A DNA stretch of 64,000 bases, taken from an uncultured Acidimicrobiales bacterium (GTDB lineage Bacteria > Actinomycetota > Acidimicrobiia > Acidimicrobiales > JANYDT01). Shown here piece by piece: positions 1-64,000 of this stretch. Position 1 is the stretch's first letter, and every line of letters starts with the position of its first letter. Location: the NCBI GenBank assembly GCA_963763135.1, contig CAVXNJ010000012.1, forward strand, positions 851,789 through 915,788, given 5' to 3'. The position numbers and the translations under genes were made by a program. The notes below the pieces were generated by a model that had not been told where the DNA came from, searched no databases, and saw nothing but the letters and a program-made list of their open reading frames with translations.

Positions 1-2
1 CT

Positions 3-1593
3 GGTGACCGGTTCTTCACCCCAATCGAGCGCGGGATCTACAAGCTCATCGGCGTCGATCAGGAAACGCGAGCAACGCTGGAACGTCTACGCGTTGTCGC
101 TGCTTGCATTCAGCGCAATCTCGTTCCTCGCGACCTACGCCCTGCAGCGCGGCCAAGGGCGTCCTCCCCTTCAATCCCACCAACCGGAACTCGGTTTCGC
201 CGTGGGGGGCGTTCAACACCGCCGTCAGCTTCGTGAGCAACACCAACTGGCAGTGGTACTCCGGCGAACAGACGATGAGTCACCTCACGCAGATGTTGGG
301 GCTTGCCGTGCAGAACTTTGTTTCTGCCGCGGCCGGTATGGCCGTTGTCGTCGCCATCATCCGCGGGATCACGCGAACCGGAACCCGGCAACTCGGAAAC
401 TTCTGGGTCGACCTGACCCGCACGGTGATCCGGGTCCTGCTCCCGCTGTCGTTCGTGCTTGCCCTCATCTTCGTGTCGCAGGGCGTGGTGCAGAACTTCC
501 ACGGCTCAACCGCGGCGACCACGGTCGAAAAGACCGTTCAATCGATCCCGGGCGGTCCGGTCGCATCGCAGATTGCGATCAAGCAACTCGGTTCGAACGG
601 TGGTGGCTTCTTCAACGCGAACAGCGCCCATCCGTTTGAGAACCCCAACGGGTGGACGAACCTCATCTCCATTTGGGCGATCGTGGTGCTGCCGTTTGCA
701 CTCGTCGTTGCGTTCGGCATCCTCGTGAAAGACAAACGTCAAGCTCGAACGGTCATGGTGGTCATGGCGGGTCTGTTTGTCGCCTTCTCCGCGTTCACCA
801 TGGTGGCCGAGCAGGCCGGCAACCCGAAACTGACGAGCATCGGCGTCGACCAGTCCGCCTCGGCCTATCAAACCGGTGGCAACCTCGAAGGAAAGGACGT
901 GCGGTTCGGGTCGGCGTCGTGCGGCCTGTGGGCGGGTGCCACCACCGGGACATCGAACGGCAGCGTGAACTGTATGCACGACAGCTTCACGGCCCTCGGC
1001 GGAATGGCTCCGATGGTGCACATGATGCTCGGTGAGGTCTCTCCCGGAGGCGTCGGCGTCGGACTCATGGGACTTCTCGTGTACGCGCTGCTCGCCGTGT
1101 TCATCGCCGGGCTCATGGTGGGTCGCACACCGGAGTACCTGGGCAAAAAGATCCAGGCCGCGGAGATGAAGCTCGTAACCCTCTACATCCTGGCCGTCCC
1201 GACGGCGCTCCTCGGGTTCAGCGCTGCCTCGGTCCTCATCAAGTCGGCCCACACGTTTCAACCGGGTCCTCACGGTCTCTCCGAGGTTCTGTACAACTTC
1301 GCGTCCGCGTCGAACAACAACGGCTCGGCGTTCGCCTACATGGGAACCGGTACGCAGTGGTACACGATCACCATGGGCATCGCGATGCTGGTGGGCCGAT
1401 TCCTCCTGATCATTCCGGCGTTGGCTATCGGAGCATCGCTCGCCGGCAAGCCGCGGGTACCTGAAACTTCCGGCACCCTTCCCACCCACACTCCACTTTT
1501 CGCCGGGCTCATCGTCGGCGTGATCGTGATCGTGACCGGTCTCACGTTCTTCCCGGCTCTTGCGCTGGGACCAATCCTCGAACACCTCTCACG

Positions 1594-1597
<4 letters not shown>
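3..1597 (+). pseudogene. kdpA: Potassium-transporting ATPase subunit KdpA; 5' end outside window; first ~160 nt need two +1 frame changes (true decay or assembly indels)
   Basis: ORF 104..1597 has KdpA hallmarks ([69 protein letters not shown]). Preceding KdpA-like segments sit in other frames: [20 protein letters not shown] in frame 3 (3..62), [26 protein letters not shown] in frame 1 (67..159), then VLPFNPT in frame 2 (161..). Confidence 0.7.
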
Positions 1598-3747
<2,150 letters not shown>

Positions 3748-3748
3748 T

Positions 3749-4336
3749 ATGCGTACATTCTTTCGTCAGCTGCGTCCGGCGTTGGGCGCCACGATTGTGA
3801 TGACGGTGCTGTGCGGAGTCGTCTATCCACTGCTGGTCACCGGTGTCGGCCAGGTGGCCTTCCACAACCGGGTGAACGGTTCGCTCGTCCGCCGCGAGGG
3901 GAAGGTGGTGGGCTCCGCGTTGATCGGTCAGGCCTTCACCGAAGCGAAGTACTTCCATTCCCGTCCGTCGGCGGCCGGGTCTGGGTATGACGGTTCCGCC
4001 AGCTCGGGCTCCAACCTAGGGCCCTCCAATCCAGATTTCCTTGCCGGGGTCAAAGACCGGGTACTTGCATATCGCACCGAAAACAAGCTCGACCCACAGG
4101 TCCAGGTTCCGGTCGACGCAGTCACCGCTTCGGCGTCAGGGCTGGACCCCGAGATAAGCGTCGCCAACGCCCGGCTGCAGGCAATGCGTGTCGCTTCCGT
4201 CAGGTCCCTTCCCCTGGACGTCGTGGTCAAAGCGATCAACGGGGCGAAGGTCGACCGCCCTCTTGGCTTCCTCGGTGACGACGGTGTCAACGTGCTCAAG
4301 TTGAACCTGGCGCTTGACGCTCTGGTCAAACAGTAA
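3749..4336 (+). CDS. kdpC: Potassium-transporting ATPase subunit KdpC
   Basis: 195-aa ORF starting 1 nt after the kdpB stop. N-terminal TM helix and KdpC-like [10 protein letters not shown] and [11 protein letters not shown] motifs. Confidence 0.9.
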
Positions 4337-4355
4337 CGATGAGAGACTGAGCAAC

Positions 4356-6917
4356 GTGACGCGCGGTGTCCTTCGCATCTACCTCGGGGCAGCCCCCGGC
4401 GTGGGGAAGACGTTCGCCATGCTCAACGAGGGTTGGCGTCGCAAACAACGCGGGTCCGACGTGGTCATCGGCATCGTGGAGACCCATGGGCGGGCGAACA
4501 CCGTTGAGCAACTGCGGGATCTGGAAGTGGTTCCGCGGCGTATGTTCACGTACCGCGACACGGTGATCGAGGACATGGATCTTGAGGCGGTCCTTCACCG
4601 ACGCCCCGATGTCTGCCTCGTTGACGAGCTGGCGCACACCAACCCGCCCGGCAGCAAGAACACAAAGCGCTGGCAGGACATCCACGATCTGCTCGATGCC
4701 GGCATCGATGTCATCTCCACTGTGAACATTCAGCACCTCGAATCGCTGAATGATGTCGTGGAACGGATCACCGGCGTGGCGCAGCGTGAGACCGTCCCCG
4801 ATGTTGTCGTGAGGGCCGCCGATCAGATCGAACTGGTCGATATGTCCCCCGAAGCGCTGCGGCGTCGGATGGCTCACGGGAACATCTACCCGTCCGAACG
4901 GATCGACACGGCGCTGGCAAACTACTTCCGCGTGGGCAATCTCGGGGCACTTCGTGAGCTCGCGCTGTTGTGGGTCGCCGATCGGGTCGAGGAATCACTC
5001 CAGGACTATCTCGAGCACCACGGCATCGTCGAAGCTTGGGAGACCCGGGAACGTGTCGTGGTGGCGCTCACTGGTGACCCGGGATCCGATGCGTTGATCC
5101 GCCGCGCAGCCCGCATGGCCGGCCGCAGGCGTGGTGAACTCGTAGGTGTCCACGTCGCGCCGTCTGACGGCCTCCGCTCCCGCTCCGACTCCTCGGAGGG
5201 TTTGGAGGCGAGCCGAAACCTCGTCACCCAACTCGGTGGTCGGTACCGTGAGATCGTCGCCGACGACCGCGCCCGGGCGCTCGTCGATTTTGCGAGAGCC
5301 GAACACGCGACACAGCTTGTCATCGGCTCCCGCCCCGACCACGGCTGGCGGGATCGGATCTTCGGTTCGTTTGCCCGCCAGGTGATTGCCCTCAGCGGGA
5401 CCCTCGACGTTCACGTGATCTCGGTCGCTCCACACGATGCCGCCACCGAACGCGACAGCCAATCCGCCCGCCGATCGGCGCGTCGTACGGGTCGGCCGCT
5501 CAGACCTCAACGTGTGCTCAGTGCGTGGGCGATGTTCGCCTTCGGGTTACCCGTGCTTGTTGCAGTCCTGGTTCCGTTCCGTGAGCGGTTGGCCGTCGCG
5601 ACTTCTCTGCTTATCCTGTTGGCCTTCGTGCTCGCCGTCTCGGCTGTTGGCGGCCGAAGGATCAGCGTTCTGGCCGCGCTTACTGCGGCGGTGGCGGAGA
5701 ACTGGTTCTTCGTCGAACCAGTAGGCACACTTACTATTGCCAGCAATCAAAACCTCGTTGCGCTGGTCGTGTTCGTGTTGGTGGCGGTCACGGTCGGAAC
5801 GCTGGTCGAACGCACGGCCAAACGCTCAAACGAGGTCGGGCGGGCCCGAGCTGAAGCCGAGGCCCTCGCCCGCTCGAGCGTGACGCTCGCCGGCGAAGCC
5901 GACCCGGTGCCCGGCCTACTCGATCAGATCCGCACGGTGTTCGGATTCGAAGGAACGGCCGTCCTGGCCCGAAACTCCGACGGCTGGACCGTGGTCGCCG
6001 GGTCCGGCGCCACCGTGCCGCACCGGCCGGAAGAGGGCGAGGCCTTCCAACTGGCGTCAGCCGAACCGACCCAGGACCTCATGCTGGTCGTGAACGGGCG
6101 CCGCCTTGGAACCGACGACCGTCGCATCCTGAACGTGCTGGCAACGCAACTCGCGGTTGGTCTCGAATCCCGAAGGCTGAGCGGGGAGGCGGAAACAGCG
6201 CAGGTGCTCGGCCAGGTCGACTCCGTGCGCACCGCGCTGCTCCGCGCCGTGTCCCATGACCTTCGCAGTCCGCTCGCCGCCATCAAGACGTACGTTACGG
6301 GTCTCCTCGCCACCGATGTCACGTGGACCGACGATCAGGTCCACGACACGCTCACCGAGATTGACGGTGAGACCGATCGCCTGAACCGGGTCGTCGGTAA
6401 TCTGCTCGATGCGTCGCGGCTCGAGGCCGGCATCACGGCCGTTTCACTGTGTGCCACCGCCGTCCAGGACGTCGTTTGGTCGGCGGTGAGCAACTTCGGC
6501 TCGGCCGTCGAAGTGCGCATCGCCGACGACACGCCGCCGGCGCTTGCCGACCCGGCCCTCCTGGAGCGGACCATAGCGAACGTGGTAGCGAACGCAGTGC
6601 GCTTCCAACCCACCGGTTCACCGGTGATCGTCGATGCCGCGAAAATCCTCAACGAGATTCAGGTGCGCGTCGTGGACCTGGGCCCCGGGATACCCGACGA
6701 TCAGCGGGTGGACGTCATGAAGCCGTTTCAGCGACTCGGTGACCGCCCATTAGGCGAAGGCGTCGGTCTCGGGCTGGCAATCGCGAGTGGATTCGTTGAA
6801 GCGATGCACGGAACCTTCTCGTTCGAGGACACGCCCGGCGGAGGGCTTACTGTGGTGATATCGCTACCCGCCTTTCCCGACCCATGCGGTCCCGAACCGA
6901 CAGGCCCAACACCATGA
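4356..6917 (+). CDS. kdpD: Sensor histidine kinase KdpD
   Basis: N-terminal KdpD domain with P-loop GAAPGVGKT, Usp-like region, TM block, and HisKA H-box RTALLRAVSHDLRSPL followed by an ATPase domain. Start taken at the in-frame GTG 4356 (MTRGVLRIYLG); TTG 4314 would overlap kdpC. Confidence 0.9.
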   Translation: MTRGVLRIYLGAAPGVGKTFAMLNEGWRRKQRGSDVVIGIVETHGRANTVEQLRDLEVVPRRMFTYRDTVIEDMDLEAVLHRRPDVCLVDELAHTNPPGSKNTKRWQDIHDLLDAGIDVISTVNIQHLESLNDVVERITGVAQRETVPDVVVRAADQIELVDMSPEALRRRMAHGNIYPSERIDTALANYFRVGNLGALRELALLWVADRVEESLQDYLEHHGIVEAWETRERVVVALTGDPGSDALIRRAARMAGRRRGELVGVHVAPSDGLRSRSDSSEGLEASRNLVTQLGGRYREIVADDRARALVDFARAEHATQLVIGSRPDHGWRDRIFGSFARQVIALSGTLDVHVISVAPHDAATERDSQSARRSARRTGRPLRPQRVLSAWAMFAFGLPVLVAVLVPFRERLAVATSLLILLAFVLAVSAVGGRRISVLAALTAAVAENWFFVEPVGTLTIASNQNLVALVVFVLVAVTVGTLVERTAKRSNEVGRARAEAEALARSSVTLAGEADPVPGLLDQIRTVFGFEGTAVLARNSDGWTVVAGSGATVPHRPEEGEAFQLASAEPTQDLMLVVNGRRLGTDDRRILNVLATQLAVGLESRRLSGEAETAQVLGQVDSVRTALLRAVSHDLRSPLAAIKTYVTGLLATDVTWTDDQVHDTLTEIDGETDRLNRVVGNLLDASRLEAGITAVSLCATAVQDVVWSAVSNFGSAVEVRIADDTPPALADPALLERTIANVVANAVRFQPTGSPVIVDAAKILNEIQVRVVDLGPGIPDDQRVDVMKPFQRLGDRPLGEGVGLGLAIASGFVEAMHGTFSFEDTPGGGLTVVISLPAFPDPCGPEPTGPTP

Positions 6918-7615
6918 CGCTGATTCTCATCGTCGATGACGAACCGCAGATCCGCCGCGCGCTTCGGGTCAATCTGGAAGCCCGGTCGTACGACACCGTC
7001 GAGGCGGAAGACGGACGGGCGGCGTTGCGGACCGCAGCCGACGCGAATCCCGATGTGATCCTGCTCGATCTCGGCCTACCCGACATCGACGGGGTCGACA
7101 TCGTGACCGGAATCCGCGGTTGGAGCCAGGTGCCCATCATCGTGCTGACGGCTCGAGACGATGAGCGCTCGAAAGTCCTAGCGCTCGACGCCGGTGCCGA
7201 CGACTACGTCACCAAGCCGTTCGGGATCAACGAACTCCTCGCGCGTATCCGGGCATCACTCCGACGGATCGGGCCGACCGATGAAAGCCCGGCCATCATC
7301 ACCACCGACGCATTCATCATTGATCTCTCGGCCAAGACCGCCGCACGCAGGAACGACTTCTCCAGCATCACGCCGACCGACGTGCACCTCACGCCAACCG
7401 AGTGGTCGATCGTCGAATACCTGGTTCGTCACCCGGACCGCCTCGTTACCCAACGTCAGATCGTCGACGCGGTTTGGGGCCCTGCGTACGCGATCGACGC
7501 CAACCTGATCCGGGTACATCTCACGCACATTCGGGCCAAGCTCGAACCGGAGCCGGCTCACCCGAAATACTTCGTCACCGAACCCGGTATGGGTTACCGG
7601 TTCGTCAACGGTTAG
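6914..7615 (+). CDS. kdpE: OmpR-family response regulator KdpE
   Basis: MTLILIVDDEPQIRR receiver domain with DLGLPDIDG, and a C-terminal winged-helix (TEPGMGYRF). ATG overlaps the kdpD TGA (ATGA). Confidence 0.92.
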   Translation: MTLILIVDDEPQIRRALRVNLEARSYDTVEAEDGRAALRTAADANPDVILLDLGLPDIDGVDIVTGIRGWSQVPIIVLTARDDERSKVLALDAGADDYVTKPFGINELLARIRASLRRIGPTDESPAIITTDAFIIDLSAKTAARRNDFSSITPTDVHLTPTEWSIVEYLVRHPDRLVTQRQIVDAVWGPAYAIDANLIRVHLTHIRAKLEPEPAHPKYFVTEPGMGYRFVNG

Positions 7616-9239
7616 TGGCGCCAAGTCCCTTGCTGGTGATCCCGATGAGCGAAAAGTAGACAACCGCTCCGGACAGGATCATGGCTTTGAACAATCCCGG
7701 AACCGCTGAATGCAGCGTCGCGGAATGGAACGTTGAACGACTCCAGAGGATCGTGGCGGCCGAGCCAACGAGAGCGACAAGGGGCGATACCAGCGTGTAG
7801 CCGACAGCGAGTTCCGGAGTCTGCAGCATCATGGAAAATGGCGGAGGGCCGATTACAAGGCTCAACGCGGCACCGGCGGTCGCGGTGAGTCCGCCCACGA
7901 TCCCCACGACGACACATACCCCGAGGGTCGCCAGGTCAGCGTGGGCCACGCTGTTGATCGCAAGACCCGTGAGGAAGGCAAAGAGACCACTAAGCGCACC
8001 TACGATACCGAGCACCACGAACGGCACGATGGTCTGCCGGTTGGCCATGCGACCCCGGTGACGAGGCATCATGGCCGCAAGGTCGGGATGGTCCACGTCT
8101 TGGGCCATCGTCTCACACGCGTCGAGCGCAACAAGGTACAGAGCGACTCCGGGAATGATGACAAGTGGAATCGTATGTTCCCATGCGATTCGCGCGGCAA
8201 CACCAGCGACCGCAGCGTTGAGCACAACCCGCAGCACCCGCGACAGAGGCCACCGGGCAATGCCCCGAAGCGCGCGGACCCGAATGGCACTGTCTAGGCC
8301 GACCCCGCTCTTCACCTTGAACCACGGCTTCTGCCTCGGGCGCTCCGCAGCGAGCTGGCGGCGCAGAAGGAGGGCAGCGCGCAGGTCCTGAGTCGTCACC
8401 GCGAACCGAAGTTCGCCAACGAGGGCCGTACGGCGCTCGGCCTGCTCCAGCGATGTCCCACCGAGACCGATCCGACCGAAAATCGCCGTGGACAACGCAA
8501 GGACGGTAAGGGCGGCGAGTCCGAGGATTGGCGCCACGGACAGCCCGCTCTTGTTCGGGAGGCAGTAAAAGAGACCGGAGCCGATCAGCGTAGTAGGTGA
8601 ACTTACGATTTTTCCGAGGAGGTCGACGAAGGCCCAGGCGAGCAGCGCGAACATCGCGGCCGACGCCGGACGACGCCCGAGACCGCGACCACTTGCGATT
8701 GCGGCGATCCCAGTGAAGGCGATCCCGAGAAGCCCACCAAACCCGGCACCGGTGGCGATCCAACCGCCGGCCGGACCGAGGAGAAACGGGCGGGTGCACG
8801 CACCTATTGCCACCCCGGCGAGGCTGCCGATGTACACGCCACGACGGAGCTGATGGACATACGGACGCCCGAGGGACAAGCGTCGAGGGATCGGAGATTG
8901 CATGACGTGGGTTACGTCGGCACCCTCAAGAGAAAGTGGACCGCCGCGGCTCCCCGATCGAAGAGCGCCACCAAGGGCCAGCGCGACGAGTAGACCGGCC
9001 GCGGCCGGACCGTGGGCAAGAACCTGCTCGCGCGTATGGGTACCAAGTTTCGGCGTTCCGAGAAGCGTCACGATCCACCAGAGCAGAAACCCGCCGCCAC
9101 CGAACACTATGTACAGGCGGTAGATCGAGTCTGACCAGTGAATGTCCTGGAGTCGATGGGCCCGGCGAGCAGAGCGCAGGTCGCGAAGCGCCAACCGCGG
9201 CGCGTCGGTCATCGCGCGCCCGGCAAAGACGGTCTTCAT
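7605..9239 (-). CDS. Polytopic membrane protein of unknown family, probable permease partner of the upstream ABC ATPase
   Basis: 544 codons from ATG 9239, with many hydrophobic helices. Its ATG overlaps the TGA of the ABC ATPase gene (ATGA at 9236-9239). No family recognised by eye. Confidence 0.7.
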   Translation of the reverse strand: MKTVFAGRAMTDAPRLALRDLRSARRAHRLQDIHWSDSIYRLYIVFGGGGFLLWWIVTLLGTPKLGTHTREQVLAHGPAAAGLLVALALGGALRSGSRGGPLSLEGADVTHVMQSPIPRRLSLGRPYVHQLRRGVYIGSLAGVAIGACTRPFLLGPAGGWIATGAGFGGLLGIAFTGIAAIASGRGLGRRPASAAMFALLAWAFVDLLGKIVSSPTTLIGSGLFYCLPNKSGLSVAPILGLAALTVLALSTAIFGRIGLGGTSLEQAERRTALVGELRFAVTTQDLRAALLLRRQLAAERPRQKPWFKVKSGVGLDSAIRVRALRGIARWPLSRVLRVVLNAAVAGVAARIAWEHTIPLVIIPGVALYLVALDACETMAQDVDHPDLAAMMPRHRGRMANRQTIVPFVVLGIVGALSGLFAFLTGLAINSVAHADLATLGVCVVVGIVGGLTATAGAALSLVIGPPPFSMMLQTPELAVGYTLVSPLVALVGSAATILWSRSTFHSATLHSAVPGLFKAMILSGAVVYFSLIGITSKGLGATNR

Positions 9240-9901
9240 CCCATCAGCGCAAGGACTTCTTGCGCATCGAGCTTCCCCGACATAACGACCGCACCGTCGC
9301 TCAACGCGACACATTGATCGGCCCGCTCGAGAAACCCGAGTTCGTGCGTCGACACGAGGACCGCAGTCCCGTTTGCCGCTGCTTGCCCGACGAGCTCAAG
9401 GAACCCGGCCTTACCCGACGCGTCGAGCCCGACGAACGGCTCGTCGATCAGCAGAAGCGACATCGGTCGGACGAATCCGATCGCCAACGATGTCTTCTGC
9501 CGTAGCCCTCGGCTGAACCGGGACGGCAGGTCATCTGCGCGCATACGAAGACCGAGGACATCGAGAAGGCTCCAGGCGTGCTCCTCCCAATCTTCGACTT
9601 CGTGCATCCGAGCGATGTACTCCAGATGCTCGATGACGCTTAGGTCGTCGTAGAGGACCGGGTTGTCAGAGATGTACGACGTGGCCGCCCGGGCTTCGAT
9701 CGTGCCCGGCTCGTTGCCGTCGACGGTGACCTCACCGGACGTTTTGTCGAGGAGGCCCGAAATGATTCGAAGCAGCGTGCTCTTGCCCGCGCCGTTGGAT
9801 CCAACGAGGGCGACGGTTTGCCCGGCAGCGACCTTCATCGAAACCCCATCGAGGGCGAGGAGATCCCCGAAGTCCTTCACCACGTCTTGCACGATTAGCA
9901 C
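9236..9901 (-). CDS. ABC transporter ATP-binding protein
   Basis: 221 aa with Walker A GSNGAGKST, signature-like FSRGLRQK, and Walker B LLLIDEPFVGLD. Confidence 0.9.
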   Translation of the reverse strand: MLIVQDVVKDFGDLLALDGVSMKVAAGQTVALVGSNGAGKSTLLRIISGLLDKTSGEVTVDGNEPGTIEARAATSYISDNPVLYDDLSVIEHLEYIARMHEVEDWEEHAWSLLDVLGLRMRADDLPSRFSRGLRQKTSLAIGFVRPMSLLLIDEPFVGLDASGKAGFLELVGQAAANGTAVLVSTHELGFLERADQCVALSDGAVVMSGKLDAQEVLALMG

Positions 9902-10052
9902 GCGTCAACGCTAGTCCACGGGGTGTTCGCCGCCTCACCCGACCCTGAAGACGCTCCAGGTTGCATGATCGGCGACGGTGAAGCGGGAGAAGTGACGTGG
10001 CCCTAGCGAGACAACGTTCAAACCCCGGGCCGTCGGCGAAAGCGGAAAGAGC

Positions 10053-10136
10053 GAGCGAAGCGAGCGAGTGCAGCTCTCGCGAGCGAAGCGAGCGAGTGCA
10101 GCTCTCGCGAGCGAAGCGAGTGAGTGCAGCTCTGAG
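10053..10136. repeat. 28-bp tandem repeat, 3 copies (GAGCGAAGCGAGCGAGTGCAGCTCTCGC)
   Basis: Copies at 10053-10080, 10081-10108 (identical) and 10109-10136 (3 mismatches). Lies in the divergent intergenic region between the ABC ATPase gene and the EEP gene. Each unit holds a GCGAG-N7-CTCGC inverted repeat. Confidence 0.9.
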
Positions 10137-10255
10137 ACCGAATGAACGGCCGACAGCGGTGGGTGCCGAAGTGCTGGTGGAAGGCCCGCAGGGCTGCGAA
10201 GCAGGCCCTGCGCAGACACGGCCCGCCGCCATAGAGAGTGTCCTACGATTTGGGA

Positions 10256-11059
10256 ATGTCGCTTCGGGTAATGACGTGGAACGTGTGGTGGCGATTCGGC
10301 CCGTGGGAACAGCGGCAGGCCGCGATCGTTTCGACGCTCAAGGCCGAACGCGCCGACGTCATTTGCCTGCAGGAAGTTTGGGCCAGCGATTCTGGCGACG
10401 ATCAGGCGGCGATCGTCGCGAATGCCATTGGATTTCATCACGCCCGCACCCCGACGCCGTTCTGGGAAGGGTTCTCGTTCGGTAACGCCGTGCTCAGCCG
10501 ATGGCCGATTCTCGACGCGCAGACCCTTCCGCTCCCGGATGCGTCGGGTAAGGCATCGCATCGCAGCGCACTCCTGACCACGATCGACGCGCCGTTCGGA
10601 CCGCTCCAGGTCGTGTCCACCCATGTCGAGTTCCGCTTCGACCGCAGCGGTACCCGTGAGATTCAAACCCGTGCGTTGGCCCGGCTCGTCGCCGGGAGCC
10701 GGAATGATCCGGAGACATCGTTTCCGGTCGTGATCGGTGGCGACTTCAATGCGCTCCCACACGCGGATGAGATGCGGCATCTCTTCGGAGCATCAACTCC
10801 GGAGCAGGAGAATCTGATCTTCCACGATGCATGGGCACTCGCCGGCGACGGTGGCCCGGGGCACACGTGGTCGTCGACGAATCCCCATCTGGCCGATGCC
10901 ACCTGGCCGAATCGACGACTCGACTACATCCTCGTGTCATGGCCCCGTCCGAAAGCGGTCGGTACGCCGGTGGCGTGCTGGACGAGTGGCCACGTCCCGG
11001 TCAACGGCGTTGTCGCATCGGACCACTTCGCCGTCGTGGCCGACCTCCGCACCGAGTAG
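10256..11059 (+). CDS. Endonuclease/exonuclease/phosphatase (EEP) family protein
   Basis: MTWNVWWRFGPWEQR..ADVICLQEVW..GGDFNA..SDHFAV pattern typical of the EEP fold. Start uncertain (GTG 10238, ATG 10256, ATG 10271). Confidence 0.8.
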   Translation: MSLRVMTWNVWWRFGPWEQRQAAIVSTLKAERADVICLQEVWASDSGDDQAAIVANAIGFHHARTPTPFWEGFSFGNAVLSRWPILDAQTLPLPDASGKASHRSALLTTIDAPFGPLQVVSTHVEFRFDRSGTREIQTRALARLVAGSRNDPETSFPVVIGGDFNALPHADEMRHLFGASTPEQENLIFHDAWALAGDGGPGHTWSSTNPHLADATWPNRRLDYILVSWPRPKAVGTPVACWTSGHVPVNGVVASDHFAVVADLRTE

Positions 11060-11106
11060 TAGCCGACCAGGACCGAGTAATGGCCGGAAGGGTCTTCAGG
11101 GCAGGC

Positions 11107-11718
11107 TCACCAACGGCCGTAGTGAACCACGTCGGTCAATGGGCGGCGTGCCCGACGCGACGGTGAACCTTCACGGCCCACGTCCAACGCAGCGTCGGTC
11201 GGATATCCGAGTGCAATTGCGCCGATCGGACGCTTTCCTTCCGGCACACCAAGGTTGGCCAGCATGGCCCTTTCGTTGCGAAAGATGCCGAAGAACAGTG
11301 CGCCGAGCCCCTCATTGACGACAGCGTAAAGCAGTGCCATTCCGGCCATACCGGTATCGATGAACCAGTACGGCACGGGCCAGGCATCCTCGCTGCCACC
11401 AAGACCAGTGCGCGCTTTGTCGGGTTGGGAGTAGCGCTCGAGGTACGCCGACGCATCGGCCATCGGCAGCACGATCACGGGGGCCGCAAGCAGCCCGGGC
11501 CAACGGAACCCGGCCCGTTCGGCGATCGGGAGCGTCTGTTCCCAGAAGCGCTCCGTTTCGTCCCCTTCGAGGACCAGGAAATCGATGCCCTGGGAGAACC
11601 CGGCACTCGGGACGCGACGGGCTTGATCGAGCATGCGGTCGAGCACATCGCGAGGTACGGGATCGGAACGGAAATCTCGAACCATCTTTCGGCGAGCCAC
11701 AAGGTCAATCCAGTCCAC
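11107..11718 (-). CDS. Nitroreductase family protein
   Basis: 203 aa. RKMVRDFRSDPVPRDVLDRMLDQARRVPSAGFSQG matches the N-terminal nitroreductase signature. GTG start. Confidence 0.75.
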   Translation of the reverse strand: MDWIDLVARRKMVRDFRSDPVPRDVLDRMLDQARRVPSAGFSQGIDFLVLEGDETERFWEQTLPIAERAGFRWPGLLAAPVIVLPMADASAYLERYSQPDKARTGLGGSEDAWPVPYWFIDTGMAGMALLYAVVNEGLGALFFGIFRNERAMLANLGVPEGKRPIGAIALGYPTDAALDVGREGSPSRRARRPLTDVVHYGRW

Positions 11719-11790
11719 GAGAGAACCGTAGTCGTAAGCGCGCAGGATATTTCGCTAAAGGATCAACCGGAAGCAGCCGATCTTTCAATT

Positions 11791-12210
11791 ATGAATCGGG
11801 TCTCATCTCTGCACACTCGGCGCATCGCACGACGCTTTTTGTTTTCGATGGCGGTGCCCCTGGGCGTGTTTGCTTCCGCGGCACACGCGGACACGCTCGA
11901 TCAGACCCCGGCACCGTCCCCCGACACCATCGCCAAGCAGTTCCCCGCCATTCCCTCGACGACGGTCCCCGGCATAACCCTTCCCGCCCGGCTGGCCCAG
12001 ACCGACACCACGCTTCCCGGCACGTCAACGTCTGACACCACTACGGCCGACGTGCCGGTACCGGAAGCCGATCCGACCGCCACGGTCAACCCGGCTTTGG
12101 CCGAGACCGGACTGATCAGCCAGGACGTTCTCTTCGCCGGTCTCGCTCTCCTAGCCCTTGGCACCGGCCTCGCAATGGGCGTCGACACAAAGCCACAGAA
12201 GACGAAGTAG
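11791..12210 (+). CDS. Small secreted Pro/Thr-rich protein with LAETG sortase sorting signal
   Basis: ATG 11791 gives a signal peptide (..VFASAAHA/DT), then about 70 aa of P/T/D-rich sequence. This is followed by LAETG, a hydrophobic segment (VLFAGLALLALGTGLAMG) and a basic tail (KPQKTK). Confidence 0.65.
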   Translation: MNRVSSLHTRRIARRFLFSMAVPLGVFASAAHADTLDQTPAPSPDTIAKQFPAIPSTTVPGITLPARLAQTDTTLPGTSTSDTTTADVPVPEADPTATVNPALAETGLISQDVLFAGLALLALGTGLAMGVDTKPQKTK

Positions 12211-12246
12211 CCGAAAGTAGCCGAAGCACCCGGCGGTCCTACCGTT

Positions 12247-12293
12247 CATGTAGCCAAAGAAGCCACCAGACAACACCTACGGCTACACAAACG
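12247..12293. repeat. Dispersed hairpin (REP-like) element, copy A
   Basis: CATGTAGCCaaagaagccaccagacaacacctaCGGCTACAcaaacg. Same core as the two copies at 54051-54158. Lies just 3' of the nuoN (cluster 1) stop. Confidence 0.8.
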
Positions 12294-12328
12294 AAGTGTG
12301 GGGCCGCACCAAGGCGGCTCAACAGAAG

Positions 12329-13852
12329 CTAGTTCGCAACCGCTCCGATGAAGCTGGACAGGTCGACCAGCTTGGTCACCAGGGCCGGGTAGACACCGAC
12401 GGCAAGGACGCCGACGACGCAGAGACCCATCGCGAGCGAGAGAGACGCCGGGATCTTGATCGGGGTCCGGTCGCCGTCGGGAACCGGGCGCATCCACATT
12501 TCCCGCATGACGCTGGCGTAGTAGTAGAACGCGATCACCGAGTTGACCGCGGCGACGGCCGCAAGACCCACGGCCCACGGGGTACCGGCGTCCATCAGCG
12601 ACTTGAACACGAAGAACTTGGCCCAGAACCCACCGAACGGCGGGATGCCGGCGAGCGAGAACATGAAGATCGTCATGGCCACGGCGGGGACCGGGGCGTA
12701 GCTCAGAAGTCCACCGTACGAACTGATCTCGCCGGAGCGCGTCTTGCGGGCCACGATGATCACGATGGAGAAAGCACCGAGGTTCATGACGGCATACACG
12801 ATCAGGTAGGTCACGATCGCATCGAAGGAACTCCGGGCCGCGGAATCGTTCGCGTGCGCAATGGCGAACGGCGCCAGGATGAAGCCCGCTTGCGCAATCG
12901 AAGAGTATGCGAGCATACGAACGATGTTCGTCTGCTTCAAGGCGATCAGGTTGCCCACGATCATCGTGGCGACGGCCAGCGTCCAAAAGACCGGCTGCCA
13001 GACGTCGGAGCGTCCGAAGAAGCCGACATAGATCAACTGCATCAGGGCCACGAAACCGGCAGCCTTCGAAGCCACCGATAGGAAGGCGGTGACCGGCGTG
13101 GGCGCACCTTCGTAGGTGTCGGGCGCCCACTGGTGGAACGGCACCGCCGATACCTTGAACGCGAATCCGACGATGATCAAGAAGATGCCGACGGTGAGAA
13201 TCGGCGGGGTCGAGCCCGACCGCACCGAAGCGGCGATATCGGTGAGCAACGTTGCGCCGGTGACGCCGTAGACGAGCGACATGCCGTAGAGCATGACGGC
13301 CGAGGCGACCACCCCGAGGAGGTAGTACTTCAGCGCGGCCTCGTTGGACTTCGAATCCCGCTTGCGCCATCCCGCCAACATGTACGCCGGAATCGACATC
13401 GTCTCAAGCGCCACGAAGATCGTGATGAGGTCGCGTGATGAGCACATGACCACCATGCCGAGCAGCGAGCACACGAGGAGGAAGCTGAACTCCCCTTCGT
13501 AGTAGTCGCCTTCCGACAGGTACAGCGACGACAGCAACAAGACGATGTAACCACTCACCAAGAACATCGCCTTGAGGAGGAGCGCATAGTTGTCGACGAC
13601 GTAGCCGCCGCCGAACATCGAACGGTCATGACCGTTTACGGCAAGGGTCAGAAGCGGGATTCCGGCCAGCGCGACGCCGATGCCGGCGATGGTCGTGATC
13701 CAGAACTTCCGTGTCTCATCGAGAAACAGGTCGATGATGAGGATGGCAACGGCAACCGCGGTCAGGACAATTTCGGGCGCTATTGCGTGGAGATCGACAT
13801 GTGGGGCGTCGAACTTGGCAGCGCCAAGCACACCCGCAAGTGTTGCGAGCAT
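12329..13852 (-). CDS. nuoN: NADH-quinone oxidoreductase subunit N (11-subunit cluster)
   Basis: 507-aa polytopic antiporter-like protein (ND2/NuoN pattern) and last gene of the array. Confidence 0.9.
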   Translation of the reverse strand: MLATLAGVLGAAKFDAPHVDLHAIAPEIVLTAVAVAILIIDLFLDETRKFWITTIAGIGVALAGIPLLTLAVNGHDRSMFGGGYVVDNYALLLKAMFLVSGYIVLLLSSLYLSEGDYYEGEFSFLLVCSLLGMVVMCSSRDLITIFVALETMSIPAYMLAGWRKRDSKSNEAALKYYLLGVVASAVMLYGMSLVYGVTGATLLTDIAASVRSGSTPPILTVGIFLIIVGFAFKVSAVPFHQWAPDTYEGAPTPVTAFLSVASKAAGFVALMQLIYVGFFGRSDVWQPVFWTLAVATMIVGNLIALKQTNIVRMLAYSSIAQAGFILAPFAIAHANDSAARSSFDAIVTYLIVYAVMNLGAFSIVIIVARKTRSGEISSYGGLLSYAPVPAVAMTIFMFSLAGIPPFGGFWAKFFVFKSLMDAGTPWAVGLAAVAAVNSVIAFYYYASVMREMWMRPVPDGDRTPIKIPASLSLAMGLCVVGVLAVGVYPALVTKLVDLSSFIGAVAN

Positions 13853-13857
13853 GATCG

Positions 13858-15381
13858 TTACTTCCCGAAGACCTTCGTCAGCACCTGGACGGCCGGGTCA
13901 GTGACGTTGAACATGAGCTTCGGCCACAGGCCGAACACCACGATGCCAATGAGGAACGGGGTCCAGGCGAGCCACTCGTGCGTGGTCACATCTTCAAATT
14001 CGTGACCTTCCCACTCGCTCTTTTGGGTTCCGAAAGCGGTGCGCTGGTAGAGCCACAGGAGATAGCCGGCAGCGAAAACGGTGCCGACCGCTGCGACGAC
14101 CATAAGCGTACGGAACAATGCGACGTTCAGCGCGGGAGCCGGCTGGTAGGTAGACATGATGGCCGGGAACTCGCCCCAGAAGCCGGCCAGACCGGGAAGG
14201 CCAAGCGACGCCATGGATGCGAAGCCGAGCACCCAGCCCATCTTCGGCATGGTCTGCAACAGACCTCCGAGGCGCTTGATCTCGAGGGTATGGAACCGTT
14301 CCTTCACGGAACCGGCACAGAAGAAGAGCATGCCGGTGATCAAACCGTGGGCGACCATACCGAACAGTGCGGCATTGATGCCGTAGCTCGTGAGCGTCGA
14401 GATACCGAGCATCACGTAACCCATGTGGGCCACCGACGAGAAGGCGATGAGCCGCTTCATGTCGGTCTGCGCGAGACAGCCGAGAGCACCGTAGATGATG
14501 CCGATCGCAGCGAGGATGCCAATCGCGGGAGCCCAGGTCTTGGCCGCTTCAGGAAGAATCGGAATCGCGATCTTGATGAAACCGAAGGTACCGAGCTTCA
14601 GGAGGACGGCGGCGAGGATGACCGAGCCGACGGTTGGGGCCTCGGTGTGCGCGTCGGGCAACCAGGTGTGGAACGGGAACATCGGGACCTTCACCGCGAA
14701 GCCCATGAAGATGCCGGCGAAAATCAGCGTCTGCGTGTTCTTCGGGATGTTGGCACTCGCCACGTTGGCCGTGAGTTGCGCGATGTCGAACGTACGGCCG
14801 GCTTTGAAGTAGAGCGCCAGGAAGCCGAGGAGCATGAACGCCGAGCCGAACATCGTGTACAGGAAGAACTTGATCGACGCGTACTGCCGGTTCGGTCCGC
14901 CCCACACGCCGATGAGGAAGTACATCGGGAGGAGGGTGAGTTCGAAGAAGACGAAGAACAGGATCAGGTCCTGGGCGACGAAGACACCGTTCATGCCGAC
15001 TTCGAGCAGCAGCATCAAGGCGAGGACGGCCTTGGGATTGTGCGGCTCAGGCCAGTGATCCCACGAGTAGATGACGCAGAGCACGATCACGACCGTCGAC
15101 AGCATCAGCATCGGGAGACCCATGCCGTTGAGGCCGATGTGGAAGCGCGAGTTGATCACCGGGATCCACTCTTTGTTCTGCACGAACTGGTTGTCACCGG
15201 CTCGATCGAAGTTGAAGTAGGTGAGCGTAACGATGGTCATGACCATCGTGGCGAGGGCGAAGCCCAGGCCAACCGCCTTCATGCTCGCTTCGTCGTCGCG
15301 TGGCATAAGCGCCACCGCAACTGAGCCGAGCAACGGCAGGAAGATGATGAGGGTAAGACCCCAGCTATTTACAAAATCCAT
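13858..15381 (-). CDS. nuoM: NADH-quinone oxidoreductase subunit M (11-subunit cluster)
   Basis: 507 aa of ND4/NuoM type (PMFPFHTWLPDAHTEAPT). Confidence 0.93.
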   Translation of the reverse strand: MDFVNSWGLTLIIFLPLLGSVAVALMPRDDEASMKAVGLGFALATMVMTIVTLTYFNFDRAGDNQFVQNKEWIPVINSRFHIGLNGMGLPMLMLSTVVIVLCVIYSWDHWPEPHNPKAVLALMLLLEVGMNGVFVAQDLILFFVFFELTLLPMYFLIGVWGGPNRQYASIKFFLYTMFGSAFMLLGFLALYFKAGRTFDIAQLTANVASANIPKNTQTLIFAGIFMGFAVKVPMFPFHTWLPDAHTEAPTVGSVILAAVLLKLGTFGFIKIAIPILPEAAKTWAPAIGILAAIGIIYGALGCLAQTDMKRLIAFSSVAHMGYVMLGISTLTSYGINAALFGMVAHGLITGMLFFCAGSVKERFHTLEIKRLGGLLQTMPKMGWVLGFASMASLGLPGLAGFWGEFPAIMSTYQPAPALNVALFRTLMVVAAVGTVFAAGYLLWLYQRTAFGTQKSEWEGHEFEDVTTHEWLAWTPFLIGIVVFGLWPKLMFNVTDPAVQVLTKVFGK

Positions 15382-15398
15382 GGCGTTTGCGGAGACTC

Positions 15399-17720
15399 CT
15401 AGACGAACAGGGCGAGGGCGAGGCCGATGATGCCAACACCACCGAGGAACAGAGCGGCGTAGTTTTGAACACGGCCACTTTGGAGGATGCGAAGGATGCC
15501 GCCGCCGTCGCGGGCTGCGGATCCGGAACCGTTGACGAGACCGTCGACGAGACCTTGGTCAACATATTTGTATACGAGCCTGCCGCTGGCGGCAGCCCCG
15601 GTGCCAACCGTGTTGACCACACCGTCGAGGACGTTTTGGTTAACCCAGTAAGCACCCTTGGCGATCGGTCCCTTGATGGAGCCGACGACCACCCCGGTCC
15701 ACAGATGGTCGAGGTAGTACTTGTTTTTGAGGAAGTTGTAGAACCAGCGAGCCGGGGCGAAACGGCGAACGAGACCGACGTTGCCCTTCAGCACGACGTA
15801 GTAGATATACGAGGCGACGATGCCACCAACCGCGAGAGCGATCGACGGAGCGGCGACGCTCCAGGTGAACTCGCGAAGCAGGCCGTTGTGCACGATCGAT
15901 TCCTCGAACACATCGTTGGCGATGAAATGCTCGAACCAGTACTTGCCCGGCCATTGCAGCAGGCCGACGAGGAGGGCCGGGACGGCGAGGAACACCAACG
16001 GGGCCAGAATCCACCAGTTCGATTCCTGCGGTCCGTCGTGACCTCCGTGATCGTCGCCGTGAGCTCCGTGGGTGTCGTGCGAATCAACCGCGTGGGCAGC
16101 ATGCACATCAACGACGTGCGTGTCGTGCTCATCTTGAACTTCGGCCTCGTGGCCGTGGTCGTCGTGGGCCAGGTGCAACCGGTTCTCACCGAAGAACGTC
16201 TTGTACATGACCCGGGTCATGTAGGCCGCAGTCAGGAAGGCACCAACTGAGCCCGCGGCGAACGCGAAACCGAAGTGGTTCTCCTTGGCATGCGTGAGAA
16301 TCTCGTCTTTGGAGAAGAACCCCGAGAACGGCGGAATTCCGCAAAGGGCGAAGTAGCCGACGGTGAAGGTCCCGAACGTCCACTTCATGTACTTGCGAAG
16401 ACCGCCCATCCGGTCCATCTCGAAGGAGTGGTGGCTACCCGAGTGCGAGATGGAGCCCGCAGCCTGGAAGAGGAGGGCCTTGAAGAAGGCGTGCGTGAAG
16501 AGGTGGAAGATCGCTCCGGCCCAGGCACCGACCGACAGACCCATCACCATGTAGCCGAGCTGCGAAACCGTGGAGTACGCGAGGACTTTCTTGATGTCGG
16601 TTTGGACGAACGCGAGTAGCGCGGCCATCACGATCGTGATCGAGCCGATCCACGCTCCGAGGTTCATACCACCGGCCGCAATCGAGAAGCCCTTGAAGAA
16701 CACGCCGTAGAGCCGACCGAAAAGGTACACACCGGCGACGACCATGGTGGCCGCGTGGATGAGCGACGAGGCCGGAGTAGGGCCGGCCATGGCGTCGGGC
16801 AACCAGGTGTGGAGGGGGAACTGGGCCGACTTGCCGATCACGCCGGTAAAGAGGCAGCACGCCGAGACGAGCAGCAGGCTCTGCTTGATTCCACCGGTCA
16901 GCGCGAGGTGGTTGGTGTGGGCGATGTCGAAGCTCTGACCCGAAGCCCAGAACAAGATGATGATGCCGATGAGGAGACCGATATCGCCCGTGCGGGTTGT
17001 GAGAAACGCCTTGACCGCCGCCGTGGAATTGTTGTGGTCCTCCCACCAGTGACCGATCAGCAGGAACGAGCACAGACCCATCATTTCCCAGCCGAAGAGC
17101 AGGCCGAGGGTCGTTGCACTCTGGACCATCCAAAGCATGGCGGCGGTGAACAGCGCGAGCGAGGCGAAGTAGTGCACGAAGCGGCTGTCGGTCCGCAGGT
17201 ACTCACGAGAGAAAATATGTACACAGAACGAAATGAAGCTGACCACGAAGAGCATCGCTACGGCGAAACCGTCGATGTGGCTACCTAGTTCGATCTTGAT
17301 GTTGCCGTCGTTGTACCAGGTGATGAGGTTTCGAACCGGCTCCCGGAGAAGAGCAGGTCCCTCTTCTTCTGCAGTCTTCACGGACGCGGCCTTGACGGCG
17401 AAACCTTTGCTTCCGCCCGCAGACAACGCGGCGTGGGTTTCCTCGGTCACCGTCTCGTCGGCATGCTCAGCGGGAGTCCCGCCTTCGGCAGCTCCACCTT
17501 CAGCGGTCGCGGCCTCAGCGGAATGCTCGGCCGTCGTGGCGACCGGTACCTTCTCTCGCTGGTTCCACTGGACCCCGGCGACGGTCGACAGGACAAGGCA
17601 CGCGGTGACGGCCAACTGACCGACCCACCAACCGCCCTGCGGCAGCTTCTTGCCAAGGAACAAAATGATGACGAATGCCCCGACCATCAGGGCCGGAAGA
17701 ATCCAAGCGTTTTCGAGCAC
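15399..17720 (-). CDS. nuoL: NADH-quinone oxidoreductase subunit L (11-subunit cluster), unusually long
   Basis: 773 aa of ND5/NuoL type (QFPLHTWLPDAMAGPTP). Carries a low-complexity insertion after TM1 and a His/Asp-rich loop. Confidence 0.93.
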   Translation of the reverse strand: MLENAWILPALMVGAFVIILFLGKKLPQGGWWVGQLAVTACLVLSTVAGVQWNQREKVPVATTAEHSAEAATAEGGAAEGGTPAEHADETVTEETHAALSAGGSKGFAVKAASVKTAEEEGPALLREPVRNLITWYNDGNIKIELGSHIDGFAVAMLFVVSFISFCVHIFSREYLRTDSRFVHYFASLALFTAAMLWMVQSATTLGLLFGWEMMGLCSFLLIGHWWEDHNNSTAAVKAFLTTRTGDIGLLIGIIILFWASGQSFDIAHTNHLALTGGIKQSLLLVSACCLFTGVIGKSAQFPLHTWLPDAMAGPTPASSLIHAATMVVAGVYLFGRLYGVFFKGFSIAAGGMNLGAWIGSITIVMAALLAFVQTDIKKVLAYSTVSQLGYMVMGLSVGAWAGAIFHLFTHAFFKALLFQAAGSISHSGSHHSFEMDRMGGLRKYMKWTFGTFTVGYFALCGIPPFSGFFSKDEILTHAKENHFGFAFAAGSVGAFLTAAYMTRVMYKTFFGENRLHLAHDDHGHEAEVQDEHDTHVVDVHAAHAVDSHDTHGAHGDDHGGHDGPQESNWWILAPLVFLAVPALLVGLLQWPGKYWFEHFIANDVFEESIVHNGLLREFTWSVAAPSIALAVGGIVASYIYYVVLKGNVGLVRRFAPARWFYNFLKNKYYLDHLWTGVVVGSIKGPIAKGAYWVNQNVLDGVVNTVGTGAAASGRLVYKYVDQGLVDGLVNGSGSAARDGGGILRILQSGRVQNYAALFLGGVGIIGLALALFV

Positions 17721-17728
17721 GGTCGACC

Positions 17729-18028
17729 TCAGCCTTTCATCTGCGCGACGTCGGAAATGTCGATGTTGCGACGGTTCCGGTAGATGAGTAGGACAATGGC
17801 CAGACCGACGCCGACTTCAGCAGCGGCGACCGCAATCGCAAACAGGGCGAACACGTGACCGATGATGTTGTCGTTGCGCACGGAGAAGGCGATCAGGTTC
17901 ATGTTGACGGAGTTGATCATCAACTCGATCGACATGAGCACGAGCACTGCGTTGCGGCGGGCGAGCACTCCGTAGACACCGCAGCAGAAGAGAAAAGCGG
18001 CGAGGATCAGAAACTGGTTGATCATCAT
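17729..18028 (-). CDS. nuoK: NADH-quinone oxidoreductase subunit K (11-subunit cluster)
   Basis: 99 aa with three TM helices, ND4L pattern ([16 protein letters not shown]). Confidence 0.92.
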
Positions 18029-18036
18029 GGCGGCGT

Positions 18037-18549
18037 TCAGTCCCTTCGGGCGATGACGACGGCGCCGACCAATGCGGCGAGCAGAAGGATCGACGTGACC
18101 TCGAACGGAACGAGGTAGGTCGAGAAGATCGAGTCGGCGACCCGCGCGGTGCTGACCCCGGAGGCTCCGCTCGCAACGCCGTTGTGGAAGTCGAGCTTCT
18201 GCTTGCCGAAGGCATCGATCAACAACGCACCAAGGCCACCGAACAAGAACAGCGCAACAATCCCCGAAACCGCTCTCTGGTCATTGTCGAGCTGTTGTTC
18301 TTTGCCGATGGGCGCTCGGGTGAGCATGATCCCGAACAGGATGAGCACCATGATGGCGCCCACGTAGACGAGGATCTGGACTACCGCTACGAATTCGGCA
18401 GCAAGCAGAATGTATTGACCGGCCATACCGGCCAGAACGATCACGAGATACAACGCCGCGTGCACCACATTTTTCGTGGTGACGAGTTTGATGGCTGATA
18501 CAGCCATGGCGGCGGCCAAAAGGCCAAAGAAGAGGTTCTGTGCGAACAC
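18037..18549 (-). CDS. nuoJ: NADH-quinone oxidoreductase subunit J (11-subunit cluster)
   Basis: 170 aa, ND6-like, with the expected position between nuoI and nuoK. Confidence 0.88.
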
Positions 18550-18560
18550 GGCTCGGCAGG

Positions 18561-19079
18561 CTACTTCTTCTTGGCGTCGGCCCCAACCTCAAGGGCCGGC
18601 TTGGTGGGAACCGTATCGAGCCACTCGCCAAGACGGGTCTTGTCGTGCAGGAGGTCGGCAATGGACGGGGTGGAGTACTCGTACTCCGGGCTCCAGAACA
18701 GCGCGTCGAACGGACATACCTCGACGCAGATACCGCAGTACATGCAGAGGCTGTAGTCGATGTCGAACCGGTCGAGGGCCTGAACGGTACGCGGCTTACC
18801 GCCCTCACGACGGGGAGGCGCTTTGTCTTTGTGCCCTTCGATGTAGATGCACCAGTCAGGGCAGCTTCGCGAACAGAGCATGCAAACCGTGCAGTTCTCT
18901 TCGTTCAACGCAATGACCCCACGAGCCCGGGTGGGCGGGTCTTCGCGGACGTGCGGGTACTGGACCGTCTGGTTGGGACGGAACAGTTCCTTGATGGTGA
19001 CGCCGAGCCCGCCGGTCAGGCTGCGGGCGACATCACCGACTTTGGAATCGCGTAGTGCTCGAGGTAGTGGAAGAGGCAT
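18561..19079 (-). CDS. nuoI: NADH-quinone oxidoreductase subunit I (11-subunit cluster)
   Basis: Two 4Fe-4S motifs (CTVCMLCSRSCP, CMYCGICVEVCP). Start taken at ATG 19079, which shares its A with the nuoH stop (TGATG). Confidence 0.9.
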   Translation of the reverse strand: MPLPLPRALRDSKVGDVARSLTGGLGVTIKELFRPNQTVQYPHVREDPPTRARGVIALNEENCTVCMLCSRSCPDWCIYIEGHKDKAPPRREGGKPRTVQALDRFDIDYSLCMYCGICVEVCPFDALFWSPEYEYSTPSIADLLHDKTRLGEWLDTVPTKPALEVGADAKKK

Positions 19080-20131
19080 CAGAAGGCAACCTTCAAGATG
19101 GCGGTGATCATGATGTTCACAAGCGAAATCGGGATGAGGTACTTCCACGCAATCGACTGGAGTTGATCCTCGCGGAAACGGGGGTAGCTGAAGCGGAACC
19201 AGAAGATGAGGAACGCCACGAACATGACCTTGGCAAAGAGAATTCCCGGGCCGAGGATGTTGGCGAGATTGTTGTCAACCCAGGCGTCGGGCATCGGCAG
19301 GTACCAGCCGCCGAGGAACAGTGTGGCGGCGATGGCGGACAGTGCGAACGCCGAGGCAACTTCGCCGAGGAAGAACGACAGGAACCGGAAACCCGAATAC
19401 TCGGTCATGTAACCGGTGACGAGTTCGGACTCAGCGACCGGCATGTCGAACGGCGCCTGGGTGAGTTCGGCCTGGGCCGCAATCATGAAGATGGCGAAGC
19501 CGACGAACTGCGTCGCCATGAACGGCATGCCGGCGAGGTTCAGACCGAAGACTTCGAACTGCTGCTGCGCATGCACGATGTCTTGCAGGCTCATCGATCC
19601 GGCCTGGATCACGACGCCGACCACGGCAAGCACGAGTGGAAGTTCGTAGGCGATCAACTGACCGGCGGCACGGAGGGAGCCCATGAGGGAGTACTTGTTC
19701 GCACTCGCCCAGCCCGCCATCAAGATGCCGAGCACGCCGATCGACGACACAGCCAGTGCGTAGAAGATGCCGACCTTCAGATCACTGATCACGAGGTCGG
19801 GACCGGCCGGAATCACGAGATATAGCAGGAAGGTTGACATCACTACGACGTAGGGCGCCAGCGAGAAAACCCACTTGTCGGCCTTGGCCGGAATGATGTC
19901 TTCCTTCTGGATGAACTTCACGGCGTCGCCGATGTTCTGGAACCAGCCGTGGAATCCACCGGGGTCCATCGGACCGAGGCGGGACTGCATGTGGGCCATC
20001 ATCTTCAGAAGGAAGACGTAGCCAATGAGAAGGCCGCCAACCGGAATGACGACGAGAACGCCAAGAAGCTTGACTGCCGTCCAGAACCAGTAGGCATCGA
20101 GCGTGAACCCCGCGAGAACAGTGGCGCTCAT
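19079..20131 (-). CDS. nuoH: NADH-quinone oxidoreductase subunit H (11-subunit cluster)
   Basis: 350 aa of ND1/NuoH type (RLGPMDPGGFHGWFQ, AQAELTQAPFDMPVAESELV, EYSGFRF). Confidence 0.93.
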   Translation of the reverse strand: MSATVLAGFTLDAYWFWTAVKLLGVLVVIPVGGLLIGYVFLLKMMAHMQSRLGPMDPGGFHGWFQNIGDAVKFIQKEDIIPAKADKWVFSLAPYVVVMSTFLLYLVIPAGPDLVISDLKVGIFYALAVSSIGVLGILMAGWASANKYSLMGSLRAAGQLIAYELPLVLAVVGVVIQAGSMSLQDIVHAQQQFEVFGLNLAGMPFMATQFVGFAIFMIAAQAELTQAPFDMPVAESELVTGYMTEYSGFRFLSFFLGEVASAFALSAIAATLFLGGWYLPMPDAWVDNNLANILGPGILFAKVMFVAFLIFWFRFSYPRFREDQLQSIAWKYLIPISLVNIMITAILKVAF

Positions 20132-20199
20132 GAGCGTTCACTTTCGGGGCTGGCGCCACGAACCTTGGCGGAAAGAGAGATCGAAACGGAGGTCTTCAT

Positions 20200-21432
20200 T
20201 TATCGATCAATGTCCCCGAGGATGAAGTACAGCGAGCCGAGAATGGTGATGATGTCGGGAACGAAGACGCCCTTGGTCACCCACGGCACGATGGAGATGT
20301 TGTTGAAACTTGGTGTGCGGATCTTGACGCGGAACGGACCCAGGCCGCCCTGGCTCACGACGTAGTAACCCATTTCGCCGAGCGGATTCTCCGTCGACAC
20401 GTAGGTCTCGCCCGCAGGAACTTTGATGATGCGGGGCACCTTCGCCATGATCGGACCTGCCGGCAGGCCATCGAGGATCTGATCAACGATCTTCGTGGCT
20501 TCCCGGACTTCCTGCATCCGGACCCACATACGGGCGAAGCTGTCGCAATCGGTATGTGTCCATACCTTCCAGTCAAGCTTGCTGTAAGCGAGCGGGGAAG
20601 GTGTATCCCGGCGGACGTCCCAATCGACACCGCTCGCCCGGAGGTTCGCTCCCGACATGCCGTATTCGAGTGCCTTCTCGGCCGGGATCACGCCGGTGCC
20701 CCGGGTACGCGCCTGGAAGACGGCGTTGCCCATCATGAGGTCGTCGAGCTCATCGCAGAACGAGCGCATTTTCGCCATCACCGTCTTGGTCTCGGCGATC
20801 CAGCCTTTCGGCAGGTCTTCCTTGAGTCCACCGATGCGGTCGTAGTTCGGGTGGAAGCGTCCACCGGTGGCCGCTTCGATCTGGTTGAGCACATGTTCGC
20901 GATCGCGGAAAGCGAAGAACACCGGAGTGACAGCGCCCATCTGTACGCCCATGTCGCCGATGCCGAGCGAGATGTTGGCGATACGGGCCATTTCGAAGAG
21001 GGCCGTGCGGATCCACTGGGCACGGGCCGGAGCTTCGACGCCCATCAGTTCTTCGGCCGCGAGGATGAACGGAACCTCGTTCGCGAAGCTCCCCAACCAG
21101 TCGATCCGGTTCACCAAAGCGGTGACCTGCGGGTAGGTGCGCACCTCGCAAAGTTTCTCGTAGCCGCGGTGCATGTAGCCCATCACCGGCTGACAGCTGA
21201 TGACCTGTTCGCCGTCGAGCTTGGCGACAAGGCGAAGCGTTCCGTGCGTCGCCGGATGCTGCGGACCGAGGTTGACGGTCATGCCCTCTTCGGTCTCGAG
21301 CTGAACGTTGACCCGGATGTCGGCGGCCTGCGATGCAATGTAGGCGGCCTGCTTCATTTCCTCCGGATTGTTCGGATGGAACGAGGTTGAGACCTCGTCG
21401 CCCAAACCGGACGGATTCATTGTGGAAGTCAT
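20200..21432 (-). CDS. nuoD: NADH-quinone oxidoreductase subunit D (11-subunit cluster)
   Basis: 410 aa, 49-kDa subunit pattern (NLGPQHPATHGTLRL, MGYMHRGYEKL, C-terminal LGDIDR). Confidence 0.93.
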   Translation of the reverse strand: MTSTMNPSGLGDEVSTSFHPNNPEEMKQAAYIASQAADIRVNVQLETEEGMTVNLGPQHPATHGTLRLVAKLDGEQVISCQPVMGYMHRGYEKLCEVRTYPQVTALVNRIDWLGSFANEVPFILAAEELMGVEAPARAQWIRTALFEMARIANISLGIGDMGVQMGAVTPVFFAFRDREHVLNQIEAATGGRFHPNYDRIGGLKEDLPKGWIAETKTVMAKMRSFCDELDDLMMGNAVFQARTRGTGVIPAEKALEYGMSGANLRASGVDWDVRRDTPSPLAYSKLDWKVWTHTDCDSFARMWVRMQEVREATKIVDQILDGLPAGPIMAKVPRIIKVPAGETYVSTENPLGEMGYYVVSQGGLGPFRVKIRTPSFNNISIVPWVTKGVFVPDIITILGSLYFILGDIDR

Positions 21433-22145
21433 CAGGCTTCACCACCTTCTTCACTGGCATCGCCAGCAATTGGTTCAACGTTGGTCAAGCCGGGCCACGG
21501 CTTTACTTCACGAGCCAGGAGCGGGAAATCCTTCCGCAGGGGATGCCCCTCGAACGCTCCCGGAAGGTAGATGTGCGTGAGGCCGGGGTGACCGACAAAG
21601 TCGAAGCCGAACATCTCTGCCGCTTCACGCTCGTGCCAGTTGGCGCCCGGGTAGATCTTTTCGATCGAGGCGACGCTCGGTGCGTCGGCGTCGAGATCAG
21701 CCTTGAGCACGACCCCACGCTTATCGGTCACCGAAACCAAGCGGGCAAACACCTGGAAGCGGGTTTCCCCACCACCAACTCCCGTGCGAATGGCGGCGAC
21801 GGTTTCTTCGACAACTGGCGCCGGTTCGGCTTCAACAGCGTCTGAAGCGTCGGTCGATTCGGCGTCGGCCTCTTCTTCCACAGAGCCCCACACGTTTTCG
21901 TAGCGAGTGGCCTGCAGTGGACTGTCGAGCCAATCAAGACCGGAGAGGAAGCAGAAATAGGTGAGGCTGAGCTGCTTGCGGCAGGCGGTTACGGCGTCGA
22001 ACCAGGCGTCGGCGGGTACTCGGACGACGGCATCGCGTCGGTTGACCGTCGCTTCGAGGACTCGATCACCAAGGGCGGACCGGAGACGGGAAATATATTC
22101 CAGACAGGTCGCGTCAGACTCAACCGCTACTTCTTCGACGGGCAC
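21432..22145 (-). CDS. nuoC: NADH-quinone oxidoreductase subunit C (11-subunit cluster)
   Basis: 237 aa, 30-kDa subunit pattern (ANWHEREAAEMFGFDFVGHP). Contains an acidic insertion. GTG start. Confidence 0.88.
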   Translation of the reverse strand: MPVEEVAVESDATCLEYISRLRSALGDRVLEATVNRRDAVVRVPADAWFDAVTACRKQLSLTYFCFLSGLDWLDSPLQATRYENVWGSVEEEADAESTDASDAVEAEPAPVVEETVAAIRTGVGGGETRFQVFARLVSVTDKRGVVLKADLDADAPSVASIEKIYPGANWHEREAAEMFGFDFVGHPGLTHIYLPGAFEGHPLRKDFPLLAREVKPWPGLTNVEPIAGDASEEGGEA

Positions 22146-22242
22146 GGCGCAAGACTAGTGAATGAACCACCCCACCTAACAAACGTGAGGTGGAAAAACG
22201 ATGAGATTTTTCGATTTTCTCGATCGAAATAGGGTTTGGCGT

Positions 22243-23064
22243 TCAGTTTCGAACATTCGTCGATCGGTTTCGCCGATTGCGCGACACGTTTCGCCGACGC
22301 GTTGAGCTCGAGGTCGAGTTGCGCGTTTTCCGCCTCCCTGCCCGGTTGAACATGTTTGGACCACGCCACCGATCGCGCTTGTCAACAGCGCCGTTCATCC
22401 GCAGGAATCCGGCGTTGATGCTCGCTATTCGCCGGGTTCGCCGGTACACGCCGTTGCCGTTACGGGATCCGTCGGCGTTCGTGTTTCCCTCGATTGTCGC
22501 GATCGTTCCGTCGTCGTTCACCGCGGTGACGATCCCGGTGTGCCCCCGGTCCCCATCGTGGGAGATGAGAAAGATGTCACCAACGCGAGGTGACGTCGAC
22601 AGTCGTTCATGTGCGCGTCCCCACCGGAATCCTTCCGCAACTTTCGCGAAGCCCTTCCGACCTTGAATCTCGGGGAGCGGTTCACCGGCTTGGGCGAATG
22701 CCCAGGAGACGAACATGGCACACCACGCTTCATGGTTGAGGCCGTACCAGCGCCCGTACTTCGAATCGTTGTTGCGGCCTTCGCGATATCCGACTTGAGA
22801 TCGGGCCACGTCGATCAGCGCGATCGTCGCCATGTCGGCATCCCTGAAGTCGCGTGCCGTCCGCGCAGCATTGCCTGCCTGGTGTTCCCAGAGCCCACCC
22901 AGACACCGCAGGGCGAACACCGGATACGCCAACCGTTCGTCGGCAGCGAGGCGAGTGGCCCAGCTGTTCATTTCCGCCGCGAACTCGAACGCCACCGCGC
23001 AGAACCGCTCGATGTCTGGCGGCACCGCCGACACCGCACCCAAAGGCTCCAACATGTGAGCCAC
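22243..23064 (-). CDS. CHAP-domain (cysteine/histidine amidohydrolase-peptidase) protein embedded between nuoB and nuoC
   Basis: Catalytic pattern HEAWCAMFVSWAF (Cys), GDIFLISHDGDRGHTGIV (His), TIEGNT. The N-terminal ~90 aa are unassigned, no signal peptide is seen, and there is an Arg-rich C-terminal tail. Start is GTG 23064 or ATG 23055. Confidence 0.75.
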   Translation of the reverse strand: MAHMLEPLGAVSAVPPDIERFCAVAFEFAAEMNSWATRLAADERLAYPVFALRCLGGLWEHQAGNAARTARDFRDADMATIALIDVARSQVGYREGRNNDSKYGRWYGLNHEAWCAMFVSWAFAQAGEPLPEIQGRKGFAKVAEGFRWGRAHERLSTSPRVGDIFLISHDGDRGHTGIVTAVNDDGTIATIEGNTNADGSRNGNGVYRRTRRIASINAGFLRMNGAVDKRDRWRGPNMFNRAGRRKTRNSTSSSTRRRNVSRNRRNRSTNVRN

Positions 23065-23246
23065 CCCCTGCCACGCGAATTCAGGTACCTGCTGGGGAGC
23101 CCGCCGATCCTACGCAACGTGCCCCACGCTCCTGGGGAGGAACCCGCGCGCAAGGCCCGACTTTGACGCGACGTTCGGACGAATGTTCCCGCCCACCGAA
23201 CACATGTGACCGAACGTCGCGAACGGTGGGAGGAAAACCCAGGAAC

Positions 23247-23277
23247 ACGAATGGCCGCCCACCGGGCGGCCATTCGT
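23247..23277 (-). terminator. Strong GC-rich hairpin 25 nt downstream of the nuoB (cluster 1) stop; candidate intrinsic terminator or attenuator
   Basis: 13-bp perfect stem ACGAATGGCCGCC / GGCGGCCATTCGT with a 5-nt loop. On the minus strand it is followed by GTTCCTGGGTTTTCC. Confidence 0.45.
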
Positions 23278-23301
23278 TCAGAGCGGAAATTCTGCGGACT
23301 G

Positions 23302-23829
23302 CTAGCGGACGGGTCCGCCGCCGACCGTTATCGGGTCGCCGCGCCACTTGGCGCCCATGTCTTCGTTTTGGATCCGCTCCTGCAGCAGAACAATGCCTTC
23401 CAACAGTGCCTCCGGACGGGGCGGGCAGCCGGGGACGTAGACGTCGACGGGAACGATCTGGTCGACACCCTTGGTGACCGAGTAGCTGTCCCAGTACGGG
23501 CCGCCACAGTTGGCGCAGCTGCCCATCGAGATCACGTACTTCGGTTCCGGCATCTGCTCGTAGAGACGCTTGATGGCCGGCGCCATTTTGTCGGTGATCG
23601 TGCCCGAGAACACGACGAGGTCGGACTGCCGGGGCGATGCAGGGAAGGGGATGACCCCGAGGCGCATCACGTCGTAGCGGGGCGACGCGAACGCTGCGCC
23701 CATCTCGATTGCACAGCAGGCCAGACCCCACTGGTAGCACCACAACGAGTACTTACGGCTGTAGTTCAGCAGCCAGGTGATGGGCTTGGCGCCCTTCTTC
23801 CCCAGCAAACCGTTTTCGACTATGCCCAT
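23302..23829 (-). CDS. nuoB: NADH-quinone oxidoreductase subunit B (11-subunit cluster)
   Basis: 175 aa with [25 protein letters not shown] and GCPPRPE (N2 cluster ligands). Confidence 0.93.
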
Positions 23830-23899
23830 CGCACAACACCCTTCTCGTGGGCCCAGCCCACTTCACTGCACGACACGTAACTGCACGACACGTAGCTGC

Positions 23900-24265
23900 T
23901 TAGATCCACCGGAGGACACCCTTCTTCCAGGCGTACACGAGCCCGAGCAGCAGGATGAACACGAAGATGCCCATCTCTACGAGGCCGAACACACCGAAGT
24001 CTTCAAGTCGGAGAGCCCAGGGGAACAGGAACACGGCTTCGACGTCGAACATCACGAACAGCAGGGCGAAGATGTAGTAGCGGATCTGGCTCTGTGACCA
24101 GCCGATACCCACCGGGTCGACACCCGACTCGTAGGCCATCAACTTTTCTCGACCGGGCTTCTTCGGGCGAAGCAGTCGAGATATCGACAACGTGCCGCCT
24201 ACGAGGACGAACGCCGCCATCGCAAGAAACACGATCGTGAGATACGAGCGAAGAAAATCGGACAC
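23900..24265 (-). CDS. nuoA: NADH-quinone oxidoreductase subunit A (11-subunit cluster)
   Basis: 121 aa, ND3 pattern (YESGVDP, FDVEAVFLFPWA). GTG start 78 nt after the nuoN stop of cluster 2. Confidence 0.9.
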   Translation of the reverse strand: MSDFLRSYLTIVFLAMAAFVLVGGTLSISRLLRPKKPGREKLMAYESGVDPVGIGWSQSQIRYYIFALLFVMFDVEAVFLFPWALRLEDFGVFGLVEMGIFVFILLLGLVYAWKKGVLRWI

Positions 24266-24343
24266 GGTTGGTGATCCTACTGGTGATCGGAGAAACGGAC
24301 GAAACGGAGAGGCGTTGAAGCAGGGGCCGCTATCGGTGGACGG

Positions 24344-25885
24344 TTACCGCATGAACGCTTTGTCGGCGAAGTTCAACAGGGCCTGCGGCATGATCCCGGC
24401 GAAGAGCGTGAACGCCGCGGCGGCCACCAACGCGATCCGGGTTCCAACCGGAACGGCGAGCGATGCAGCCGACGGCGTGGACTCGACGGGGTCGTTCATG
24501 TACATCTGGACCATGAGCCGGAGGTAGGCGTAGGCCGAGATCACCGACGCGAGCATTGCGACGATCGCTATGGCGTAGGAGTGCACGTCGACCGCAGCGC
24601 GGATGACGCCGAACTTGGCGACGAAGCCCGAGGTCATCGGAATTCCGGCCTGGGCGAGCAGGAACAGGGTCAGAGCAATCGCCAGCATCGGCGACCGTTC
24701 GCCGAGGCCTTTGTACGACTCGATGGTATGGCTTCCGTCGCCGCGCTTGCCAACGATCGTGATCACGGCGAACGTGCCGAGAACGACGAACGTGTAGGTG
24801 AGGAGGTAGAAGAGCGACCCCGACATACCCTCGGTCGTCGCGGCTTGCAGGCCGATGAGGATGAAGCCGGCGTGGCTGATCGAGCTGTATGCCAGAACTC
24901 GTTTCACGTCGGTCTGGACGACCGCAAGGATCGAACCGATGACCATCGACGCAATCGCGAGCGCCCAGATCACCGGACGCCAATCGAGCGATCGGGTGCT
25001 GAGGGCCGTCAGCAGGAGACGCAGTAGGCCGGCGAATCCGGCGGTCTTGGCCGCCGCCGCCATGAAGCCCGTGACCGGAGACGGTGAACCCTGATAGACG
25101 TCGGGAGTCCACATGTGGAACGGGACCGCGGCGACTTTGAAGCCGAGACCAACGAGCAGGAAGGCGAGACCGGCGGTGAGCAGACCGTTCTTCAGAATCA
25201 CGTGACCGGTGAGGTAGGACGTGATCTCGCTGAAGTTGGTGGAGCCGGTCGCGCCGTAGGTGAGGGCGATGCCGTAGAGGAAGATCGCTGACGAGAAGCC
25301 ACCCAGCACGAAGTACTTGAGGGCCGCTTCCTGCGATTCCACCCGGCGAAGGTGCGAACCGGCCAGGACGTAGAGCGAGATCGAGAGGATTTCGAGCCCG
25401 AGGAACAACACGATGAGGTCGTTGGCACTCCCCATCACGATTCCACCGGATGCCGAAAGCATTGCGAGTACGTAGACCTCGGGCCCTTCGAGGTCTTCCC
25501 GGCGCAGGTAACCGTCGGCAATCAACACGGCGAGCACCAGCGCACAGCAGATGACGGACGTGACGAACACGGTGAAGCCGTCGACGTTGATGGCGTCGGC
25601 GATAGCCGTGAAGGCACCCCCGCGGATCCGGATCCACTGGCGCCACGCCGCGAATCCGGCAACTGCGGTGGTGGCGACGGTGAACCAGACGTAGGTTCCG
25701 TGAATCCACTTCGTGTGGCGAGCGAGCGATGCGACCACCAGGAGAATGAACGCTCCGGCGATGAGGATGGTCGCGGGTCCGACCGCGGTCCAGTCGACGA
25801 CCGGCATCTGGAACTTTTCCGGAGTTGCAGCATCCTGCAGATGAATTGCCCCGGACAGCGCAACGGCAACGGCGTTAAACATCAT
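24344..25885 (-). CDS. nuoN: NADH-quinone oxidoreductase subunit N (14-subunit cluster)
   Basis: 513-aa ND2/NuoN-type polytopic protein. Start overlaps the nuoM stop. Confidence 0.92.
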   Translation of the reverse strand: MMFNAVAVALSGAIHLQDAATPEKFQMPVVDWTAVGPATILIAGAFILLVVASLARHTKWIHGTYVWFTVATTAVAGFAAWRQWIRIRGGAFTAIADAINVDGFTVFVTSVICCALVLAVLIADGYLRREDLEGPEVYVLAMLSASGGIVMGSANDLIVLFLGLEILSISLYVLAGSHLRRVESQEAALKYFVLGGFSSAIFLYGIALTYGATGSTNFSEITSYLTGHVILKNGLLTAGLAFLLVGLGFKVAAVPFHMWTPDVYQGSPSPVTGFMAAAAKTAGFAGLLRLLLTALSTRSLDWRPVIWALAIASMVIGSILAVVQTDVKRVLAYSSISHAGFILIGLQAATTEGMSGSLFYLLTYTFVVLGTFAVITIVGKRGDGSHTIESYKGLGERSPMLAIALTLFLLAQAGIPMTSGFVAKFGVIRAAVDVHSYAIAIVAMLASVISAYAYLRLMVQMYMNDPVESTPSAASLAVPVGTRIALVAAAAFTLFAGIMPQALLNFADKAFMR

Positions 25886-27555
25886 TCACCCGCCCCAGCG
25901 ACAGTGGTCTCGGTGGCCGAATCGGCCGCCGGTGTTTCGGCATCACCTGCAGCGCCTTCGGCTGCCGGCACTACACCGCGGTTCTTGGCCACGGCAGGCT
26001 CTTTCGCCTTGGACTGTTCTTCAACATGTTTGATCAACTGGTTCACCGAGGGATCGATGCGATCAAGGAACGGCTTTGGGTACACGCCCATGCCGATGAT
26101 CAGCACAACCAACGGAGCGATCACGAAACGCTCACGAGTAGTGAGGTCCCACATGTGTTCGCGGTTCTCGTCGTCGGGCACTCCGTGGAACGTGCGTTGG
26201 TAGGCCCAGAGCAGATACAGCGCAGCGAGGATCACACCGGTCGCCGCGACAACAGCCCACCAACGATGGGTCAGGAACGTGCCGATGAGGATCATGAACT
26301 CACCGACGAAACCGTTGAGACCGGGCACCCCGATCGAGCTGAGCATCACGATGGTGAACACGCCGGCCATAACCGGGGCGAGTGTCTGCAGGCCCTTCAA
26401 CTCGGAGATCTCACGGGTGTGGCGGCGCTCGTAGATCCAGCCGACGAGAAGGAACAACGCAGGCGTCGAGACACCGTGGTTGACCATTTGGAGAACCGAG
26501 CCCGACAGTGCCTGGTTGGTGATGGCGTATGTGCCGACCACGATGAACCCGAGGTGAGCAACCGACGAGTACGCAACGAGGCGCTTGAGGTCTTTCTGCA
26601 CGACGGCGGTGAGCGCTCCGTAGATGATGCCGATCACGCCGAGGGTCAACATGACCGGGCCGAACCATACCGATGCCTCAGGGAACAGGTACAGACCGAA
26701 GCGGATCAGGCCGTAGGTTCCCATCTTCAGCATCACGCCGGCCAGGATGACTGAACCGGCCGTAGGTGCTTCGGTGTGCGCATCGGGCAACCAGGTGTGC
26801 AGCGGGAAGACCGGCACCTTGATGGCGAACGCCAGAGCGAAGGCCAGGAACAGCCAGCGGGCGGTGTTGTGCGACAGATTGGCCTGGGCCAGCTGAGTCA
26901 CATCGAAGGTAAGTACACCTAGCTTGTCTTTGGCCAGGAACGCCAGCGTGATCGAAGCGACCAACATGAGGGCGGAACCGAACATCGTGTAGAGGAAGAA
27001 CTTCATCGCGGCGTATTGCTTCGCGCCGTGGCCCCATCCACCGATCAGGAAGTACATCGGGACGAGCACGATCTCGAAGAAGACGAAGAACACAAAGAGG
27101 TCGAGGCTGAGGAACACGCCCATGACGCCGGCTTCCAGCAGGAGCAGCCAGGCGATGTAGGGCTTGATGTTGTGGCGCTCGTCGGGTCCGAGAATGGCGA
27201 TCGGGAACAGGATGCCGGTGAGCACGACGAGGAACAGCGAGATGCCGTCGACCCCAAGGTTCCACGAGACACCGAACTGCTTGATCCACTCGTGCTTGGA
27301 GCTGAACTGGAAGCCCGCGTCGAGCTTCTCGAAGTTCGTAAGCAACCATATGGTCATCGCGAGCGTGGCCCCCGAGAAACCGAGACCGGCGATCTTGACG
27401 ATCTCCTCCCGGCTCTTCGGGATCAACGCGACCACCGCGGCCCCGACGAGCGGTACCACGATCAGCATGGTGAGAAGCGGAAACGCCACCGGGGCGCTCT
27501 CGTGCGCCTTTTCGGCCGTACTTATGGCCGCAAGAAGTGGAGACATGTCCATCAC
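25882..27555 (-). CDS. nuoM: NADH-quinone oxidoreductase subunit M (14-subunit cluster)
   Basis: 557 aa of ND4 type (VPVFPLHTWLPDAHTEAPT). Confidence 0.93.
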   Translation of the reverse strand: MMDMSPLLAAISTAEKAHESAPVAFPLLTMLIVVPLVGAAVVALIPKSREEIVKIAGLGFSGATLAMTIWLLTNFEKLDAGFQFSSKHEWIKQFGVSWNLGVDGISLFLVVLTGILFPIAILGPDERHNIKPYIAWLLLLEAGVMGVFLSLDLFVFFVFFEIVLVPMYFLIGGWGHGAKQYAAMKFFLYTMFGSALMLVASITLAFLAKDKLGVLTFDVTQLAQANLSHNTARWLFLAFALAFAIKVPVFPLHTWLPDAHTEAPTAGSVILAGVMLKMGTYGLIRFGLYLFPEASVWFGPVMLTLGVIGIIYGALTAVVQKDLKRLVAYSSVAHLGFIVVGTYAITNQALSGSVLQMVNHGVSTPALFLLVGWIYERRHTREISELKGLQTLAPVMAGVFTIVMLSSIGVPGLNGFVGEFMILIGTFLTHRWWAVVAATGVILAALYLLWAYQRTFHGVPDDENREHMWDLTTRERFVIAPLVVLIIGMGVYPKPFLDRIDPSVNQLIKHVEEQSKAKEPAVAKNRGVVPAAEGAAGDAETPAADSATETTVAGAGE

Positions 27556-29525
27556 AGTGACGTCCGAACGAGAACATAGGCGACCATCAACACGAGTCCT
27601 CCGACAAGGCCCAGCGCGTATTGGCGCACATAACCGGTTTGTACTTTGCGAACCGTGCCGCCGACAACCTGCACCACGGTTCCGAATCCATTCACGATGC
27701 CGTCGATGATCTTCTTGTCGAAGACGAACGCCGCAAAGCTGCTGATGGCCATGCCTGGCACGGTGATCACTTTGCCGAGGATCGCATCAATACCGTAAGC
27801 ACGCTTAAGAAGCGGTACCTCAAGGTTCGGCTGATCAGCACTGCGCTTCCACATCGACCAACCGAGGAAAATGCCGGCGAAGCCACAGAGGCTGGCGATC
27901 ACGGCCAGGACGATCTTGGTGCCGCCAGCCACGTGAGCGGGCTCGGTCACGAAGGCGTGAATCTCGGTTCCGGGAATCAGACCGGATTCGAGCCACTTGG
28001 CCAGGAACTCCCACTTCGGTTTGAACGGGGTGTTGATGAACCCGCCAATTGCAGCGAGACCCGCGAGAGCAACGAGAGGCAGGACCATGATGGCCGGTGA
28101 CTCGTGCGGGCCGGCGCCGTGACCATGGGTTCCGTGGGCTTCGGCGTCGTGCGATTCGCCGGCGTGTGATTCAGCGCCATGGGCGTCGTCGAGGAAACGC
28201 TCCTTGCCACCGAACACCAGGACCACTTGGCGGGTCATGTAGTAGGCGGTGAGAAGTGCGGTCACGAGACCGAGAATCCACAGTGGCTTGCTGGTCTGGT
28301 AGGCGCCGAGAAGAATCTCATCCTTCGACCAGAATCCAGACAGTGGGAAGACACCCGAGATGGCCAGCCAGCCGACCATGTAGGTCGCGAAGGTGATAGG
28401 CATCCATTTGCGGATGTTGCCCATGAACTTCATGTTCTGGGGATCGTCGTGCCCGTGCATGCCGTGGATCACCGAGCCGGCTCCGAGGAACATGAGCGCC
28501 TTGAAAAACGCGTGCGTGACCATGTGGAAGATTGCGGCGACGTTCGCCCCGACTCCGACCGCGAGGAACATGTAGCCCAGTTGGCTGATCGTGGAATACG
28601 CCAGCACGCGCTTAATGTCGTCTTGCGCCGTCGCGATGGTGGCGGCGTAAAGCGCGGTGAGACCGCCGGTCCAGGCGATGATCTGCATCACGCCGGGCGT
28701 GAGTTCGAGCAGCGGGTGAACCCGGACCATCAGATAAACGCCGGCGGTCACCATCGTGGCCGCGTGGATGAGGGCCGACACCGGGGTGGGGCCTTCCATG
28801 GCATCAGGCAGCCAGACGTACAGCGGAAGCTGGGCCGACTTACCGCAGGCACCCAGGAAGAGCAGCAGGCAGATCGCAACCACCGTCGACTGGGCCGGTC
28901 GGTTCTCTTCGATGGCGCGAAACACGGCGTGGTACTGCAACGAGCCGGTCTGCTGGAAGATGAGGAACATCGCACCCATGAGGCCAAAGTCGCCGATGCG
29001 GTTGGTTACGAAGGCCTTCTTGCCGGCGCTCGCCGCCGAGTCCTTTTCGAACCAGAACGAGATGAGCAGGTACGAGCACGCACCCACGCCTTCCCAACCG
29101 AGGAACATGAGCACGAAGTTGTCGGCAAGGACCAACATCAGCATCGAGAACACGAACAGGTTCAGGTAGGTGAAGAACCGCGGGAAACGGGGATCGCCGT
29201 GCATGTAGCCGATGGCGAACAGGTGGATCAGCGTCGCAATGCCGGTAACGAAGAGCACCATCGTGATCGACAGCGGGTTGACCAGCAACGCGGCGTCGAC
29301 ACCGAGCGAGGGCATCCAGGAGAACAGCACCTTGGTGAAGGCCCGCTCCTCTTCGTGCTTGCCCACCAGCGTGACGAACACGGCCGCGGCCATGACAAAT
29401 GAGCCACCGACCATGGCCGTCGCGAGGTAACCGCTGAGGGGTTCACCGATGCGCTTACCGACCAACAGGAGAATGCAGAACCCAACGAGTGGAAGGGTCG
29501 GGATGAGCCAGACGAGATCGAGCAC
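27552..29525 (-). CDS. nuoL: NADH-quinone oxidoreductase subunit L (14-subunit cluster)
   Basis: 657 aa of ND5 type (AQLPLYVWLPDAMEGPTP). Contains a His-rich loop. Confidence 0.93.
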   Translation of the reverse strand: MLDLVWLIPTLPLVGFCILLLVGKRIGEPLSGYLATAMVGGSFVMAAAVFVTLVGKHEEERAFTKVLFSWMPSLGVDAALLVNPLSITMVLFVTGIATLIHLFAIGYMHGDPRFPRFFTYLNLFVFSMLMLVLADNFVLMFLGWEGVGACSYLLISFWFEKDSAASAGKKAFVTNRIGDFGLMGAMFLIFQQTGSLQYHAVFRAIEENRPAQSTVVAICLLLFLGACGKSAQLPLYVWLPDAMEGPTPVSALIHAATMVTAGVYLMVRVHPLLELTPGVMQIIAWTGGLTALYAATIATAQDDIKRVLAYSTISQLGYMFLAVGVGANVAAIFHMVTHAFFKALMFLGAGSVIHGMHGHDDPQNMKFMGNIRKWMPITFATYMVGWLAISGVFPLSGFWSKDEILLGAYQTSKPLWILGLVTALLTAYYMTRQVVLVFGGKERFLDDAHGAESHAGESHDAEAHGTHGHGAGPHESPAIMVLPLVALAGLAAIGGFINTPFKPKWEFLAKWLESGLIPGTEIHAFVTEPAHVAGGTKIVLAVIASLCGFAGIFLGWSMWKRSADQPNLEVPLLKRAYGIDAILGKVITVPGMAISSFAAFVFDKKIIDGIVNGFGTVVQVVGGTVRKVQTGYVRQYALGLVGGLVLMVAYVLVRTSL

Positions 29526-29527
29526 GG

Positions 29528-29863
29528 TCAGCCCTTCAGCAGCGAGACGCTGTCGGCCGTGGCGCCGATCTTACGGCGACGGAAAATGGACACGATGATG
29601 CCGAGACCGACCACTACTTCGGCTGCGGCGACGACCATGGTGAAGAACACCGCCACCTGCCCGCCGATGTCGTCGAGCGCTTTGGCGAAGGTGACGAGCG
29701 CAAGGTTCGCCGCGTTGAGCATCAGCTCGACGCACATGAACATCACGAGCACGTTGCGCTTCAGGAGAATGCCAACGGCGCCGAGGGTGAACAACGCAGC
29801 GGAGACCGCAAGGTATGCGGCTGCGTTGGGCTTGCCCACAGCGGAAAAAATTACAGCGGTCAT
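29528..29863 (-). CDS. nuoK: NADH-quinone oxidoreductase subunit K (14-subunit cluster)
   Basis: 111 aa, ND4L pattern. Confidence 0.9.
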
Positions 29864-30396
29864 GCGGCGGTTCCCTCATCGAGAGGTTTGGGCTTGCGGG
29901 CGAGCATCACAGCACCGACTACGGCGACTACCAACAGCACCGAGGTGATCTCGAACGCGAACAGATAACGGGTGAAGAGCGACTTGCTGAGGGTTTCGAC
30001 GTTGGTGCCAGGTCCTTCGGCTGGACCGGATGTGCTGCGGGCGCCAAGGACGACGTTGACCCGGCTGATCAGAATCAGCTCGGCGAGGGTGATTGCGCCC
30101 ACCACGGCCGCCGCGACCCGCTGACCCTTGAGTGGTTCACCGCTGAGGCCGTCGTTGCGATCGACACCGAGCAGCATGATCACGAAGAGGAAGAGCACCA
30201 CGATGGCGCCGGCATACACGATGACCTGCACGGCGGCGAGGAAGTGTGCACCCTGGGCCACAAACAGCACCGCTACACCGAAGAGGGTCTGTACCAGAGC
30301 CAGAGCGGCGTGCACCGGGTTCTTCATGGTGAGAACACCGGCAGCGCCGACCAACGCCATCAGGGCGCCGACGATAAATACGATCCAATCAACCAT
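29860..30396 (-). CDS. nuoJ: NADH-quinone oxidoreductase subunit J (14-subunit cluster)
   Basis: 178 aa, ND6-like, with the expected position and overlapping neighbours. Confidence 0.88.
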
Positions 30397-31085
30397 CAGT
30401 GATGGCCACCTCCGTGTGAGGCACCGTGGGTGTCATGCGACGCAGCTTTGGCTGCAGCTCTTGCCGCTTCGGCCTCGAGCTGCACGCGGCGCTCGATTTC
30501 GACTGATTGTCCGGCCTCCGGGGGCCGCTCGCCGTGGCCGAGATCGCCGGACCAAAGGACCTTGCCTTCGAAGGTGGTGTCTCCGCCGGGGGCGGTGGCG
30601 CGCATCCAACCCGAGATCGGGATATCAGCGCCGCGGTCGTCTTCCCAAGGCTGCACACGCGGCCTGCCGTTGTCGTCGACGACCAGTTCGGCCTTCGTGT
30701 AGATCGCATCACGCCGGTTGGTGAAGCTGAACTCGAAGATCTTCGACTCCGTGATCGCTTCGGTCGGACACGCTTCGACGCACATGTCGCAGTGAATGCA
30801 GCGGAGGTAGTTGATCTCGTAGACGAAGCCGAAACGCTCGCCCGGTGAGGTCGGGTTGTCGGGATCGTTGTCGGCCCCGCGAACGTAGATGCACTTCGCC
30901 GGGCAGACGCCGGCGCAGAGCTCACAACCGATGCACTTCTCCATGCCGTCTTCGTAACGGTTGAGTACATGGCGACCGTGAAAGCGTTCGGGCTTGGGGC
31001 GCAGTGTGTCGGGGTAACGCTCGGTGCGGACGTCGTGGCGCAGGTGTTCCTGCAGCGGAATCCGGAAGCCTTCCAGGTAACCCAT
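30396..31085 (-). CDS. nuoI: NADH-quinone oxidoreductase subunit I (14-subunit cluster) with long C-terminal extension
   Basis: [12 protein letters not shown] and [12 protein letters not shown] motifs. About 70 aa of C-terminal extension ending [13 protein letters not shown]. Confidence 0.92.
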
Positions 31086-31087
31086 AG

Positions 31088-32314
31088 CTAAAACCTTCCG
31101 GTCGAGAGACGTTTGTCGGCAGCGTTACCGGCGGCCAGCTCCTGATCTGATGTCTTTCGACCAACACGCATCGCCGCAGAGAGTAGACCCCACACGGCAG
31201 CGATCCCGGCACCGGCGAACAGCAGGTTGCGGAAAACCTCGGCACGGTTGCCGTTGGCCACGTCGCCGGCAGCAAGCAGTAGCAACCACAGCAGCGACGC
31301 CGGAATCAGCTTCTTCCAACCGAGATCCATCAGCTGGTCGTAGCGGAACCGGGGCAGCGTGGCTCGGAGGAGCACGTAGATGTAGAGCAGCACGAGCAAC
31401 TTGAGCAGGAACCACAGTGGTGAGACGGCCGTGAAGAATGGAACGTCCCAGGGGATGCTCGGGCCACCGAGGAACAGCGTGATGATCAACGCCGACATCG
31501 TGATCGTGTTCATGAACTCAGCGAGGTAGAAGAATGCAAACCGCGCTGACGAGTACTCGGTGTGGAAACCTCCGACGAGTTCCGACTCAGCTTCGACGAG
31601 GTCGAACGGTGGGCGGTTGAGTTCGGCGGTGGCGGCGATGCAGAAGATCGCGAACGGCACAAGCACGGTCGTGAACGCGTTCCAGCGGTATCCGGCCTGG
31701 GCGGCCACGATGCCCTGGGTGGAAAGGGTCTTGCTCTTGAGGATGACCGCGGCGAGCGAAAGTCCGAGGGCCGCCTCGTAGCTAACCATCTGCGCACTCG
31801 CTCGGACGGCACCGATGAGCGGGTACTTCGAGCCGCTGGACCAGCCAGCGAGCATGACGCCGTAGACCGCGATTCCGGAGAGCGCCAGCGTGAACAGCAC
31901 ACCCATCGGCGGGTTGGCCAACTGCAGGAACGTGGCGTGCTTGCCGTAGTGGACAAGGCCCCCGAGCGGAATGATCGCAAACGTAAGGAATGCCGGCACG
32001 GCACTCAGGTACGGGGCGAGTCGGAAGACCCACTTGTCGGAGCGCTCCGGAAACAGATCCTCTTTGAAGAACAGCTTGGTGCCGTCGGCGAGGGTCTGCA
32101 GGAGACCGAACGGGCCGGCACGGTTCGGGCCGACGCGGTTCTGCATCTTTGAGATGGCTTTGCGTTCGAACCAGACCATCAACATGACGCCGACAAGACA
32201 GAACACGAAGGAAAGGAGGACCTTCACCAAGATGATGATGATCGGCCAGCCCCAGAGGTCAAAGCCGGAGGTGAAGAGCGGGTCGCCCTGTTCGGTTGCG
32301 AGGATCAGACCCAT
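31088..32314 (-). CDS. nuoH: NADH-quinone oxidoreductase subunit H (14-subunit cluster)
   Basis: 408 aa of ND1 type ([42 protein letters not shown]). Confidence 0.93.
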
Positions 32315-32316
32315 GC

Positions 32317-34968
32317 TTATGCTCCGGTTACCGATTCGAGACGTACTTTGGTGACGCCTTCTGTGCCCATCGTTGCGACATCGATGAGATCAGCAGCGCC
32401 TGAACCCTGTTGGTTGAACGGAACGAACGCCGCGCCTCGCGGCACGCGGTCGTCGGCCACCACGGACAATACGACATCAGCCGTTTGCGACACGAGTCGC
32501 ACGTTGGACCCGTGGGTGAGGCCATGACGCTCGACTTCGCCCGGGTTCAAACGGACATGCGGGCCGGGAGCCAACTTCGCTAGCGCCGGGCTGGCCTGGG
32601 TGAGGGTGCCGTTGTCGTAGAGCGTGCGGCTGGTCACCAGACGGAGGGAGTACGAGTCGGGCTGTGGGATCACGGCCGGCGCGGCCTTCGGCTTGAAGCC
32701 GACCAGCGGAGGTACCGCGGGTCCGGCATGAGCCACCGCTTCGGTCGGTTCCGCTTCAGTCGCTGCCGAAGCCTCGGGCTCGGCCGGAGCCTCGACCACA
32801 GGGGCCGGGATAGGCACGAGCACACCGTCGGCGTTGCCGGGGGCCCCGAGCACCGCAGACGTCAGACCGAGGTGCGATGGGCATGCCGTCGCGATCTCGG
32901 CGGTGATGTCATCGACCACGTTGAAGCCGAAGTCTTCACCGAGGTTCAACGCCATCTCGGCGAAGATCATCCAGTCGGGACGGGCGAGGCCCGGCGCCGA
33001 CACCTTGGCCCGAACGCTGCTGACCCGGCCTTCGATGTTGGTCGTGGTCCCTGACTTCTCCGCATAACCTGCGGCGGGCAGCACCACGTTCGCAAACGCG
33101 TTCGACGCGTTGGGCATGGTGTCGATCGACACGAGGTACTCGACGTTCGCAAGAGCCTTCTGGGCGAGCGCCTTGTCGGGGAAGTCAGCGAGCGGGTCGG
33201 CACCGACCAGCACGAGAGCTTTGATCCAGCCACCGGCGGCGCCGAGCAACATCTCGTGGGCATCGAGGCCGACCGAAGCGGGACCGGCGTTCCAGTGCGA
33301 GGCGAACCACGATGCAGCATCGGCGATCGTGGTGCGGCCCGGAAGCATGCCGGGAGCGAGTCCCATGTCGAGGGCACCGCGAAGGTTGGCGCGCCGCATG
33401 GCCGGGAGGAACGTGGCGGTGGGAAGACCCTTGGTGAGGACGTCGAGCGCCTCGACGATCGTGTCGGTGGTTTCAGCGAGCGAGGGTCGACCGAAGACAA
33501 CGACGATCTTGCCGTTGCCCTTGCCACCAGCGAGCGCAGCCTTGATCGTGTCGGCCGCCGCGTGAAGATCGGCGGCTTCGACTCCGGCCACCTGACGCTC
33601 GACCTCGCCACCCTCGACCAGCGAGAACAACGCACGCACAAGAACAGATGCTTCACCGGGACGGTACGCCAGGGTCGTCTTGGCGTACGGGCTCAGACCG
33701 GTGCGGGTGGGCGACATCTCGATGATCGGCACCCGCTTGTTGGTTGCTGCGTCGCGAAGACGAAGGAACAGCACGGGGAGTTCTTCTTTGATGTCGGCAC
33801 CGAGCACGACCACTGCGGATGCGCTGCAGGCATCATTGATCGTCGCCTGCGGAAGACCGAGCCACGCGTGGGCGGGGAGACCGTCGCCGAGCTGAGCATC
33901 AACGTTGTCGGTCTTCACGACGACCTTGGCCAACTTCACGAGTGCGTACTGATCTTCGTTCGTGAGGCGGGCGCCGCCGATGAATCCGATCTCGGTCGGT
34001 TGCAATGTGCGCATACGGTCGGTTACCTGACCGATGGCTTCGGTCCACGAGGTTTTGGCCGCCGCGCCGCCCTTCGAGGCGCGCAGGATCGGTTGAGTCA
34101 GGCGGTCCGAGGCGCTGATGCTCTGGAAATCAAATCGGCCCTTGTCGCACAGCCAACCCCAGTTGATCGGATCGGCGTCGACACCCTGCACGCGGGTGAT
34201 TTCATCGCCGCTCGACTGGATTACGACGCGGCAACCAACGGCACATGAGGTGCAGGTGGACTCGACCTGGTCGAGGTCCCACGGGCGGGCGGCAAAGCGG
34301 TACGGCTCAGCGGTGAGCGCACCGACCGGACAGATCTGCACGACGTTGCCGGAGAAGTACGACGCGTAGGGGTCGTCGGGGAACGTGTTGACTTCCGTCG
34401 CATTGCCACGGTTGATGAAGTGAATGAGCGGATCGCCGCTCACTTCCTTCGAGAACCGGGTGCAACGGTCGCACAGGATGCAGCGCTCACGGTCAAGCAA
34501 CACCAGGTCGCTGATGGCGATCGGCTTCTCGTAATGGCGCTTCTCTTCGACAAATCGCGATTCGCCCGGGCCGAAGGTGAGGGTCTGGTCCTGCAGCGGG
34601 CACTCGCCACCCTTGTCGCACACCGGGCAGTCGAGGGGGTGATTGACGAGGAGGAATTCGAGGATGCCGTCTTGGGCCTTCTTCACGACCTCGGACTTGG
34701 TGTCGACGACCATGCCCTCGGCGCACGGCTGCATGCATGCCGGCTGCAGCGACATGCCGCGTGGACCGGAGACCTCCACGAGACACATGCGGCACATGCC
34801 GACTTCGCGCATGCGCGGATGCCAGCAGAACCGCGGGATGTACGTACCCGTGCGCTCGGCGGCAGCGATCAACAACTCACCCGGGTTCGCCTCGATGGGA
34901 TTGCCATCGATGGTGACCGTCAGGGTCGTCTTCTTGGGGGCTTCGGGTGCGGAGGCGGTATCAGTCAT
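32317..34968 (-). CDS. nuoG: NADH-quinone oxidoreductase subunit G (75-kDa subunit)
   Basis: 883 aa with an N-terminal 2Fe-2S/4Fe-4S cysteine series (CWHPRMREVGMCRMC, HPLDCPVCDKGGECPLQD, CILCDRCTRF) followed by a molybdopterin-oxidoreductase-like domain. Confidence 0.93.
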   Translation of the reverse strand: MTDTASAPEAPKKTTLTVTIDGNPIEANPGELLIAAAERTGTYIPRFCWHPRMREVGMCRMCLVEVSGPRGMSLQPACMQPCAEGMVVDTKSEVVKKAQDGILEFLLVNHPLDCPVCDKGGECPLQDQTLTFGPGESRFVEEKRHYEKPIAISDLVLLDRERCILCDRCTRFSKEVSGDPLIHFINRGNATEVNTFPDDPYASYFSGNVVQICPVGALTAEPYRFAARPWDLDQVESTCTSCAVGCRVVIQSSGDEITRVQGVDADPINWGWLCDKGRFDFQSISASDRLTQPILRASKGGAAAKTSWTEAIGQVTDRMRTLQPTEIGFIGGARLTNEDQYALVKLAKVVVKTDNVDAQLGDGLPAHAWLGLPQATINDACSASAVVVLGADIKEELPVLFLRLRDAATNKRVPIIEMSPTRTGLSPYAKTTLAYRPGEASVLVRALFSLVEGGEVERQVAGVEAADLHAAADTIKAALAGGKGNGKIVVVFGRPSLAETTDTIVEALDVLTKGLPTATFLPAMRRANLRGALDMGLAPGMLPGRTTIADAASWFASHWNAGPASVGLDAHEMLLGAAGGWIKALVLVGADPLADFPDKALAQKALANVEYLVSIDTMPNASNAFANVVLPAAGYAEKSGTTTNIEGRVSSVRAKVSAPGLARPDWMIFAEMALNLGEDFGFNVVDDITAEIATACPSHLGLTSAVLGAPGNADGVLVPIPAPVVEAPAEPEASAATEAEPTEAVAHAGPAVPPLVGFKPKAAPAVIPQPDSYSLRLVTSRTLYDNGTLTQASPALAKLAPGPHVRLNPGEVERHGLTHGSNVRLVSQTADVVLSVVADDRVPRGAAFVPFNQQGSGAADLIDVATMGTEGVTKVRLESVTGA

Positions 34969-35015
34969 GGCTCGTTGATCTCAGGTAGCGCGAAAGTCAG
35001 TGAACTCACTGATGC

Positions 35016-36341
35016 TCAGTGGTTGCTCGACATCACAGGGATGCGAGTCGGGCTCGGCTTGGCATTTGCTATGTACGCTTCGTATTCGTTGCGGAAGCGC
35101 TTCACCGAACCGGGAAGGGCGCCGGCGGCAGCCGACGGTCCGAGCGGGCAGATGGTCGTCTGCTTCGGTGGCCACGTGAGCCCGGGGCTGATGTTGTCGG
35201 CGACATCGAACAGAAGGTCAATGTCTTCCGGACGACCGTGGCCGTCAAGGATGCGCCTGTAGATCTTCTCGAGCCAGTTCGTACCTTCGCGACACGGTGA
35301 GCACTTGCCGCAGCTTTCCTTCGCAAAGAACTTCACGAGCCGCCACGTGGCTTTCACCATGTCGGTCGTTTCGTCCATCACGACGATGGCGCCGGAGCCG
35401 AGCATCGAGCCTTTGCTGCCCACGATGCCGGCGTCGAGTGGGGTGTCGAGGTCTTCTTCGAAGAACCAGGGGGCCGAACCGCCACCGGGGATGAACGCTT
35501 TTACCTTGCGGTCTTCTCGGATGCCGCCGGCGAAGTCGTAGAAGAGTTCCCGGAAGGTCGTGGTGCCGAATTCGACTTCGAACACACCCGGGTTCTTGAC
35601 GTGACCGGACACGGCGAACAGCCGGGTTCCGGCATTCTTCTCGTTGCCTACCGCGGTGAACGCCGCAGCACCGTTGTTCATGATCCAGGGCATGTTCGAC
35701 AGCGTCTCGACGTTGTTTACGACCGTCGGCTGCATGTACAGACCCTTGGAGGCCGGGAAGAACGGCGGCTTCAGACGCGGCATGCCGCGGTTACCTTCAA
35801 GCGACTCGATGAGCGCGGTTTCCTCACCGACGATGTACGCACCGGCACCCCAGTGCAACATCACGTCGACACTGAAATCGGTACCCATGATGTTCTTGCC
35901 GATGTAGCCGTTGGCGTAGGCGTCGTTGAGCGCCTGCGCCATGCGCTCGTGCGTGTGCGGCATTTCGCCACGGATGTAGATGAACGCCTGAGCGGCCCGG
36001 ATCGCATAGGCGGCGATCAGCACGCCTTCGATCAACTGGTGCGGATCGCGCTCCAGCAGAATGCGGTCCTTGTAGGTCCCCGGTTCCGACTCATCGCCGT
36101 TGACGACGAGATACCGCGGAAACACGTCTTTCGGAAGGAAGCCCCACTTCGTGCCACACGGAAAGCCGGCCCCGCCCCGACCCGCGAGGTTCGCGGCCTT
36201 CACTTCGTCGACGACTTCGTCTGGGGTGCGGGTGAGCGCTTTACGCAGCCCTTCGTAACCACCGGTGCGCAGGTAGCCCTCAAGGGTGTGCCCGTCGGCT
36301 TGGTCCCAGCGGGTTGTGATCATCTTGAGTGGTGCGGGCAT
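35016..36341 (-). CDS. nuoF: NADH-quinone oxidoreductase subunit F (51-kDa, NADH/FMN site)
   Basis: 441 aa with GRGGAGFPCGTKW and ESCGKCSPCREG. Confidence 0.95.
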   Translation of the reverse strand: MPAPLKMITTRWDQADGHTLEGYLRTGGYEGLRKALTRTPDEVVDEVKAANLAGRGGAGFPCGTKWGFLPKDVFPRYLVVNGDESEPGTYKDRILLERDPHQLIEGVLIAAYAIRAAQAFIYIRGEMPHTHERMAQALNDAYANGYIGKNIMGTDFSVDVMLHWGAGAYIVGEETALIESLEGNRGMPRLKPPFFPASKGLYMQPTVVNNVETLSNMPWIMNNGAAAFTAVGNEKNAGTRLFAVSGHVKNPGVFEVEFGTTTFRELFYDFAGGIREDRKVKAFIPGGGSAPWFFEEDLDTPLDAGIVGSKGSMLGSGAIVVMDETTDMVKATWRLVKFFAKESCGKCSPCREGTNWLEKIYRRILDGHGRPEDIDLLFDVADNISPGLTWPPKQTTICPLGPSAAAGALPGSVKRFRNEYEAYIANAKPSPTRIPVMSSNH

Positions 36342-36394
36342 GTGAGTCCTACGTTGCTATGCGTACGTATGAATGAGACGGAAGAGCGGAAAAG

Positions 36395-36958
36395 TCAGAT
36401 GGTCTGTCGTGAGGCACGCCGATCGGAGGGAATCGACTGACGAACCTTTCCGAGCGAACCGTGCGGCGGAATATCGGAGCGCTTGCCAGCCCGGATATCG
36501 GCCACCAGTGAGTCGAAGCCGGTATGGCTCACCTTGTACTCGTAGCGGTAGTTCACCTGGAGACACGGAGCCTCGGTGCACGCGGCGAGGCATTCCATTT
36601 CCTCAAGTGTGAACAGCCCGTCGGGCGTCGTAGCCCCGGCGCGGATGCCCAGCGACTGCTCAGCATGTTCGAGAAGCTCTTCGCCGCCGAGAAGCATGCA
36701 CGAGATGTTGGTGCACACGCCGACGACGTATTTGCCGACCGGATGGAACTTGAACATCTCGTAGAAACTTGCGGTGCCGTAAACCTCAGCCGGGGTGCAG
36801 CCGACGAGTTCGGCGATCTGCACCATCGCGTCTTCGGTGAGATAGCCGTCTTGTTCCTGCGCCAGGTGACACAGCGGGATCGTCGCGCTCTTGGACCGGG
36901 GATAGTGACCGACCAGTTCCTTGGCGCGTTCGAGGTTTGAGGCATTGAAGCGGGCCAT
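36395..36958 (-). CDS. nuoE: NADH-quinone oxidoreductase subunit E (24-kDa, 2Fe-2S)
   Basis: 187 aa with VCTNISCMLLGG and CLAACTEAPC. Confidence 0.92.
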   Translation of the reverse strand: MARFNASNLERAKELVGHYPRSKSATIPLCHLAQEQDGYLTEDAMVQIAELVGCTPAEVYGTASFYEMFKFHPVGKYVVGVCTNISCMLLGGEELLEHAEQSLGIRAGATTPDGLFTLEEMECLAACTEAPCLQVNYRYEYKVSHTGFDSLVADIRAGKRSDIPPHGSLGKVRQSIPSDRRASRQTI

Positions 36959-37019
36959 TACAGAGCGACCTCAGTGCAAAGCATTTGCAGTGCCGGTAGC
37001 GGGAGTTGCACTTCGGACT

Positions 37020-38321
37020 TCATCGATCGACCTCGCCGAGCACCGGATCGATCGAGCTGATGATGGCAATCGCATCGGCCATCATGGCTCCACGCATCAT
37101 CGTCGGCATCGACTGCAGGTTCACGAACGACGCGCCTCGCCAGTGCATCCGGAACGGCTTCGTGCTTCCATCACTGACCATGTAGCAACCAACTTCTCCG
37201 CGGGGTGACTCGACTGGCACATAGACCTCGCCGGCCGGAACCTTGAAGCCGTCGGTGAACAACTTGAAATGATGGATCAGCGCTTCCATCGACTCGTCGA
37301 TACGACTGCGCGGCGGCGGCGTGATCTTCTTGTTCTGGGTTCGGTAATCGCCAGTCGGCATCATGTCGACGATCTGGCGGACAATCCGGATCGATTCGCG
37401 GATCTCGTTGAGGCGGATCGCGTAGCGGTCGAACGCATCGCCATGGGTACCGACGATCACGTCGAACTCCACCGCGTCGTAGGCGAGGTACGGCATATGG
37501 CGACGCAGGTCCCATTCGACGCCAGTAGAGCGCAGGATCGGGCCGGTCGCACTGAGGCCGATAGCTTCGTCTTGCGTGATCACCCCGACACCCTGGGTCC
37601 GGTCGATGAAGATCGGCTGACCCGTGAGCAACGTGTCGTAGTCGTCCATACGCGGCTCGATCGCGTCGCACAGTGCCAGGCAGTCGAACTGCCAGTCGCT
37701 CGGGAGATCCGCAGCAACGCCACCCGGACGGATGTAGTTGTGGTTCATCCGCAGGCCGGTGGTCTTCTCGAAGAACGAGAGCACTTCCTCGCGTTCACGC
37801 CACCCGTAGATCATCATGCCGACGGCACCGAGGTCCATGCCGTTCGTGGCCATGAACAACAGATGACTCGCCATGCGGTTAAGTTCCGACATGAGCATGC
37901 GGATCCACGTCGCCCGCTCCGGTACTTCGATCTCAAGCAGTTTCTCGGTGGAGAGGCTGAAGGCCAACTCGTTGAAGAAGGGCGAGAGGTAGTCCATGCG
38001 GGTGACGTTGGTGCCACCTTGCATGTACGTGAGCGTCTCGGCCGTCTTCTCCATACCGGTGTGCAGATAGCCCACTACCGGCTTGGTGCGAAGCACCTGC
38101 TCACCCTTGAGCTCCAACATGACGCGCAGCACGCCGTGCGTACTCGGGTGCTGCGGACCCATGTTGATGATCATCGTCTCGTCGTCGCCGAGTTCGATGT
38201 CGTAGTCGTTCACATCGAGAAGATCGACATCGCTGACGCCACGTAGAACGGCGCCCTGTTCACGGAGAAGTTCCTTAGCCGGCGTCTCGACCCGGCCCTG
38301 CATTTCCTGTCCGAAGTTCAT
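37020..38321 (-). CDS. nuoD: NADH-quinone oxidoreductase subunit D (14-subunit cluster)
   Basis: 433 aa with NMGPQHPSTHGVLRV, VGYLHTGMEK and C-terminal LGEVDR. Confidence 0.95.
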   Translation of the reverse strand: MNFGQEMQGRVETPAKELLREQGAVLRGVSDVDLLDVNDYDIELGDDETMIINMGPQHPSTHGVLRVMLELKGEQVLRTKPVVGYLHTGMEKTAETLTYMQGGTNVTRMDYLSPFFNELAFSLSTEKLLEIEVPERATWIRMLMSELNRMASHLLFMATNGMDLGAVGMMIYGWREREEVLSFFEKTTGLRMNHNYIRPGGVAADLPSDWQFDCLALCDAIEPRMDDYDTLLTGQPIFIDRTQGVGVITQDEAIGLSATGPILRSTGVEWDLRRHMPYLAYDAVEFDVIVGTHGDAFDRYAIRLNEIRESIRIVRQIVDMMPTGDYRTQNKKITPPPRSRIDESMEALIHHFKLFTDGFKVPAGEVYVPVESPRGEVGCYMVSDGSTKPFRMHWRGASFVNLQSMPTMMRGAMMADAIAIISSIDPVLGEVDR

Positions 38322-38323
38322 AG

Positions 38324-38839
38324 CTACCTCGCGGTTCCTTCTTTGAACTGCACGGGAATTCGGCCGGTGGCGTAGTCCTTACGCAAGGGATGCCCTTCCC
38401 AGTTGTCGGGCAACAGGATTCGGGTGAGATCGGGATGACCGTCGAAGCTGACACCGAGAAGGTCGTAGGCCTCACGTTCCATGGCTTCCGCCCCGGGGTA
38501 CAGGTCGTAAAGCGTCGGAACTTTGCAGTCGGACTCCGGGACCTGCACGCGGACACGGATGCGTTCCCGCTTGGCGTGTGAAAGCAGGTTGGAGACCACT
38601 TCAAAGCGTTCAGGCGCGACGCCCGCGGGAAGCTCCCGGGTGTGGTTGCCGAGGTAGTCGACGGCGCAAAGATCCGAGAGCTGAGCAAAGCCGTCGGCCT
38701 TCAGCGCTTTCACAACCTTCAGATAGTCAGTGCGCGTAGGATGCACGACCTTTTCGCCCCGGCTGTAGCTGACGGGTGCTCCGTGGAGTACTTCGGGGGC
38801 AGGCGGTGCGGTCTCGGTAGGAGTGGAGGTATCTGACAT
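38324..38839 (-). CDS. nuoC: NADH-quinone oxidoreductase subunit C (14-subunit cluster)
   Basis: 171 aa, 30-kDa subunit pattern (YPGAEAMEREAYDLLGVSFDGHPD). Confidence 0.9.
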   Translation of the reverse strand: MSDTSTPTETAPPAPEVLHGAPVSYSRGEKVVHPTRTDYLKVVKALKADGFAQLSDLCAVDYLGNHTRELPAGVAPERFEVVSNLLSHAKRERIRVRVQVPESDCKVPTLYDLYPGAEAMEREAYDLLGVSFDGHPDLTRILLPDNWEGHPLRKDYATGRIPVQFKEGTAR

Positions 38840-38844
38840 GGACG

Positions 38845-39393
38845 CTACTTCGGTCGTCCGATGGCAATCGTCGGAGGCGGCACGTCGAGGATGATCGAGG
38901 CGCCGGCTCCGGTCTCGTTACGGCGCTTGGTGATCTCGCCCGTGGCGATCTTTTCGTGGATCGTGAGAATCGCGTGGATGAGCGTTTCGGGTCCGGGCGG
39001 GCACCCGGGCGCGTAGACGTCGACGGGGACGATCTGATCGACGCCCTGCACGATCGCGTAGTTGTTGAACATGCCACCCGAGGAAGCGCACACGCCCATC
39101 GAGATGACCCACTTCGGTTCCATCATCTGGTCGTAGACCTGGCGAAGAACCGGAGCCATCTTCTGCGAAACGCGTCCGGCCACGATCATGAGGTCGGCCT
39201 GGCGCGGCGAAGCGCGAAACACCTCCATGCCAAAGCGCGACAGATCGAAGCGCGACGCACCGGTGGCCATCATCTCGATCGCGCAGCAGGCGAGGCCGAA
39301 CGAGGCCGGCCACACGCTGTTCTTGCGGGACCAGCTGACCAACTGCTCGACCGATCCGGTCAAGAAGTTGTGATTGAGATCTTCGAGTCCCAT
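38845..39393 (-). CDS. nuoB: NADH-quinone oxidoreductase subunit B (14-subunit cluster)
   Basis: 182 aa with [23 protein letters not shown] and GCPPGPE. Confidence 0.95.
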
Positions 39394-39396
39394 GGA

Positions 39397-39867
39397 CTAG
39401 GCAGCCTCTCCAGAGGGAGCAACCGGCTCCGGGCGACCAACGCGCCGGATTGTCGACGACGTCGACCGGGCATTGGTCAGGGTGTTTTCTGCTGAACGAA
39501 GCGCTGACACGGGTCCCCAGTCGAGCGCACCGTTGGAGATCAGATACGTGAAGGCGACGACAACTGCGGCGGAGAACATGATCATCTCGACGAGACCGAA
39601 CAGGCCCAATTGCCCGAACGACACGGCCCACGGGTACAAGAAGATGACCTCGATGTCGAAGATGATGAAGATCATCGCAACGAGGTAGAACCTCACCGGA
39701 AACCGTTCAGCCGGCTCGTGCGTGGGTACGATCCCGCACTCGTAGGGACCGATTTTTGCTGCGGTCTCTCGTCGCTTCGGCCCGAGAACGGCCGATGCAA
39801 CAAACGAGCCGAAGACGAAAAGCGTCGCTACGACAAGCAGCAAAAGGATCGGGAGATAATCACCCAC
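39397..39867 (-). CDS. nuoA: NADH-quinone oxidoreductase subunit A (14-subunit cluster) with C-terminal extension
   Basis: 156 aa with YECGIVP and FDIEVIFLYPWA. GTG start only 5 nt after the stop of the preceding membrane-protein gene, with a GAGGG Shine-Dalgarno inside that gene's 3' end. Confidence 0.9.
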   Translation of the reverse strand: MGDYLPILLLLVVATLFVFGSFVASAVLGPKRRETAAKIGPYECGIVPTHEPAERFPVRFYLVAMIFIIFDIEVIFLYPWAVSFGQLGLFGLVEMIMFSAAVVVAFTYLISNGALDWGPVSALRSAENTLTNARSTSSTIRRVGRPEPVAPSGEAA

Positions 39868-39872
39868 GGTTG

Positions 39873-40712
39873 CTACGCCCTCGCAGGTTTCAACGTTGCC
39901 ATGTGGGCCATCAGTTTCTTATCCCGCTTGTGCAGACTCAGAACGCTGATGACAAACAGGATTATGGAACACATGAAGATGGTGAAGCCGGGCAAGCGCT
40001 TCGATCCGCCGTCGCGATACCCGATCACATAGATCGGTTTCGTCGAGGAATCGACCACGAAGTTGCCTTTGGCGTCTTTGACCGGTTCGCCCGAGTCATC
40101 GAGCTTGTAGGTCTGGATGACCTCCACGATGTAGTGCTTCGAATGCAGCAGGCCCATCATGCGGTAGCTGGTCGGGTCGTACCACTTCTCGCCGTGGATC
40201 TTGCGCGGACGGATCTTGAATCGCTGATCTCCACCGGTTTCGTACATCGCAACCGAGGTGTAGCGCTCGGTTCCCGTGGCGGGGAAAAGCGCCGCACCAC
40301 CGTTGGCGACAGGCTTCTTCAGATAGGCACCGAGCGCTGCGCTGGAATCGCCGTAGGTGTTCGATCCCTCGGGGACAACCCGCCAACCCTTGACCTTCAC
40401 GTCGGCTTTGGCCGGGAGCGCTGCCACCTTTTCAAGCTGAGCCGACTTCGGGTCGGTGACTGCTTCGATGCCCTTCCAGGACGGATCGCGCCCCTTCAGG
40501 CCGATTCCGTACATCATCCACACGACGCACATCAACGCCATCCAACCCCAGAATGCGGCGTTGGCAAGCAGGAATCCCAGGCGGTTACCGATGTTGGTAG
40601 CGAGGATCACGTACGTGCTCCCGCAGAGAATGAGGAACATGATTCCCGGGAAGAGAATCCCGCGGATTGTCGGGTCCCACTTCAGAATGGCAAGAACAGC
40701 AGAAAGCATCAC
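39873..40712 (-). CDS. Membrane protein of unknown function, last gene of the bc module
   Basis: 279 aa with two N-terminal TM helices, a ~170-aa hydrophilic domain and a C-terminal TM helix. ATG overlaps the stop of the dihaem cytochrome c gene (ATGA). Confidence 0.6.
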   Translation of the reverse strand: MMLSAVLAILKWDPTIRGILFPGIMFLILCGSTYVILATNIGNRLGFLLANAAFWGWMALMCVVWMMYGIGLKGRDPSWKGIEAVTDPKSAQLEKVAALPAKADVKVKGWRVVPEGSNTYGDSSAALGAYLKKPVANGGAALFPATGTERYTSVAMYETGGDQRFKIRPRKIHGEKWYDPTSYRMMGLLHSKHYIVEVIQTYKLDDSGEPVKDAKGNFVVDSSTKPIYVIGYRDGGSKRLPGFTIFMCSIILFVISVLSLHKRDKKLMAHMATLKPARA

Positions 40713-41989
40713 AGGCCCCGCTCATAGTCGACGATGGCTTCGATTTGTTGGTCGGTGAGGGTGTTGGCGAAGTACGGCATGCCTCCACCACTCCAGTGGT
40801 TTACGCCACCGGTCCCGTAGGCCTCGAAATCGGCGACACCGTTCTTTATGAAGTCGATCTGGCTGGCTTTGTCGGGGAACTGACGTTTCAGCGAGTCCTT
40901 ACGAAGCGCCGGGCCGTAGAAGCCTCCGGCCTGCTCCTTCGGTTCGCCGTAGCTGTACCCGTTGGTGTGGCACCGGGCGCAGTTGAGGTTGAACAGGATT
41001 TCGCCGTCGGATTTGGCAACGTCGGCTTTCGCTGCATCGACGCGGGCCTGCGTGGAAGCCAGATCGGCTTCGGCTGCGGCGATGGCTGTCGCCCCGCCTG
41101 CAGCCTTTGCGTCATCGAGGACCTTTTGGGCAGCGGCGAGTGTGGTTTCTCCGTCGGCAACCGTCTTCTCGTTGGCCTTCTTCAGGTCTTCGAACTCCTT
41201 GGTGTTCGCTTCCTGTGCATCTTTTTGTGCTGCCACAAAAGCTGCGTTGTACGACTTGACCGCGTCACGGGTCTTGTCCCATGTATCGGTGTAGGCCTTG
41301 AGAGCGACAGGGTCCTCTTCGACCGCCACATGTTTGAGGTAGTTCACAAGATCGTCTATCTGTTGCGCGTTGCCGGGTCCACCGCCCAGAGTGCCCCAGG
41401 CCGGCATCGGGTTGTTCTTTGCTTTGCCGCGGCCATAGACCAATACGTTGCGAATCTGCTCGGGTCGGTACCGGAGAGCCACGTTGTTGATGCGGGGCGC
41501 GGTCCACGACACGGATTTGAGGACCTGCTTGCCCGTTGCGGAATCCATTACGGGGTTGTTGTCGGCGTCGTATTGCGGTACGAGCCACGAGGCCGCACCG
41601 CCGCCGCCGTTGGCGCCGTGGCACTTCGCGCAGTTGAAGCCGTTGTGCAGTGCTCCAAAAAGCTCCTCGCCCCGCTTCACGCTCCGCTTGTCGAAGCCGA
41701 AGATCGCGCCGGTTTGGCGGCTCGGTTCGTTCAGCCAGTACAGCGGGACCGACAGCGCCACGATCGTCATGGTGACCAGGGCCCACCCCAGCCAGCGGTC
41801 GAGGCGCGGGCCTTCGAAGACTTCATCATCGGGGGCCGACTTGCGGTTCGGCGCGTTGAGGAAGCTGTGCACGATGTCTGGCGTCGTGCGACGGTTCTCC
41901 AAAACGATGTACACCGCCCACGCCAACAGCGCGGCAACGAGTAAAACGAGCGCTACGGCCCGCTGGGTTGGAAGTGCAGCGACTATCAC
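40709..41989 (-). CDS. qcrC: Membrane-anchored dihaem c-type cytochrome (QcrC-like) with long inter-domain insertion
   Basis: Two CxxCH motifs (CAKCH at ~41618-41632, CARCH at ~40968-40982). Met-ligand contexts NPMPAW and GGMPYF. Two N-terminal TM helices. 426 aa. Confidence 0.8.
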   Translation of the reverse strand: MIVAALPTQRAVALVLLVAALLAWAVYIVLENRRTTPDIVHSFLNAPNRKSAPDDEVFEGPRLDRWLGWALVTMTIVALSVPLYWLNEPSRQTGAIFGFDKRSVKRGEELFGALHNGFNCAKCHGANGGGGAASWLVPQYDADNNPVMDSATGKQVLKSVSWTAPRINNVALRYRPEQIRNVLVYGRGKAKNNPMPAWGTLGGGPGNAQQIDDLVNYLKHVAVEEDPVALKAYTDTWDKTRDAVKSYNAAFVAAQKDAQEANTKEFEDLKKANEKTVADGETTLAAAQKVLDDAKAAGGATAIAAAEADLASTQARVDAAKADVAKSDGEILFNLNCARCHTNGYSYGEPKEQAGGFYGPALRKDSLKRQFPDKASQIDFIKNGVADFEAYGTGGVNHWSGGGMPYFANTLTDQQIEAIVDYERGL

Positions 41990-42049
41990 GATCAGATTCC
42001 TTGGCGATCAGTACGACGGGACAGCAAACTACTTGATGACATCACAGGC

Positions 42050-42946
42050 TCAGTGTCCGCCGCCGACACAGTGCGGACCTTCTGCGGTCTGACCTGTCGT
42101 GTCGGTACCGTCGGCCGGACCCTGGCGTACGCCAGAGGTGTCGATGGTGACGACCCCATCGGTGACGGCCACGTCGAAGCGGTCGAGTCCGCGGGGAGCG
42201 GGACCGCCGCGGCGTTCGCCGACGCGGTTGTACTGCGAGCCGTGGCACGGACATTCGAACCACTGTGAGCTTTCGCACCACGGCACCTTGCAGCCGAGGT
42301 GGACACACTTCTGGTAAATACCGACAAGACCTTGTTCCATGCCGGCGTAGACGCCAGCCGAATAGACCTTCTGGGCCTTTTCGAGCACGGCTTTTTCCGT
42401 CGGATACGGGACGATGTAGCTACGGGCTTCGGCGAGGTACTTCGGGCCTTTGGAGGAGGTCAGCTCGTTTTTGATGTCGTCGAGTTTTCCGACGGTGACC
42501 TTGGCGCCGAATCCACCGCCAAGCGACGGCCACAGGAACGCCAGCACGGCGCCACCGAAACCGCCGAGACCGAGCAGCATCATGACGATCGTGCCCCGGT
42601 TGAGGAACTGGCGGCGGCTGACGCCGAGCTGTTCGTAGTCAAGCGGCGGACGAATGACATCGGGCAGGCTCGGTGCCGGGTTGGCAACGACTTCTTCAGA
42701 GATACCGCGACGTGCGAGGGCTACGGAACGCTCAGCGCTACGACCGCCCGGGGGCGGCGGAACCGAGGTGCCGGCTTTCGCCGCAGCGCGTTCAGCTTTG
42801 GCCCGGGCGCGGTCGCGTCGGACGGTTTCACGGGCCAGGAGCCCGGTGGCTGCATTGCGGTCGCTCTTGCGAGCGGTGACAACAAGAAAGCCGACGGCCG
42901 CGACAGCAATCACGGCGATGACGATTAGTAAGGCGATTCCACTCAT
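42050..42946 (-). CDS. qcrA: Rieske [2Fe-2S] subunit of a menaquinol:cytochrome c reductase
   Basis: CVHLGC and CPCHGS boxes. SRRQFLNRG twin-arginine-like motif before the second TM helix, plus an extra N-terminal TM helix. Confidence 0.88.
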   Translation of the reverse strand: MSGIALLIVIAVIAVAAVGFLVVTARKSDRNAATGLLARETVRRDRARAKAERAAAKAGTSVPPPPGGRSAERSVALARRGISEEVVANPAPSLPDVIRPPLDYEQLGVSRRQFLNRGTIVMMLLGLGGFGGAVLAFLWPSLGGGFGAKVTVGKLDDIKNELTSSKGPKYLAEARSYIVPYPTEKAVLEKAQKVYSAGVYAGMEQGLVGIYQKCVHLGCKVPWCESSQWFECPCHGSQYNRVGERRGGPAPRGLDRFDVAVTDGVVTIDTSGVRQGPADGTDTTGQTAEGPHCVGGGH

Positions 42947-42970
42947 GAGCGTTTCCTTAGTTCGAGGCTC

Positions 42971-43804
42971 TTAGAGCTCGAAGAAGATGCCTTCCCGCCA
43001 CGGGAAGATGAAGTTGTAACCAGGGCCTCGGAAGAACGAGCTGATGATCACGAGGACCGCCCAGAACATCAAGAAGATAGAGAACATCGAGATCGCAATC
43101 TTGCGATCCTCGGGCTTGTTCGACGGGTTCTTGTCGACGTAGGGCGACATGCCGAGGATGAACAGGCCCATACCGGGAATCGTCACGCCGGCCACCATCG
43201 GGTCGAACATCGTGAGCAGTTCCTGGAGACCGAGGAAGTACCAAGGGGCCTTCGCCGGGTTCGGTGTCTGGTTGTAGTTGGCGAGCGCGAGAAGCGGGGC
43301 ATTGACGAACGTCGAAAGCACCATCAACACGACCAGGCAGGCGAGCGCCGCAACGAATTCGCCGACCAACAGGTGGGGCCACGTACTGACCTTGTCGGTC
43401 GGAACGGCCTTCACGTCTTGGATGGACCCCGCCTTGACGACGGTGAGGAGCCGCTGCGTATGGCCATCGGGACCAACAAGCCCGGCCGTAGATGACGTGG
43501 CAAGCGCTCCGGCCGCGGCGGCCGCCGCACCGGTCGGTTTATCGAGAACGGCCACGCCACCCCCCGCCGGCGCTGCACCACCATCGGCAGCAGCCGCTTT
43601 CGCGGCCTTCGCGGCTTGGCTGCGGGCCAGAAGATGCGACGGGATCTTCCCGGTCTTCTCGGCTTCGGCGTAGCTCGCGGCAGCATCATCTGCTGCCGGC
43701 GCGCTGGCGGCGGGTGCCTCGGGCGCGGCGCCACCGGACTTCTCCGCCAGCTTGCGCGCTTTGGCCTCCGCGGACTTCCGCTTCATTTCTTCGAGATCAG
43801 CCAT
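42971..43804 (-). CDS. Cytochrome b C-terminal domain protein (b6f subunit IV-like) with Ala-rich N-terminal extension
   Basis: 277 aa. The last ~150 aa hold three TM helices and a Qo-site motif region, KAPWYFLGLQELL, corresponding to PEWYF of subunit IV. The first ~120 aa are A/K/E/P-rich low complexity. Confidence 0.8.
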   Translation of the reverse strand: MADLEEMKRKSAEAKARKLAEKSGGAAPEAPAASAPAADDAAASYAEAEKTGKIPSHLLARSQAAKAAKAAAADGGAAPAGGGVAVLDKPTGAAAAAAGALATSSTAGLVGPDGHTQRLLTVVKAGSIQDVKAVPTDKVSTWPHLLVGEFVAALACLVVLMVLSTFVNAPLLALANYNQTPNPAKAPWYFLGLQELLTMFDPMVAGVTIPGMGLFILGMSPYVDKNPSNKPEDRKIAISMFSIFLMFWAVLVIISSFFRGPGYNFIFPWREGIFFEL

Positions 43805-43850
43805 GGTTCTGCTCAGTTCTCACAATGGTTGGGAAATGGGAATCGCCGGA

Positions 43851-44624
43851 TCACAGAGGACCGGAGATACCGCCGTCTTTACGGACACGCCAGAAGTGGA
43901 TGGCCATGAAGATCACGATGACAAACGGGAACAACAACACGTGAAGCACGTACCAGCGCAGCAGTGTGTTCGTTCCGATCTCGACGCCGGACAGCAGCAC
44001 GAATCGCGCCTGGCCACCAAAGACCGGCGTGTAACCGATCATGTTGGTACCTACGGTCACGGCCCAAAGTGCCAACTGGTCCCACGGGAGGAGGTAGCCG
44101 GTGAAGGAAAGGAGGAGGGTCAGCGTCAGCAGGATCACGCCGATGATCCAGTTGAACTCACGGGGAGCCTTGTACGCCCCGTGGTAGAAGACGCGAGCCA
44201 TGTGCAAGAACACCGAGAGCACCATGAGGTGGGCACCCCATCTGTGCATATTTCGGACGAGCAGGCCGAACGACACCGCCGTGTGAAGCGTCTGGATGTC
44301 TTGCCATGCCAGGGCTTCGGTTGGCCGGTAGAAGAACATCAAGAAGATGCCGGTCACCGTGAGGATGATGAACAAGAAGAAGGACAAACCACCGAGGCAG
44401 AGCGTGTAGCTCACCTTGACGGCATGGCGCTTCACCTTCACCGGGTGAAGGTGGTACAGCAGCGAGTTCATGATGACGTAGCTGCGGTTACGGGGCGAGT
44501 CGCTGTAACCCTTACGGAAGATCGAGCCCGGGCGGAAGATCGAGTTCCAGGCTTGGCTGCCTTGAACTTTGTCTACGGTCTCGGCGAGTTTGGCACTCGG
44601 TCCTGGCTTCATTGGTGTTGCCAC
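43851..44624 (-). CDS. qcrB: Cytochrome b6-type protein (N-terminal four-helix cytochrome b domain)
   Basis: 257 aa. Helix B His pair (MHRWGAHLMVLSVFLH, i/i+14) and helix D His pair (LHVLLFPFVIVIFMAIH, i/i+15, the b6-type spacing). LCLGG matches the YCLGG of b6/Bacillus QcrB. Confidence 0.88.
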   Translation of the reverse strand: MATPMKPGPSAKLAETVDKVQGSQAWNSIFRPGSIFRKGYSDSPRNRSYVIMNSLLYHLHPVKVKRHAVKVSYTLCLGGLSFFLFIILTVTGIFLMFFYRPTEALAWQDIQTLHTAVSFGLLVRNMHRWGAHLMVLSVFLHMARVFYHGAYKAPREFNWIIGVILLTLTLLLSFTGYLLPWDQLALWAVTVGTNMIGYTPVFGGQARFVLLSGVEIGTNTLLRWYVLHVLLFPFVIVIFMAIHFWRVRKDGGISGPL

Positions 44625-44687
44625 AAGGTCTCCTGCAGTATTCGGTACAACGAAAAGAGTGGGGTAAGGGGGCCGACGGCGTAGCGC

Positions 44688-45047
44688 TTAGAAGCGCATC
44701 CCGTAGGAGTAGCCGTGTTTGTTGTCGCGCATGTGCTGGTCGCCGTCGCGTGGGGCGACGCCGGCCTTGCCCATGATGATCACGCCGGTCGGGCAGCGGT
44801 CCACACAGAGACCGCAGCGGGTACAGACGTCTTCGTCGACGACGAAGATCACGTGGTCATCGGGATCGGTACCCGGGGCGACCACATTCGTGGAGTCTTC
44901 AACCGTGCCCGCAGCCAGCATGTGAATGCACTTCCACGGACAGATGTCGACACAGCCCTCGCACATGATGCACTCGGACTGGTCAATGTGCAGGAACTGC
45001 TTGGGCTTGACGCTTTTGTTCAGCTCGTCGACCGTGATCTCCGCCAA
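44688..45047 (-). CDS. 2x[4Fe-4S] ferredoxin-domain protein; true start probably ATG 45100, with one base missing in a homopolymer
   Basis: CIMCEGCVDICP and CTRCGLCVDRCP motifs. The only in-frame start is TTG 45047, with no Shine-Dalgarno. An ATG at 45100 with GAGAAAGG 8 nt upstream joins this frame if the G6 run 45074-45079 were G7. Confidence 0.8.
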   Translation of the reverse strand: MAEITVDELNKSVKPKQFLHIDQSECIMCEGCVDICPWKCIHMLAAGTVEDSTNVVAPGTDPDDHVIFVVDEDVCTRCGLCVDRCPTGVIIMGKAGVAPRDGDQHMRDNKHGYSYGMRF

Positions 45048-45102
45048 CGTGTAATTGCCGGGGAAGTACGGGAGGGGGGACTCGCTTCGCTTTTCGCCAT
45101 GG

Positions 45103-45618
45103 TTAGGCCTTTCTCACCAGCGGACGACCGTAGGTCGAACTTGTTTCGAGTGCCTTGAGCTCAGCGGCCTTCTTGCCACGTCGCTGCCAACCGGTCCACA
45201 TGAAGCCGTGGATTCCGAGGAAGATGATGTACAGCGTCGCCGCGATGATGTCGCGGATCGTCTGCTTCGTGATCGTCACCTTGCCGCGGCCGCCAAAGTC
45301 GATTCCTTCGGGCCAGAGCACGTTCTTCGAATGACTGAAGAAGTTGCTTTCCCACGACTTCGGGGTGAGCCGACCCAGAGGGCCGATTGGGACACCCTTG
45401 ATATCGGAACGCCAATTCATCGTGTTGCCATTTGCCCACTTCAAGAATGTGTCGGGCACGATTCCGTAGGCGAGAACGAAGACCCAAAACAGCACCAAAC
45501 CGGCCACCATGGCCTCGCCCCAGGTCAACGGGGTGCCGAGAGGTCGCTTTTTGCCGTATGCCCAAATCGCCCCGACAGTGACGACGAGAGCAAGCATTGA
45601 TCCGAAGAACGCAACCAC
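45103..45618 (-). CDS. Small membrane protein of unknown function, first gene of the bc/nuo array
   Basis: 171 aa with about 3 TM helices (MLALVVTVGAIWAY, MVAGLVLFWVFVLAYGIV, IIAATLYIIFLGIHGFMW). No family recognised. Confidence 0.6.
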   Translation of the reverse strand: MVAFFGSMLALVVTVGAIWAYGKKRPLGTPLTWGEAMVAGLVLFWVFVLAYGIVPDTFLKWANGNTMNWRSDIKGVPIGPLGRLTPKSWESNFFSHSKNVLWPEGIDFGGRGKVTITKQTIRDIIAATLYIIFLGIHGFMWTGWQRRGKKAAELKALETSSTYGRPLVRKA

Positions 45619-45672
45619 TCGTTTGACCTATCTATCCTTGGATTCGGGCCAGCAGAACACGTTGTGAGCGCC

Positions 45673-45690
45673 TTGTGAAGCGGTTCACTA
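45673..45690. promoter_or_regulatory. Candidate Rex operator (ROP-like) in the divergent promoter region
   Basis: TTGTGAAgcggTTCACTA versus the Streptomyces-type Rex operator TTGTGAA-N4-TTCACAA (1 mismatch). An extra TTGTGAG half-site lies at 45662-45668. It sits 55 nt upstream of the first gene of the minus-strand array. Confidence 0.6.
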
Positions 45691-45948
45691 AGTCGGATCT
45701 GAGAGCCGGTGAAAATCTGACCTCCATTTCTACCACGGCCATTCGCCCCTAGGCCTAATCGTCGGGAGTAAACAAAGGTTCAAAGCGATCACAATTTACG
45801 ATCGTTCATCGTGGAGACTGCAGACACATTCACCGAACCGGAAGGAAACGCCAGGAATTGGAAAAGTTTCCTCAGTTCGGGTCCGTTGGTTAGGCCCTCC
45901 CGTGTTTCATCGCATAGATTCAGGGGGTTCAGATTTCCCGGAGGAACC

Positions 45949-46734
45949 GTGGCTGAGATTCCACAACACTTGCTCGACAAGGCCAAGGCGCGGCGCGCCT
46001 CCCTTGCCGGTGCGCCGATCGAAGAAAATTCCCCTGCCGTTCCGGCTGCCGCTGCAGCAGCGACGCCCGCCGCGGCCAAGGCCGCTGCCCCTGCCGCCGC
46101 TGGCGGTGGAGATGGTGGGGCTCGAACGCCCGCTGCGGGTGCAGCGGCGATACCGTCGACCCCGCCTCCACCCCGGGGCACCGGGTTCGCCAAGATGGGT
46201 TCGGTGTTTCTACTTGTGGCGGTGCCGCTTTGGGGCATCTTCATGTTCAACTCGTTCGCCAAGCCGTTCTCCAAGGTAGCTACGCCCGAACAGCAGGGTG
46301 CGACGCTGTTCGCGGCCAACTGCGTTTCGTGCCACCTCGCCAACGGTGCCGGTTGGGACGCCGGTGGTATTGGTCGCGCCCTTTACAACGGTGAAGCTGA
46401 GAAGACGTTCCCGGCGCCGCTCGACCAGGTGGCGTTTGTGAAGCGAGGCTCCTGCACGGCCGGCACCCCCTACGGCAACCCGAAGCGCGAGGGCGGCCAG
46501 CACATCGCTCAGCAAAAGGGCCTAATGCCTGCCTTCACCGGCGTGTTGACCGATGAGGAGATCCTCTACGTCGTTCAGTACGAACGATCGATTCTGCGAG
46601 ATGGCGGCGTATGGCCGCAGGACATTCTCGCCGCCGTCGGGGCCACCCCAGACCCCGCAAACGTGCCCGGCCAGCCCGTAGTGATCAACGCCGACGCACT
46701 CACCAAGGCTGTCGACGCCGTCTGTCCTTCCTGA
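45949..46734 (+). CDS. Membrane-anchored monohaem class I c-type cytochrome
   Basis: CVSCH haem motif and GLMPAF Met-ligand context. TM helix VFLLVAVPLWGIFMF preceded by an A/P-rich linker. Start taken at GTG 45949, after GGAGGA. Confidence 0.8.
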   Translation: MAEIPQHLLDKAKARRASLAGAPIEENSPAVPAAAAAATPAAAKAAAPAAAGGGDGGARTPAAGAAAIPSTPPPPRGTGFAKMGSVFLLVAVPLWGIFMFNSFAKPFSKVATPEQQGATLFAANCVSCHLANGAGWDAGGIGRALYNGEAEKTFPAPLDQVAFVKRGSCTAGTPYGNPKREGGQHIAQQKGLMPAFTGVLTDEEILYVVQYERSILRDGGVWPQDILAAVGATPDPANVPGQPVVINADALTKAVDAVCPS

Positions 46735-46757
46735 TCCCGCTTTACTGCTTCGGACTA

Positions 46758-46781
46758 CGCACCCCTTCGGGGGTGCGTTTT
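46758..46781 (+). terminator. Rho-independent terminator after the cytochrome c gene
   Basis: CGCACCCC-ttcg-GGGGTGCG followed by TTTT, 24 nt after the stop codon. Confidence 0.85.
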
Positions 46782-46966
46782 CGCGTCTGCGCATCGGAAT
46801 CTGACCGTCGAGCCGATGCGACGCGTATCCGCCAACCGTCCCGCAGTGACTCGGTTGGCTCACGACCGACCCTTTCAACCACATCCTTGCAACTACCCAC
46901 ATCCTTACAACTACATAGCGCGCCCTCGCCTACGCTGACTCTGTGGCCGACGACGAGGAATACGAC

Positions 46967-47299
46967 ATGCCGACGGACATGGTTTACCTGCCCGATGGCG
47001 AGCCCGACTGGGACACGTATTACGCGAACATTATCGGCACGGTCGAGCCAGAACCGATGCCTCCGACGCTGCTGCAGCGTTTTCGTGGCACCTCTCAGGT
47101 CGTCGGAGCAATCGGTCTCGGGATTCAGCGAGCGATCGAACCGCACAAGGTCAAGCAGGAAATTGTCGTGCAACGTGATGATTCCGGGGATCCTGACAAC
47201 CCCGATAAGGAACTCCACCTCGATTTCGACCCCGATGACCCGCGTCAAACGAGGGCGATCGTGCGCCCTCACAACCGGAAATCGACCGGCGACGAATAA
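46967..47299 (+). CDS. Acidic hypothetical protein
   Basis: 110 aa from ATG 46967 (GAGGAA 7 nt upstream); the ORF track starts at GTG 46943. No recognisable motif. Coding status rests on ORF length and Shine-Dalgarno only. Confidence 0.45.
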   Translation: MPTDMVYLPDGEPDWDTYYANIIGTVEPEPMPPTLLQRFRGTSQVVGAIGLGIQRAIEPHKVKQEIVVQRDDSGDPDNPDKELHLDFDPDDPRQTRAIVRPHNRKSTGDE

Positions 47300-47474
47300 C
47301 AAACGCTAGGTCCATCAGATATTCCGGGAGATTTTCCTTGACTGAGGAGTCTGAGAATCTGTACCGCCAACGTGACTCTCGCCTCACATCTTTCTCATCA
47401 CTCGGGCGTTAACTACTGATGTGAACTCAACTCTCCGAGTCACTGGCAATCAACAACTCAAAGGGGGTTCCTCG

Positions 47475-48203
47475 ATGGCCACTCTCACTTATCCCGCATA
47501 TCCCACGGTTCCTACACGGCTAGCGACGAGCTTTCCAGCCAACTCGACCGCCAGCTCTGCATCCAACGAAACACCCAGCCCCGCCCGCCGAGCCCGAGCT
47601 AAACGTGGCGACGGCGACCGGTTGCGAGACGAAATCCTCGACGCTGTCGATGCAATCCTCACCCGTACCGGCAAAGCCGACTCCGTATCCATCAGGGCAG
47701 TAGCCGAGCAGGTCGGCTGTACTCCTCCCGCCATCTACCTGCACTTTTTCGACAAGAACGAGTTGCTGTTCGAGGTCTGCACGCGCCGATTCCTCCAACT
47801 CAACGCCAAGATCGACGAAGCCACCAAGGACTTCACCGATCCCATTGAAGTTCTTGCCGCCGGAACTCGGGCCTACGTCGCTTTCGGACTCGCCCAACCC
47901 GAGTATTACCGCATCCTGTTCATGGGCAAGCCCATCCTCACCCCGGAGCAACTTGATGAACTCCGTTCGAGTGGCATCACCGGGCTCACGCAACTCGTCG
48001 AGCGTTGCCAGAACTGCATCGACGCAGGTGCCGTCCAGATGCGAAACGCCAAGCTCATGGCGTTCGGCATATGGGCTATCGCTCACGGAGTCGTGTCACT
48101 CATGATTTCCAAGCCGAATATCGAGTGGCCAAAGGTCGACGTGCTCCTCGGCCATCTTCTCGACACCCATCTGGCCGGACTCCGGGTCGCCCCGAGCGCA
48201 TAA
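47475..48203 (+). CDS. TetR/AcrR family transcriptional regulator
   Basis: HTH region DSVSIRAVAEQVGCTPPAIYLHFFDKNELL. ATG 47475 is preceded by AAGGGGG. Confidence 0.88.
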   Translation: MATLTYPAYPTVPTRLATSFPANSTASSASNETPSPARRARAKRGDGDRLRDEILDAVDAILTRTGKADSVSIRAVAEQVGCTPPAIYLHFFDKNELLFEVCTRRFLQLNAKIDEATKDFTDPIEVLAAGTRAYVAFGLAQPEYYRILFMGKPILTPEQLDELRSSGITGLTQLVERCQNCIDAGAVQMRNAKLMAFGIWAIAHGVVSLMISKPNIEWPKVDVLLGHLLDTHLAGLRVAPSA

Positions 48204-48260
48204 CGCCTTAGTCCGATCCAGCGTGCAGACCGGTTGCGAGCGTGGGGCTCGTACGGCCAA

Positions 48261-48291
48261 CCGAGTTGAGCATCCTATGCTCCTCGGTTTT
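48261..48291 (+). terminator. Rho-independent terminator after the TetR gene, nested in a larger inverted repeat
   Basis: CCGAGttGAGCATcctATGCTCCTCGG followed by TTTT. An outer 17-18 bp inverted repeat lies at 48219-48236 / 48292-48308. Confidence 0.7.
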
Positions 48292-48582
48292 CAACCGGCT
48301 GCACGCTGAATCGATTGTGGCGGGCCCAACTTCCGTTCCGCGTCGAGTTCCCCACAGGCGGCCCTCATCCGGTCTCGCTTCGTTCTCGCGGACATGCTGG
48401 CTGTTCGTTTATTCGCCGGCAAACAACACCGGATGCGATCGCGTGGTCCAGGGGGTCACCCGGTCGCATCCGGTTCGGCGTTAAGTTCGCTTATTTACTG
48501 AAATTTTGTATGCGTACTGAACGTATGCGTACTGAACATATGCGTAACACAGACGCTACGTCCCTGCCTGAATGGCCGACTG

Positions 48583-49905
48583 CTACAGGGTCTTGGCCAC
48601 GTTCGCCGCGGCGATGCCGGCAGCTTCGATTGTTCGATCGATGTCGGCGTCGGTATGAGCGAAACTCGGGAACAGGGCCTCGTAGGCGCCTGGCGCCATA
48701 GCAATGCCCTGCCGCAACATCTCATGGAAGAACGGCGCGTAGAGTCCGGCCTCGTTTGCCGCTTTCGCATCGTCGAAGTTCGTGACCGGAGTTGCACCAA
48801 GGTGGATGCCAACCAGTGTTCCGACGACCGGAACCTGAGCCGGGAGTCCACCACCGCGAATTGCTTCCTGCAAACCGGCCGCGAGCTTGTGAGCGGTGGC
48901 CGTGAGTGCCTCGTAACGATCGGGAGTGCACTGTTGCAGGACCGCCAGACCGGCCGCAGTTGCCATGGGGTTGCCGCTCAGGGTGCCGCCTTGATAGACG
49001 GGTCCGAGCGGAGCGAGATGAGACATGGTCTTGGTCGTGCCCCCGAACGCGCCGACCGGCATACCGCCACCGATGATCTTGCCGAACGCCCAAATATCGG
49101 GGATGACGCCCGACCACACCGTGGCACCACCGGCGCCGAGGCGAAATCCAGTGATGACTTCGTCGAACAACAACAGCGCACCCGCTGCATCGCAGGCCTT
49201 GCGGAGACCTTCCAAAAACCCAGGTGCCGGAGGAACGAGACCCATGTTTGCCGCAATCGGTTCGACCGCAACGACGGCGACATCTGATCCGATTTCGGGG
49301 ATCACGTTGAACGGTGCCACGACCGTGTCGGCTACCGCGCTCGGAGGAACTCCGTCGCTTCCCGGCAGTCCCTGATTTGCAACCCCGCTCCCACCCGCAG
49401 CGAGCAGCGAATCGGTGGCGCCGTGATAGCACCCGGCAAACTTGATGACTTTCGACCGTCCGGTGATCCCCCGCGCGAGCCGAATCGCGCTCATGGCCGC
49501 TTCGGTACCGCTAGAGCACATGCGGACCATTTCGATACCCGGTACACGCTCCATGATGGCTTCGGCCAAGAGGACTTCGCGGTACGTCGGCGCACCGAAC
49601 GTGCTGCCCTGCGTCGCCGCTTCCTGCATCGTCTCCACCACGAATGGGTCGGCGTGGCCGAGAATCGAGGCTCCGTAGGACTGGACGTAGTCGATGTACT
49701 CCCGACCTTCGACGTCCCATACGCGAGCGCCGAGGCCGCGGGCCACAAAGTAGGGCGTCCCGCCAACGCTGCGAAAAGCACGAACCGGTGAGTTGACTCC
49801 ACCGACAAGTACTTGCGAAGCCCGGGCGAAGAGCGACTCGTTGGTGGCGCCGAAACCGGTGCCGTCGGCCGTTGGTTTGGTGTTGGAACTGCTCGAAGTG
49901 CTCAT
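48583..49905 (-). CDS. hemL: Glutamate-1-semialdehyde 2,1-aminomutase
   Basis: 440 aa, class III aminotransferase with GSA-AM pattern (GGVNSPVRAF, YVQSYGASILGH, FDEVITGFR, GKIIGGGMPVGAFGG). Confidence 0.93.
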   Translation of the reverse strand: MSTSSSSNTKPTADGTGFGATNESLFARASQVLVGGVNSPVRAFRSVGGTPYFVARGLGARVWDVEGREYIDYVQSYGASILGHADPFVVETMQEAATQGSTFGAPTYREVLLAEAIMERVPGIEMVRMCSSGTEAAMSAIRLARGITGRSKVIKFAGCYHGATDSLLAAGGSGVANQGLPGSDGVPPSAVADTVVAPFNVIPEIGSDVAVVAVEPIAANMGLVPPAPGFLEGLRKACDAAGALLLFDEVITGFRLGAGGATVWSGVIPDIWAFGKIIGGGMPVGAFGGTTKTMSHLAPLGPVYQGGTLSGNPMATAAGLAVLQQCTPDRYEALTATAHKLAAGLQEAIRGGGLPAQVPVVGTLVGIHLGATPVTNFDDAKAANEAGLYAPFFHEMLRQGIAMAPGAYEALFPSFAHTDADIDRTIEAAGIAAANVAKTL

Positions 49906-50891
49906 TGCATTGACTCAGCGATCTCACGGGCGAAATAGGTCAGGATCATGTCGGCGCCGGCTCGCTTTACCGCGGTGAGTTGCTCAACGGCCATGGCGTC
50001 GCCATCGATCCATCCGCGCTCGGCGGCCGCTTTGATCATCGAGTACTCGCCCGATACGTGGTAGGCAGCCAACGGGACATCGACGGCAGCACGGACTTTC
50101 GCGATGATGTCGAGATAGGTGACAGCCGGTTTCACCATCACCATGTCGGCTCCTTCCGCGATGTCGAGCAGCACCTCTGCCACGGCCTCACGGGCGTTGT
50201 GCCAATCCTGCTGGTAACCCTTTCGATCCCCGCCACCGGCGATGCGCACATCGACTGCATCACGGAAGGGGCCGTAGAGGGCCGTCGCATACTTGGCGGA
50301 ATACGCCAGGATCGGGGTGTCGGCGTAACCGGCAGAGTCGAGCCCGGCTCGGATCGCTCGGACCTGTCCATCCATCATTCCGCTCGGGGCCACAACCTGA
50401 GCGCCCGCCTCAGCCTGCGCGATACCTATGCGCGCATAGAGTTCGAGCGTGGCGTCGTTCAGAACGTTGCCGTGCGCATCGAGCACTCCACAATGCCCAT
50501 GGCTGGTGTACTCGTCGAGGCAGAGATCGCTCATCAAAACGACCGAATCACCCAGATCGTCGCGCAGTTGCTTGAGCGCAATCTGCATGATCCCATCGGG
50601 GTTCCAAGCTTCGGATCCCTCAGGATCCTTCGTCGACGGCACCCCGAACAAAATCACGCCGGGGACGCCCAAATCCGTAAGTTCGCGTACTTCTTTGCGA
50701 AGGCTTTCGACCGTATGTTGGACGATTCCCGGGAGCGATGAAATGGGCTGAGGTTCAGTAATCCCCTGCCGCACGAACAGCGGTGCGATGAGATCGTCGA
50801 CCCCCAGGTGGGTTTCCGCCACCAGCCGACGAAGGGCCGGGGTCCGACGAAGCCGTCGCATACGACGCGACGGAAAGAGATCAGCGCTCAC
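49902..50891 (-). CDS. hemB: Porphobilinogen synthase (5-aminolevulinate dehydratase)
   Basis: 329 aa with RRMRRLRRTPALRRLV, DLCLDEYTSHGHCGV, SAKYATALYGPFRDA and VKPA..YLD. Confidence 0.93.
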   Translation of the reverse strand: MSADLFPSRRMRRLRRTPALRRLVAETHLGVDDLIAPLFVRQGITEPQPISSLPGIVQHTVESLRKEVRELTDLGVPGVILFGVPSTKDPEGSEAWNPDGIMQIALKQLRDDLGDSVVLMSDLCLDEYTSHGHCGVLDAHGNVLNDATLELYARIGIAQAEAGAQVVAPSGMMDGQVRAIRAGLDSAGYADTPILAYSAKYATALYGPFRDAVDVRIAGGGDRKGYQQDWHNAREAVAEVLLDIAEGADMVMVKPAVTYLDIIAKVRAAVDVPLAAYHVSGEYSMIKAAAERGWIDGDAMAVEQLTAVKRAGADMILTYFAREIAESMQ

Positions 50892-50949
50892 GATGCATTG
50901 CCTTCAGTGTGTTGGTTGTGGGTTGTCAGGACAGCGTTGTTGACATCGG

Positions 50950-51603
50950 TCAGGCGCGGGCGACGCCGACCGGGCACGACACACCGGTTCCGCCGATACC
51001 GCAGTACCCGTTCGGGTTCTTCGCCAGGTACTGCTGGTGATACGGCTCGGCGTAATAGAACGCCCCGAGCGAAACGATCTCGGTGGTGATGTCGCCGTAA
51101 CCGGCTTTGGCGAGTTCCTGTTGAAACATCGCCTTGCTGGCGTTGGCGGCTGCGAGCTGTTCGGGTGAGTTCGCGTAGATACCGGAGCGGTACTGCGTGC
51201 CGACATCGTTGCCCTGCCGCATGCCCTGGGTCGGATTGTGGTTCTCCCAGAACACCTTCAGCACACCTTCGTAGGAGATGAGGGCCGGGTTGAAGATCAC
51301 GAGGACGACCTCGTTGTGCCCAGTGCGACCGGTGCATACCTCTTCGTAGGACGGGTTGGGCGTGATTCCCCCGGCGTATCCGACGGCGGTCGAGTACACA
51401 CCCGGCGCCTGCCAGAACTTCCGCTCGGCTCCCCAGAAGCAGCCGAGCCCGAACACGGCGGTCTGCATGCCCTCGGGGAACGGTGGGGTCATCGGCGTTC
51501 CGTTGACGAAATGCGCCGCCGGAACGGGAGTCGGGGTGGACCGCCCGGGGAGGGCGGTTTCCGCAGTCGGCATCTCAAGTGTTTTGCGTCCGAATAGAGC
51601 CAT
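50950..51603 (-). CDS. msrA: Peptide-methionine (S)-S-oxide reductase MsrA
   Basis: 217 aa with the [11 protein letters not shown] active-site motif. Confidence 0.93.
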
Positions 51604-51617
51604 GGGTCCAATCGTAC

Positions 51618-51806
51618 GCGTGTTTCGGAGATTCGGCCCCAGTTCCTGAGAAACCGTTTAAACACGCCGCAACAAGCACAGCGTGTTTCGGAGATTCGGC
51701 CCCAGTTCCTGAGAAACCGTTTAAACACGCCGCAACAAGCACAGCGTGTTTCGGAGATTCGGCCCCAGTTCCTGAGAAACCGTTTAAACACGCCGCAACA
51801 AGCACA
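51618..51806. repeat. 63-bp tandem repeat, 3 perfect copies
   Basis: Unit GCGTGTTTCGGAGATTCGGCCCCAGTTCCTGAGAAACCGTTTAAACACGCCGCAACAAGCACA at 51618, 51681 and 51744. Each unit contains GCGTGTTT...AAACACGC inverted arms. Lies between the divergent msrA and GNAT genes. Confidence 0.95.
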
Positions 51807-51889
51807 GCGAAACGGAGCAGTGGAATATCGAAGTCGGCGTCACGTATTGGCCGAAGGGTCTCGGCCAGCTCTGGTTAGCATCACTCGCC

Positions 51890-52381
51890 ATGTTCGAATT
51901 ACGGGTTCTCACCACCGACGACGTACCGGTCTACCGCGAGATCCGCTTGCGTGCATTGTCGAGTGACCCGCAGGCGTTCGGCTCGACATTCGAGCGGGAG
52001 TCGTCGTTCCTCGACGAGACGTGGGCAGCGCGGCTGAATGGGATCCAGGGCCTCCCGGGAGTGGTGCATCTTGCAGCCTCCGAAACCGGAGCGTCGATCG
52101 GAGTCGCAGGAGTTGGGTTCACGCCCGAGGAACCGACCTCGGCCTACCTCTGGGGCATGTGGGTCGCCCCGGAGGCACGTGGCACGGGCGTGTCGAGGGC
52201 GCTGGTCGCAGCCTGTATCGGCTGGGCACGCTCCGTTGGTGCGTCGGGCATCATGCTCGACGTGAAGCGCGACAACGCCCCGGCAATAGCGTTATACGTG
52301 CGGATGGGTTTCGTTCACGCAGGCGTCGTTCCCGGCGAAGACGCCTGCGCCGGCGAACTCCGCATGACCCAGGCTCTGTGA
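51890..52381 (+). CDS. GNAT family N-acetyltransferase
   Basis: 163 aa. Acetyl-CoA-binding region WVAPEARGTGVSRALVAA, and NAPAIALYVRMGF. Confidence 0.85.
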   Translation: MFELRVLTTDDVPVYREIRLRALSSDPQAFGSTFERESSFLDETWAARLNGIQGLPGVVHLAASETGASIGVAGVGFTPEEPTSAYLWGMWVAPEARGTGVSRALVAACIGWARSVGASGIMLDVKRDNAPAIALYVRMGFVHAGVVPGEDACAGELRMTQAL

Positions 52382-52398
52382 GTGTGTGCGTTTTCTTA

Positions 52399-52856
52399 GG
52401 CCCGCCGCTTAGTTAACCGCGGCCCCGGCGAGGGTTGAAAGAGCGAGCGCCAGCGAGCGAGCGAAACCACCGAGACCGGATCCAGGGCCGCCAAAGGCGG
52501 GACTCGAAGCGAACAGGAGCCGGAGGGTCGCGAAGCGGACCGGTGCGCAGACAAAGGGCCCGCCGCTTAGCTAACCGCGGCCCCGGCGAGGGTTGAAAGA
52601 GCGAGCGCCAGCGAGCGAGCGAAACCACCGAGACCGGATCCAGGGCCGCCAAAGGCGGGACTCGAAGCGAACAGGAGCCGCAGGGTCGCGAAGCGGACCG
52701 GTGCGCAGACAAAGGGCCCGCCGCTTAGCTAACCGCGGCCCCGGCGAGGGTTGAAAGAGCGAGCGCCAGCGAGCGAGCGAAACCACCGAGACCGGATCCA
52801 GGGCCGCCAAAGGCGGGACTCGAAGCGAAGCGGAGATGGGGCCCGCCGCTTAGTTA
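52399..52856. repeat. 158-bp tandem repeat, about 2.8 copies, filling the GNAT/dapD convergent spacer
   Basis: Units start at 52399, 52557 and 52715 (the third is truncated after ~124 bp). The unit-start motif GCCCGCCGCTTAG recurs at 52841 and includes the dapD stop codon. Copies are nearly identical. Confidence 0.92.
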
Positions 52857-53983
52857 CGGTGAAGGACGTCGTTGAGGCCGGTCCATTTGGCTGAGCCGCT
52901 GGGAAGGGCCTCGAGCGCACCCGTTTGACCGTGGCGACGGAACAGGAGGTTGTCGGCGCCACTCAACACCTTGGCCTTCACCACTTCGCCGTCGGGGAGC
53001 TTCACGAGCGAACCGGCGGTGATGTAGCACCCGGCTTCGACGATGCAGTTGTCGCCCAGCGAAATGCCGATGCCGGCGTTGGCCCCGAGGAGGCAGTTCT
53101 TTCCGACACGAACCACTTCCTTACCGCCACCGGACAGGGTTCCCATGATCGACGCACCGCCTCCAATATCGGAGTGATCGTCGACGATCACACCTTGGCT
53201 GATGCGTCCTTCGACCATCGACACACCGAGGGTTCCGCCGTTGAAGTTGCAGTACCCCTCGTGCATCACGGTGGTGCCTTCAGCCAGGTGGGCTCCGAGA
53301 CGGACCCGGGTCGCATCAGCGATACGCACTCCCGATGGCACGACGTAGTCGGCCATGGCCGGGAACTTGTCGATGCCATGCACGCGCACGTCGTGACCCG
53401 CCGCTCGCAGCTTGGCCCGCACCAGGTCGAAGCCATCGGGATCAAACGGGCCGAGGTTCGTCCACACGACGTTGTTCAGATGGCCAAAAATTCCGTCCAA
53501 CGAGATGGCGTTGGGCTGCACCTTTCGATGCGAAAGGAGGTGGAGTCGAAAGTAGACATCGGATACCGAGGTAGGGGCGTCAGTAGGTGCACTTATGAAA
53601 ACGACCACCGCTTTGCGGGTGCCGCCGAGCGGGGCCGGCAGCCGCAACGCATCCCGCGCCGCCTGGGTCGCCTCGATGTTGGGGTGGGATTTGCCATCAC
53701 CGTCGAAGGCACTGAAGTGGGCAAGGGCCGCGTCGAGTGCCGACGCATCAGCATCGTAGGTGCCGGTACCGCTCTTGTGCCCGACGACGGATGCAAGCAC
53801 CGCGCCCGCTCCGAAATTCTCCGACAGGTTGACAACGGGAAACGCGGTGTCGAGGACCTTTCCGGAGGGGGCCACCACCGCTACACCGACGGCAAAGGCA
53901 TACGGGCGCGCATACCCTTCGCTTGCTTCGACGGCAGCTACATGGGAATTGAATGATTCGATCGAGGCGGACACGGCGGACAC
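52850..53983 (-). CDS. dapD: 2,3,4,5-tetrahydropyridine-2,6-dicarboxylate N-succinyltransferase (actinobacterial type)
   Basis: Hexapeptide-repeat C-terminus ([47 protein letters not shown]) and [10 protein letters not shown]. Start set at GTG 53983, because the longer ORF runs into the hairpin repeats. Start is uncertain. Confidence 0.85.
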
Positions 53984-54050
53984 GTTAGTAAAGCCTTTGC
54001 CCGCCCGAGGCCGACTTCCGCCGAAACGTAGCGTCTCCGGTCCTGGCGAA

Positions 54051-54158
54051 CATGTAGCCGAAGTCGCCACGAGGCAACACCTACGGCTACATAAACGGTG
54101 GGTTCGACGAACATGTAGCCGAATCGTCCACGGGGCAACACCTACGGCTACATAAACG
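54051..54158. repeat. Two tandem copies (61-bp period) of the dispersed hairpin element
   Basis: CATGTAGCCG-N23-CGGCTACATAAACG at 54051-54097 and 54112-54158. The 9-bp stem is ATGTAGCCG/CGGCTACAT. Lies directly 3' of the hemD stop (54165). Confidence 0.85.
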
Positions 54159-54164
54159 AGGGGT

Positions 54165-54911
54165 TCAGACCCTCAAGATGGCTTCCACGCATGCGATGAG
54201 ACCGTCGAGCGTGTGAGGATCGGCGGTTGCCTCGACCGCAACACCGAGTTCGTTCAAGGTCTGCGTGGTCTGGGGGCCAATGCTGATCACACGGGCCGGG
54301 AGGCCGTCCACGCCGAATGCGTCGACCATCGAGCGAGCCGCTGAGGATGAAGCACACAGCACAGCGTCGACGGTCTTCGCCTGTGCCCGTTCGAGTGACG
54401 AGGGTACGCGCGGTGTCGTTCGGTACGCGGTCACGATGTCAACCGCCCAACCTTTGGCGCCAAGCCCGACGGCAACGACGTCCCGGGCCGTCTCGGCACG
54501 CGGGAGGAGGACCCTTCGGCCACCGCTCTCGGCGGCTTTGGGGAACACCTCGACCAGACCTTCGCCGACGGATCGTTTCGGAACCAGCGCGACGTCAAAG
54601 CCCAGGTCTCGACACACGGCCGCGGTTCCAGGACCGATCGTCGCCAATCGTACGAGCGCGTCAGGGCCGAGCAGTGGAAGTGACCTCGCAGCAGCATTCG
54701 GCGACGTGAGGACCACCCAGTCATACGGCGAACCCGGCTCATTCACGGCGCTCATCGCAGTTTCGAGTTGCGCACCACCGTCAGCGGGGTCGACAACTTC
54801 GATCAGCGGAATCTCCACGACCTCACAGCCGAGTCGTCGGAGTCGGGCGGTGAGGTCCCCCGCCTGCTCCGCTGCCCTCGTCACGAGCACTCGCAACGGC
54901 GTCGGAGTCAC
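54165..54911 (-). CDS. hemD: Uroporphyrinogen-III synthase
   Basis: [34 protein letters not shown], and position immediately after hemC. Start set at GTG 54911, just after the hemC stop. Confidence 0.85.
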
Positions 54912-54918
54912 CTTTGAC

Positions 54919-55854
54919 TCACCGCTTTTTGAGAAGTTCGCCGCCGCCGAGCCGCAAAATTTCTGCGGCCACAAGCTGACCGAGAGCGACCGGATCAAAC
55001 CCGCTTGAGTCGAACCGGATGACCTTGGTGCCGTCGGGCGATGCCACAAGAGCGTCGAGGGAAAATTCCGTAGGGCCATCGCCCGCTTCGAGGCCGATCG
55101 TCTCGTACGGCACAGCCAGCGCCGCCACCGGAAGATCGCAACCGGTGCCGAGCTCAGCCAGAAAGGCGCGCTCAGCGGTTAGCGCAGCGTGGGAGTCGGG
55201 ATCGTTGATCAGGCTCAACGCCCGAATCGTGGATTCATCGTCGGACCGGCACTCAACGGCAATAGCTCCCTGGCCGACCATCGGAAGCATCCGGTTGGGG
55301 CTGAGCACCTCGGCGATGTGCTCGGTGAGCTCAAGACGCTGCAACGAGGCCATCGCCATCACAATTGCGTCGAAGCTTTTCGACTTCTCAAGGCGCGTGT
55401 TGATGTTTCCGCGCAGTTCGTGAAAGACGATGTCGGGTCGCATCGACGAAAGCAGCGCCCGGCGGCGAACGGAGCCGGTAGCGATCGAGCCACCCTGCGG
55501 AATGTGCGCAAGGGCCTTCCCCACCAGAACATCACGGACGTCGGCCCGCTCCGGAACCGCGACGATCGTTAGGCCGGGAGTAGGAGCAGACGGCAGATCC
55601 TTCGCCGAGTGAACCGCGAAATCAGCGCGACCCTCAAGAACAGCGGCTTGCACTTCTTTGACGAACACACCCTGGCCACCGATTTGGTGCAACGGCGTTC
55701 CGATGGCTTGCGTACGGTCTCCGAGCGTGTCGACGAAGACCAGTTCGTGGCTCGTGTCGGGGATCAGCTTCTTGAGAAGTTGGCCGACGTGGAGCGTCTG
55801 CCATTTCGCGAGCGGGCTGGAGCGGGTCGCGGCCCGCAGCAGGCCGGGGCTCAC
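54919..55854 (-). CDS. hemC: Hydroxymethylbilane synthase (porphobilinogen deaminase)
   Basis: 311 aa with TRSSPLAKWQ, GGQGVFVKEV, HSAKDLP, and GTGCDLPVAA holding the cofactor Cys. Confidence 0.92.
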   Translation of the reverse strand: MSPGLLRAATRSSPLAKWQTLHVGQLLKKLIPDTSHELVFVDTLGDRTQAIGTPLHQIGGQGVFVKEVQAAVLEGRADFAVHSAKDLPSAPTPGLTIVAVPERADVRDVLVGKALAHIPQGGSIATGSVRRRALLSSMRPDIVFHELRGNINTRLEKSKSFDAIVMAMASLQRLELTEHIAEVLSPNRMLPMVGQGAIAVECRSDDESTIRALSLINDPDSHAALTAERAFLAELGTGCDLPVAALAVPYETIGLEAGDGPTEFSLDALVASPDGTKVIRFDSSGFDPVALGQLVAAEILRLGGGELLKKR

Positions 55855-57119
55855 GATTCGTCGAGTTGAAAAAGTGCCCGCAGGGCGTCGGCCATGCGGT
55901 TTCCGCGCACCGTGCCCGCATGTTCCTTCAGCCGAACCGTGGGCTCGTGAAGGAGCTTGGCCACGAGCTGCTTCGTCAGAGCCTCAACCGCATCGTGCTG
56001 CTCAGGCGTGAGCTCGGCCAGCCGTGAATCGAAACGGGCCAGTTGATCGGTGCGCATACGTTCTGCTTTGGTGCGAAGCCCGGTGATCAGCGGTGCAACC
56101 AGACGGGCAGAAGCTCCAGCGGTGAACCGCTCGCATTCCTCAGCCACGATGTTCTGGACAGCTTCGATCTCGCGGCGTCGGGAGTCGAGACCGCGCTCGA
56201 CGAACTCTCGGATCGATTCAAGATCAAGCAGGGTCACACCCGGAACCGTTGATGCCGAAGGGTCGACATCGCGAGGCATCGCGGTATCGACGATGAGCAG
56301 CTCGCGTCCGTCACGCGAGGCCATGACCATTTCGACATCGTCGCGTTCGAGCACGACCGAATCCGATGAAGTCGCGGTCAGAAGAACATCGACATCCATC
56401 AGCGCCGTCGGAAGCTCGTGCAACGGGACTGCCCGGCCGCCGACCTGCTGAGCGAGCTGCGCCGCTTTCTGCCGAGTGCGATTTGCAACCAGGACTTCGC
56501 CGACACCTGCGCGCTGCAAGGCGTTGACCATGCTCACGCCGATTTCACCGGTCCCGAGCACCAGCACGGTTCGGCCGGAGAGGCTTCCCATGCGGTCTGC
56601 GGCAAGTTCGACGGCGGCGTGGGAGACCGACGCCGTGCCCCGAGCGATTCCGGTCTCGGTTCGAGCTCGCTTCCCGGTCTCCAACGCGTGGCGAAACAGC
56701 GAGGACAGGTGAGGCCCGGTCACGCCACCGCTTTGTGCTGCGTCGAACGCCGTGCGGACCTGACCAAGAATTTCGGTCTCCCCCACGACTGCGGAATCGA
56801 GACCCGCGGTTACTCCGAAAAGATGGCTGACCGCGGCTTCGTCGTAGGCCGTGAAGAGATGCTCGGCGAAGTGACCCTGGCCGAGACCGGACAACTCGAC
56901 AAAGAACTGGTTGATGTCGGAAAGCGCTCCGTGGAAGGTCTCGCACACGGCGTAGACCTCAGTACGGTTGCACGTGGAGAGGATCGCAACCTCGGTCACA
57001 TGCTGACCCGAGGCCAGATGGTGCAATGCCTTCGGGAGTCCTGCCGCAGGCACGGTCATGCGTTCGAGAACGCCGAGTGGAACCGTCCGGTGGTTGAGTC
57101 CGACAACGACTACCGACAC
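55851..57119 (-). CDS. hemA: Glutamyl-tRNA reductase
   Basis: VVVGLNHRTVPLGVLERM, ILSTCNRTEVY and an NADPH-binding GTGEIG. Start is GTG 57119 or 57125. Stop overlaps the hemC start. Confidence 0.92.
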   Translation of the reverse strand: MSVVVVGLNHRTVPLGVLERMTVPAAGLPKALHHLASGQHVTEVAILSTCNRTEVYAVCETFHGALSDINQFFVELSGLGQGHFAEHLFTAYDEAAVSHLFGVTAGLDSAVVGETEILGQVRTAFDAAQSGGVTGPHLSSLFRHALETGKRARTETGIARGTASVSHAAVELAADRMGSLSGRTVLVLGTGEIGVSMVNALQRAGVGEVLVANRTRQKAAQLAQQVGGRAVPLHELPTALMDVDVLLTATSSDSVVLERDDVEMVMASRDGRELLIVDTAMPRDVDPSASTVPGVTLLDLESIREFVERGLDSRRREIEAVQNIVAEECERFTAGASARLVAPLITGLRTKAERMRTDQLARFDSRLAELTPEQHDAVEALTKQLVAKLLHEPTVRLKEHAGTVRGNRMADALRALFQLDES

Positions 57120-57346
57120 GTGCACCTCGACGAGCCATCGAAAGCGCGGGTACGGGCCGGGCCGGAGCGTCAGCGTTGAAGATCGGCGGAACAAGAGATT
57201 TCGAGCCACAACGAGACGTGGACCCGAATCCGGTTCGGCGCGACAGAGGACAACTCACGGTCATACAGTCTGACCTGTTTCGGGCGTTGAACCAAACGCT
57301 GGGAACCGATGAGCACGATTCGTGACCATTGGCTGAGGATTTCACG

Positions 57347-57997
57347 CTAAACCGCCTGCTCAGCGTGGTCGTTATGGCCATGGTGGAAGCTGAGAATCTG
57401 AAGTTCGAGCGCCAAATCCACCCGACGGACGGTGACGTCGGGTGGAACAACCAGAACCGCTGGGGAGAAGTTGAGAATCGAGCGGATACCGCATGCCACC
57501 ATCTGATCGGCAACGGCCTGCGCAGCTGAGCCGGGCGTGGCAATAATTCCAATCGCGACATCATCAGTTTTCGCGATCGAACCGAGATCCGACGTGGGCT
57601 GGATCGCGAGTTTGCCCACCATCTGACCGGCCTTGGTGGGATCCGCGTCGAGCAGCGCGGCAATCCGGAAACCCCGAGCGCTGAAGCCGCTGTACGACGC
57701 GAGCGCCCGACCTAGGTTGCCGATCCCCACGATCACGACCGGCCAATCCTGCGTCAGCCCAAGCTCCCGGGCGATCTGGTGCATCAGATTTTCGACGTCG
57801 TAACCAACGCCCCTGGTGCCGTATGTACCGAGGTAGCTCAGGTCTTTGCGAACCTTCGCTGCGTTGACCCCTGTCAGTTCGGCCAACGATTCCGAACTTA
57901 CCGTCGCCGCCTTACCCTGCTCGAGCTCCACCAGGGCCCGGTAGTAGAGAGGCAGTCGTTCAACCGTTGCTTCCGGTATGCGCGCGGCCCTCGACAT
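57347..57997 (-). CDS. rex: Redox-sensing transcriptional repressor Rex
   Basis: 216 aa with IPEATVERLPLYYRAL, LGTYGTRGVGYDV and a Rossmann motif VVIVGIGNLG. Confidence 0.93.
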   Translation of the reverse strand: MSRAARIPEATVERLPLYYRALVELEQGKAATVSSESLAELTGVNAAKVRKDLSYLGTYGTRGVGYDVENLMHQIARELGLTQDWPVVIVGIGNLGRALASYSGFSARGFRIAALLDADPTKAGQMVGKLAIQPTSDLGSIAKTDDVAIGIIATPGSAAQAVADQMVACGIRSILNFSPAVLVVPPDVTVRRVDLALELQILSFHHGHNDHAEQAV

Positions 57998-58014
57998 AGG
58001 GCCACCCTACGCGC

Positions 58015-58032
58015 TTGTGCTTGCATTCACAA
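58015..58032. promoter_or_regulatory. Candidate Rex operator upstream of rex (autoregulation)
   Basis: TTGTGCTtgcaTTCACAA versus TTGTGAA-N4-TTCACAA (2 mismatches in the left arm, right arm perfect). Lies 18 nt upstream of the rex ATG. Confidence 0.6.
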
Positions 58033-58178
58033 GCTACCGAAGCGACGAACAACAGGTCATCTTCAGGTTGGTGCCACGGAAGGCGCGAACTCGGTTCGCG
58101 CTGACCGTGAAACGAAGATTTGGTCCGGCATCGAACCGACCGGACCGGGCGGGTGAGCGGTCATGTCATGCTGTTGCG

Positions 58179-58916
58179 ATGCTGACCTCGGCTCTGGCCA
58201 TCGGTGCGGCCCTCGTGGCGTTTGCGTTCGGGTGCATGACCTTTGAACGTTGGCGGCTGCGCCGCCTTCCCCAGGATCTCGCCTGGTCGATCGCTCTCGG
58301 CTTGTTCGTGGGTGGAGCCTTGGCCCTCGCCTGGGGCGTGGGCGTTGGCTGGTCTCCCCTGGCGTTTCGGATCTTCTACGCATTCGGCGCGGTGATCAAC
58401 GTGCCGTTTCTCGCCGCCGGCCAGCTCTACCTGCTGGTTCGCCGCCGGAACGCCGACATCGCCAAGAACGTGATCTCGCTTCTTGCCGCTTTTGCCCTCG
58501 GGGTGGTTCTGTTCGCACCTATGAAGGCCGCCGTTCCGAGGGATCGTTTACCTCAGGGCTCCGAGGTGTTCGACGCGGCCCCGCGGATCTTGGCGGCCGT
58601 CGGATCGGGGTTGTCCGCGGTGATCATCTTCGGGGGAACCGCATTCGGGTTGATCCGCGTTCTTCAGGCGAAGCGAAACGCCCGAAAGAACGGCGAGTCG
58701 ATCCCGGGCGTGGGCCGCCGGCTGGCCGGGCTCGTTCTCCTCGCCAGCGGAACGGTGATGCTGTCCTTGAGCGGCACCCTGAACTCCCGACTTGGAGCGA
58801 TGCGCGCCTTCTCCGTCACCTTGACAGTCGGCGTGACGCTGCTGTTTTCGGGTTTCGCCCTGAGCTCACTCCGCGCTCCATCCGACTCCAGCTGGGTGCT
58901 CGCCGATAACGACTGA
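58179..58916 (+). CDS. Polytopic membrane protein of unknown function
   Basis: 245 aa from ATG 58179, with about 7 hydrophobic helices. The longer ORF start (57978) would overlap rex and its operator. Confidence 0.6.
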   Translation: MLTSALAIGAALVAFAFGCMTFERWRLRRLPQDLAWSIALGLFVGGALALAWGVGVGWSPLAFRIFYAFGAVINVPFLAAGQLYLLVRRRNADIAKNVISLLAAFALGVVLFAPMKAAVPRDRLPQGSEVFDAAPRILAAVGSGLSAVIIFGGTAFGLIRVLQAKRNARKNGESIPGVGRRLAGLVLLASGTVMLSLSGTLNSRLGAMRAFSVTLTVGVTLLFSGFALSSLRAPSDSSWVLADND

Positions 58917-58968
58917 CACTCGACTGACACGACAACCGGCATTCACGAACAACGCGACGCGGCTGCCC

Positions 58969-60462
58969 TCAGCGGAGATCTCGCCGCAACACCTTGCCGC
59001 CGAGGCCGTAGGGAAGTTCGTTCACGAAGAGGACTTTCGAGGGGCATTTGTAGCGGGCCAACTGCCGGCCGCAAAAGGCGATCAGGTCGTCTTCTTCAAG
59101 GGCCCGGTCGGGCTTGGCCACGACGAAGGCCTTGACCGACTCCCCGGAATGCGGGTTCGGGACTCCGACCACGGCCACCTCGGAGACACCCGGATGCTCG
59201 GCGAGGACCTGTTCGACTTCGTTCGGATACACGTTGAATCCCGAGACGATGATCAGGTCTTTGCCCCGGTCGACGATGGTCAGATACCCCTGTTCGTCGG
59301 CCACGGCGATATCGCCCGTGCAGAGCCATCCGTCTTGGGTGAGCGCCCGAGCACTGGCGTCGGCATCCTCCCAATATCCGGAGAAGACGTTCGGGCCTTT
59401 GATCCGGATTTCACCGGGATCGCCGACGAGTACGTCGTTGCCATGGTCATCGACGAGCCGAATCAGCAGCCCGGGAAGGGGCAACCCGATCGTGCCTGGG
59501 CGAAGATCGTTGAAGTCGGCACTGGTGACAACCGGCGACGCTTCCGTCAACCCATAACCCTCACCGATCGCCACGCCGAAGCGTTCGTAGAACCGGGTGA
59601 TCAGTTCCGGATCGAGCTTCGAGGCACCGCTGGCCGCGATCCGCACGCTGGCAAAATCGCGTCGGGTCGCTTCCGCCAACGGGAGGGCCTCCCAGGCGGC
59701 GTACATCGGAGGAACACCGGCGATGACGGTTACCTCGCGCTCGCGGATCGTGTCGAGCGCCGACGACGGATCGAAGCGTTGCACGAGGACTGAACAGCCT
59801 CCGGCGAAGAGCATCAGCCCCAGCGAGGCATTGAGCCCGTAGATGTGGAACAGCGGAAGTACACAGAGCGCTATGTCGCTGGAGAGAATCTCGCCGGGTC
59901 CGAATGACTGCACCTGTTGCAGATTGGCCATCAGATTGCCGTGACTCAGGCAAGCCGCTTTTGGCGAACCGGCGGTGCCGCTTGTGAACATGAGCACTGC
60001 GAGATCGTCTTCCTGCCGATCCACGAGGGGCACCGGATCGCACACGAGCAGGTCTTCGAACGCCCGCGCTCCCGGGATGTGCACACCTTCCGGGACGAGC
60101 ACGTGTTGCACGCCCAGGTAGGCCAGATCAAGCTTCGTTGCGGCGTCTTCGCTGGTCGCCCCGAGGATCGCGACCCGTGGACGAACGGCACGAATTTCGC
60201 GTTCGAGTTCCGCGGCCGGGCTCTGCGGGTTGAGGGGGACGACCACCGCTCCGGCACCGAGCGCGGCCAGATACGCCACCACGAAATACCAGTTCGATGC
60301 GAGCACGATGGCTACCCGGTCGCCGGGTTGAATCATCGAATGAAAGCCACCCCGGACGGCCGCCACCTGGGCCCGGAGATCGCCGTATGTTGTGACCTGC
60401 CCGGCGCTGATGATCGCCGGGGCGTCAGCGGGGTGCGGGTCGATTATCGAGGCCAGGTTCAT
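58969..60462 (-). CDS. AMP-dependent acyl-CoA synthetase/ligase (FadD-like)
   Basis: 497 aa with the AMP-binding motif MFTSGTAGSPKAA, plus GYGLTE and TGDIAV..DRGKD. Confidence 0.9.
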   Translation of the reverse strand: MNLASIIDPHPADAPAIISAGQVTTYGDLRAQVAAVRGGFHSMIQPGDRVAIVLASNWYFVVAYLAALGAGAVVVPLNPQSPAAELEREIRAVRPRVAILGATSEDAATKLDLAYLGVQHVLVPEGVHIPGARAFEDLLVCDPVPLVDRQEDDLAVLMFTSGTAGSPKAACLSHGNLMANLQQVQSFGPGEILSSDIALCVLPLFHIYGLNASLGLMLFAGGCSVLVQRFDPSSALDTIREREVTVIAGVPPMYAAWEALPLAEATRRDFASVRIAASGASKLDPELITRFYERFGVAIGEGYGLTEASPVVTSADFNDLRPGTIGLPLPGLLIRLVDDHGNDVLVGDPGEIRIKGPNVFSGYWEDADASARALTQDGWLCTGDIAVADEQGYLTIVDRGKDLIIVSGFNVYPNEVEQVLAEHPGVSEVAVVGVPNPHSGESVKAFVVAKPDRALEEDDLIAFCGRQLARYKCPSKVLFVNELPYGLGGKVLRRDLR

Positions 60463-60530
60463 CGAAACTTCAGCGTCCCTCTCAGGGAAAATGCTCGGCC
60501 CAGCGATTCAAGCAGAGTGGCCAGGTTCAT
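60459..60530 (-). CDS. Possible 23-codon upstream ORF created by duplication of the ligase start region
   Basis: MNLATLLESLGRAFSLRGTLKFR. Its first 4 codons are identical to the ligase, its TGA overlaps the ligase ATG (ATGA), and it has the same upstream GAGAGGGA Shine-Dalgarno context. Confidence 0.3.
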   Translation of the reverse strand: MNLATLLESLGRAFSLRGTLKFR

Positions 60531-60721
60531 CGAAACTTCAGCGTCCCTCTCAGGGCAATAGATCTGCCGAGAGATTGCAGCGCGGCCGTCGTGGTCGTCG
60601 AATCCGACGAATTGCCCATGATGGCGAACTGCACCGCAGCAGCAATCAGAATGCCCAGCAGCAATAACGCCATGACGATAGTGGTCGATGGCCTCACCGT
60701 GCCGACCTGGCCTTGGGACAT
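60527..60721 (-). CDS. Possible 64-aa single-TM small protein
   Basis: TM segment IVMALLLLGILIAAAVQFAIMG. It ends ..LRGTLKFR with its TGA overlapping the uORF ATG. There is no homology evidence. Confidence 0.3.
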   Translation of the reverse strand: MSQGQVGTVRPSTTIVMALLLLGILIAAAVQFAIMGNSSDSTTTTAALQSLGRSIALRGTLKFR

Positions 60722-60859
60722 TGCCCATCGGAACCAAGCAGCGGGCGGACAACTGCTGGAGTTGATCGGTACATCATCGTCGGATCCGGCTCTGGCGTGT
60801 CATGACCCGCCCATCCTGCCACTCCTGCGGTGGCTCCGACACGTTGGCGTTGACGTTGA

Positions 60860-61660
60860 TCACGTGGCGGCGGTAAGCGACACGGCGCTGCTCGGCCCGA
60901 GCCCAAGCTCCCTGGCGGCGGAGTACCGGTCGATGCACAGGGAAAGGAGCCCGTAGGAGTCGACGACGATTCCAATTGCTCCGGCCTTTATATCGGCGTA
61001 GGCGTCGCAGCGGACCGCGGTGCGGGACTTTTCGCCGTAGGTGAGGGTGAGCACGTCTCCCATCTCGGCCACCTCTTCCGGAGAAATATTGAGCTGCACG
61101 TTGCCGTAGCGGTCAACCCAGAGGACCTCGCCGAGCACGGCATCGTTCTCGACCCTGGTCAGCGGAAGGACGCCGGGGAGAAGTAGAACCGGGTCGATAA
61201 GGTCACCGAACTCTTCGAGGGGGACTCCACTGCAGAGGCGGGCGGCGACCGGAGCGAAGATGTCGCGGCCGGCAAAGGTGGCGCCCGGTGCGGCGAGGTG
61301 ATGTTCGTCGTTCGTGAGCGTGACGGCTCGCGTTGCACCACCGACCATCGCCACGGCCGGTGCCATCAGACCGTTGTCGGGGCCTACAAACACGTACTCG
61401 CCGCGGGTGCCGGCCTCTACGGCAACAGCTTTGCGGGAGGTACCCACGCCGGGATCAACGATCGCCAGGATGACGCCGTCGGGGAGATACTGGATGCTGC
61501 GCACGAGCGCCAGCGAACCGGCACGAATGTCATGAACGGGAAGGTCGTGCGCAATGTCGAGAACGTGGGCATGTGGCGCAAGTTGGTGCATCACCGCCTT
61601 GCAGACTCCAACGAATTCGTCGGCGTGGCCGTAGTCGGTAAGAAACGAGATGGTGTCCAT
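60860..61660 (-). CDS. SAM hydrolase / SAM-dependent halogenase family (DUF62) protein
   Basis: 266 aa with FLTDYGHADEFVGVCKAV, VDPGVGT and VLWVDRYGN, typical of S-adenosyl-L-methionine hydroxide adenosyltransferases. Confidence 0.8.
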   Translation of the reverse strand: MDTISFLTDYGHADEFVGVCKAVMHQLAPHAHVLDIAHDLPVHDIRAGSLALVRSIQYLPDGVILAIVDPGVGTSRKAVAVEAGTRGEYVFVGPDNGLMAPAVAMVGGATRAVTLTNDEHHLAAPGATFAGRDIFAPVAARLCSGVPLEEFGDLIDPVLLLPGVLPLTRVENDAVLGEVLWVDRYGNVQLNISPEEVAEMGDVLTLTYGEKSRTAVRCDAYADIKAGAIGIVVDSYGLLSLCIDRYSAARELGLGPSSAVSLTAAT

Positions 61661-61765
61661 GGGCGTTGTGCAGTCTTACGCAAGTCGGCCGGTATCTCGT
61701 TCAGGCGCACGCCTGCACAGACCTCGAAACCCGCTCGCCAAGGGTGATCCAGGGTCTCGAGCGCC

Positions 61766-62599
61766 CTAACCAAATTCGCGGGAGCGTTCGGTCGCCGCCG
61801 CCACAGCGTCGATAAAGGCGCTGCGCGCTCCGCGCTGCTCCAGGACCCGTAGACCGGCCGCGGTGGTGCCGCCGGGTGAGGTGACGTTGCCCCGCAACCG
61901 GGCGGCCTCGTCGCCGGAGTCACGAAGCATCAGTCCGGCACCGGCGATCGTCTGGGCGACCAGCGTCGTCGCCACCGTTCTCGGGAGTCCCATGAGGACC
62001 CCGCCTTCGATCATCGCTTCGGCCACGAGGAACACATAGGCGGGACCGGAACCCGAAACTCCGGTCACCGCGTCAAGAAGCTTCTCCTCGACCCGTTCGA
62101 CAACACCAACCGCCGACAGGATGCTCGCGGCCCAGTTGAGATCTTCGGCCGTCGCTGCAGCCCCGCCCGCTATCGCCGATGCACCACAGCTGACCAGTGC
62201 CGGAGTGTTGGGCATTGACCGCACAACAGCGATCGTTCGATCCGGAGCCCCCTCGCGTAGGGCCGCTTCCATCGATGCCGTCGTTACGCCGGCCGCAACC
62301 GACAGCACGCGGTCGACGACCGGAGCAATGAGACGGCATGCATCGGCCACATGATGGGGCTTGACGGCTACCAACGCCCCACTCGCCTTGAGATGCGTGG
62401 GTTGCGCCTCAGCTACACGCACACCGGGGAACTGCGTCTCCAGTTCGGCCCGGCGAGTCGCCAACGGCTCAACGACCAGTAACTGTGCGGAGGTGCACCA
62501 ACCGGCCTTCAGCAAACCGCCGATCAGGGCCTCGCCCATCTTTCCGCCGCCGATTACCACCAGCGAATATGCGACGTCAGAAACTTCGTTTGCGCTCAC
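61766..62599 (-). CDS. proC: Pyrroline-5-carboxylate reductase
   Basis: VVIGGGKMGEALIGGL Rossmann motif, plus MPNTPALV, SGSGPAYVF and TSPGGTT. Start at GTG 62599. Confidence 0.9.
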   Translation of the reverse strand: MSANEVSDVAYSLVVIGGGKMGEALIGGLLKAGWCTSAQLLVVEPLATRRAELETQFPGVRVAEAQPTHLKASGALVAVKPHHVADACRLIAPVVDRVLSVAAGVTTASMEAALREGAPDRTIAVVRSMPNTPALVSCGASAIAGGAAATAEDLNWAASILSAVGVVERVEEKLLDAVTGVSGSGPAYVFLVAEAMIEGGVLMGLPRTVATTLVAQTIAGAGLMLRDSGDEAARLRGNVTSPGGTTAAGLRVLEQRGARSAFIDAVAAATERSREFG

Positions 62600-62690
62600 C
62601 CGGCCAGGGTATACCGGGGGCACCCGGCCCCAGGCTCACAACCCGGCCCCAGGCTCACAAGAGAGCCTTGGGCGCCAGGTCGTCTTCGGC

Positions 62691-63080
62691 CTAGACCAGT
62701 GCGCGTTGGCGGGAGAGGCGGACGGTTCGGTTTCGATCGAACTCGGTGCTCTCCTTCAACGCCACTTCGACCAGCCCAGGCACCCGAACCTCAAGCTGGG
62801 CCCATAGTTGGCGCGCAATTTCCTCGACGGTGGCCTCACGCTCCCAGACGAGCGCGGTGTAGCCCTTCCACTCGCCGACGTCTTCGTTCGTGAGGTAGCG
62901 ACCGGTCCACGGGTCGACGGTTTCGCGCAGAATCGACTCAAGATCGTCGGCAGGAAACACCTTGTCGGCGTCGATATCACCTTCGACGGTGGCTTCCACC
63001 TCCCATGCGTGGGTGTGGATCAGGTGGTCGACTCGGTGACCCCATCGGGCGTGAATGGCGGCCGTAATTGTCAGTTGCAC
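62691..63080 (-). CDS. 6-pyruvoyl-tetrahydropterin synthase / QueD-family protein (atypical)
   Basis: 129 aa from GTG 63080 (AAGGGG Shine-Dalgarno). TAAIHA..IHTHAWEVEATVEG aligns with the AAH..LHGHSFMVRLEITG of QueD. No Cys is seen at the usual catalytic position. Confidence 0.55.
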   Translation of the reverse strand: MQLTITAAIHARWGHRVDHLIHTHAWEVEATVEGDIDADKVFPADDLESILRETVDPWTGRYLTNEDVGEWKGYTALVWEREATVEEIARQLWAQLEVRVPGLVEVALKESTEFDRNRTVRLSRQRALV

Positions 63081-63588
63081 GGTATTACCCCTTCGTAGCG
63101 CGTGTGAGTATCGGCAGTACCTCCCGGTCAGTCCGACGCAGTCGAAGGAATCGACTGCTGACTCAATGGTCGCACAACATTTCGCCACGTCAGGTCCTTC
63201 GATCGGATCTTCTCCGGGTTGAAACAATTCAGAGGTGGGCCTCCGGCCGGACAACCGCAAACGACACCCCAGCCCAGGGTCGACGCAATGCTCCCGAGGT
63301 CGACACAATGCTAAAGAGTGCCCAGACAGCGGAACGCCAGACCGTTCGACGGCACCAATTCATCGGATTCGAGAGACTCAATCGCCTCAATCGACCGGCC
63401 CGCACCACCAGCGCCGGACTTCCGCCGAAACGGATGTGAGAAAGCCAGAAGCCCGGAGGCTGCATCAGCCGGTTCGCACTTCCCCGAACGAACCGACCAA
63501 CAGACGCCACCGGGCTTCTTGGTTAGCGCCCATAATTACTCATGGTTTGACGGAGCGCAAGGGGAACTTTCCGGAGTCGCGCGCTTCC

Positions 63589-63978
63589 CTACGTTCGAGG
63601 TTGGAAAACCGAGGCGAAGCCGATTCGCATGGCTGTCCGGAAACAATCCTCGCTGTACGCGTACGCCGCGCCGAGCAGCCGATCGAGCTCATCGACGGCG
63701 GTGTCGGGACCAAACGCGGAGAACGGCATTTGCCCAGTCAGATAGATCGCGTCCTCTCCCCCGATCGAGAACCGCATCCCGTAGAACCGGGCACTCGCCC
63801 GAAGCAGGTACTCGTAACAGGCCGCGACATTCTCTTCCGGAGCCGGCATGAAGTAGGTCTCATACCAAATGGTTTGCTCGCGGACGGTCAGCCAAACCGT
63901 CGTCACAAGTTTTTCGTCACCGCGGACCCGAATGAACCAGCGATTGCAGGTCGGGTCTCGTTCGACGTTGGTCACCAC
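63589..63978 (-). CDS. YbjN-like domain protein (possibly 5'-incomplete)
   Basis: WLTVREQTIWYETYFMPAPEENVAACYEYLLRASARFYGMRFSIGGEDAIYLTG..VDELDRLLGA resembles actinobacterial YbjN-family proteins. The frame stays open upstream to the window edge. Confidence 0.5.
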   Translation of the reverse strand: MVTNVERDPTCNRWFIRVRGDEKLVTTVWLTVREQTIWYETYFMPAPEENVAACYEYLLRASARFYGMRFSIGGEDAIYLTGQMPFSAFGPDTAVDELDRLLGAAYAYSEDCFRTAMRIGFASVFQPRT

Positions 63979-64000
63979 GGGGTTCTCAACGACAAGCCGA

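Follow-up and report, generated by a model that had tools for sequence, protein, structure and literature searches.

The locus described here raises a simple question: do 33 consecutive genes on one strand, nearly all of them for respiratory complexes, form one transcription unit or several? The genes run from 45618 down to 12329 on the minus strand of the window (the whole 64 kb stretch of DNA that was analyzed), and an ORF check agreed with this unbroken run. The first-pass annotation had described a respiratory array read as a single unit. The respiratory label fits 32 of the genes and fails for gene 24, which encodes a CHAP-domain hydrolase. We favor, with some reservation, a reading in which several transcripts are made: a Rex-controlled operon of 21 genes and, behind it, nuoA2B2 under its own promoter, the CHAP gene, and nuoC2-N2, again with a promoter of its own.

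Results and Discussion

Gene identities were taken from Pfam, with NCBIfam and PDB comparisons for some. The relatives are 160 loci from Acidimicrobiia (80 genome loci, complete chromosomes included, and 80 metagenome contigs), which are phylogenetically non-independent, with many freshwater lineages close to one another. Start codons in them were assigned from homology, so that their positions are approximate. The same gene order is found in the genome loci and the metagenome contigs, so the contiguity is neither a misassembly nor unique to this assembly. Promoters and terminators were inferred from motifs and their conservation.

The array begins with a seven-gene cytochrome b6c-type module: a 171-aa membrane protein, a ferredoxin, the N-terminal part of cytochrome b, its C-terminal part or subunit IV, a Rieske protein, a dihaem cytochrome c and a 279-aa membrane protein. 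The first gene (45103-45618, minus strand, as are all genes of the array) encodes a conserved membrane protein of 171 aa from the GTG at 45618; gene callers offer ATG 45597 (164 aa) as an alternative start. It has no match in Pfam or NCBIfam. Its homologues are nearly all unnamed or called 'hypothetical protein', and they invariably adjoin the ferredoxin gene on its upstream side. The 2x[4Fe-4S] ferredoxin (44688-45100; Pfam Fer4 families) has an open frame of 119 aa in the window, at 44688-45047. In relatives the protein has 137 aa, starts at an ATG corresponding to 45100, and is 62-100% identical across the class. An apparent 55-nt gap before this gene was rejected as intergenic; it consists of the first 18 ferredoxin codons, out of frame in the window, where the C-run at 45069-45082 is one nucleotide short.

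The b6-like subunit (43851-44624; Pfam Cytochrome_B) is the N-terminal four-helix half of cytochrome b. Its Cys76 aligns with Cys35 of b6, the ligand of haem cn/ci, and the protein reaches the NCBIfam cut-off for ExtP. The subunit IV-like C-terminal half (42971-43804; Pfam Cytochrom_B_C) is extended at its N-terminus by about 140 Ala-rich residues, and its Qo motif, read in the sequence, is APWY. The Rieske [2Fe-2S] protein (42050-42946; Pfam Rieske) has the motifs CVHLGC and CPCHGS; its top NCBIfam matches are b6f-type Rieske proteins, under the cut-off. The membrane-anchored dihaem cytochrome c (40709-41989) shows two Pfam cytochrome c stretches, with CAKCH and CARCH. The last gene of the module, called the junction gene here (39873-40712), overlaps the cytochrome c stop codon and encodes a conserved membrane protein of 278-279 aa. 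It has no match in Pfam, NCBIfam, PDB sequences or Foldseek. In the AlphaFold model (pLDDT 79.5), two helices at the N-terminus are followed by a beta-rich domain and a helix at the C-terminus.

The first-pass annotation had set this layout against the usual separate qcrCAB and nuo loci of actinobacteria. That comparison is loose, since the module is of the split b6 type. Like QcrCAB of Mycobacterium, Corynebacterium and Streptomyces, it is predicted to oxidize menaquinol, combines Rieske and cytochrome b proteins with a dihaem cytochrome c, and belongs to an actinobacterium. However, QcrB is unsplit (~540 aa) and the order is qcrC-A-B, whereas the module has a split cytochrome b and its genes run b6, subunit IV, Rieske, cytochrome c. 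Its proteins score 113.5 on the QcrB model (cut-off 500) and 21 on the QcrA model (cut-off 275). The module is not an orthologue of QcrCAB; in the PDB the b6-like subunit matches cytochrome b6 best, with 163 bits, and actinobacterial QcrB with about 80 bits. The module resembles instead the b6f or 'green clade' complexes (cyanobacteria, Bacilli, Heliobacteria, Geobacter ExtP/ExtQ; PMC3509893, PMC4122944) in the split after helix 4, the cysteine at the haem ci position and the b6-like subunit ending in ...GISGPL, as b6 does. It differs from them in having a dihaem cytochrome c in place of cytochrome f, and in the added ferredoxin, the two conserved membrane proteins and the fusion to nuoA-N. 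Ilumatobacter (Acidimicrobidae) has been listed before among organisms with a split cytochrome b, and the actinobacterial split forms have been placed in two clades, PEWY-cyt c or APWY (PMC4122944); the APWY of the window fits one of them. In anammox Kuenenia, split Rieske/cytochrome b genes are likewise linked to an NAD(P)H redox module (cited in PMC5600118, PMC12954380). There the additional subunits are believed to belong to a single complex, whereas the partner in the window is a complete canonical complex I, and the link seen is one of gene position.

Directly behind the module lies a 14-gene nuoA-N cluster (24344-39867), with a Pfam family for each subunit: nuoA1 (39397-39867), nuoB1 (38845-39393), nuoC1 (38324-38839), nuoD1 (37020-38321), nuoE1 (36395-36958), nuoF1 (35016-36341), nuoG1 (32317-34968), nuoH1 (31088-32314), nuoI1 (30396-31085), nuoJ1 (29860-30396), nuoK1 (29528-29863), nuoL1 (27552-29525), nuoM1 (25882-27555) and nuoN1 (24344-25885). 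The gaps between these genes measure -4 to 61 nt, and their order is kept in related loci, apart from three in which the cluster is split after nuoD1, before nuoE1. As first annotated, the junction gene stops at 39873, exactly 5 nt before the nuoA1 GTG at 39867, and the GAGGG Shine-Dalgarno (SD) sequence of nuoA1 falls within the junction gene. The claim of many overlapping junctions also stood, with 4-nt overlaps at four junctions and 1-nt overlaps at three when 19079 is taken as the start of nuoI2. Among the 86 informative loci, the junction gene lies directly upstream of nuoA1 in 85 (51/51 genome, 34/35 metagenome); the exception, L115, has the cytochrome module with no nuo genes behind it. 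The gap between module and nuoA1 has a median of 5 nt and is at most 20 nt in 87% (n=85 loci). This median persists across lineages in which NuoG is merely 52% identical, and the junction is as tight as those within operons. Independent gene calls agree on it. The layout is thus common to almost all relatives in the class Acidimicrobiia; we found no published description of a cytochrome module fused to nuoA-N.

A Rex-type operator had been noted upstream of the first gene, and it is indeed the best match in the window. The site, TTGTGAAGCGGTTCACTA as read on the plus strand (45673-45690), has one mismatch to TTGTGAA-N4-TTCACAA. With up to three mismatches, the 64 kb contain six matches to this consensus (1.1 expected). 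Both half-sites stay unchanged when aligned with those of three relatives, the most distant at 60% protein identity. Of 58 metagenome loci, 37 carry Rex-like boxes upstream of the orthologue of the first gene (0.011 expected per region), an enrichment of about 57-fold in these upstream regions. Downstream of that gene, 294 kb contained no box with two or fewer mismatches. About one third of the relatives, chiefly freshwater types, have no recognizable box. In relatives, a TANNNT hexamer adjoins the Rex box. No clean -10 hexamer stands beside the box in the window; the candidate there, TAGTGA, is missing its last T. A conserved block, GTGGTAGAAA (45727-45736, minus strand), lies some 40 nt upstream of the box and may be a -10 variant or the site of another regulator. 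It is invariant in alignment A2, and many metagenome loci likewise carry the motif GTG[GC]TAGA[AC]C. The Rex-bearing intergenic region (45619-45948) is shared with a divergent gene on the plus strand (45949-46734; SD and GTG start; Pfam cytochrome c) for a membrane-anchored monohaem cytochrome c, whose homologue holds the same position in most metagenome loci extending that far.

The window also contains a rex gene (57347-57997, minus strand), about 12 kb from the array and with hemA and hemC downstream of it (Pfam). The protein scores 323 bits on the NCBIfam Rex equivalog (cut-off 226). The gene has its own box (58015-58032), which is the second-best match in the window (two mismatches) and adjoins a TAGCTT hexamer. 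Together these data make Rex control of the first promoter a well-supported prediction. Rex acts directly on nuoA1-N1 and rex-hemAC1DB in Streptomyces avermitilis (PMC5355995). Streptomyces (S. coelicolor, S. avermitilis) and the window share the 14-gene nuo cluster, the Rex consensus, the grouping of rex with hemA and hemC behind its own operator, and the existence of a second nuo set, which is partial in Streptomyces (PMC5355995). In contrast to Streptomyces, the operator in the window lies 5.7 kb upstream of nuoA, before the cytochrome module fused to it, and the second set comes immediately behind nuoA-N, with a foreign gene interrupting it.

The module and nuoA-N could nevertheless be transcribed separately, from a promoter inside or just before the junction gene, with adjacency reflecting history or a shared chromosomal domain. 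Our motif searches covered TAGNNT and TANNNT, and another kind of -10 element may lie inside the coding sequence. The nuoD/nuoE split in three relatives indicates that internal restarts do arise, and the locus in which no nuo genes follow the module also fits separate transcription. We nonetheless consider separate transcription unlikely. The short gap is kept in the divergent lineages, and the SD of nuoA1 sits within the upstream gene. TAGNNT is almost missing upstream of nuoA1: within 150 nt it occurs in 6% of loci, compared with 48% for the first gene, 95% for nuoA2 and 0-8% for the other genes. Rex targets nuoA-N in Streptomyces, yet here the box heads the fused array and nuoA1 has none nearby.

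The second set comprises nuoA, B, C, D, H, I, J, K, L, M and N, with no E, F or G (Pfam). It consists of nuoA2 (23900-24265; Oxidored_q4) and nuoB2 (23302-23829; Oxidored_q6), which share 36% and 50% identity with nuoA1 and nuoB1, and of nuoC2-N2 (12329-22145), which are 31-44% identical to their cluster 1 paralogues: nuoC2 (21432-22145), nuoD2 (20200-21432), nuoH2 (19079-20131), nuoI2 (18561-19079), nuoJ2 (18037-18549), nuoK2 (17729-18028), nuoL2 (15399-17720), nuoM2 (13858-15381) and nuoN2 (12329-13852). A structured 118-nt spacer and a convergent gene follow nuoN2. The two sets are old paralogues. The second enzyme has no NADH-binding module and would therefore use another electron donor. 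The same subunit set is known from 11-subunit complex I-like enzymes (cyanobacterial NDH-1, Desulfitobacterium), and this type has already been reported from Actinobacteria (PMC3144371, PMC11238625). Unlike the known examples, the set in the window adjoins a full complex I, has a conserved predicted promoter of leaderless type, is broken between nuoB and nuoC in the clade of the window, and encodes a NuoL of 773 aa with a His-rich insert.

Exactly 78 nt separate the nuoN1 stop (24344) from the nuoA2 start (24265), and no stable hairpin forms in this gap (-11.4 kcal/mol), as had been annotated. In the relatives this is the loosest junction of the array, with a median gap of 87 nt and more than 100 nt in 35%, and nuoA2 is missing after nuoN1 in 11 of 51. 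The spacer carries a promoter-like signature (24274-24304, minus strand): TTTCGT (24299-24304), 19 nt, TAGGAT (24274-24279), 8 nt and the GTG. In 36 of 40 relatives, TAGNNT or TANNNT precedes the nuoA2 start by 8-9 nt; an SD-like sequence occurs in just 5%. For the other 24 genes such a hexamer occurs in at most 2% and an SD-like sequence in 14-100%. A conserved block, GGATTTCAT, lies about 19 nt further upstream of the hexamer, and the spacer sequence between them varies. The motif stays with nuoA2 where 1.1-1.6 kb are inserted after nuoN1. Strictly leaderless actinobacterial genes typically have 6-7 nt between hexamer and start. The spacing at nuoA2 is longer, and a leader of 2-3 nt must therefore be assumed.

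This slightly long spacing, together with likely read-through across a spacer with no terminator, would also suit an element for translation initiation or RNA processing in a longer transcript. We regard that explanation as improbable. The hexamer has the form of an actinobacterial -10 element and is paired with the upstream block across a variable spacer. It survives where GC-rich hairpins, or the inserted DNA, come between nuoN1 and nuoA2. Hexamers of the same kind also stand before rex and, in relatives, beside the first gene's Rex box.

The second cluster is interrupted after nuoB2, which the first-pass annotation had overlooked. A terminator-like hairpin, ACGAATGGCCGCCC-GGT-GGGCGGCCATTCGT, lies at 23247-23277 (minus strand); when folded it has a perfect 14-bp stem, followed by GTTCCTGGGTTTTCC, a weak U-tract. 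Relatives have different hairpins at this position. Next comes the CHAP gene (22243-23064; Pfam CHAP; probable start ATG 23055), which encodes an endolysin-like hydrolase (PHROGs endolysin families, E = 2e-26) and is flanked by non-coding spacers of 246 and 97 nt. Intergenic DNA amounts to 1038 nt in 33.3 kb (~3%), and 343 nt of these flank the CHAP gene. Two earlier statements thus fall for the second cluster: that there is almost no intergenic space, and that 45619-45948 is the only long non-coding region. Among related loci, a CHAP gene is found at the equivalent position in L001 and L167 only; L167 also has the nuoA2 motif. A -10-like TAGTCT (22152-22157, minus strand) stands 6 nt before the nuoC2 GTG (22145). 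TAGTCT-N6/7-GTG is shared at nuoC2 by the window, L167, L164, L165 and L166, the clade where nuoB2 lies apart from nuoC2; L165 and L166 are apparently two assemblies of one organism. The gap between the two genes in relatives holds 1, 6 or 52 kb of unrelated DNA. In two of them the separation is 6.2 kb, with opposite-strand genes within, and about 52 kb, and both parts are kept. In the window genome, the CHAP gene, the strong hairpin and the second leaderless-type signature split the second cluster.

These features bear on the claim that all 33 genes form one ~33 kb unit from the Rex-controlled promoter, by which the quinol oxidase and the two quinone reductases would be produced in a constant ratio. 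The common strand, the low share of intergenic DNA and the hairpin-free 78-nt spacer are in line with it, and terminator-like sites in a consensus scan are no commoner than in shuffled sequence. The conserved signatures at nuoA2 and nuoC2 argue against it, as do the hairpin and long spacer after nuoB2, the foreign gene within the cluster, the distant but retained halves in relatives and the absence of nuoA2 after nuoN1 in some of them. The single unit is not supported by the sequence data, and we consider it very improbable. One unit is plausible for the cytochrome module plus the 14-gene complex I, and not for the whole array.

Conclusion

In the reading we prefer, with several transcripts, unit 1 would comprise 21 genes over 21.3 kb (45618 to 24344), two operons fused into one. 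Unit 2, nuoA2-nuoB2, would start from its own leaderless or nearly leaderless promoter and probably also be fed by read-through from unit 1, because the spacer between them has no hairpin. It would probably end at the 14-bp hairpin. The CHAP gene appears to be a later insertion, and unit 3, nuoC2-nuoN2, would restart at its own leaderless-type promoter. Unit 1 would join a b6-type Rieske/cytochrome b complex, with its haem ci cysteine, ferredoxin and two membrane proteins, to a complete 14-subunit NADH:quinone oxidoreductase, and its sole promoter region would lie upstream of the first gene, with the Rex operator. Stop/start overlaps and gaps of 2-5 nt may couple translation across the junction with nuoA1. 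Since this junction is tight and Rex control well supported, it is plausible that the two parts form one redox-coordinated unit. At low NADH/NAD+, Rex would repress it. As NADH rises, Rex would dissociate from the DNA, and the NADH-oxidizing and the quinol-oxidizing complexes would be made from one message.

Results and Discussion

Thirty-three genes run unbroken on the minus strand of the window from 45618 to 12329, as confirmed by ORF listing and Pfam scans. The array opens with a seven-gene cytochrome module in the order 171-aa membrane protein, 2x[4Fe-4S] ferredoxin, cytochrome b N-half, cytochrome b C-half (subunit IV-like), Rieske protein, membrane-anchored dihaem cytochrome c and 279-aa membrane protein. 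The 14-gene nuoA–N cluster (nuoA1–N1; 39867 to 24344, minus strand) comes next. After nuoN1, the order is nuoA2, nuoB2, an unrelated gene, and then nuoC2, D2, H2, I2, J2, K2, L2, M2 and N2. The gaps quoted at both cluster junctions in the first-pass annotation, which was made from the sequence alone, were found again. At nuoA1, the gap is 5 nt and the GAGGG motif lies within the preceding gene; at nuoA2, the gap is 78 nt and folds weakly (−11.4 kcal/mol). The earlier description of the array was largely right, but it overlooked the non-respiratory insert and the spacers around it. These spacers make up a third (343 nt) of the 1038 nt of intergenic DNA in the 33 kb. A kdpABC operon and the kdpD–kdpE two-component genes (104–7615, plus strand) occupy the left end of the window and are unrelated to the array.

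Related loci were collected by two scans. In the genome scan, NuoG was the query with one genome per species, and the best 80 of 458 hits were used; these 80 loci are all from Acidimicrobiia, with NuoG identities of 52% to 85%. The metagenome scan used the b6-like protein of the cytochrome module as the query and gave 80 further loci. Gene order in the relatives was read by tblastn with all window proteins. The order common to all is a divergent cytochrome c gene followed by the genes for the 171-aa protein, ferredoxin, b6, subunit IV, Rieske protein, cytochrome c and the 279-aa protein, then nuoA to nuoN, nuoA2, B2, C2 and D2. Independent gene calls around a 34%-identical homologue gave a matching gene order. 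The first-pass annotation had named a misassembly as what would overturn its reading and had suggested a synteny search; the layout recurs in 160 loci, complete chromosomes among them, and misassembly was rejected. The window itself is from a 1.49-Mb contig, and an independent short-read contig carries an identical junction of cytochrome c, the 278-aa version of the last module protein, and nuoA. Far from being a peculiarity of the window genome, this arrangement is normal in Acidimicrobiia.

The junctions differ in how tightly they are kept. The cytochrome module adjoins nuoA1 in 85 of 86 loci: nuoA1 directly follows the 279-aa gene in 51/51 genome loci (from the best 80 of the 458 hits) and in 34/35 informative metagenome loci. 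The gap at this junction has a median of 5 nt (n=85; at most 20 nt in 87%) and is indistinguishable from the junctions within nuo, with the loci being mutually related and the start codons of the relatives approximate. The junction of nuoN1 and nuoA2 is kept in 40 of 51 loci, and in the other 11 nuoA2 is absent after nuoN1. It is the loosest of the array, with a median gap of 87 nt (n=40; at most 20 nt in 3%, above 100 nt in 35%), and 1.1–1.6 kb are inserted here in five loci. The single locus in which nuoA does not follow a full cytochrome module (metagenome locus L115, 8524–9702) has a convergent type IV pilin-like ORF in its place. Five metagenome-assembled genome records (L025, L042, L059, L062 and L065) bear the name 'Bifidobacterium breve' or 'Bifidobacterium sp.' in their titles despite an Acidimicrobiia-type locus and look mislabelled.

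The cytochrome b of the module is split into a four-helix b6-like gene and a subunit IV-like gene, with Pfam Cytochrome_B and Cytochrom_B_C falling on adjacent genes. Among solved structures, the best relatives of the b6-like protein are the cytochromes b6 of b6f complexes (163 bits, E = 1e-46), and QcrB proteins from mycobacteria and corynebacteria reach approximately 80 bits. The alignment to b6 extends to the C-terminus of the b6-like protein, which resembles b6 in its terminal residues (...GISGPL). Cys76 (LCLGG) aligns with Cys35 of b6 (YCIGG/YCLGG), the ligand of haem ci/cn, and would be its counterpart. The Rieske protein carries the boxes CVHLGC and CPCHGS, and the haem motifs of the cytochrome c are CAKCH and CARCH. 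We considered an identity with the actinobacterial QcrCAB complex. The NCBIfam bc1_QcrB_actin model scores 113.5 bits against a cut-off of 500, the QcrA model 21 against 275 and the QcrC model 30 against 200, whereas the cut-off of the model for the Geobacter-type split cytochrome b, ExtP, is just reached. QcrCAB was rejected on these wide margins, on the split cytochrome b and on a gene order that is not qcrC-A-B. Judged by its sequences, the module is a b6c-type complex different from actinobacterial qcrCAB. The Qo motif is APWY in place of the canonical PEWY/PDWY. Kao and Hunte list a split cytochrome b for Ilumatobacter and assign the split forms from actinobacteria to one of two clades, PEWY–cytochrome c or APWY, the latter defined by the APWY variant (PMC4122944). 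The motif of the window matches this APWY clade.

The ferredoxin gene of the relatives encodes 137 aa and starts 2–17 nt past the stop of the gene before it. In the window, a run of C at 45069–45082 (minus strand) is one base short compared with the relatives, and the first 18 ferredoxin codons (from the ATG at 45100) are out of frame. This is probably a homopolymer error of the assembly; a real frameshift of the gene is the possible alternative. An apparently conserved 58-nt gap before the ferredoxin gene was discarded, as it arose from a search with the truncated protein of the window.

The 171-aa and 279-aa proteins, the first and last of the module, showed no match in Pfam, NCBIfam or the PDB sequences, and a Foldseek search of the PDB with an AlphaFold model of the 279-aa protein gave no match either (best E = 0.17). 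Both are without a named homologue, yet are conserved across the whole class. The 279-aa version has no exact database record because gene callers start one codon later; the 278-aa version (P0001) is present, on the 1.49-Mb contig and on the independent short contig.

The first nuo cluster has all 14 subunit families in the order A to N, each ORF matching its Pfam family. Its N-module, with the FMN/NADH-binding and Fe-S domains, is recognizable from 2Fe-2S_thioredx in NuoE, Complex1_51K and NADH_4Fe-4S in NuoF, and Fer2_4, NADH-G_4Fe-4S_3 and Molybdopterin in NuoG. Pfam identified nuoA, B, C, D, H, I, J, K, L, M and N in the second cluster, and no homologues of E, F or G between 12329 and 24265. 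An 11-subunit enzyme without the NADH module has been reported from Actinobacteria (PMC3144371). The second enzyme of the window would take its electrons from a donor other than NADH, for example ferredoxin. The paralogues of the two sets are 31–50% identical; a recent duplication of the cluster was therefore rejected, and the two sets are old paralogues. The start of nuoI2 is most likely at 19079, with a 1-nt overlap, and not at 19148, as the relatives encode 168–172 aa. NuoL2 (15399–17720, minus strand) has 773 aa, with an N-terminal insert of approximately 80 aa and a His/Asp-rich insert, HDDHGHEAEVQDEHDTHVVDVHAAHAVDSHDTHGAHGDDHGGHDG; its relatives have 710–816 aa. The spacer between nuoA2 and nuoB2 contains a perfect 15-nt tandem duplication (23865–23894, minus strand) made of two copies of TACGTGTCGTGCAGT.

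The Rex-type operator noted in the first-pass annotation upstream of the array was recovered as the best match in the 64 kb, at 45673–45690, with 1 mismatch to TTGTGAA-N4-TTCACAA. The second-best match, at 58015–58032 with 2 mismatches, is immediately upstream of rex itself and abuts a TAGCTT hexamer. The number of matches observed in the window was reached by none of 100 shuffles. The rex gene (57347–57997) was identified by Pfam and by the NCBIfam Rex equivalog model (323 bits against a cut-off of 226). It is followed by hemA and hemC, like the rex-hemACD genes of Streptomyces. Past these genes, on the same strand and after intervening genes that include dapD and msrA homologues, the region 48583–58032 also holds hemB and a gene for a hemL-like aminotransferase. 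In the metagenome relatives, a Rex box was present upstream of the first gene in 21 of 58 loci with at most 2 mismatches and in 37 of 58 with at most 3; 294 kb of downstream control sequence contained 0 and 7 boxes, respectively. Alignment with three relatives showed that the half-sites are invariant and the flanks variable. In many relatives, a TANNNT hexamer abuts the Rex box and is followed by a Shine–Dalgarno (SD) sequence and the start codon; in the window, the candidate −10 element of this first promoter, TAGTGA, is without the last T. A block approximately 40 nt upstream of the Rex box, GTGGTAGAAA (45727–45736, minus strand), is also invariant and reads GTG[GC]TAGA[AC]C in the relatives.

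There is no separate Rex box before nuoA1 or nuoA2 in the window, and L036 is the only relative with such a box in its nuoN1–nuoA2 interval. In Streptomyces avermitilis, Rex directly represses nuoA1–N1 and rex-hemAC1DB (PMC5355995). The gap before nuoA1 in the array is too short to hold a separate operator, and the predicted operator heads the fused array. This position fits a single Rex-controlled unit that would extend from 45618 to 24344. The nuoD1 and nuoE1 genes are split by 0.5–7 kb in three relatives, in which a Rex-like box, TTGTGCAAGGATTCACGA, is found 2 nt before the nuoE1 ATG (L026, 7989; L053, 7943; L078, 6109); it is suggestive, but overlaps the SD sequence.

Scans with consensus sigma-70 promoters and terminators gave no more hits than in shuffled sequence. 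The terminator scan missed the hairpin described below, and such consensus scans are uninformative for this high-GC genome. Alignment of the nuoA2 starts revealed a TAGNNT hexamer (TAGGCT, TAGTGT or TAGGAT) 8–9 nt before the start codon, with a conserved GGATTTCAT block approximately 19 nt further upstream and a variable spacer between the two. The form of the hexamer is that of the −10 elements of the actinobacterial primary sigma factor, and leaderless messages are common in Actinobacteria. With a single motif family tested, TANNNT is found 5–10 nt before the start in 36 of 40 loci for nuoA2 and in at most 2% for each of 24 other genes. SD-like sequences show the opposite pattern (5% of loci for nuoA2 against 14–100% for the other genes). 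Within 150 nt upstream, TAGNNT occurs in 95% of loci for nuoA2, 48% for the first gene, 6% for nuoA1 and 0–8% for all others. The hexamer stays beside nuoA2 where other DNA has been inserted after nuoN1. The window has TTTCGT-N19-TAGGAT-N8-GTG, and the same signature is present in the related loci L001 and L167. We read it as a putative leaderless or nearly leaderless promoter. A hexamer without an SD sequence also precedes nuoC2, at 6–7 nt (TAGTCT-N6/7-GTG), in the window and in L164, L165, L166 and L167; L165 and L166 apparently represent a single organism assembled twice.

In more distant relatives, nuoB2 and nuoC2 are contiguous, with a median gap of 4.5 nt and an SD sequence, and in the clade of the window this junction is broken. 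A perfect 14-bp GC-rich hairpin (23247–23277, minus strand) lies directly past the nuoB2 stop. Non-coding DNA flanks the inserted gene (22243–23064, minus strand), with 246 nt before it and 97 nt after it. Its product is an endolysin-like CHAP-domain hydrolase (Pfam CHAP) of 273 aa that matches phage endolysin families (E = 2e-26); it has no signal peptide and carries an Arg/Ser-rich tail. A long inverted repeat with 11-bp arms, GCGACGTTCGG ... CCGAACGTCGC (23168–23220, minus strand), is found between the hairpin and this gene. The CHAP gene has the same position in L001 (21775–22599) and L167 (2668–3486). In the L009 genome, the junction is occupied by 6.2 kb with six unrelated genes, some on the opposite strand and including one toxin–antitoxin pair (PemK), and in the L012 genome nuoC2 is approximately 52 kb beyond nuoB2. 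Both halves of the cluster are intact in the window and in the L001, L167, L009 and L012 genomes, and a hairpin follows nuoB2 in each relative. Insertions at this point recur in L164, L165 and L012/L009 (contigs CAVXQD010000007.1 and JANPBU010000045.1). The break, the inserts and the hairpins suggest that in this clade nuoA2B2 and nuoC2–N2 would have to be expressed separately.

The first-pass annotation had proposed that the approximately 33 kb form one transcription unit. For the first 21 genes, the comparison of loci argues for this proposal. For the whole 33 kb it is probably wrong: the hairpin past nuoB2 and the two long spacers interrupt the array, and the −10-like hexamers before nuoA2 and nuoC2 point to internal promoters.

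Conclusion

All components of the array are of known kinds. What appears to be new from the sequences is that the operon fusion is conserved, that the second enzyme has a leaderless promoter signature and that breaks recur after nuoB2. We found no description of a fused cytochrome b6c–complex I (cytochrome b/nuo) operon in the searchable literature. Respiratory complexes are normally encoded in separate, separately regulated operons.

An improbable reading, in our judgement, is that the near-universal, 5-nt-tight fusion of the b6c and nuoA–N genes across Acidimicrobiia exists because both enzymes are built jointly into a physical complex I–complex III supercomplex. The 171-aa and 279-aa proteins would then bridge the two complexes or help to assemble them, and the ferredoxin would dock on the b6-like subunit at its haem ci side. 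If true, it would be a bacterial respirasome with its composition written into one operon.

Lakes, soils, oceans and activated sludge all harbour abundant Acidimicrobiia. Throughout this class, the genes for the quinol:cytochrome c oxidoreductase and for NADH dehydrogenase appear to share a single NADH-sensing (Rex) switch and are probably read as one message. If confirmed, this would provide a simple genetic model for the coordinated synthesis, and possibly the co-assembly, of complexes I and III. It would also give a ferredoxin and two orphan families of membrane proteins a place in the respiratory chain, and it would mean that these Actinobacteria use a b6-type complex and not the QcrCAB studied in mycobacteria. 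The leaderless signature would be a clean marker for independent regulation of the second enzyme, which lacks the NADH module.

Follow-up and report, generated by a model that had tools for sequence, protein, structure and literature searches.

The window analysed here, a 64,000-nucleotide stretch from an uncultured Acidimicrobiales bacterium, carries seven ORFs on the minus strand between positions 39873 and 45618, with lengths and order as given in the initial annotation: a 171-residue membrane protein (mp171), a ferredoxin, cytochrome b6, a subunit IV-like protein, a Rieske protein, a dihaem cytochrome c and a 279-residue membrane protein (mp279). Searches of the seven products against Pfam and NCBIfam confirmed the five named families, and Pfam gave no match to any further family. 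Downstream of mp279, after 5 nt, the complex I operon starts with nuoA (39397..39867, minus strand). A terminator-like site was looked for at this junction in the window and none was found, and nuoA may be co-transcribed with the cluster.

The 257-residue b6 protein (43851..44624, minus strand; Pfam Cytochrome_B, E 6e-45) aligns without gaps to the b6 subunits of solved b6f structures, best to 1q90_B (E 1e-46), each window residue number being that of b6f b6 plus 41. In this alignment the haem ligands His127 and His141 correspond to His86 and His100, and His228 and His243 to His187 and His202, bearing out the b6-type i/i+15 spacing in helix D that had been noted for this protein; Arg248 aligns with Arg207. 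The Cys of the LCLGG motif, noted initially as a haem ci ligand, is likewise supported, since Cys76 in YTLCLGG aligns with Cys35, the covalent ligand of haem ci in b6f, but its codon lies at 44397..44399 (minus strand) and not at 44407-44409, which is out of frame and reads CTA. All four haem His are kept in 80 of 80 related loci, and YTLCLGG in 79 of them, the remaining one having YTLCFGG. Relative to b6f b6, the protein has an N-terminal extension of 41 residues. Residues 21-79 face the cytoplasm and are at least 95% invariant, and b6f has no counterpart of this stretch.

The subunit IV-like protein (277 residues; 42971..43804, minus strand), recognised by Pfam Cytochrom_B_C and by alignment to PDB sequences, begins with an Ala-rich cytoplasmic extension of about 140 residues containing an IPxHLLxRS motif, followed by three helices that bear the Qo motif. 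This motif reads APWY (43238..43249, minus strand), as first reported, in the position of PEWY, PDWY or PVWY; in an alignment to a solved cytochrome b it falls on the Qo motif PVWY. APWY is kept in 74 of 74 loci and leaves the Qo site without its usual carboxylate. Misalignment of the Cys or of APWY had been raised as a possible objection, and against solved structures both fall at the expected positions. The claim of a split b subunit of the b6f or Firmicute style in an actinobacterial genome is upheld: the Cys is of the ci type, the haem spacing is that of b6, and APWY is present. Residues 114-145 of subunit IV are also cytoplasm-facing and at least 95% invariant, and together with residues 21-79 of b6 they would fit a conserved docking surface.

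The Rieske protein (298 residues; 42050..42946, minus strand), identified by Pfam and NCBIfam and by its motifs CVHLGC and CPCHGSQY, consists of an extra N-terminal helix, a basic cytoplasmic loop of about 95 residues, a Tat motif (SRRQFL), a second helix and the cluster domain; its nearest PDB relative is Kustd1480 of Kuenenia (9rk3_A, E 6e-15). The 426-residue, membrane-anchored dihaem cytochrome c (40709..41989, minus strand; Pfam match) has two N-terminal hydrophobic segments and CxxCH motifs at residues 120 and 337, in domains separated by a long Ala/Lys-rich insert, and comparison with PDB sequences gave no relative. Encoded divergently (45949..46734, plus strand; ORF and Pfam match) is a monohaem cytochrome c that has a single membrane helix and a cytoplasmic N-terminal motif, MAEIPQHLL; a start at 45811 was rejected in favour of the GTG at 45949, which follows GGAGGA. 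Most related loci have it, likewise divergently oriented, and it probably accepts electrons from the complex.

The ferredoxin gene (44688..45100, minus strand; Pfam Fer4 families) encodes a 2x[4Fe-4S] protein similar to the bound ‘wire’ modules NuoI, FwdF and FwdG. The initial annotation correctly placed a ferredoxin here but missed a frameshift. The longest ORF in the window specifies 119 residues (44688-45047, from a TTG at 45047), whereas the homologues have 137 and begin MAKTDANPPMPxFPGDY, so that 119 residues is a truncation. An N-terminus of the homologous type is encoded in a different frame from an ATG at 45098-45100, and comparison with four related loci (L001, L030, L040 and L048) indicates that adding one C to the run at 45074-45079 yields the 137-residue protein. 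The gene thus appears to be interrupted by a 1-nt deletion in this run. If the frameshift is real, either the protein can do without its N-terminal 18 residues or the gene is degenerating in this genome. The nine ferredoxin Cys are invariant in 75 of 75 loci, and at a mean column identity of 0.83, against 0.52-0.72 for the other operon proteins measured, the ferredoxin ranks second in conservation within the operon, behind b6, which is nearly invariant and has no figure of its own. Neither a signal peptide nor a membrane helix was found in its sequence. The tails of the protein differ between Acidimicrobiales and distant lineages, so any docking mode would not be universal.

Hydropathy and charge suggest that mp171 (45103..45618, minus strand) has three helices, its N-terminus outside, an outer loop of about 70 residues and a basic cytoplasmic tail, which ends S-x-YGRPLVRKA; its 330 homologues are almost all unnamed or ‘hypothetical’. 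In mp279 (39873..40712, minus strand), which occupies the same position in distant loci, two N-terminal helices are followed by an outer alpha/beta domain of about 175 residues, a C-terminal helix and a basic tail. No family could be named for either protein at the outset, and this still holds: neither matches Pfam or NCBIfam, and their confident AF2 models (pLDDT 84 for mp171 and 83.6 for mp279) gave no Foldseek match in the PDB below E 2.9 and E 0.36, respectively. Their invariant residues include no cofactor motifs and no Cys/His pattern typical of haem handling, the one exception being a conserved His close to where the last helix of mp279 meets the cytoplasm. The genes at both ends are tightly packed. 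The mp171 stop lies 2 nt ahead of the ferredoxin ATG in the window, and in L085 and L086 the ferredoxin start overlaps the end of the mp171 homologue by 4 nt. At the other end, the GTG of mp279 and the stop of cytochrome c have 4 nt in common in the window; the pair shares a coordinate in L086 and is separated by 2 nt in L085.

Rather than being unusual in an actinobacterial context, as had been proposed, the cluster is the standard arrangement in Acidimicrobiales. Among the best 80 of 586 relatives, which are labelled almost exclusively as Acidimicrobiia or unclassified Actinomycetota, all seven genes are colinear in 59 loci, and two loci have a solitary b6. At least one gene is absent from the other 19, many of which are short and break off within the cluster, possibly at contig ends. 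This clustering is far beyond chance. Throughout Acidimicrobiales the seven-gene order usually runs directly into nuoA, so that the module is joined to the nuo operon; Rex and genes for haem synthesis lie upstream. Apparent distances from mp279 to nuoA range from 1 to 964 nt and are below 60 nt in 34 of 63 cases, all being upper bounds because they were taken between tblastn hit ends. In other Actinomycetota a diverged form of the cluster adjoins cytochrome c maturation and oxidase genes (ResB/CcsA or Ccm, CtaA/CtaB, COX1/COX2). The gene order is kept where ferredoxin identity is only 37-42% and nuo is located elsewhere, and distant counterparts are detectable both of mp171 (HMM E 5e-11 and 7e-5) and of mp279 (HMM E about 1e-17 in L084 and L085). 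Other genomes therefore carry the ferredoxin and both membrane proteins with this type of bc complex, as the initial annotation's reading implies.

With its split b6 and subunit IV and its APWY motif, the core falls within the APWY clade of Rieske/cytochrome b complexes of Kao & Hunte (2014; PMC4122944), which is without biochemical characterisation and already includes an Acidimicrobidae strain, Ilumatobacter coccineum. The clade shares the split b6 and subunit IV, the APWY Qo motif and the CxGG Cys, but mostly has WCMGG where this lineage has LCLGG, and the paper covers cytochrome b and Rieske only, with no mention of the ferredoxin or the two membrane proteins (PMC4122944). The combination of APWY and CxGG in a split b was already known from Acidimicrobidae, while its association with the ferredoxin and membrane proteins seems to be undescribed; no literature description of a conserved ferredoxin and two membrane proteins with this complex was found.

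The b6f complexes supply the best solved relatives of b6, sharing the four His, Cys35, Arg207, the helix-D spacing, the Rieske box CPCHGSQY and the 4+3 helix split. However, they have cytochrome f and small Pet subunits in place of the dihaem class I cytochrome c, and PEWY in place of APWY; the window cluster further differs from them in the conserved N-terminal extensions of b6 and subunit IV and in the ferredoxin gene within the operon, and its proteins score under the cutoffs of the NCBIfam b6 and PetC models. The b6c complex of Bacillus (QcrABC) oxidises menaquinol in a non-photosynthetic setting and combines a split b6 with a c-type haem as acceptor. It has the CxGG Cys, and its haem ci is biochemically shown, proof of occupancy being otherwise confined to heliobacteria and oxygenic phototrophs; but its subunit IV is fused to cytochrome c, its Qo motif is PDWY, and it has no ferredoxin and no counterpart of mp171 or mp279. 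The bcc complexes of Mycobacterium and Corynebacterium (QcrCAB) come from the same phylum and share a dihaem c acceptor and extra N-terminal Rieske helices, but their QcrB is not split, being a single long chain that has PDWY and lacks the ci Cys, and the window proteins score far below the cutoffs of all three actinobacterial NCBIfam models (113 vs 500, 21 vs 275 and 30 vs 200). The window b6 exceeds the equivalog cutoff for ExtP of Geobacter ExtOPQ (gsu2930-2937; 299.7 vs 290 bits), which places it in the same b6 subfamily, while subunit IV fails the ExtQ cutoff (51 vs 150 bits) and the ExtO model is absent from the NCBIfam matches of the Rieske protein. The Geobacter cluster encodes cytochromes with 4 to 12 haems as well as an outer-membrane conduit, but its published gene list includes no ferredoxin, and the initial comparison with Geobacter is not supported in this respect. 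The name ‘selenite/tellurite reduction operon cytochrome’ would be a misannotation here.

The comparison with anammox bacteria, also made initially, is apt. Kuste4569-4574 and Kustd1480-1485, the latter with the nearest relative of the Rieske protein in Kustd1480, share the b6-like and SUIV-like core and have been modelled with cytoplasmic [4Fe-4S]/[3Fe-4S] sites that lead to the b6 dimer near haem cN. Their cytoplasmic module is a large FAD/NAD(P) reductase and their P side carries multihaem/HAO-like cytochromes, in contrast to the 137-residue dicluster protein and the dihaem c here.

It is moderately probable that the cluster encodes the housekeeping menaquinol:cytochrome c reductase of Acidimicrobiia, a b6c-type member of the APWY clade with a bound cytoplasmic ferredoxin acting as a wire to haem ci and the Qi site. 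The conserved genomic position suggests the housekeeping role. Quinol, presumably menaquinol, would be oxidised at the APWY Qo site. The Rieske cluster would take up the first electron and hand it to the membrane-anchored dihaem c, from which it would reach an oxidase by way of the divergently encoded monohaem c; the second would pass through haem bL (His127/His228) and haem bH (His141/His243) to covalent haem ci (Cys76) at the Qi site. The ferredoxin would sit near haem ci on the cytoplasmic side, anchored by mp171 and the invariant extensions of b6 and subunit IV, and its two clusters may connect haem ci/Qi with a low-potential cytoplasmic partner, most likely delivering electrons at the level of reduced ferredoxin to the menaquinone pool. 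mp279 would be an outer-face accessory subunit paired with cytochrome c. This putative physical association of all three proteins with the complex is suggested by genomic evidence: the seven genes stay together across loci, the ferredoxin is highly conserved, and 4-nt gene overlaps, as in the mp171/ferredoxin and cytochrome c/mp279 pairs, are typical of stoichiometric partners. The low-potential branch proposed initially is a hypothesis, for which the modelled anammox iron-sulfur chain is a precedent. Against it, the module encodes neither a flavoprotein nor any other cytoplasmic partner to which the wire could lead. Such an arrangement could open the long-debated connection of ferredoxin with the extra haem in b6f-type complexes to experiments in a culturable aerobe.

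The ferredoxin, and perhaps mp171 and mp279, could instead be biogenesis factors. A NapF-like iron-sulfur protein might mature the Rieske protein before Tat export, in line with the weak NapF match of the ferredoxin (E 4e-7, below cutoff) and the position of the Rieske Tat motif after a long cytoplasmic loop; or the membrane proteins might replace the CCB pathway. The haem ci attachment factors CCB1-4 have been reported from oxygenic phototrophs only, so a different attachment system is needed here, and cytochrome c maturation genes do adjoin the module in distant lineages. This explanation is nevertheless unlikely. An assembly factor usually varies more than the client it serves, but the ferredoxin varies less than either the Rieske protein (mean column identity 0.64) or cytochrome c (0.56); the gene overlaps point to 1:1 stoichiometry; and, the one mp279 His aside, the membrane proteins lack a haem-handling pattern. 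It is more doubtful still that the ferredoxin is a soluble, general-purpose protein that is merely co-transcribed, with the membrane proteins as non-redox supernumerary subunits such as supercomplex ‘glue’. Supernumerary bc subunits are common and lineage-specific (subunit IV of Rhodobacter sphaeroides is an example), and the missing redox partner and cofactor motifs would fit. However, the family to which the ferredoxin belongs has few members (25 representatives at E<=1e-30 among 1.84 billion) and is, where named, restricted to Actinomycetota, and every member whose context was inspected lies between an mp171 homologue and b6, a fixed position that a general-purpose ferredoxin would not be expected to keep across such divergence.

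Least probable, and very improbable in our view, is a complex that runs mainly in reverse, with electrons leaving a bifurcating or reverse reaction at low potential through the ferredoxin, along the lines proposed for NAD(P)H production in anammox bacteria. Reverse operation was suggested for APWY complexes by Kao & Hunte (PMC4122944), a proposal that does not match the housekeeping context here. Also in favour of this reading, the nearest relative of the Rieske protein, Kustd1480, is a high-potential protein (+335 mV), and the window's Rieske protein keeps the Ser-x-Tyr pair. On the other side, the operon accompanies complex I, haem-synthesis and oxidase genes, it encodes the sole Rieske/b complex within the stretches examined, and the lineages that carry it are mostly aerobic heterotrophs; nor is there an evident reason for Acidimicrobiia to drive electrons uphill. 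A further difference from the anammox complexes concerns the His used by AlphaFold3 for their extra haem b, which sits 32 residues before the ci Cys; by arithmetic on published residue numbers, rather than by alignment, this offset falls on Pro44 of the window b6.

Seven close-packed open reading frames were found on the minus strand in an ORF scan of the window, running from 45618 to 39873. In order, they encode a 171-aa membrane protein (mp171), a 2x[4Fe-4S] ferredoxin, a cytochrome b6 (43851-44624; 257 aa; Pfam Cytochrome_B), a subunit IV-like protein (42971-43804; 277 aa; Pfam Cytochrom_B_C), a Rieske protein (42050-42946; 298 aa), a dihaem class I cytochrome c (40709-41989; 426 aa) and a 279-aa membrane protein (mp279). 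This is the order, over the same span, given in the initial annotation, and Pfam and NCBIfam confirm the five recognisable families; searches of both collections with mp171 and mp279 gave no match. The cytochrome c stop codon is overlapped by the GTG of mp279, and mp279 ends 5 nt from nuoA (junction 39873-39867), with a complex I (nuo) operon of 14 genes lying downstream. The G+C content is about 0.61 across the whole stretch.

The ferredoxin-bearing b6 module is a class-wide trait and is not peculiar to this genome, as judged by its spread over the best-matching loci and the near-invariance of its diagnostic residues. In a survey of one genome per species, relatives of the window b6 are encoded at 586 loci. 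The b6 proteins of the best 80 of these are 80-91% identical to the window protein, and almost all of these loci are labelled Acidimicrobiia, Acidimicrobiales, Microthrix, Ilumatobacteraceae, Aquihabitans or unclassified Actinomycetota, with a few bearing evidently mislabelled MAG names. Of the 80, 59 have the full set of seven in colinear order, and 19 lack at least one, many of these being short and ending inside the cluster. In most of the 80, nuoA and nuoB directly follow the module and a monohaem cytochrome c gene lies divergently upstream.

Three contigs from other Actinomycetota (L084, L085 and L086), whose ferredoxins are only 37-42% identical to that of the window, keep the same gene order: a small unknown membrane protein, ferredoxin, b6, subunit IV, Rieske protein, cytochrome c and an unknown protein of ~250-270 aa. 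Profile HMMs built from our own alignments match the mp171 counterparts of L084 and L085 at E 5e-11 and 7e-5, and the mp279 counterparts at E ~1e-17. YTFCLGG and APWY are retained in these two modules. The ferredoxin gene and the mp171 homologue overlap by 4 nt in L085 and L086, and the cytochrome c and mp279 genes overlap or abut in the window, L085 and L086. The co-occurrence of the ferredoxin and flanking genes with this type of bc complex in other genomes, on which the initial annotation had made its reading depend, is thus seen both among the best 80 loci and at these distant ones. The linkage to nuo is absent in the more distant Actinomycetota; the modules of L084-L086 lie away from nuo, and neighbouring genes in these lineages encode ResB/CcsA or CcmABCEF, CtaA/CtaB, COX1/COX2, HemL and HemB. 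In L084 and L085, hemL and hemB flank the module. Also in L084, a 34-codon ORF (9468-9572) with a single hydrophobic helix follows the mp279 homologue and may specify a small Pet-like subunit; the 5-nt gap in the window leaves no room for such an ORF.

The apparent gap between mp279 and nuoA is less than 60 nt in 34 of 63 loci, a figure based on upper bounds, since gaps were taken between the ends of tblastn hits. Promoter and terminator scans gave counts at the level of shuffled sequence and no site in the mp279/nuoA junction. The 5-nt gap, the short gaps elsewhere and the lack of a terminator-like site suggest that in the Acidimicrobiales complex III and complex I are carried on one very long respiratory transcript. 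An Rfam scan of 38000-49000 at E<=0.1 gave no match.

On the other side of the module lies the gene for a membrane-anchored monohaem cytochrome c, transcribed divergently (45949-46734, plus strand). Its longest ORF, 307 aa from GTG 45811 (45811-46734), is probably over-extended. The real start is probably GTG 45949, which is preceded at 3 nt by a GGAGGA site and gives a product beginning MAEIPQHLL..., matching the N-termini of the divergent cytochromes c at other loci (~261 aa). Upstream of the respiratory genes are a TetR-family gene (47421-48203) and the haem synthesis genes hemL (48583-49905), hemB (49902-50891), hemC (54919-55854) and hemA (55851-57209), the last followed by a gene for a Rex-type redox regulator (57347-57997). 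A 118-aa acidic ORF (46943-47299, plus strand) between the cytochrome c and TetR genes has no Pfam or NCBIfam match.

The window b6 aligns end to end and without gaps with the 215-aa b6 of a solved b6f complex (1q90_B; E 1e-46, offset 41). The cytochrome b is split, as had been proposed, into separate b6 and subunit IV ORFs, each with its own Pfam family, and the break between helices D and E, giving a four-helix b6 and a three-helix subunit IV, is that of the 'green clade'. A 19-residue hydropathy scan at a threshold of 1.6 flagged two of the C-terminal helices of subunit IV, and the third, at about residues 205-222, was read from the sequence and the alignment to cytochrome b. Alignment with 1q90_B identifies His127/141 and His228/243 as the four haem ligands of b6, all of them present in 80/80 loci. 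The invariant pair His228/His243 corresponds to His187/His202 of the b6f protein, with 14 residues between, in agreement with the b6-type i/i+15 spacing claimed for helix D; Arg248 corresponds to Arg207. Cys76, in YTLCLGG, aligns with Cys35 of b6f b6, the haem ci ligand, so that, as in the initial annotation, it is a candidate ligand here; its codon, however, is at 44397-44399, the position first given (44407-44409) being out of frame. The cysteine of CxGG is kept in all 80 loci, and YTLCLGG in 79. At the Qo site, the APWY reported at 43238-43249 is indeed there, forming residues 186-189 of subunit IV, aligned with PVWY of the solved cytochrome b 8smr_I and found in 74/74 loci. The Rieske boxes CxHLGC and CxCHGS-x-Y are essentially invariant across loci.

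The cytoplasmic face of this core is unusually elaborate and conserved. At least 95% invariance is seen both in residues 21-79 of b6, which include a 41-residue extension without a b6f counterpart, and in the part of subunit IV directly preceding its first helix. A PDB sequence search with the N-extension of subunit IV gave only spurious ankyrin and myosin light chain matches. An extra haem b site of the kind predicted for anammox complexes is not claimed for the window b6, because by residue-number arithmetic the equivalent offset falls on Pro44.

The core itself is of a type that is known from sequence catalogues and biochemically uncharacterised. For Baymann et al. (2012), a split b, seven helices and the cysteine mark the green clade, along with scattered complexes acquired by lateral transfer. 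The 'APWY clade' of cytochrome b, to which the Qo motif of subunit IV would assign the window complex, was defined by Kao & Hunte 2014 (PMC4122944). They listed five split actinobacterial cytochromes b, from Rubrobacteridae and a single Acidimicrobidae strain (Ilumatobacter coccineum). In their account CxGG is frequent in the clade, mostly as WCMGG, with haem ci binding and biochemistry uncharacterised; they speculated that APWY complexes might operate in reverse. The seven-gene module, conserved as a unit and comprising a ferredoxin of its own and two membrane-protein families without a name, appears to be an undescribed variant. Full-text literature searches, whose coverage of subscription journals such as BBA is thin, turned up no paper that places a ferredoxin in a Rieske/b6 operon of Acidimicrobiia, Microthrix or Ilumatobacter, or that mentions the two membrane proteins there.

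Known systems resemble the cluster in part. The window b6 scores 299.7 bits with the NCBIfam model NF040969 for ExtP, of the Geobacter selenite/tellurite reduction (ext) operon, against an equivalog cutoff of 290. However, the ExtQ model reaches only 51 against 150 in the window, and no ext-operon model, ExtO included, is among the NCBIfam matches of the Rieske protein. The published ext operon has multihaem cytochromes and no ferredoxin, whereas the window cluster has no multihaem cytochromes. With this operon context absent, assignment to ExtP fails, and the name is misleading here, although pipelines that apply the equivalog would presumably call the complex III cytochrome b of Acidimicrobiia ExtP, a 'selenite/tellurite reduction operon b-type cytochrome'. 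The actinobacterial QcrCAB models (NF050120/050121/050122) all fall short (113.5 vs 500, 21.3 vs 275 and 30.4 vs 200), and actinobacterial QcrB is unsplit, in contrast to the split b of the window. The b6f models fail likewise (PetB NF002990, 204 vs 325; PetC NF045928, 70 vs 250); cytochrome f was not found in the window, where a class I dihaem cytochrome c is the acceptor. The best solved relative of the window Rieske protein is Kustd1480 of the anammox bacterium Kuenenia (9rk3). In the paper on that structure, the anammox complexes are modelled with a cytoplasmic NAD(P) reductase, from which a path of FeS sites runs to the b6 dimer close to haem cN.

The ferredoxin is the most conserved of the operon proteins for which mean column identity was computed (0.83, against 0.52-0.72 for the others; the near-invariant b6 was left out). 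Both CxxCxxCxxxCP motifs are present and invariant, and nine cysteines are kept in 75/75 loci. The protein is most like the wire-type dicluster modules NuoI, FwdF and FwdG; its best NCBIfam similarity, to NuoI, is far below the cutoff (42.9 vs 113). The 119-aa ORF originally assigned to it proved to be a truncation: more than 100 homologues are 137 aa long and begin MAKTDANPPMPxFPGDY. The conserved N-terminus (MAKSEASPP...) is encoded in the window from ATG 45098-45100, but in a different frame from the remainder of the gene. At 45074-45079 (minus strand) the window has six C where every homologue compared has the equivalent of seven bases (codons Pro-Pro-Leu/Met), and adding one C there restores the 137-aa protein. 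Either the assembly has lost a base from a homopolymer, or the frameshift is real, with translation re-initiating at TTG 45047. The family is small: phmmer with a full-length member as query, run on 1.84 billion cluster representatives, gave only 25 matches at E<=1e-30; at E<=1e-10 there were 147, of which many are fragments, and wherever the source organism was named it belonged to the Actinomycetota.

The two membrane proteins merit formal family definitions. The mp171 protein has three hydrophobic helices, an outer loop of ~70 residues and a basic cytoplasmic tail with an invariant S-x-YGRPL at its end. The mp279 protein starts with two helices, connected by an invariant TN-G-R loop, and continues with an outer alpha/beta domain of ~175 residues, a C-terminal helix and LH-RD. 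Neither protein has a conserved cysteine or a haem motif. Their AlphaFold2 models are confident (pLDDT 84), and Foldseek searches of the PDB with these gave nothing better than E 0.36. The weak top match of mp279, to cytochrome c'-beta, is not significant, and mp279 has no haem motif. Adjacency to nuoA had suggested a complex I protein; this was rejected because the homologues keep their place behind cytochrome c where nuo lies elsewhere. At 29-32% identity, mp279 homologues are still found between cytochrome c and nuoA.

Further cytoplasmic parts are seen in the other subunits. The motif (T/K/R)-(E/K)-I-P-x-H-L-L-x-(R/K)-(S/A)-x-A occurs only twice in a six-frame translation of the window, at 43622-43645 (minus strand), in the cytoplasmic N-extension of subunit IV, and at 45958-45981 (plus strand), at the N-terminus of the divergent monohaem cytochrome c. 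It has 140 occurrences in 75 of the 80 Acidimicrobiales loci, all in these two proteins among the matches listed and often as two copies in subunit IV, and is absent from the distant modules of L084 and L085. The motif may serve both proteins as a cytoplasmic docking or targeting peptide, tethering the cytochrome c to the complex. In the Rieske protein, an extra N-terminal helix and a basic cytoplasmic loop of ~95 residues precede the Tat motif. The dihaem cytochrome c is built likewise, with an additional helix at its N-terminus and a loop in the cytoplasm before the helix leading to its outer domain. The haem domains of this cytochrome are set apart by a poorly conserved Ala/Lys-rich insert of ~90 residues, and a PDB sequence search with this protein gave no match. 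By our count, each monomer of the whole complex would have ~17 membrane helices, and its cytoplasmic part would be large.

The genes for complex I, haem synthesis, cytochrome c maturation and oxidase as neighbours, together with the absence of any other Rieske/b complex from the stretches examined, point to the cluster being the normal, forward complex III of these bacteria. Menaquinol is the quinol of cultured Acidimicrobiia. A quinol, probably menaquinol, would be oxidised at the carboxylate-free Qo site, one electron passing through the Rieske protein and the dihaem cytochrome c to the tethered monohaem cytochrome c and on to an oxidase, and the other from bL to bH and haem ci at Qi. The rival reading, in which the complex runs in reverse, is the one proposed for APWY complexes, and the present cluster bears on that proposal, since here an APWY complex occupies the normal place of complex III.

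The tie of the ferredoxin to the complex is read from synteny. We infer, with moderate confidence, that it would be a bound cytoplasmic subunit, which mp171 and the invariant extensions would anchor, and which would link haem ci and the Qi site to a low-potential donor in the cytoplasm; mp279 would be a partner of cytochrome c at the outer face. The ferredoxin has neither a signal peptide nor a membrane helix. Alternatively, it could be soluble and only co-transcribed with the respiratory genes, a reading against which stands the retention of its place in the gene order down to 37-42% identity. The ferredoxin and the two membrane proteins could also be biogenesis factors; the cytochrome c maturation genes beside the distant modules speak for this, and the lack of a conserved cysteine in either membrane protein speaks against it. 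Extending the bound-subunit reading, the complex III of Acidimicrobiia and related Actinomycetota would have a built-in 2x[4Fe-4S] subunit on its cytoplasmic face that exchanges electrons directly with haem ci/Qi, as well as two new families of membrane subunit. It would then be both a quinol:cytochrome c reductase and a ferredoxin-level:menaquinone oxidoreductase or, reversed, a bifurcating producer of low-potential electrons. We regard this full scheme as rather unlikely.

Were it true, it would be a natural, non-photosynthetic counterpart of the long-postulated route from ferredoxin to haem ci in b6f cyclic electron flow. In the present case, a class of mostly aerobic bacteria consistently encodes a ci-type complex together with a dedicated ferredoxin-like protein. 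Members of the class are partly culturable, and several, such as Microthrix and Ilumatobacteraceae, are abundant in lakes, oceans, soils and activated sludge. With culturable aerobic members, the haem ci question could be approached by ordinary biochemistry and cryo-EM without photosynthetic membranes, and the seven-gene module is a good experimental handle on haem ci function. The role of this haem, and direct electron intake from ferredoxin by b6f-type complexes, have been debated since the first b6f structures (PMC5600118).

Two of the best 80 loci, both from Ilumatobacteraceae MAGs, carry a solitary intact b6 in another context (L066, 6977-7747; L080, 6980-7765). These proteins are 84-85% identical to the window b6 and have YTLCLGG and all of the histidines; no ferredoxin, subunit IV, Rieske protein or cytochrome c is encoded nearby, and downstream of the L066 copy is a gene for an ABC transporter. 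A 932-aa b6 'fusion' ORF in L066 is an artefact of open frames in high-G+C DNA, with only its C-terminal 250 aa matching anything. The solitary genes could be a second, orphan copy or the product of a rearrangement.
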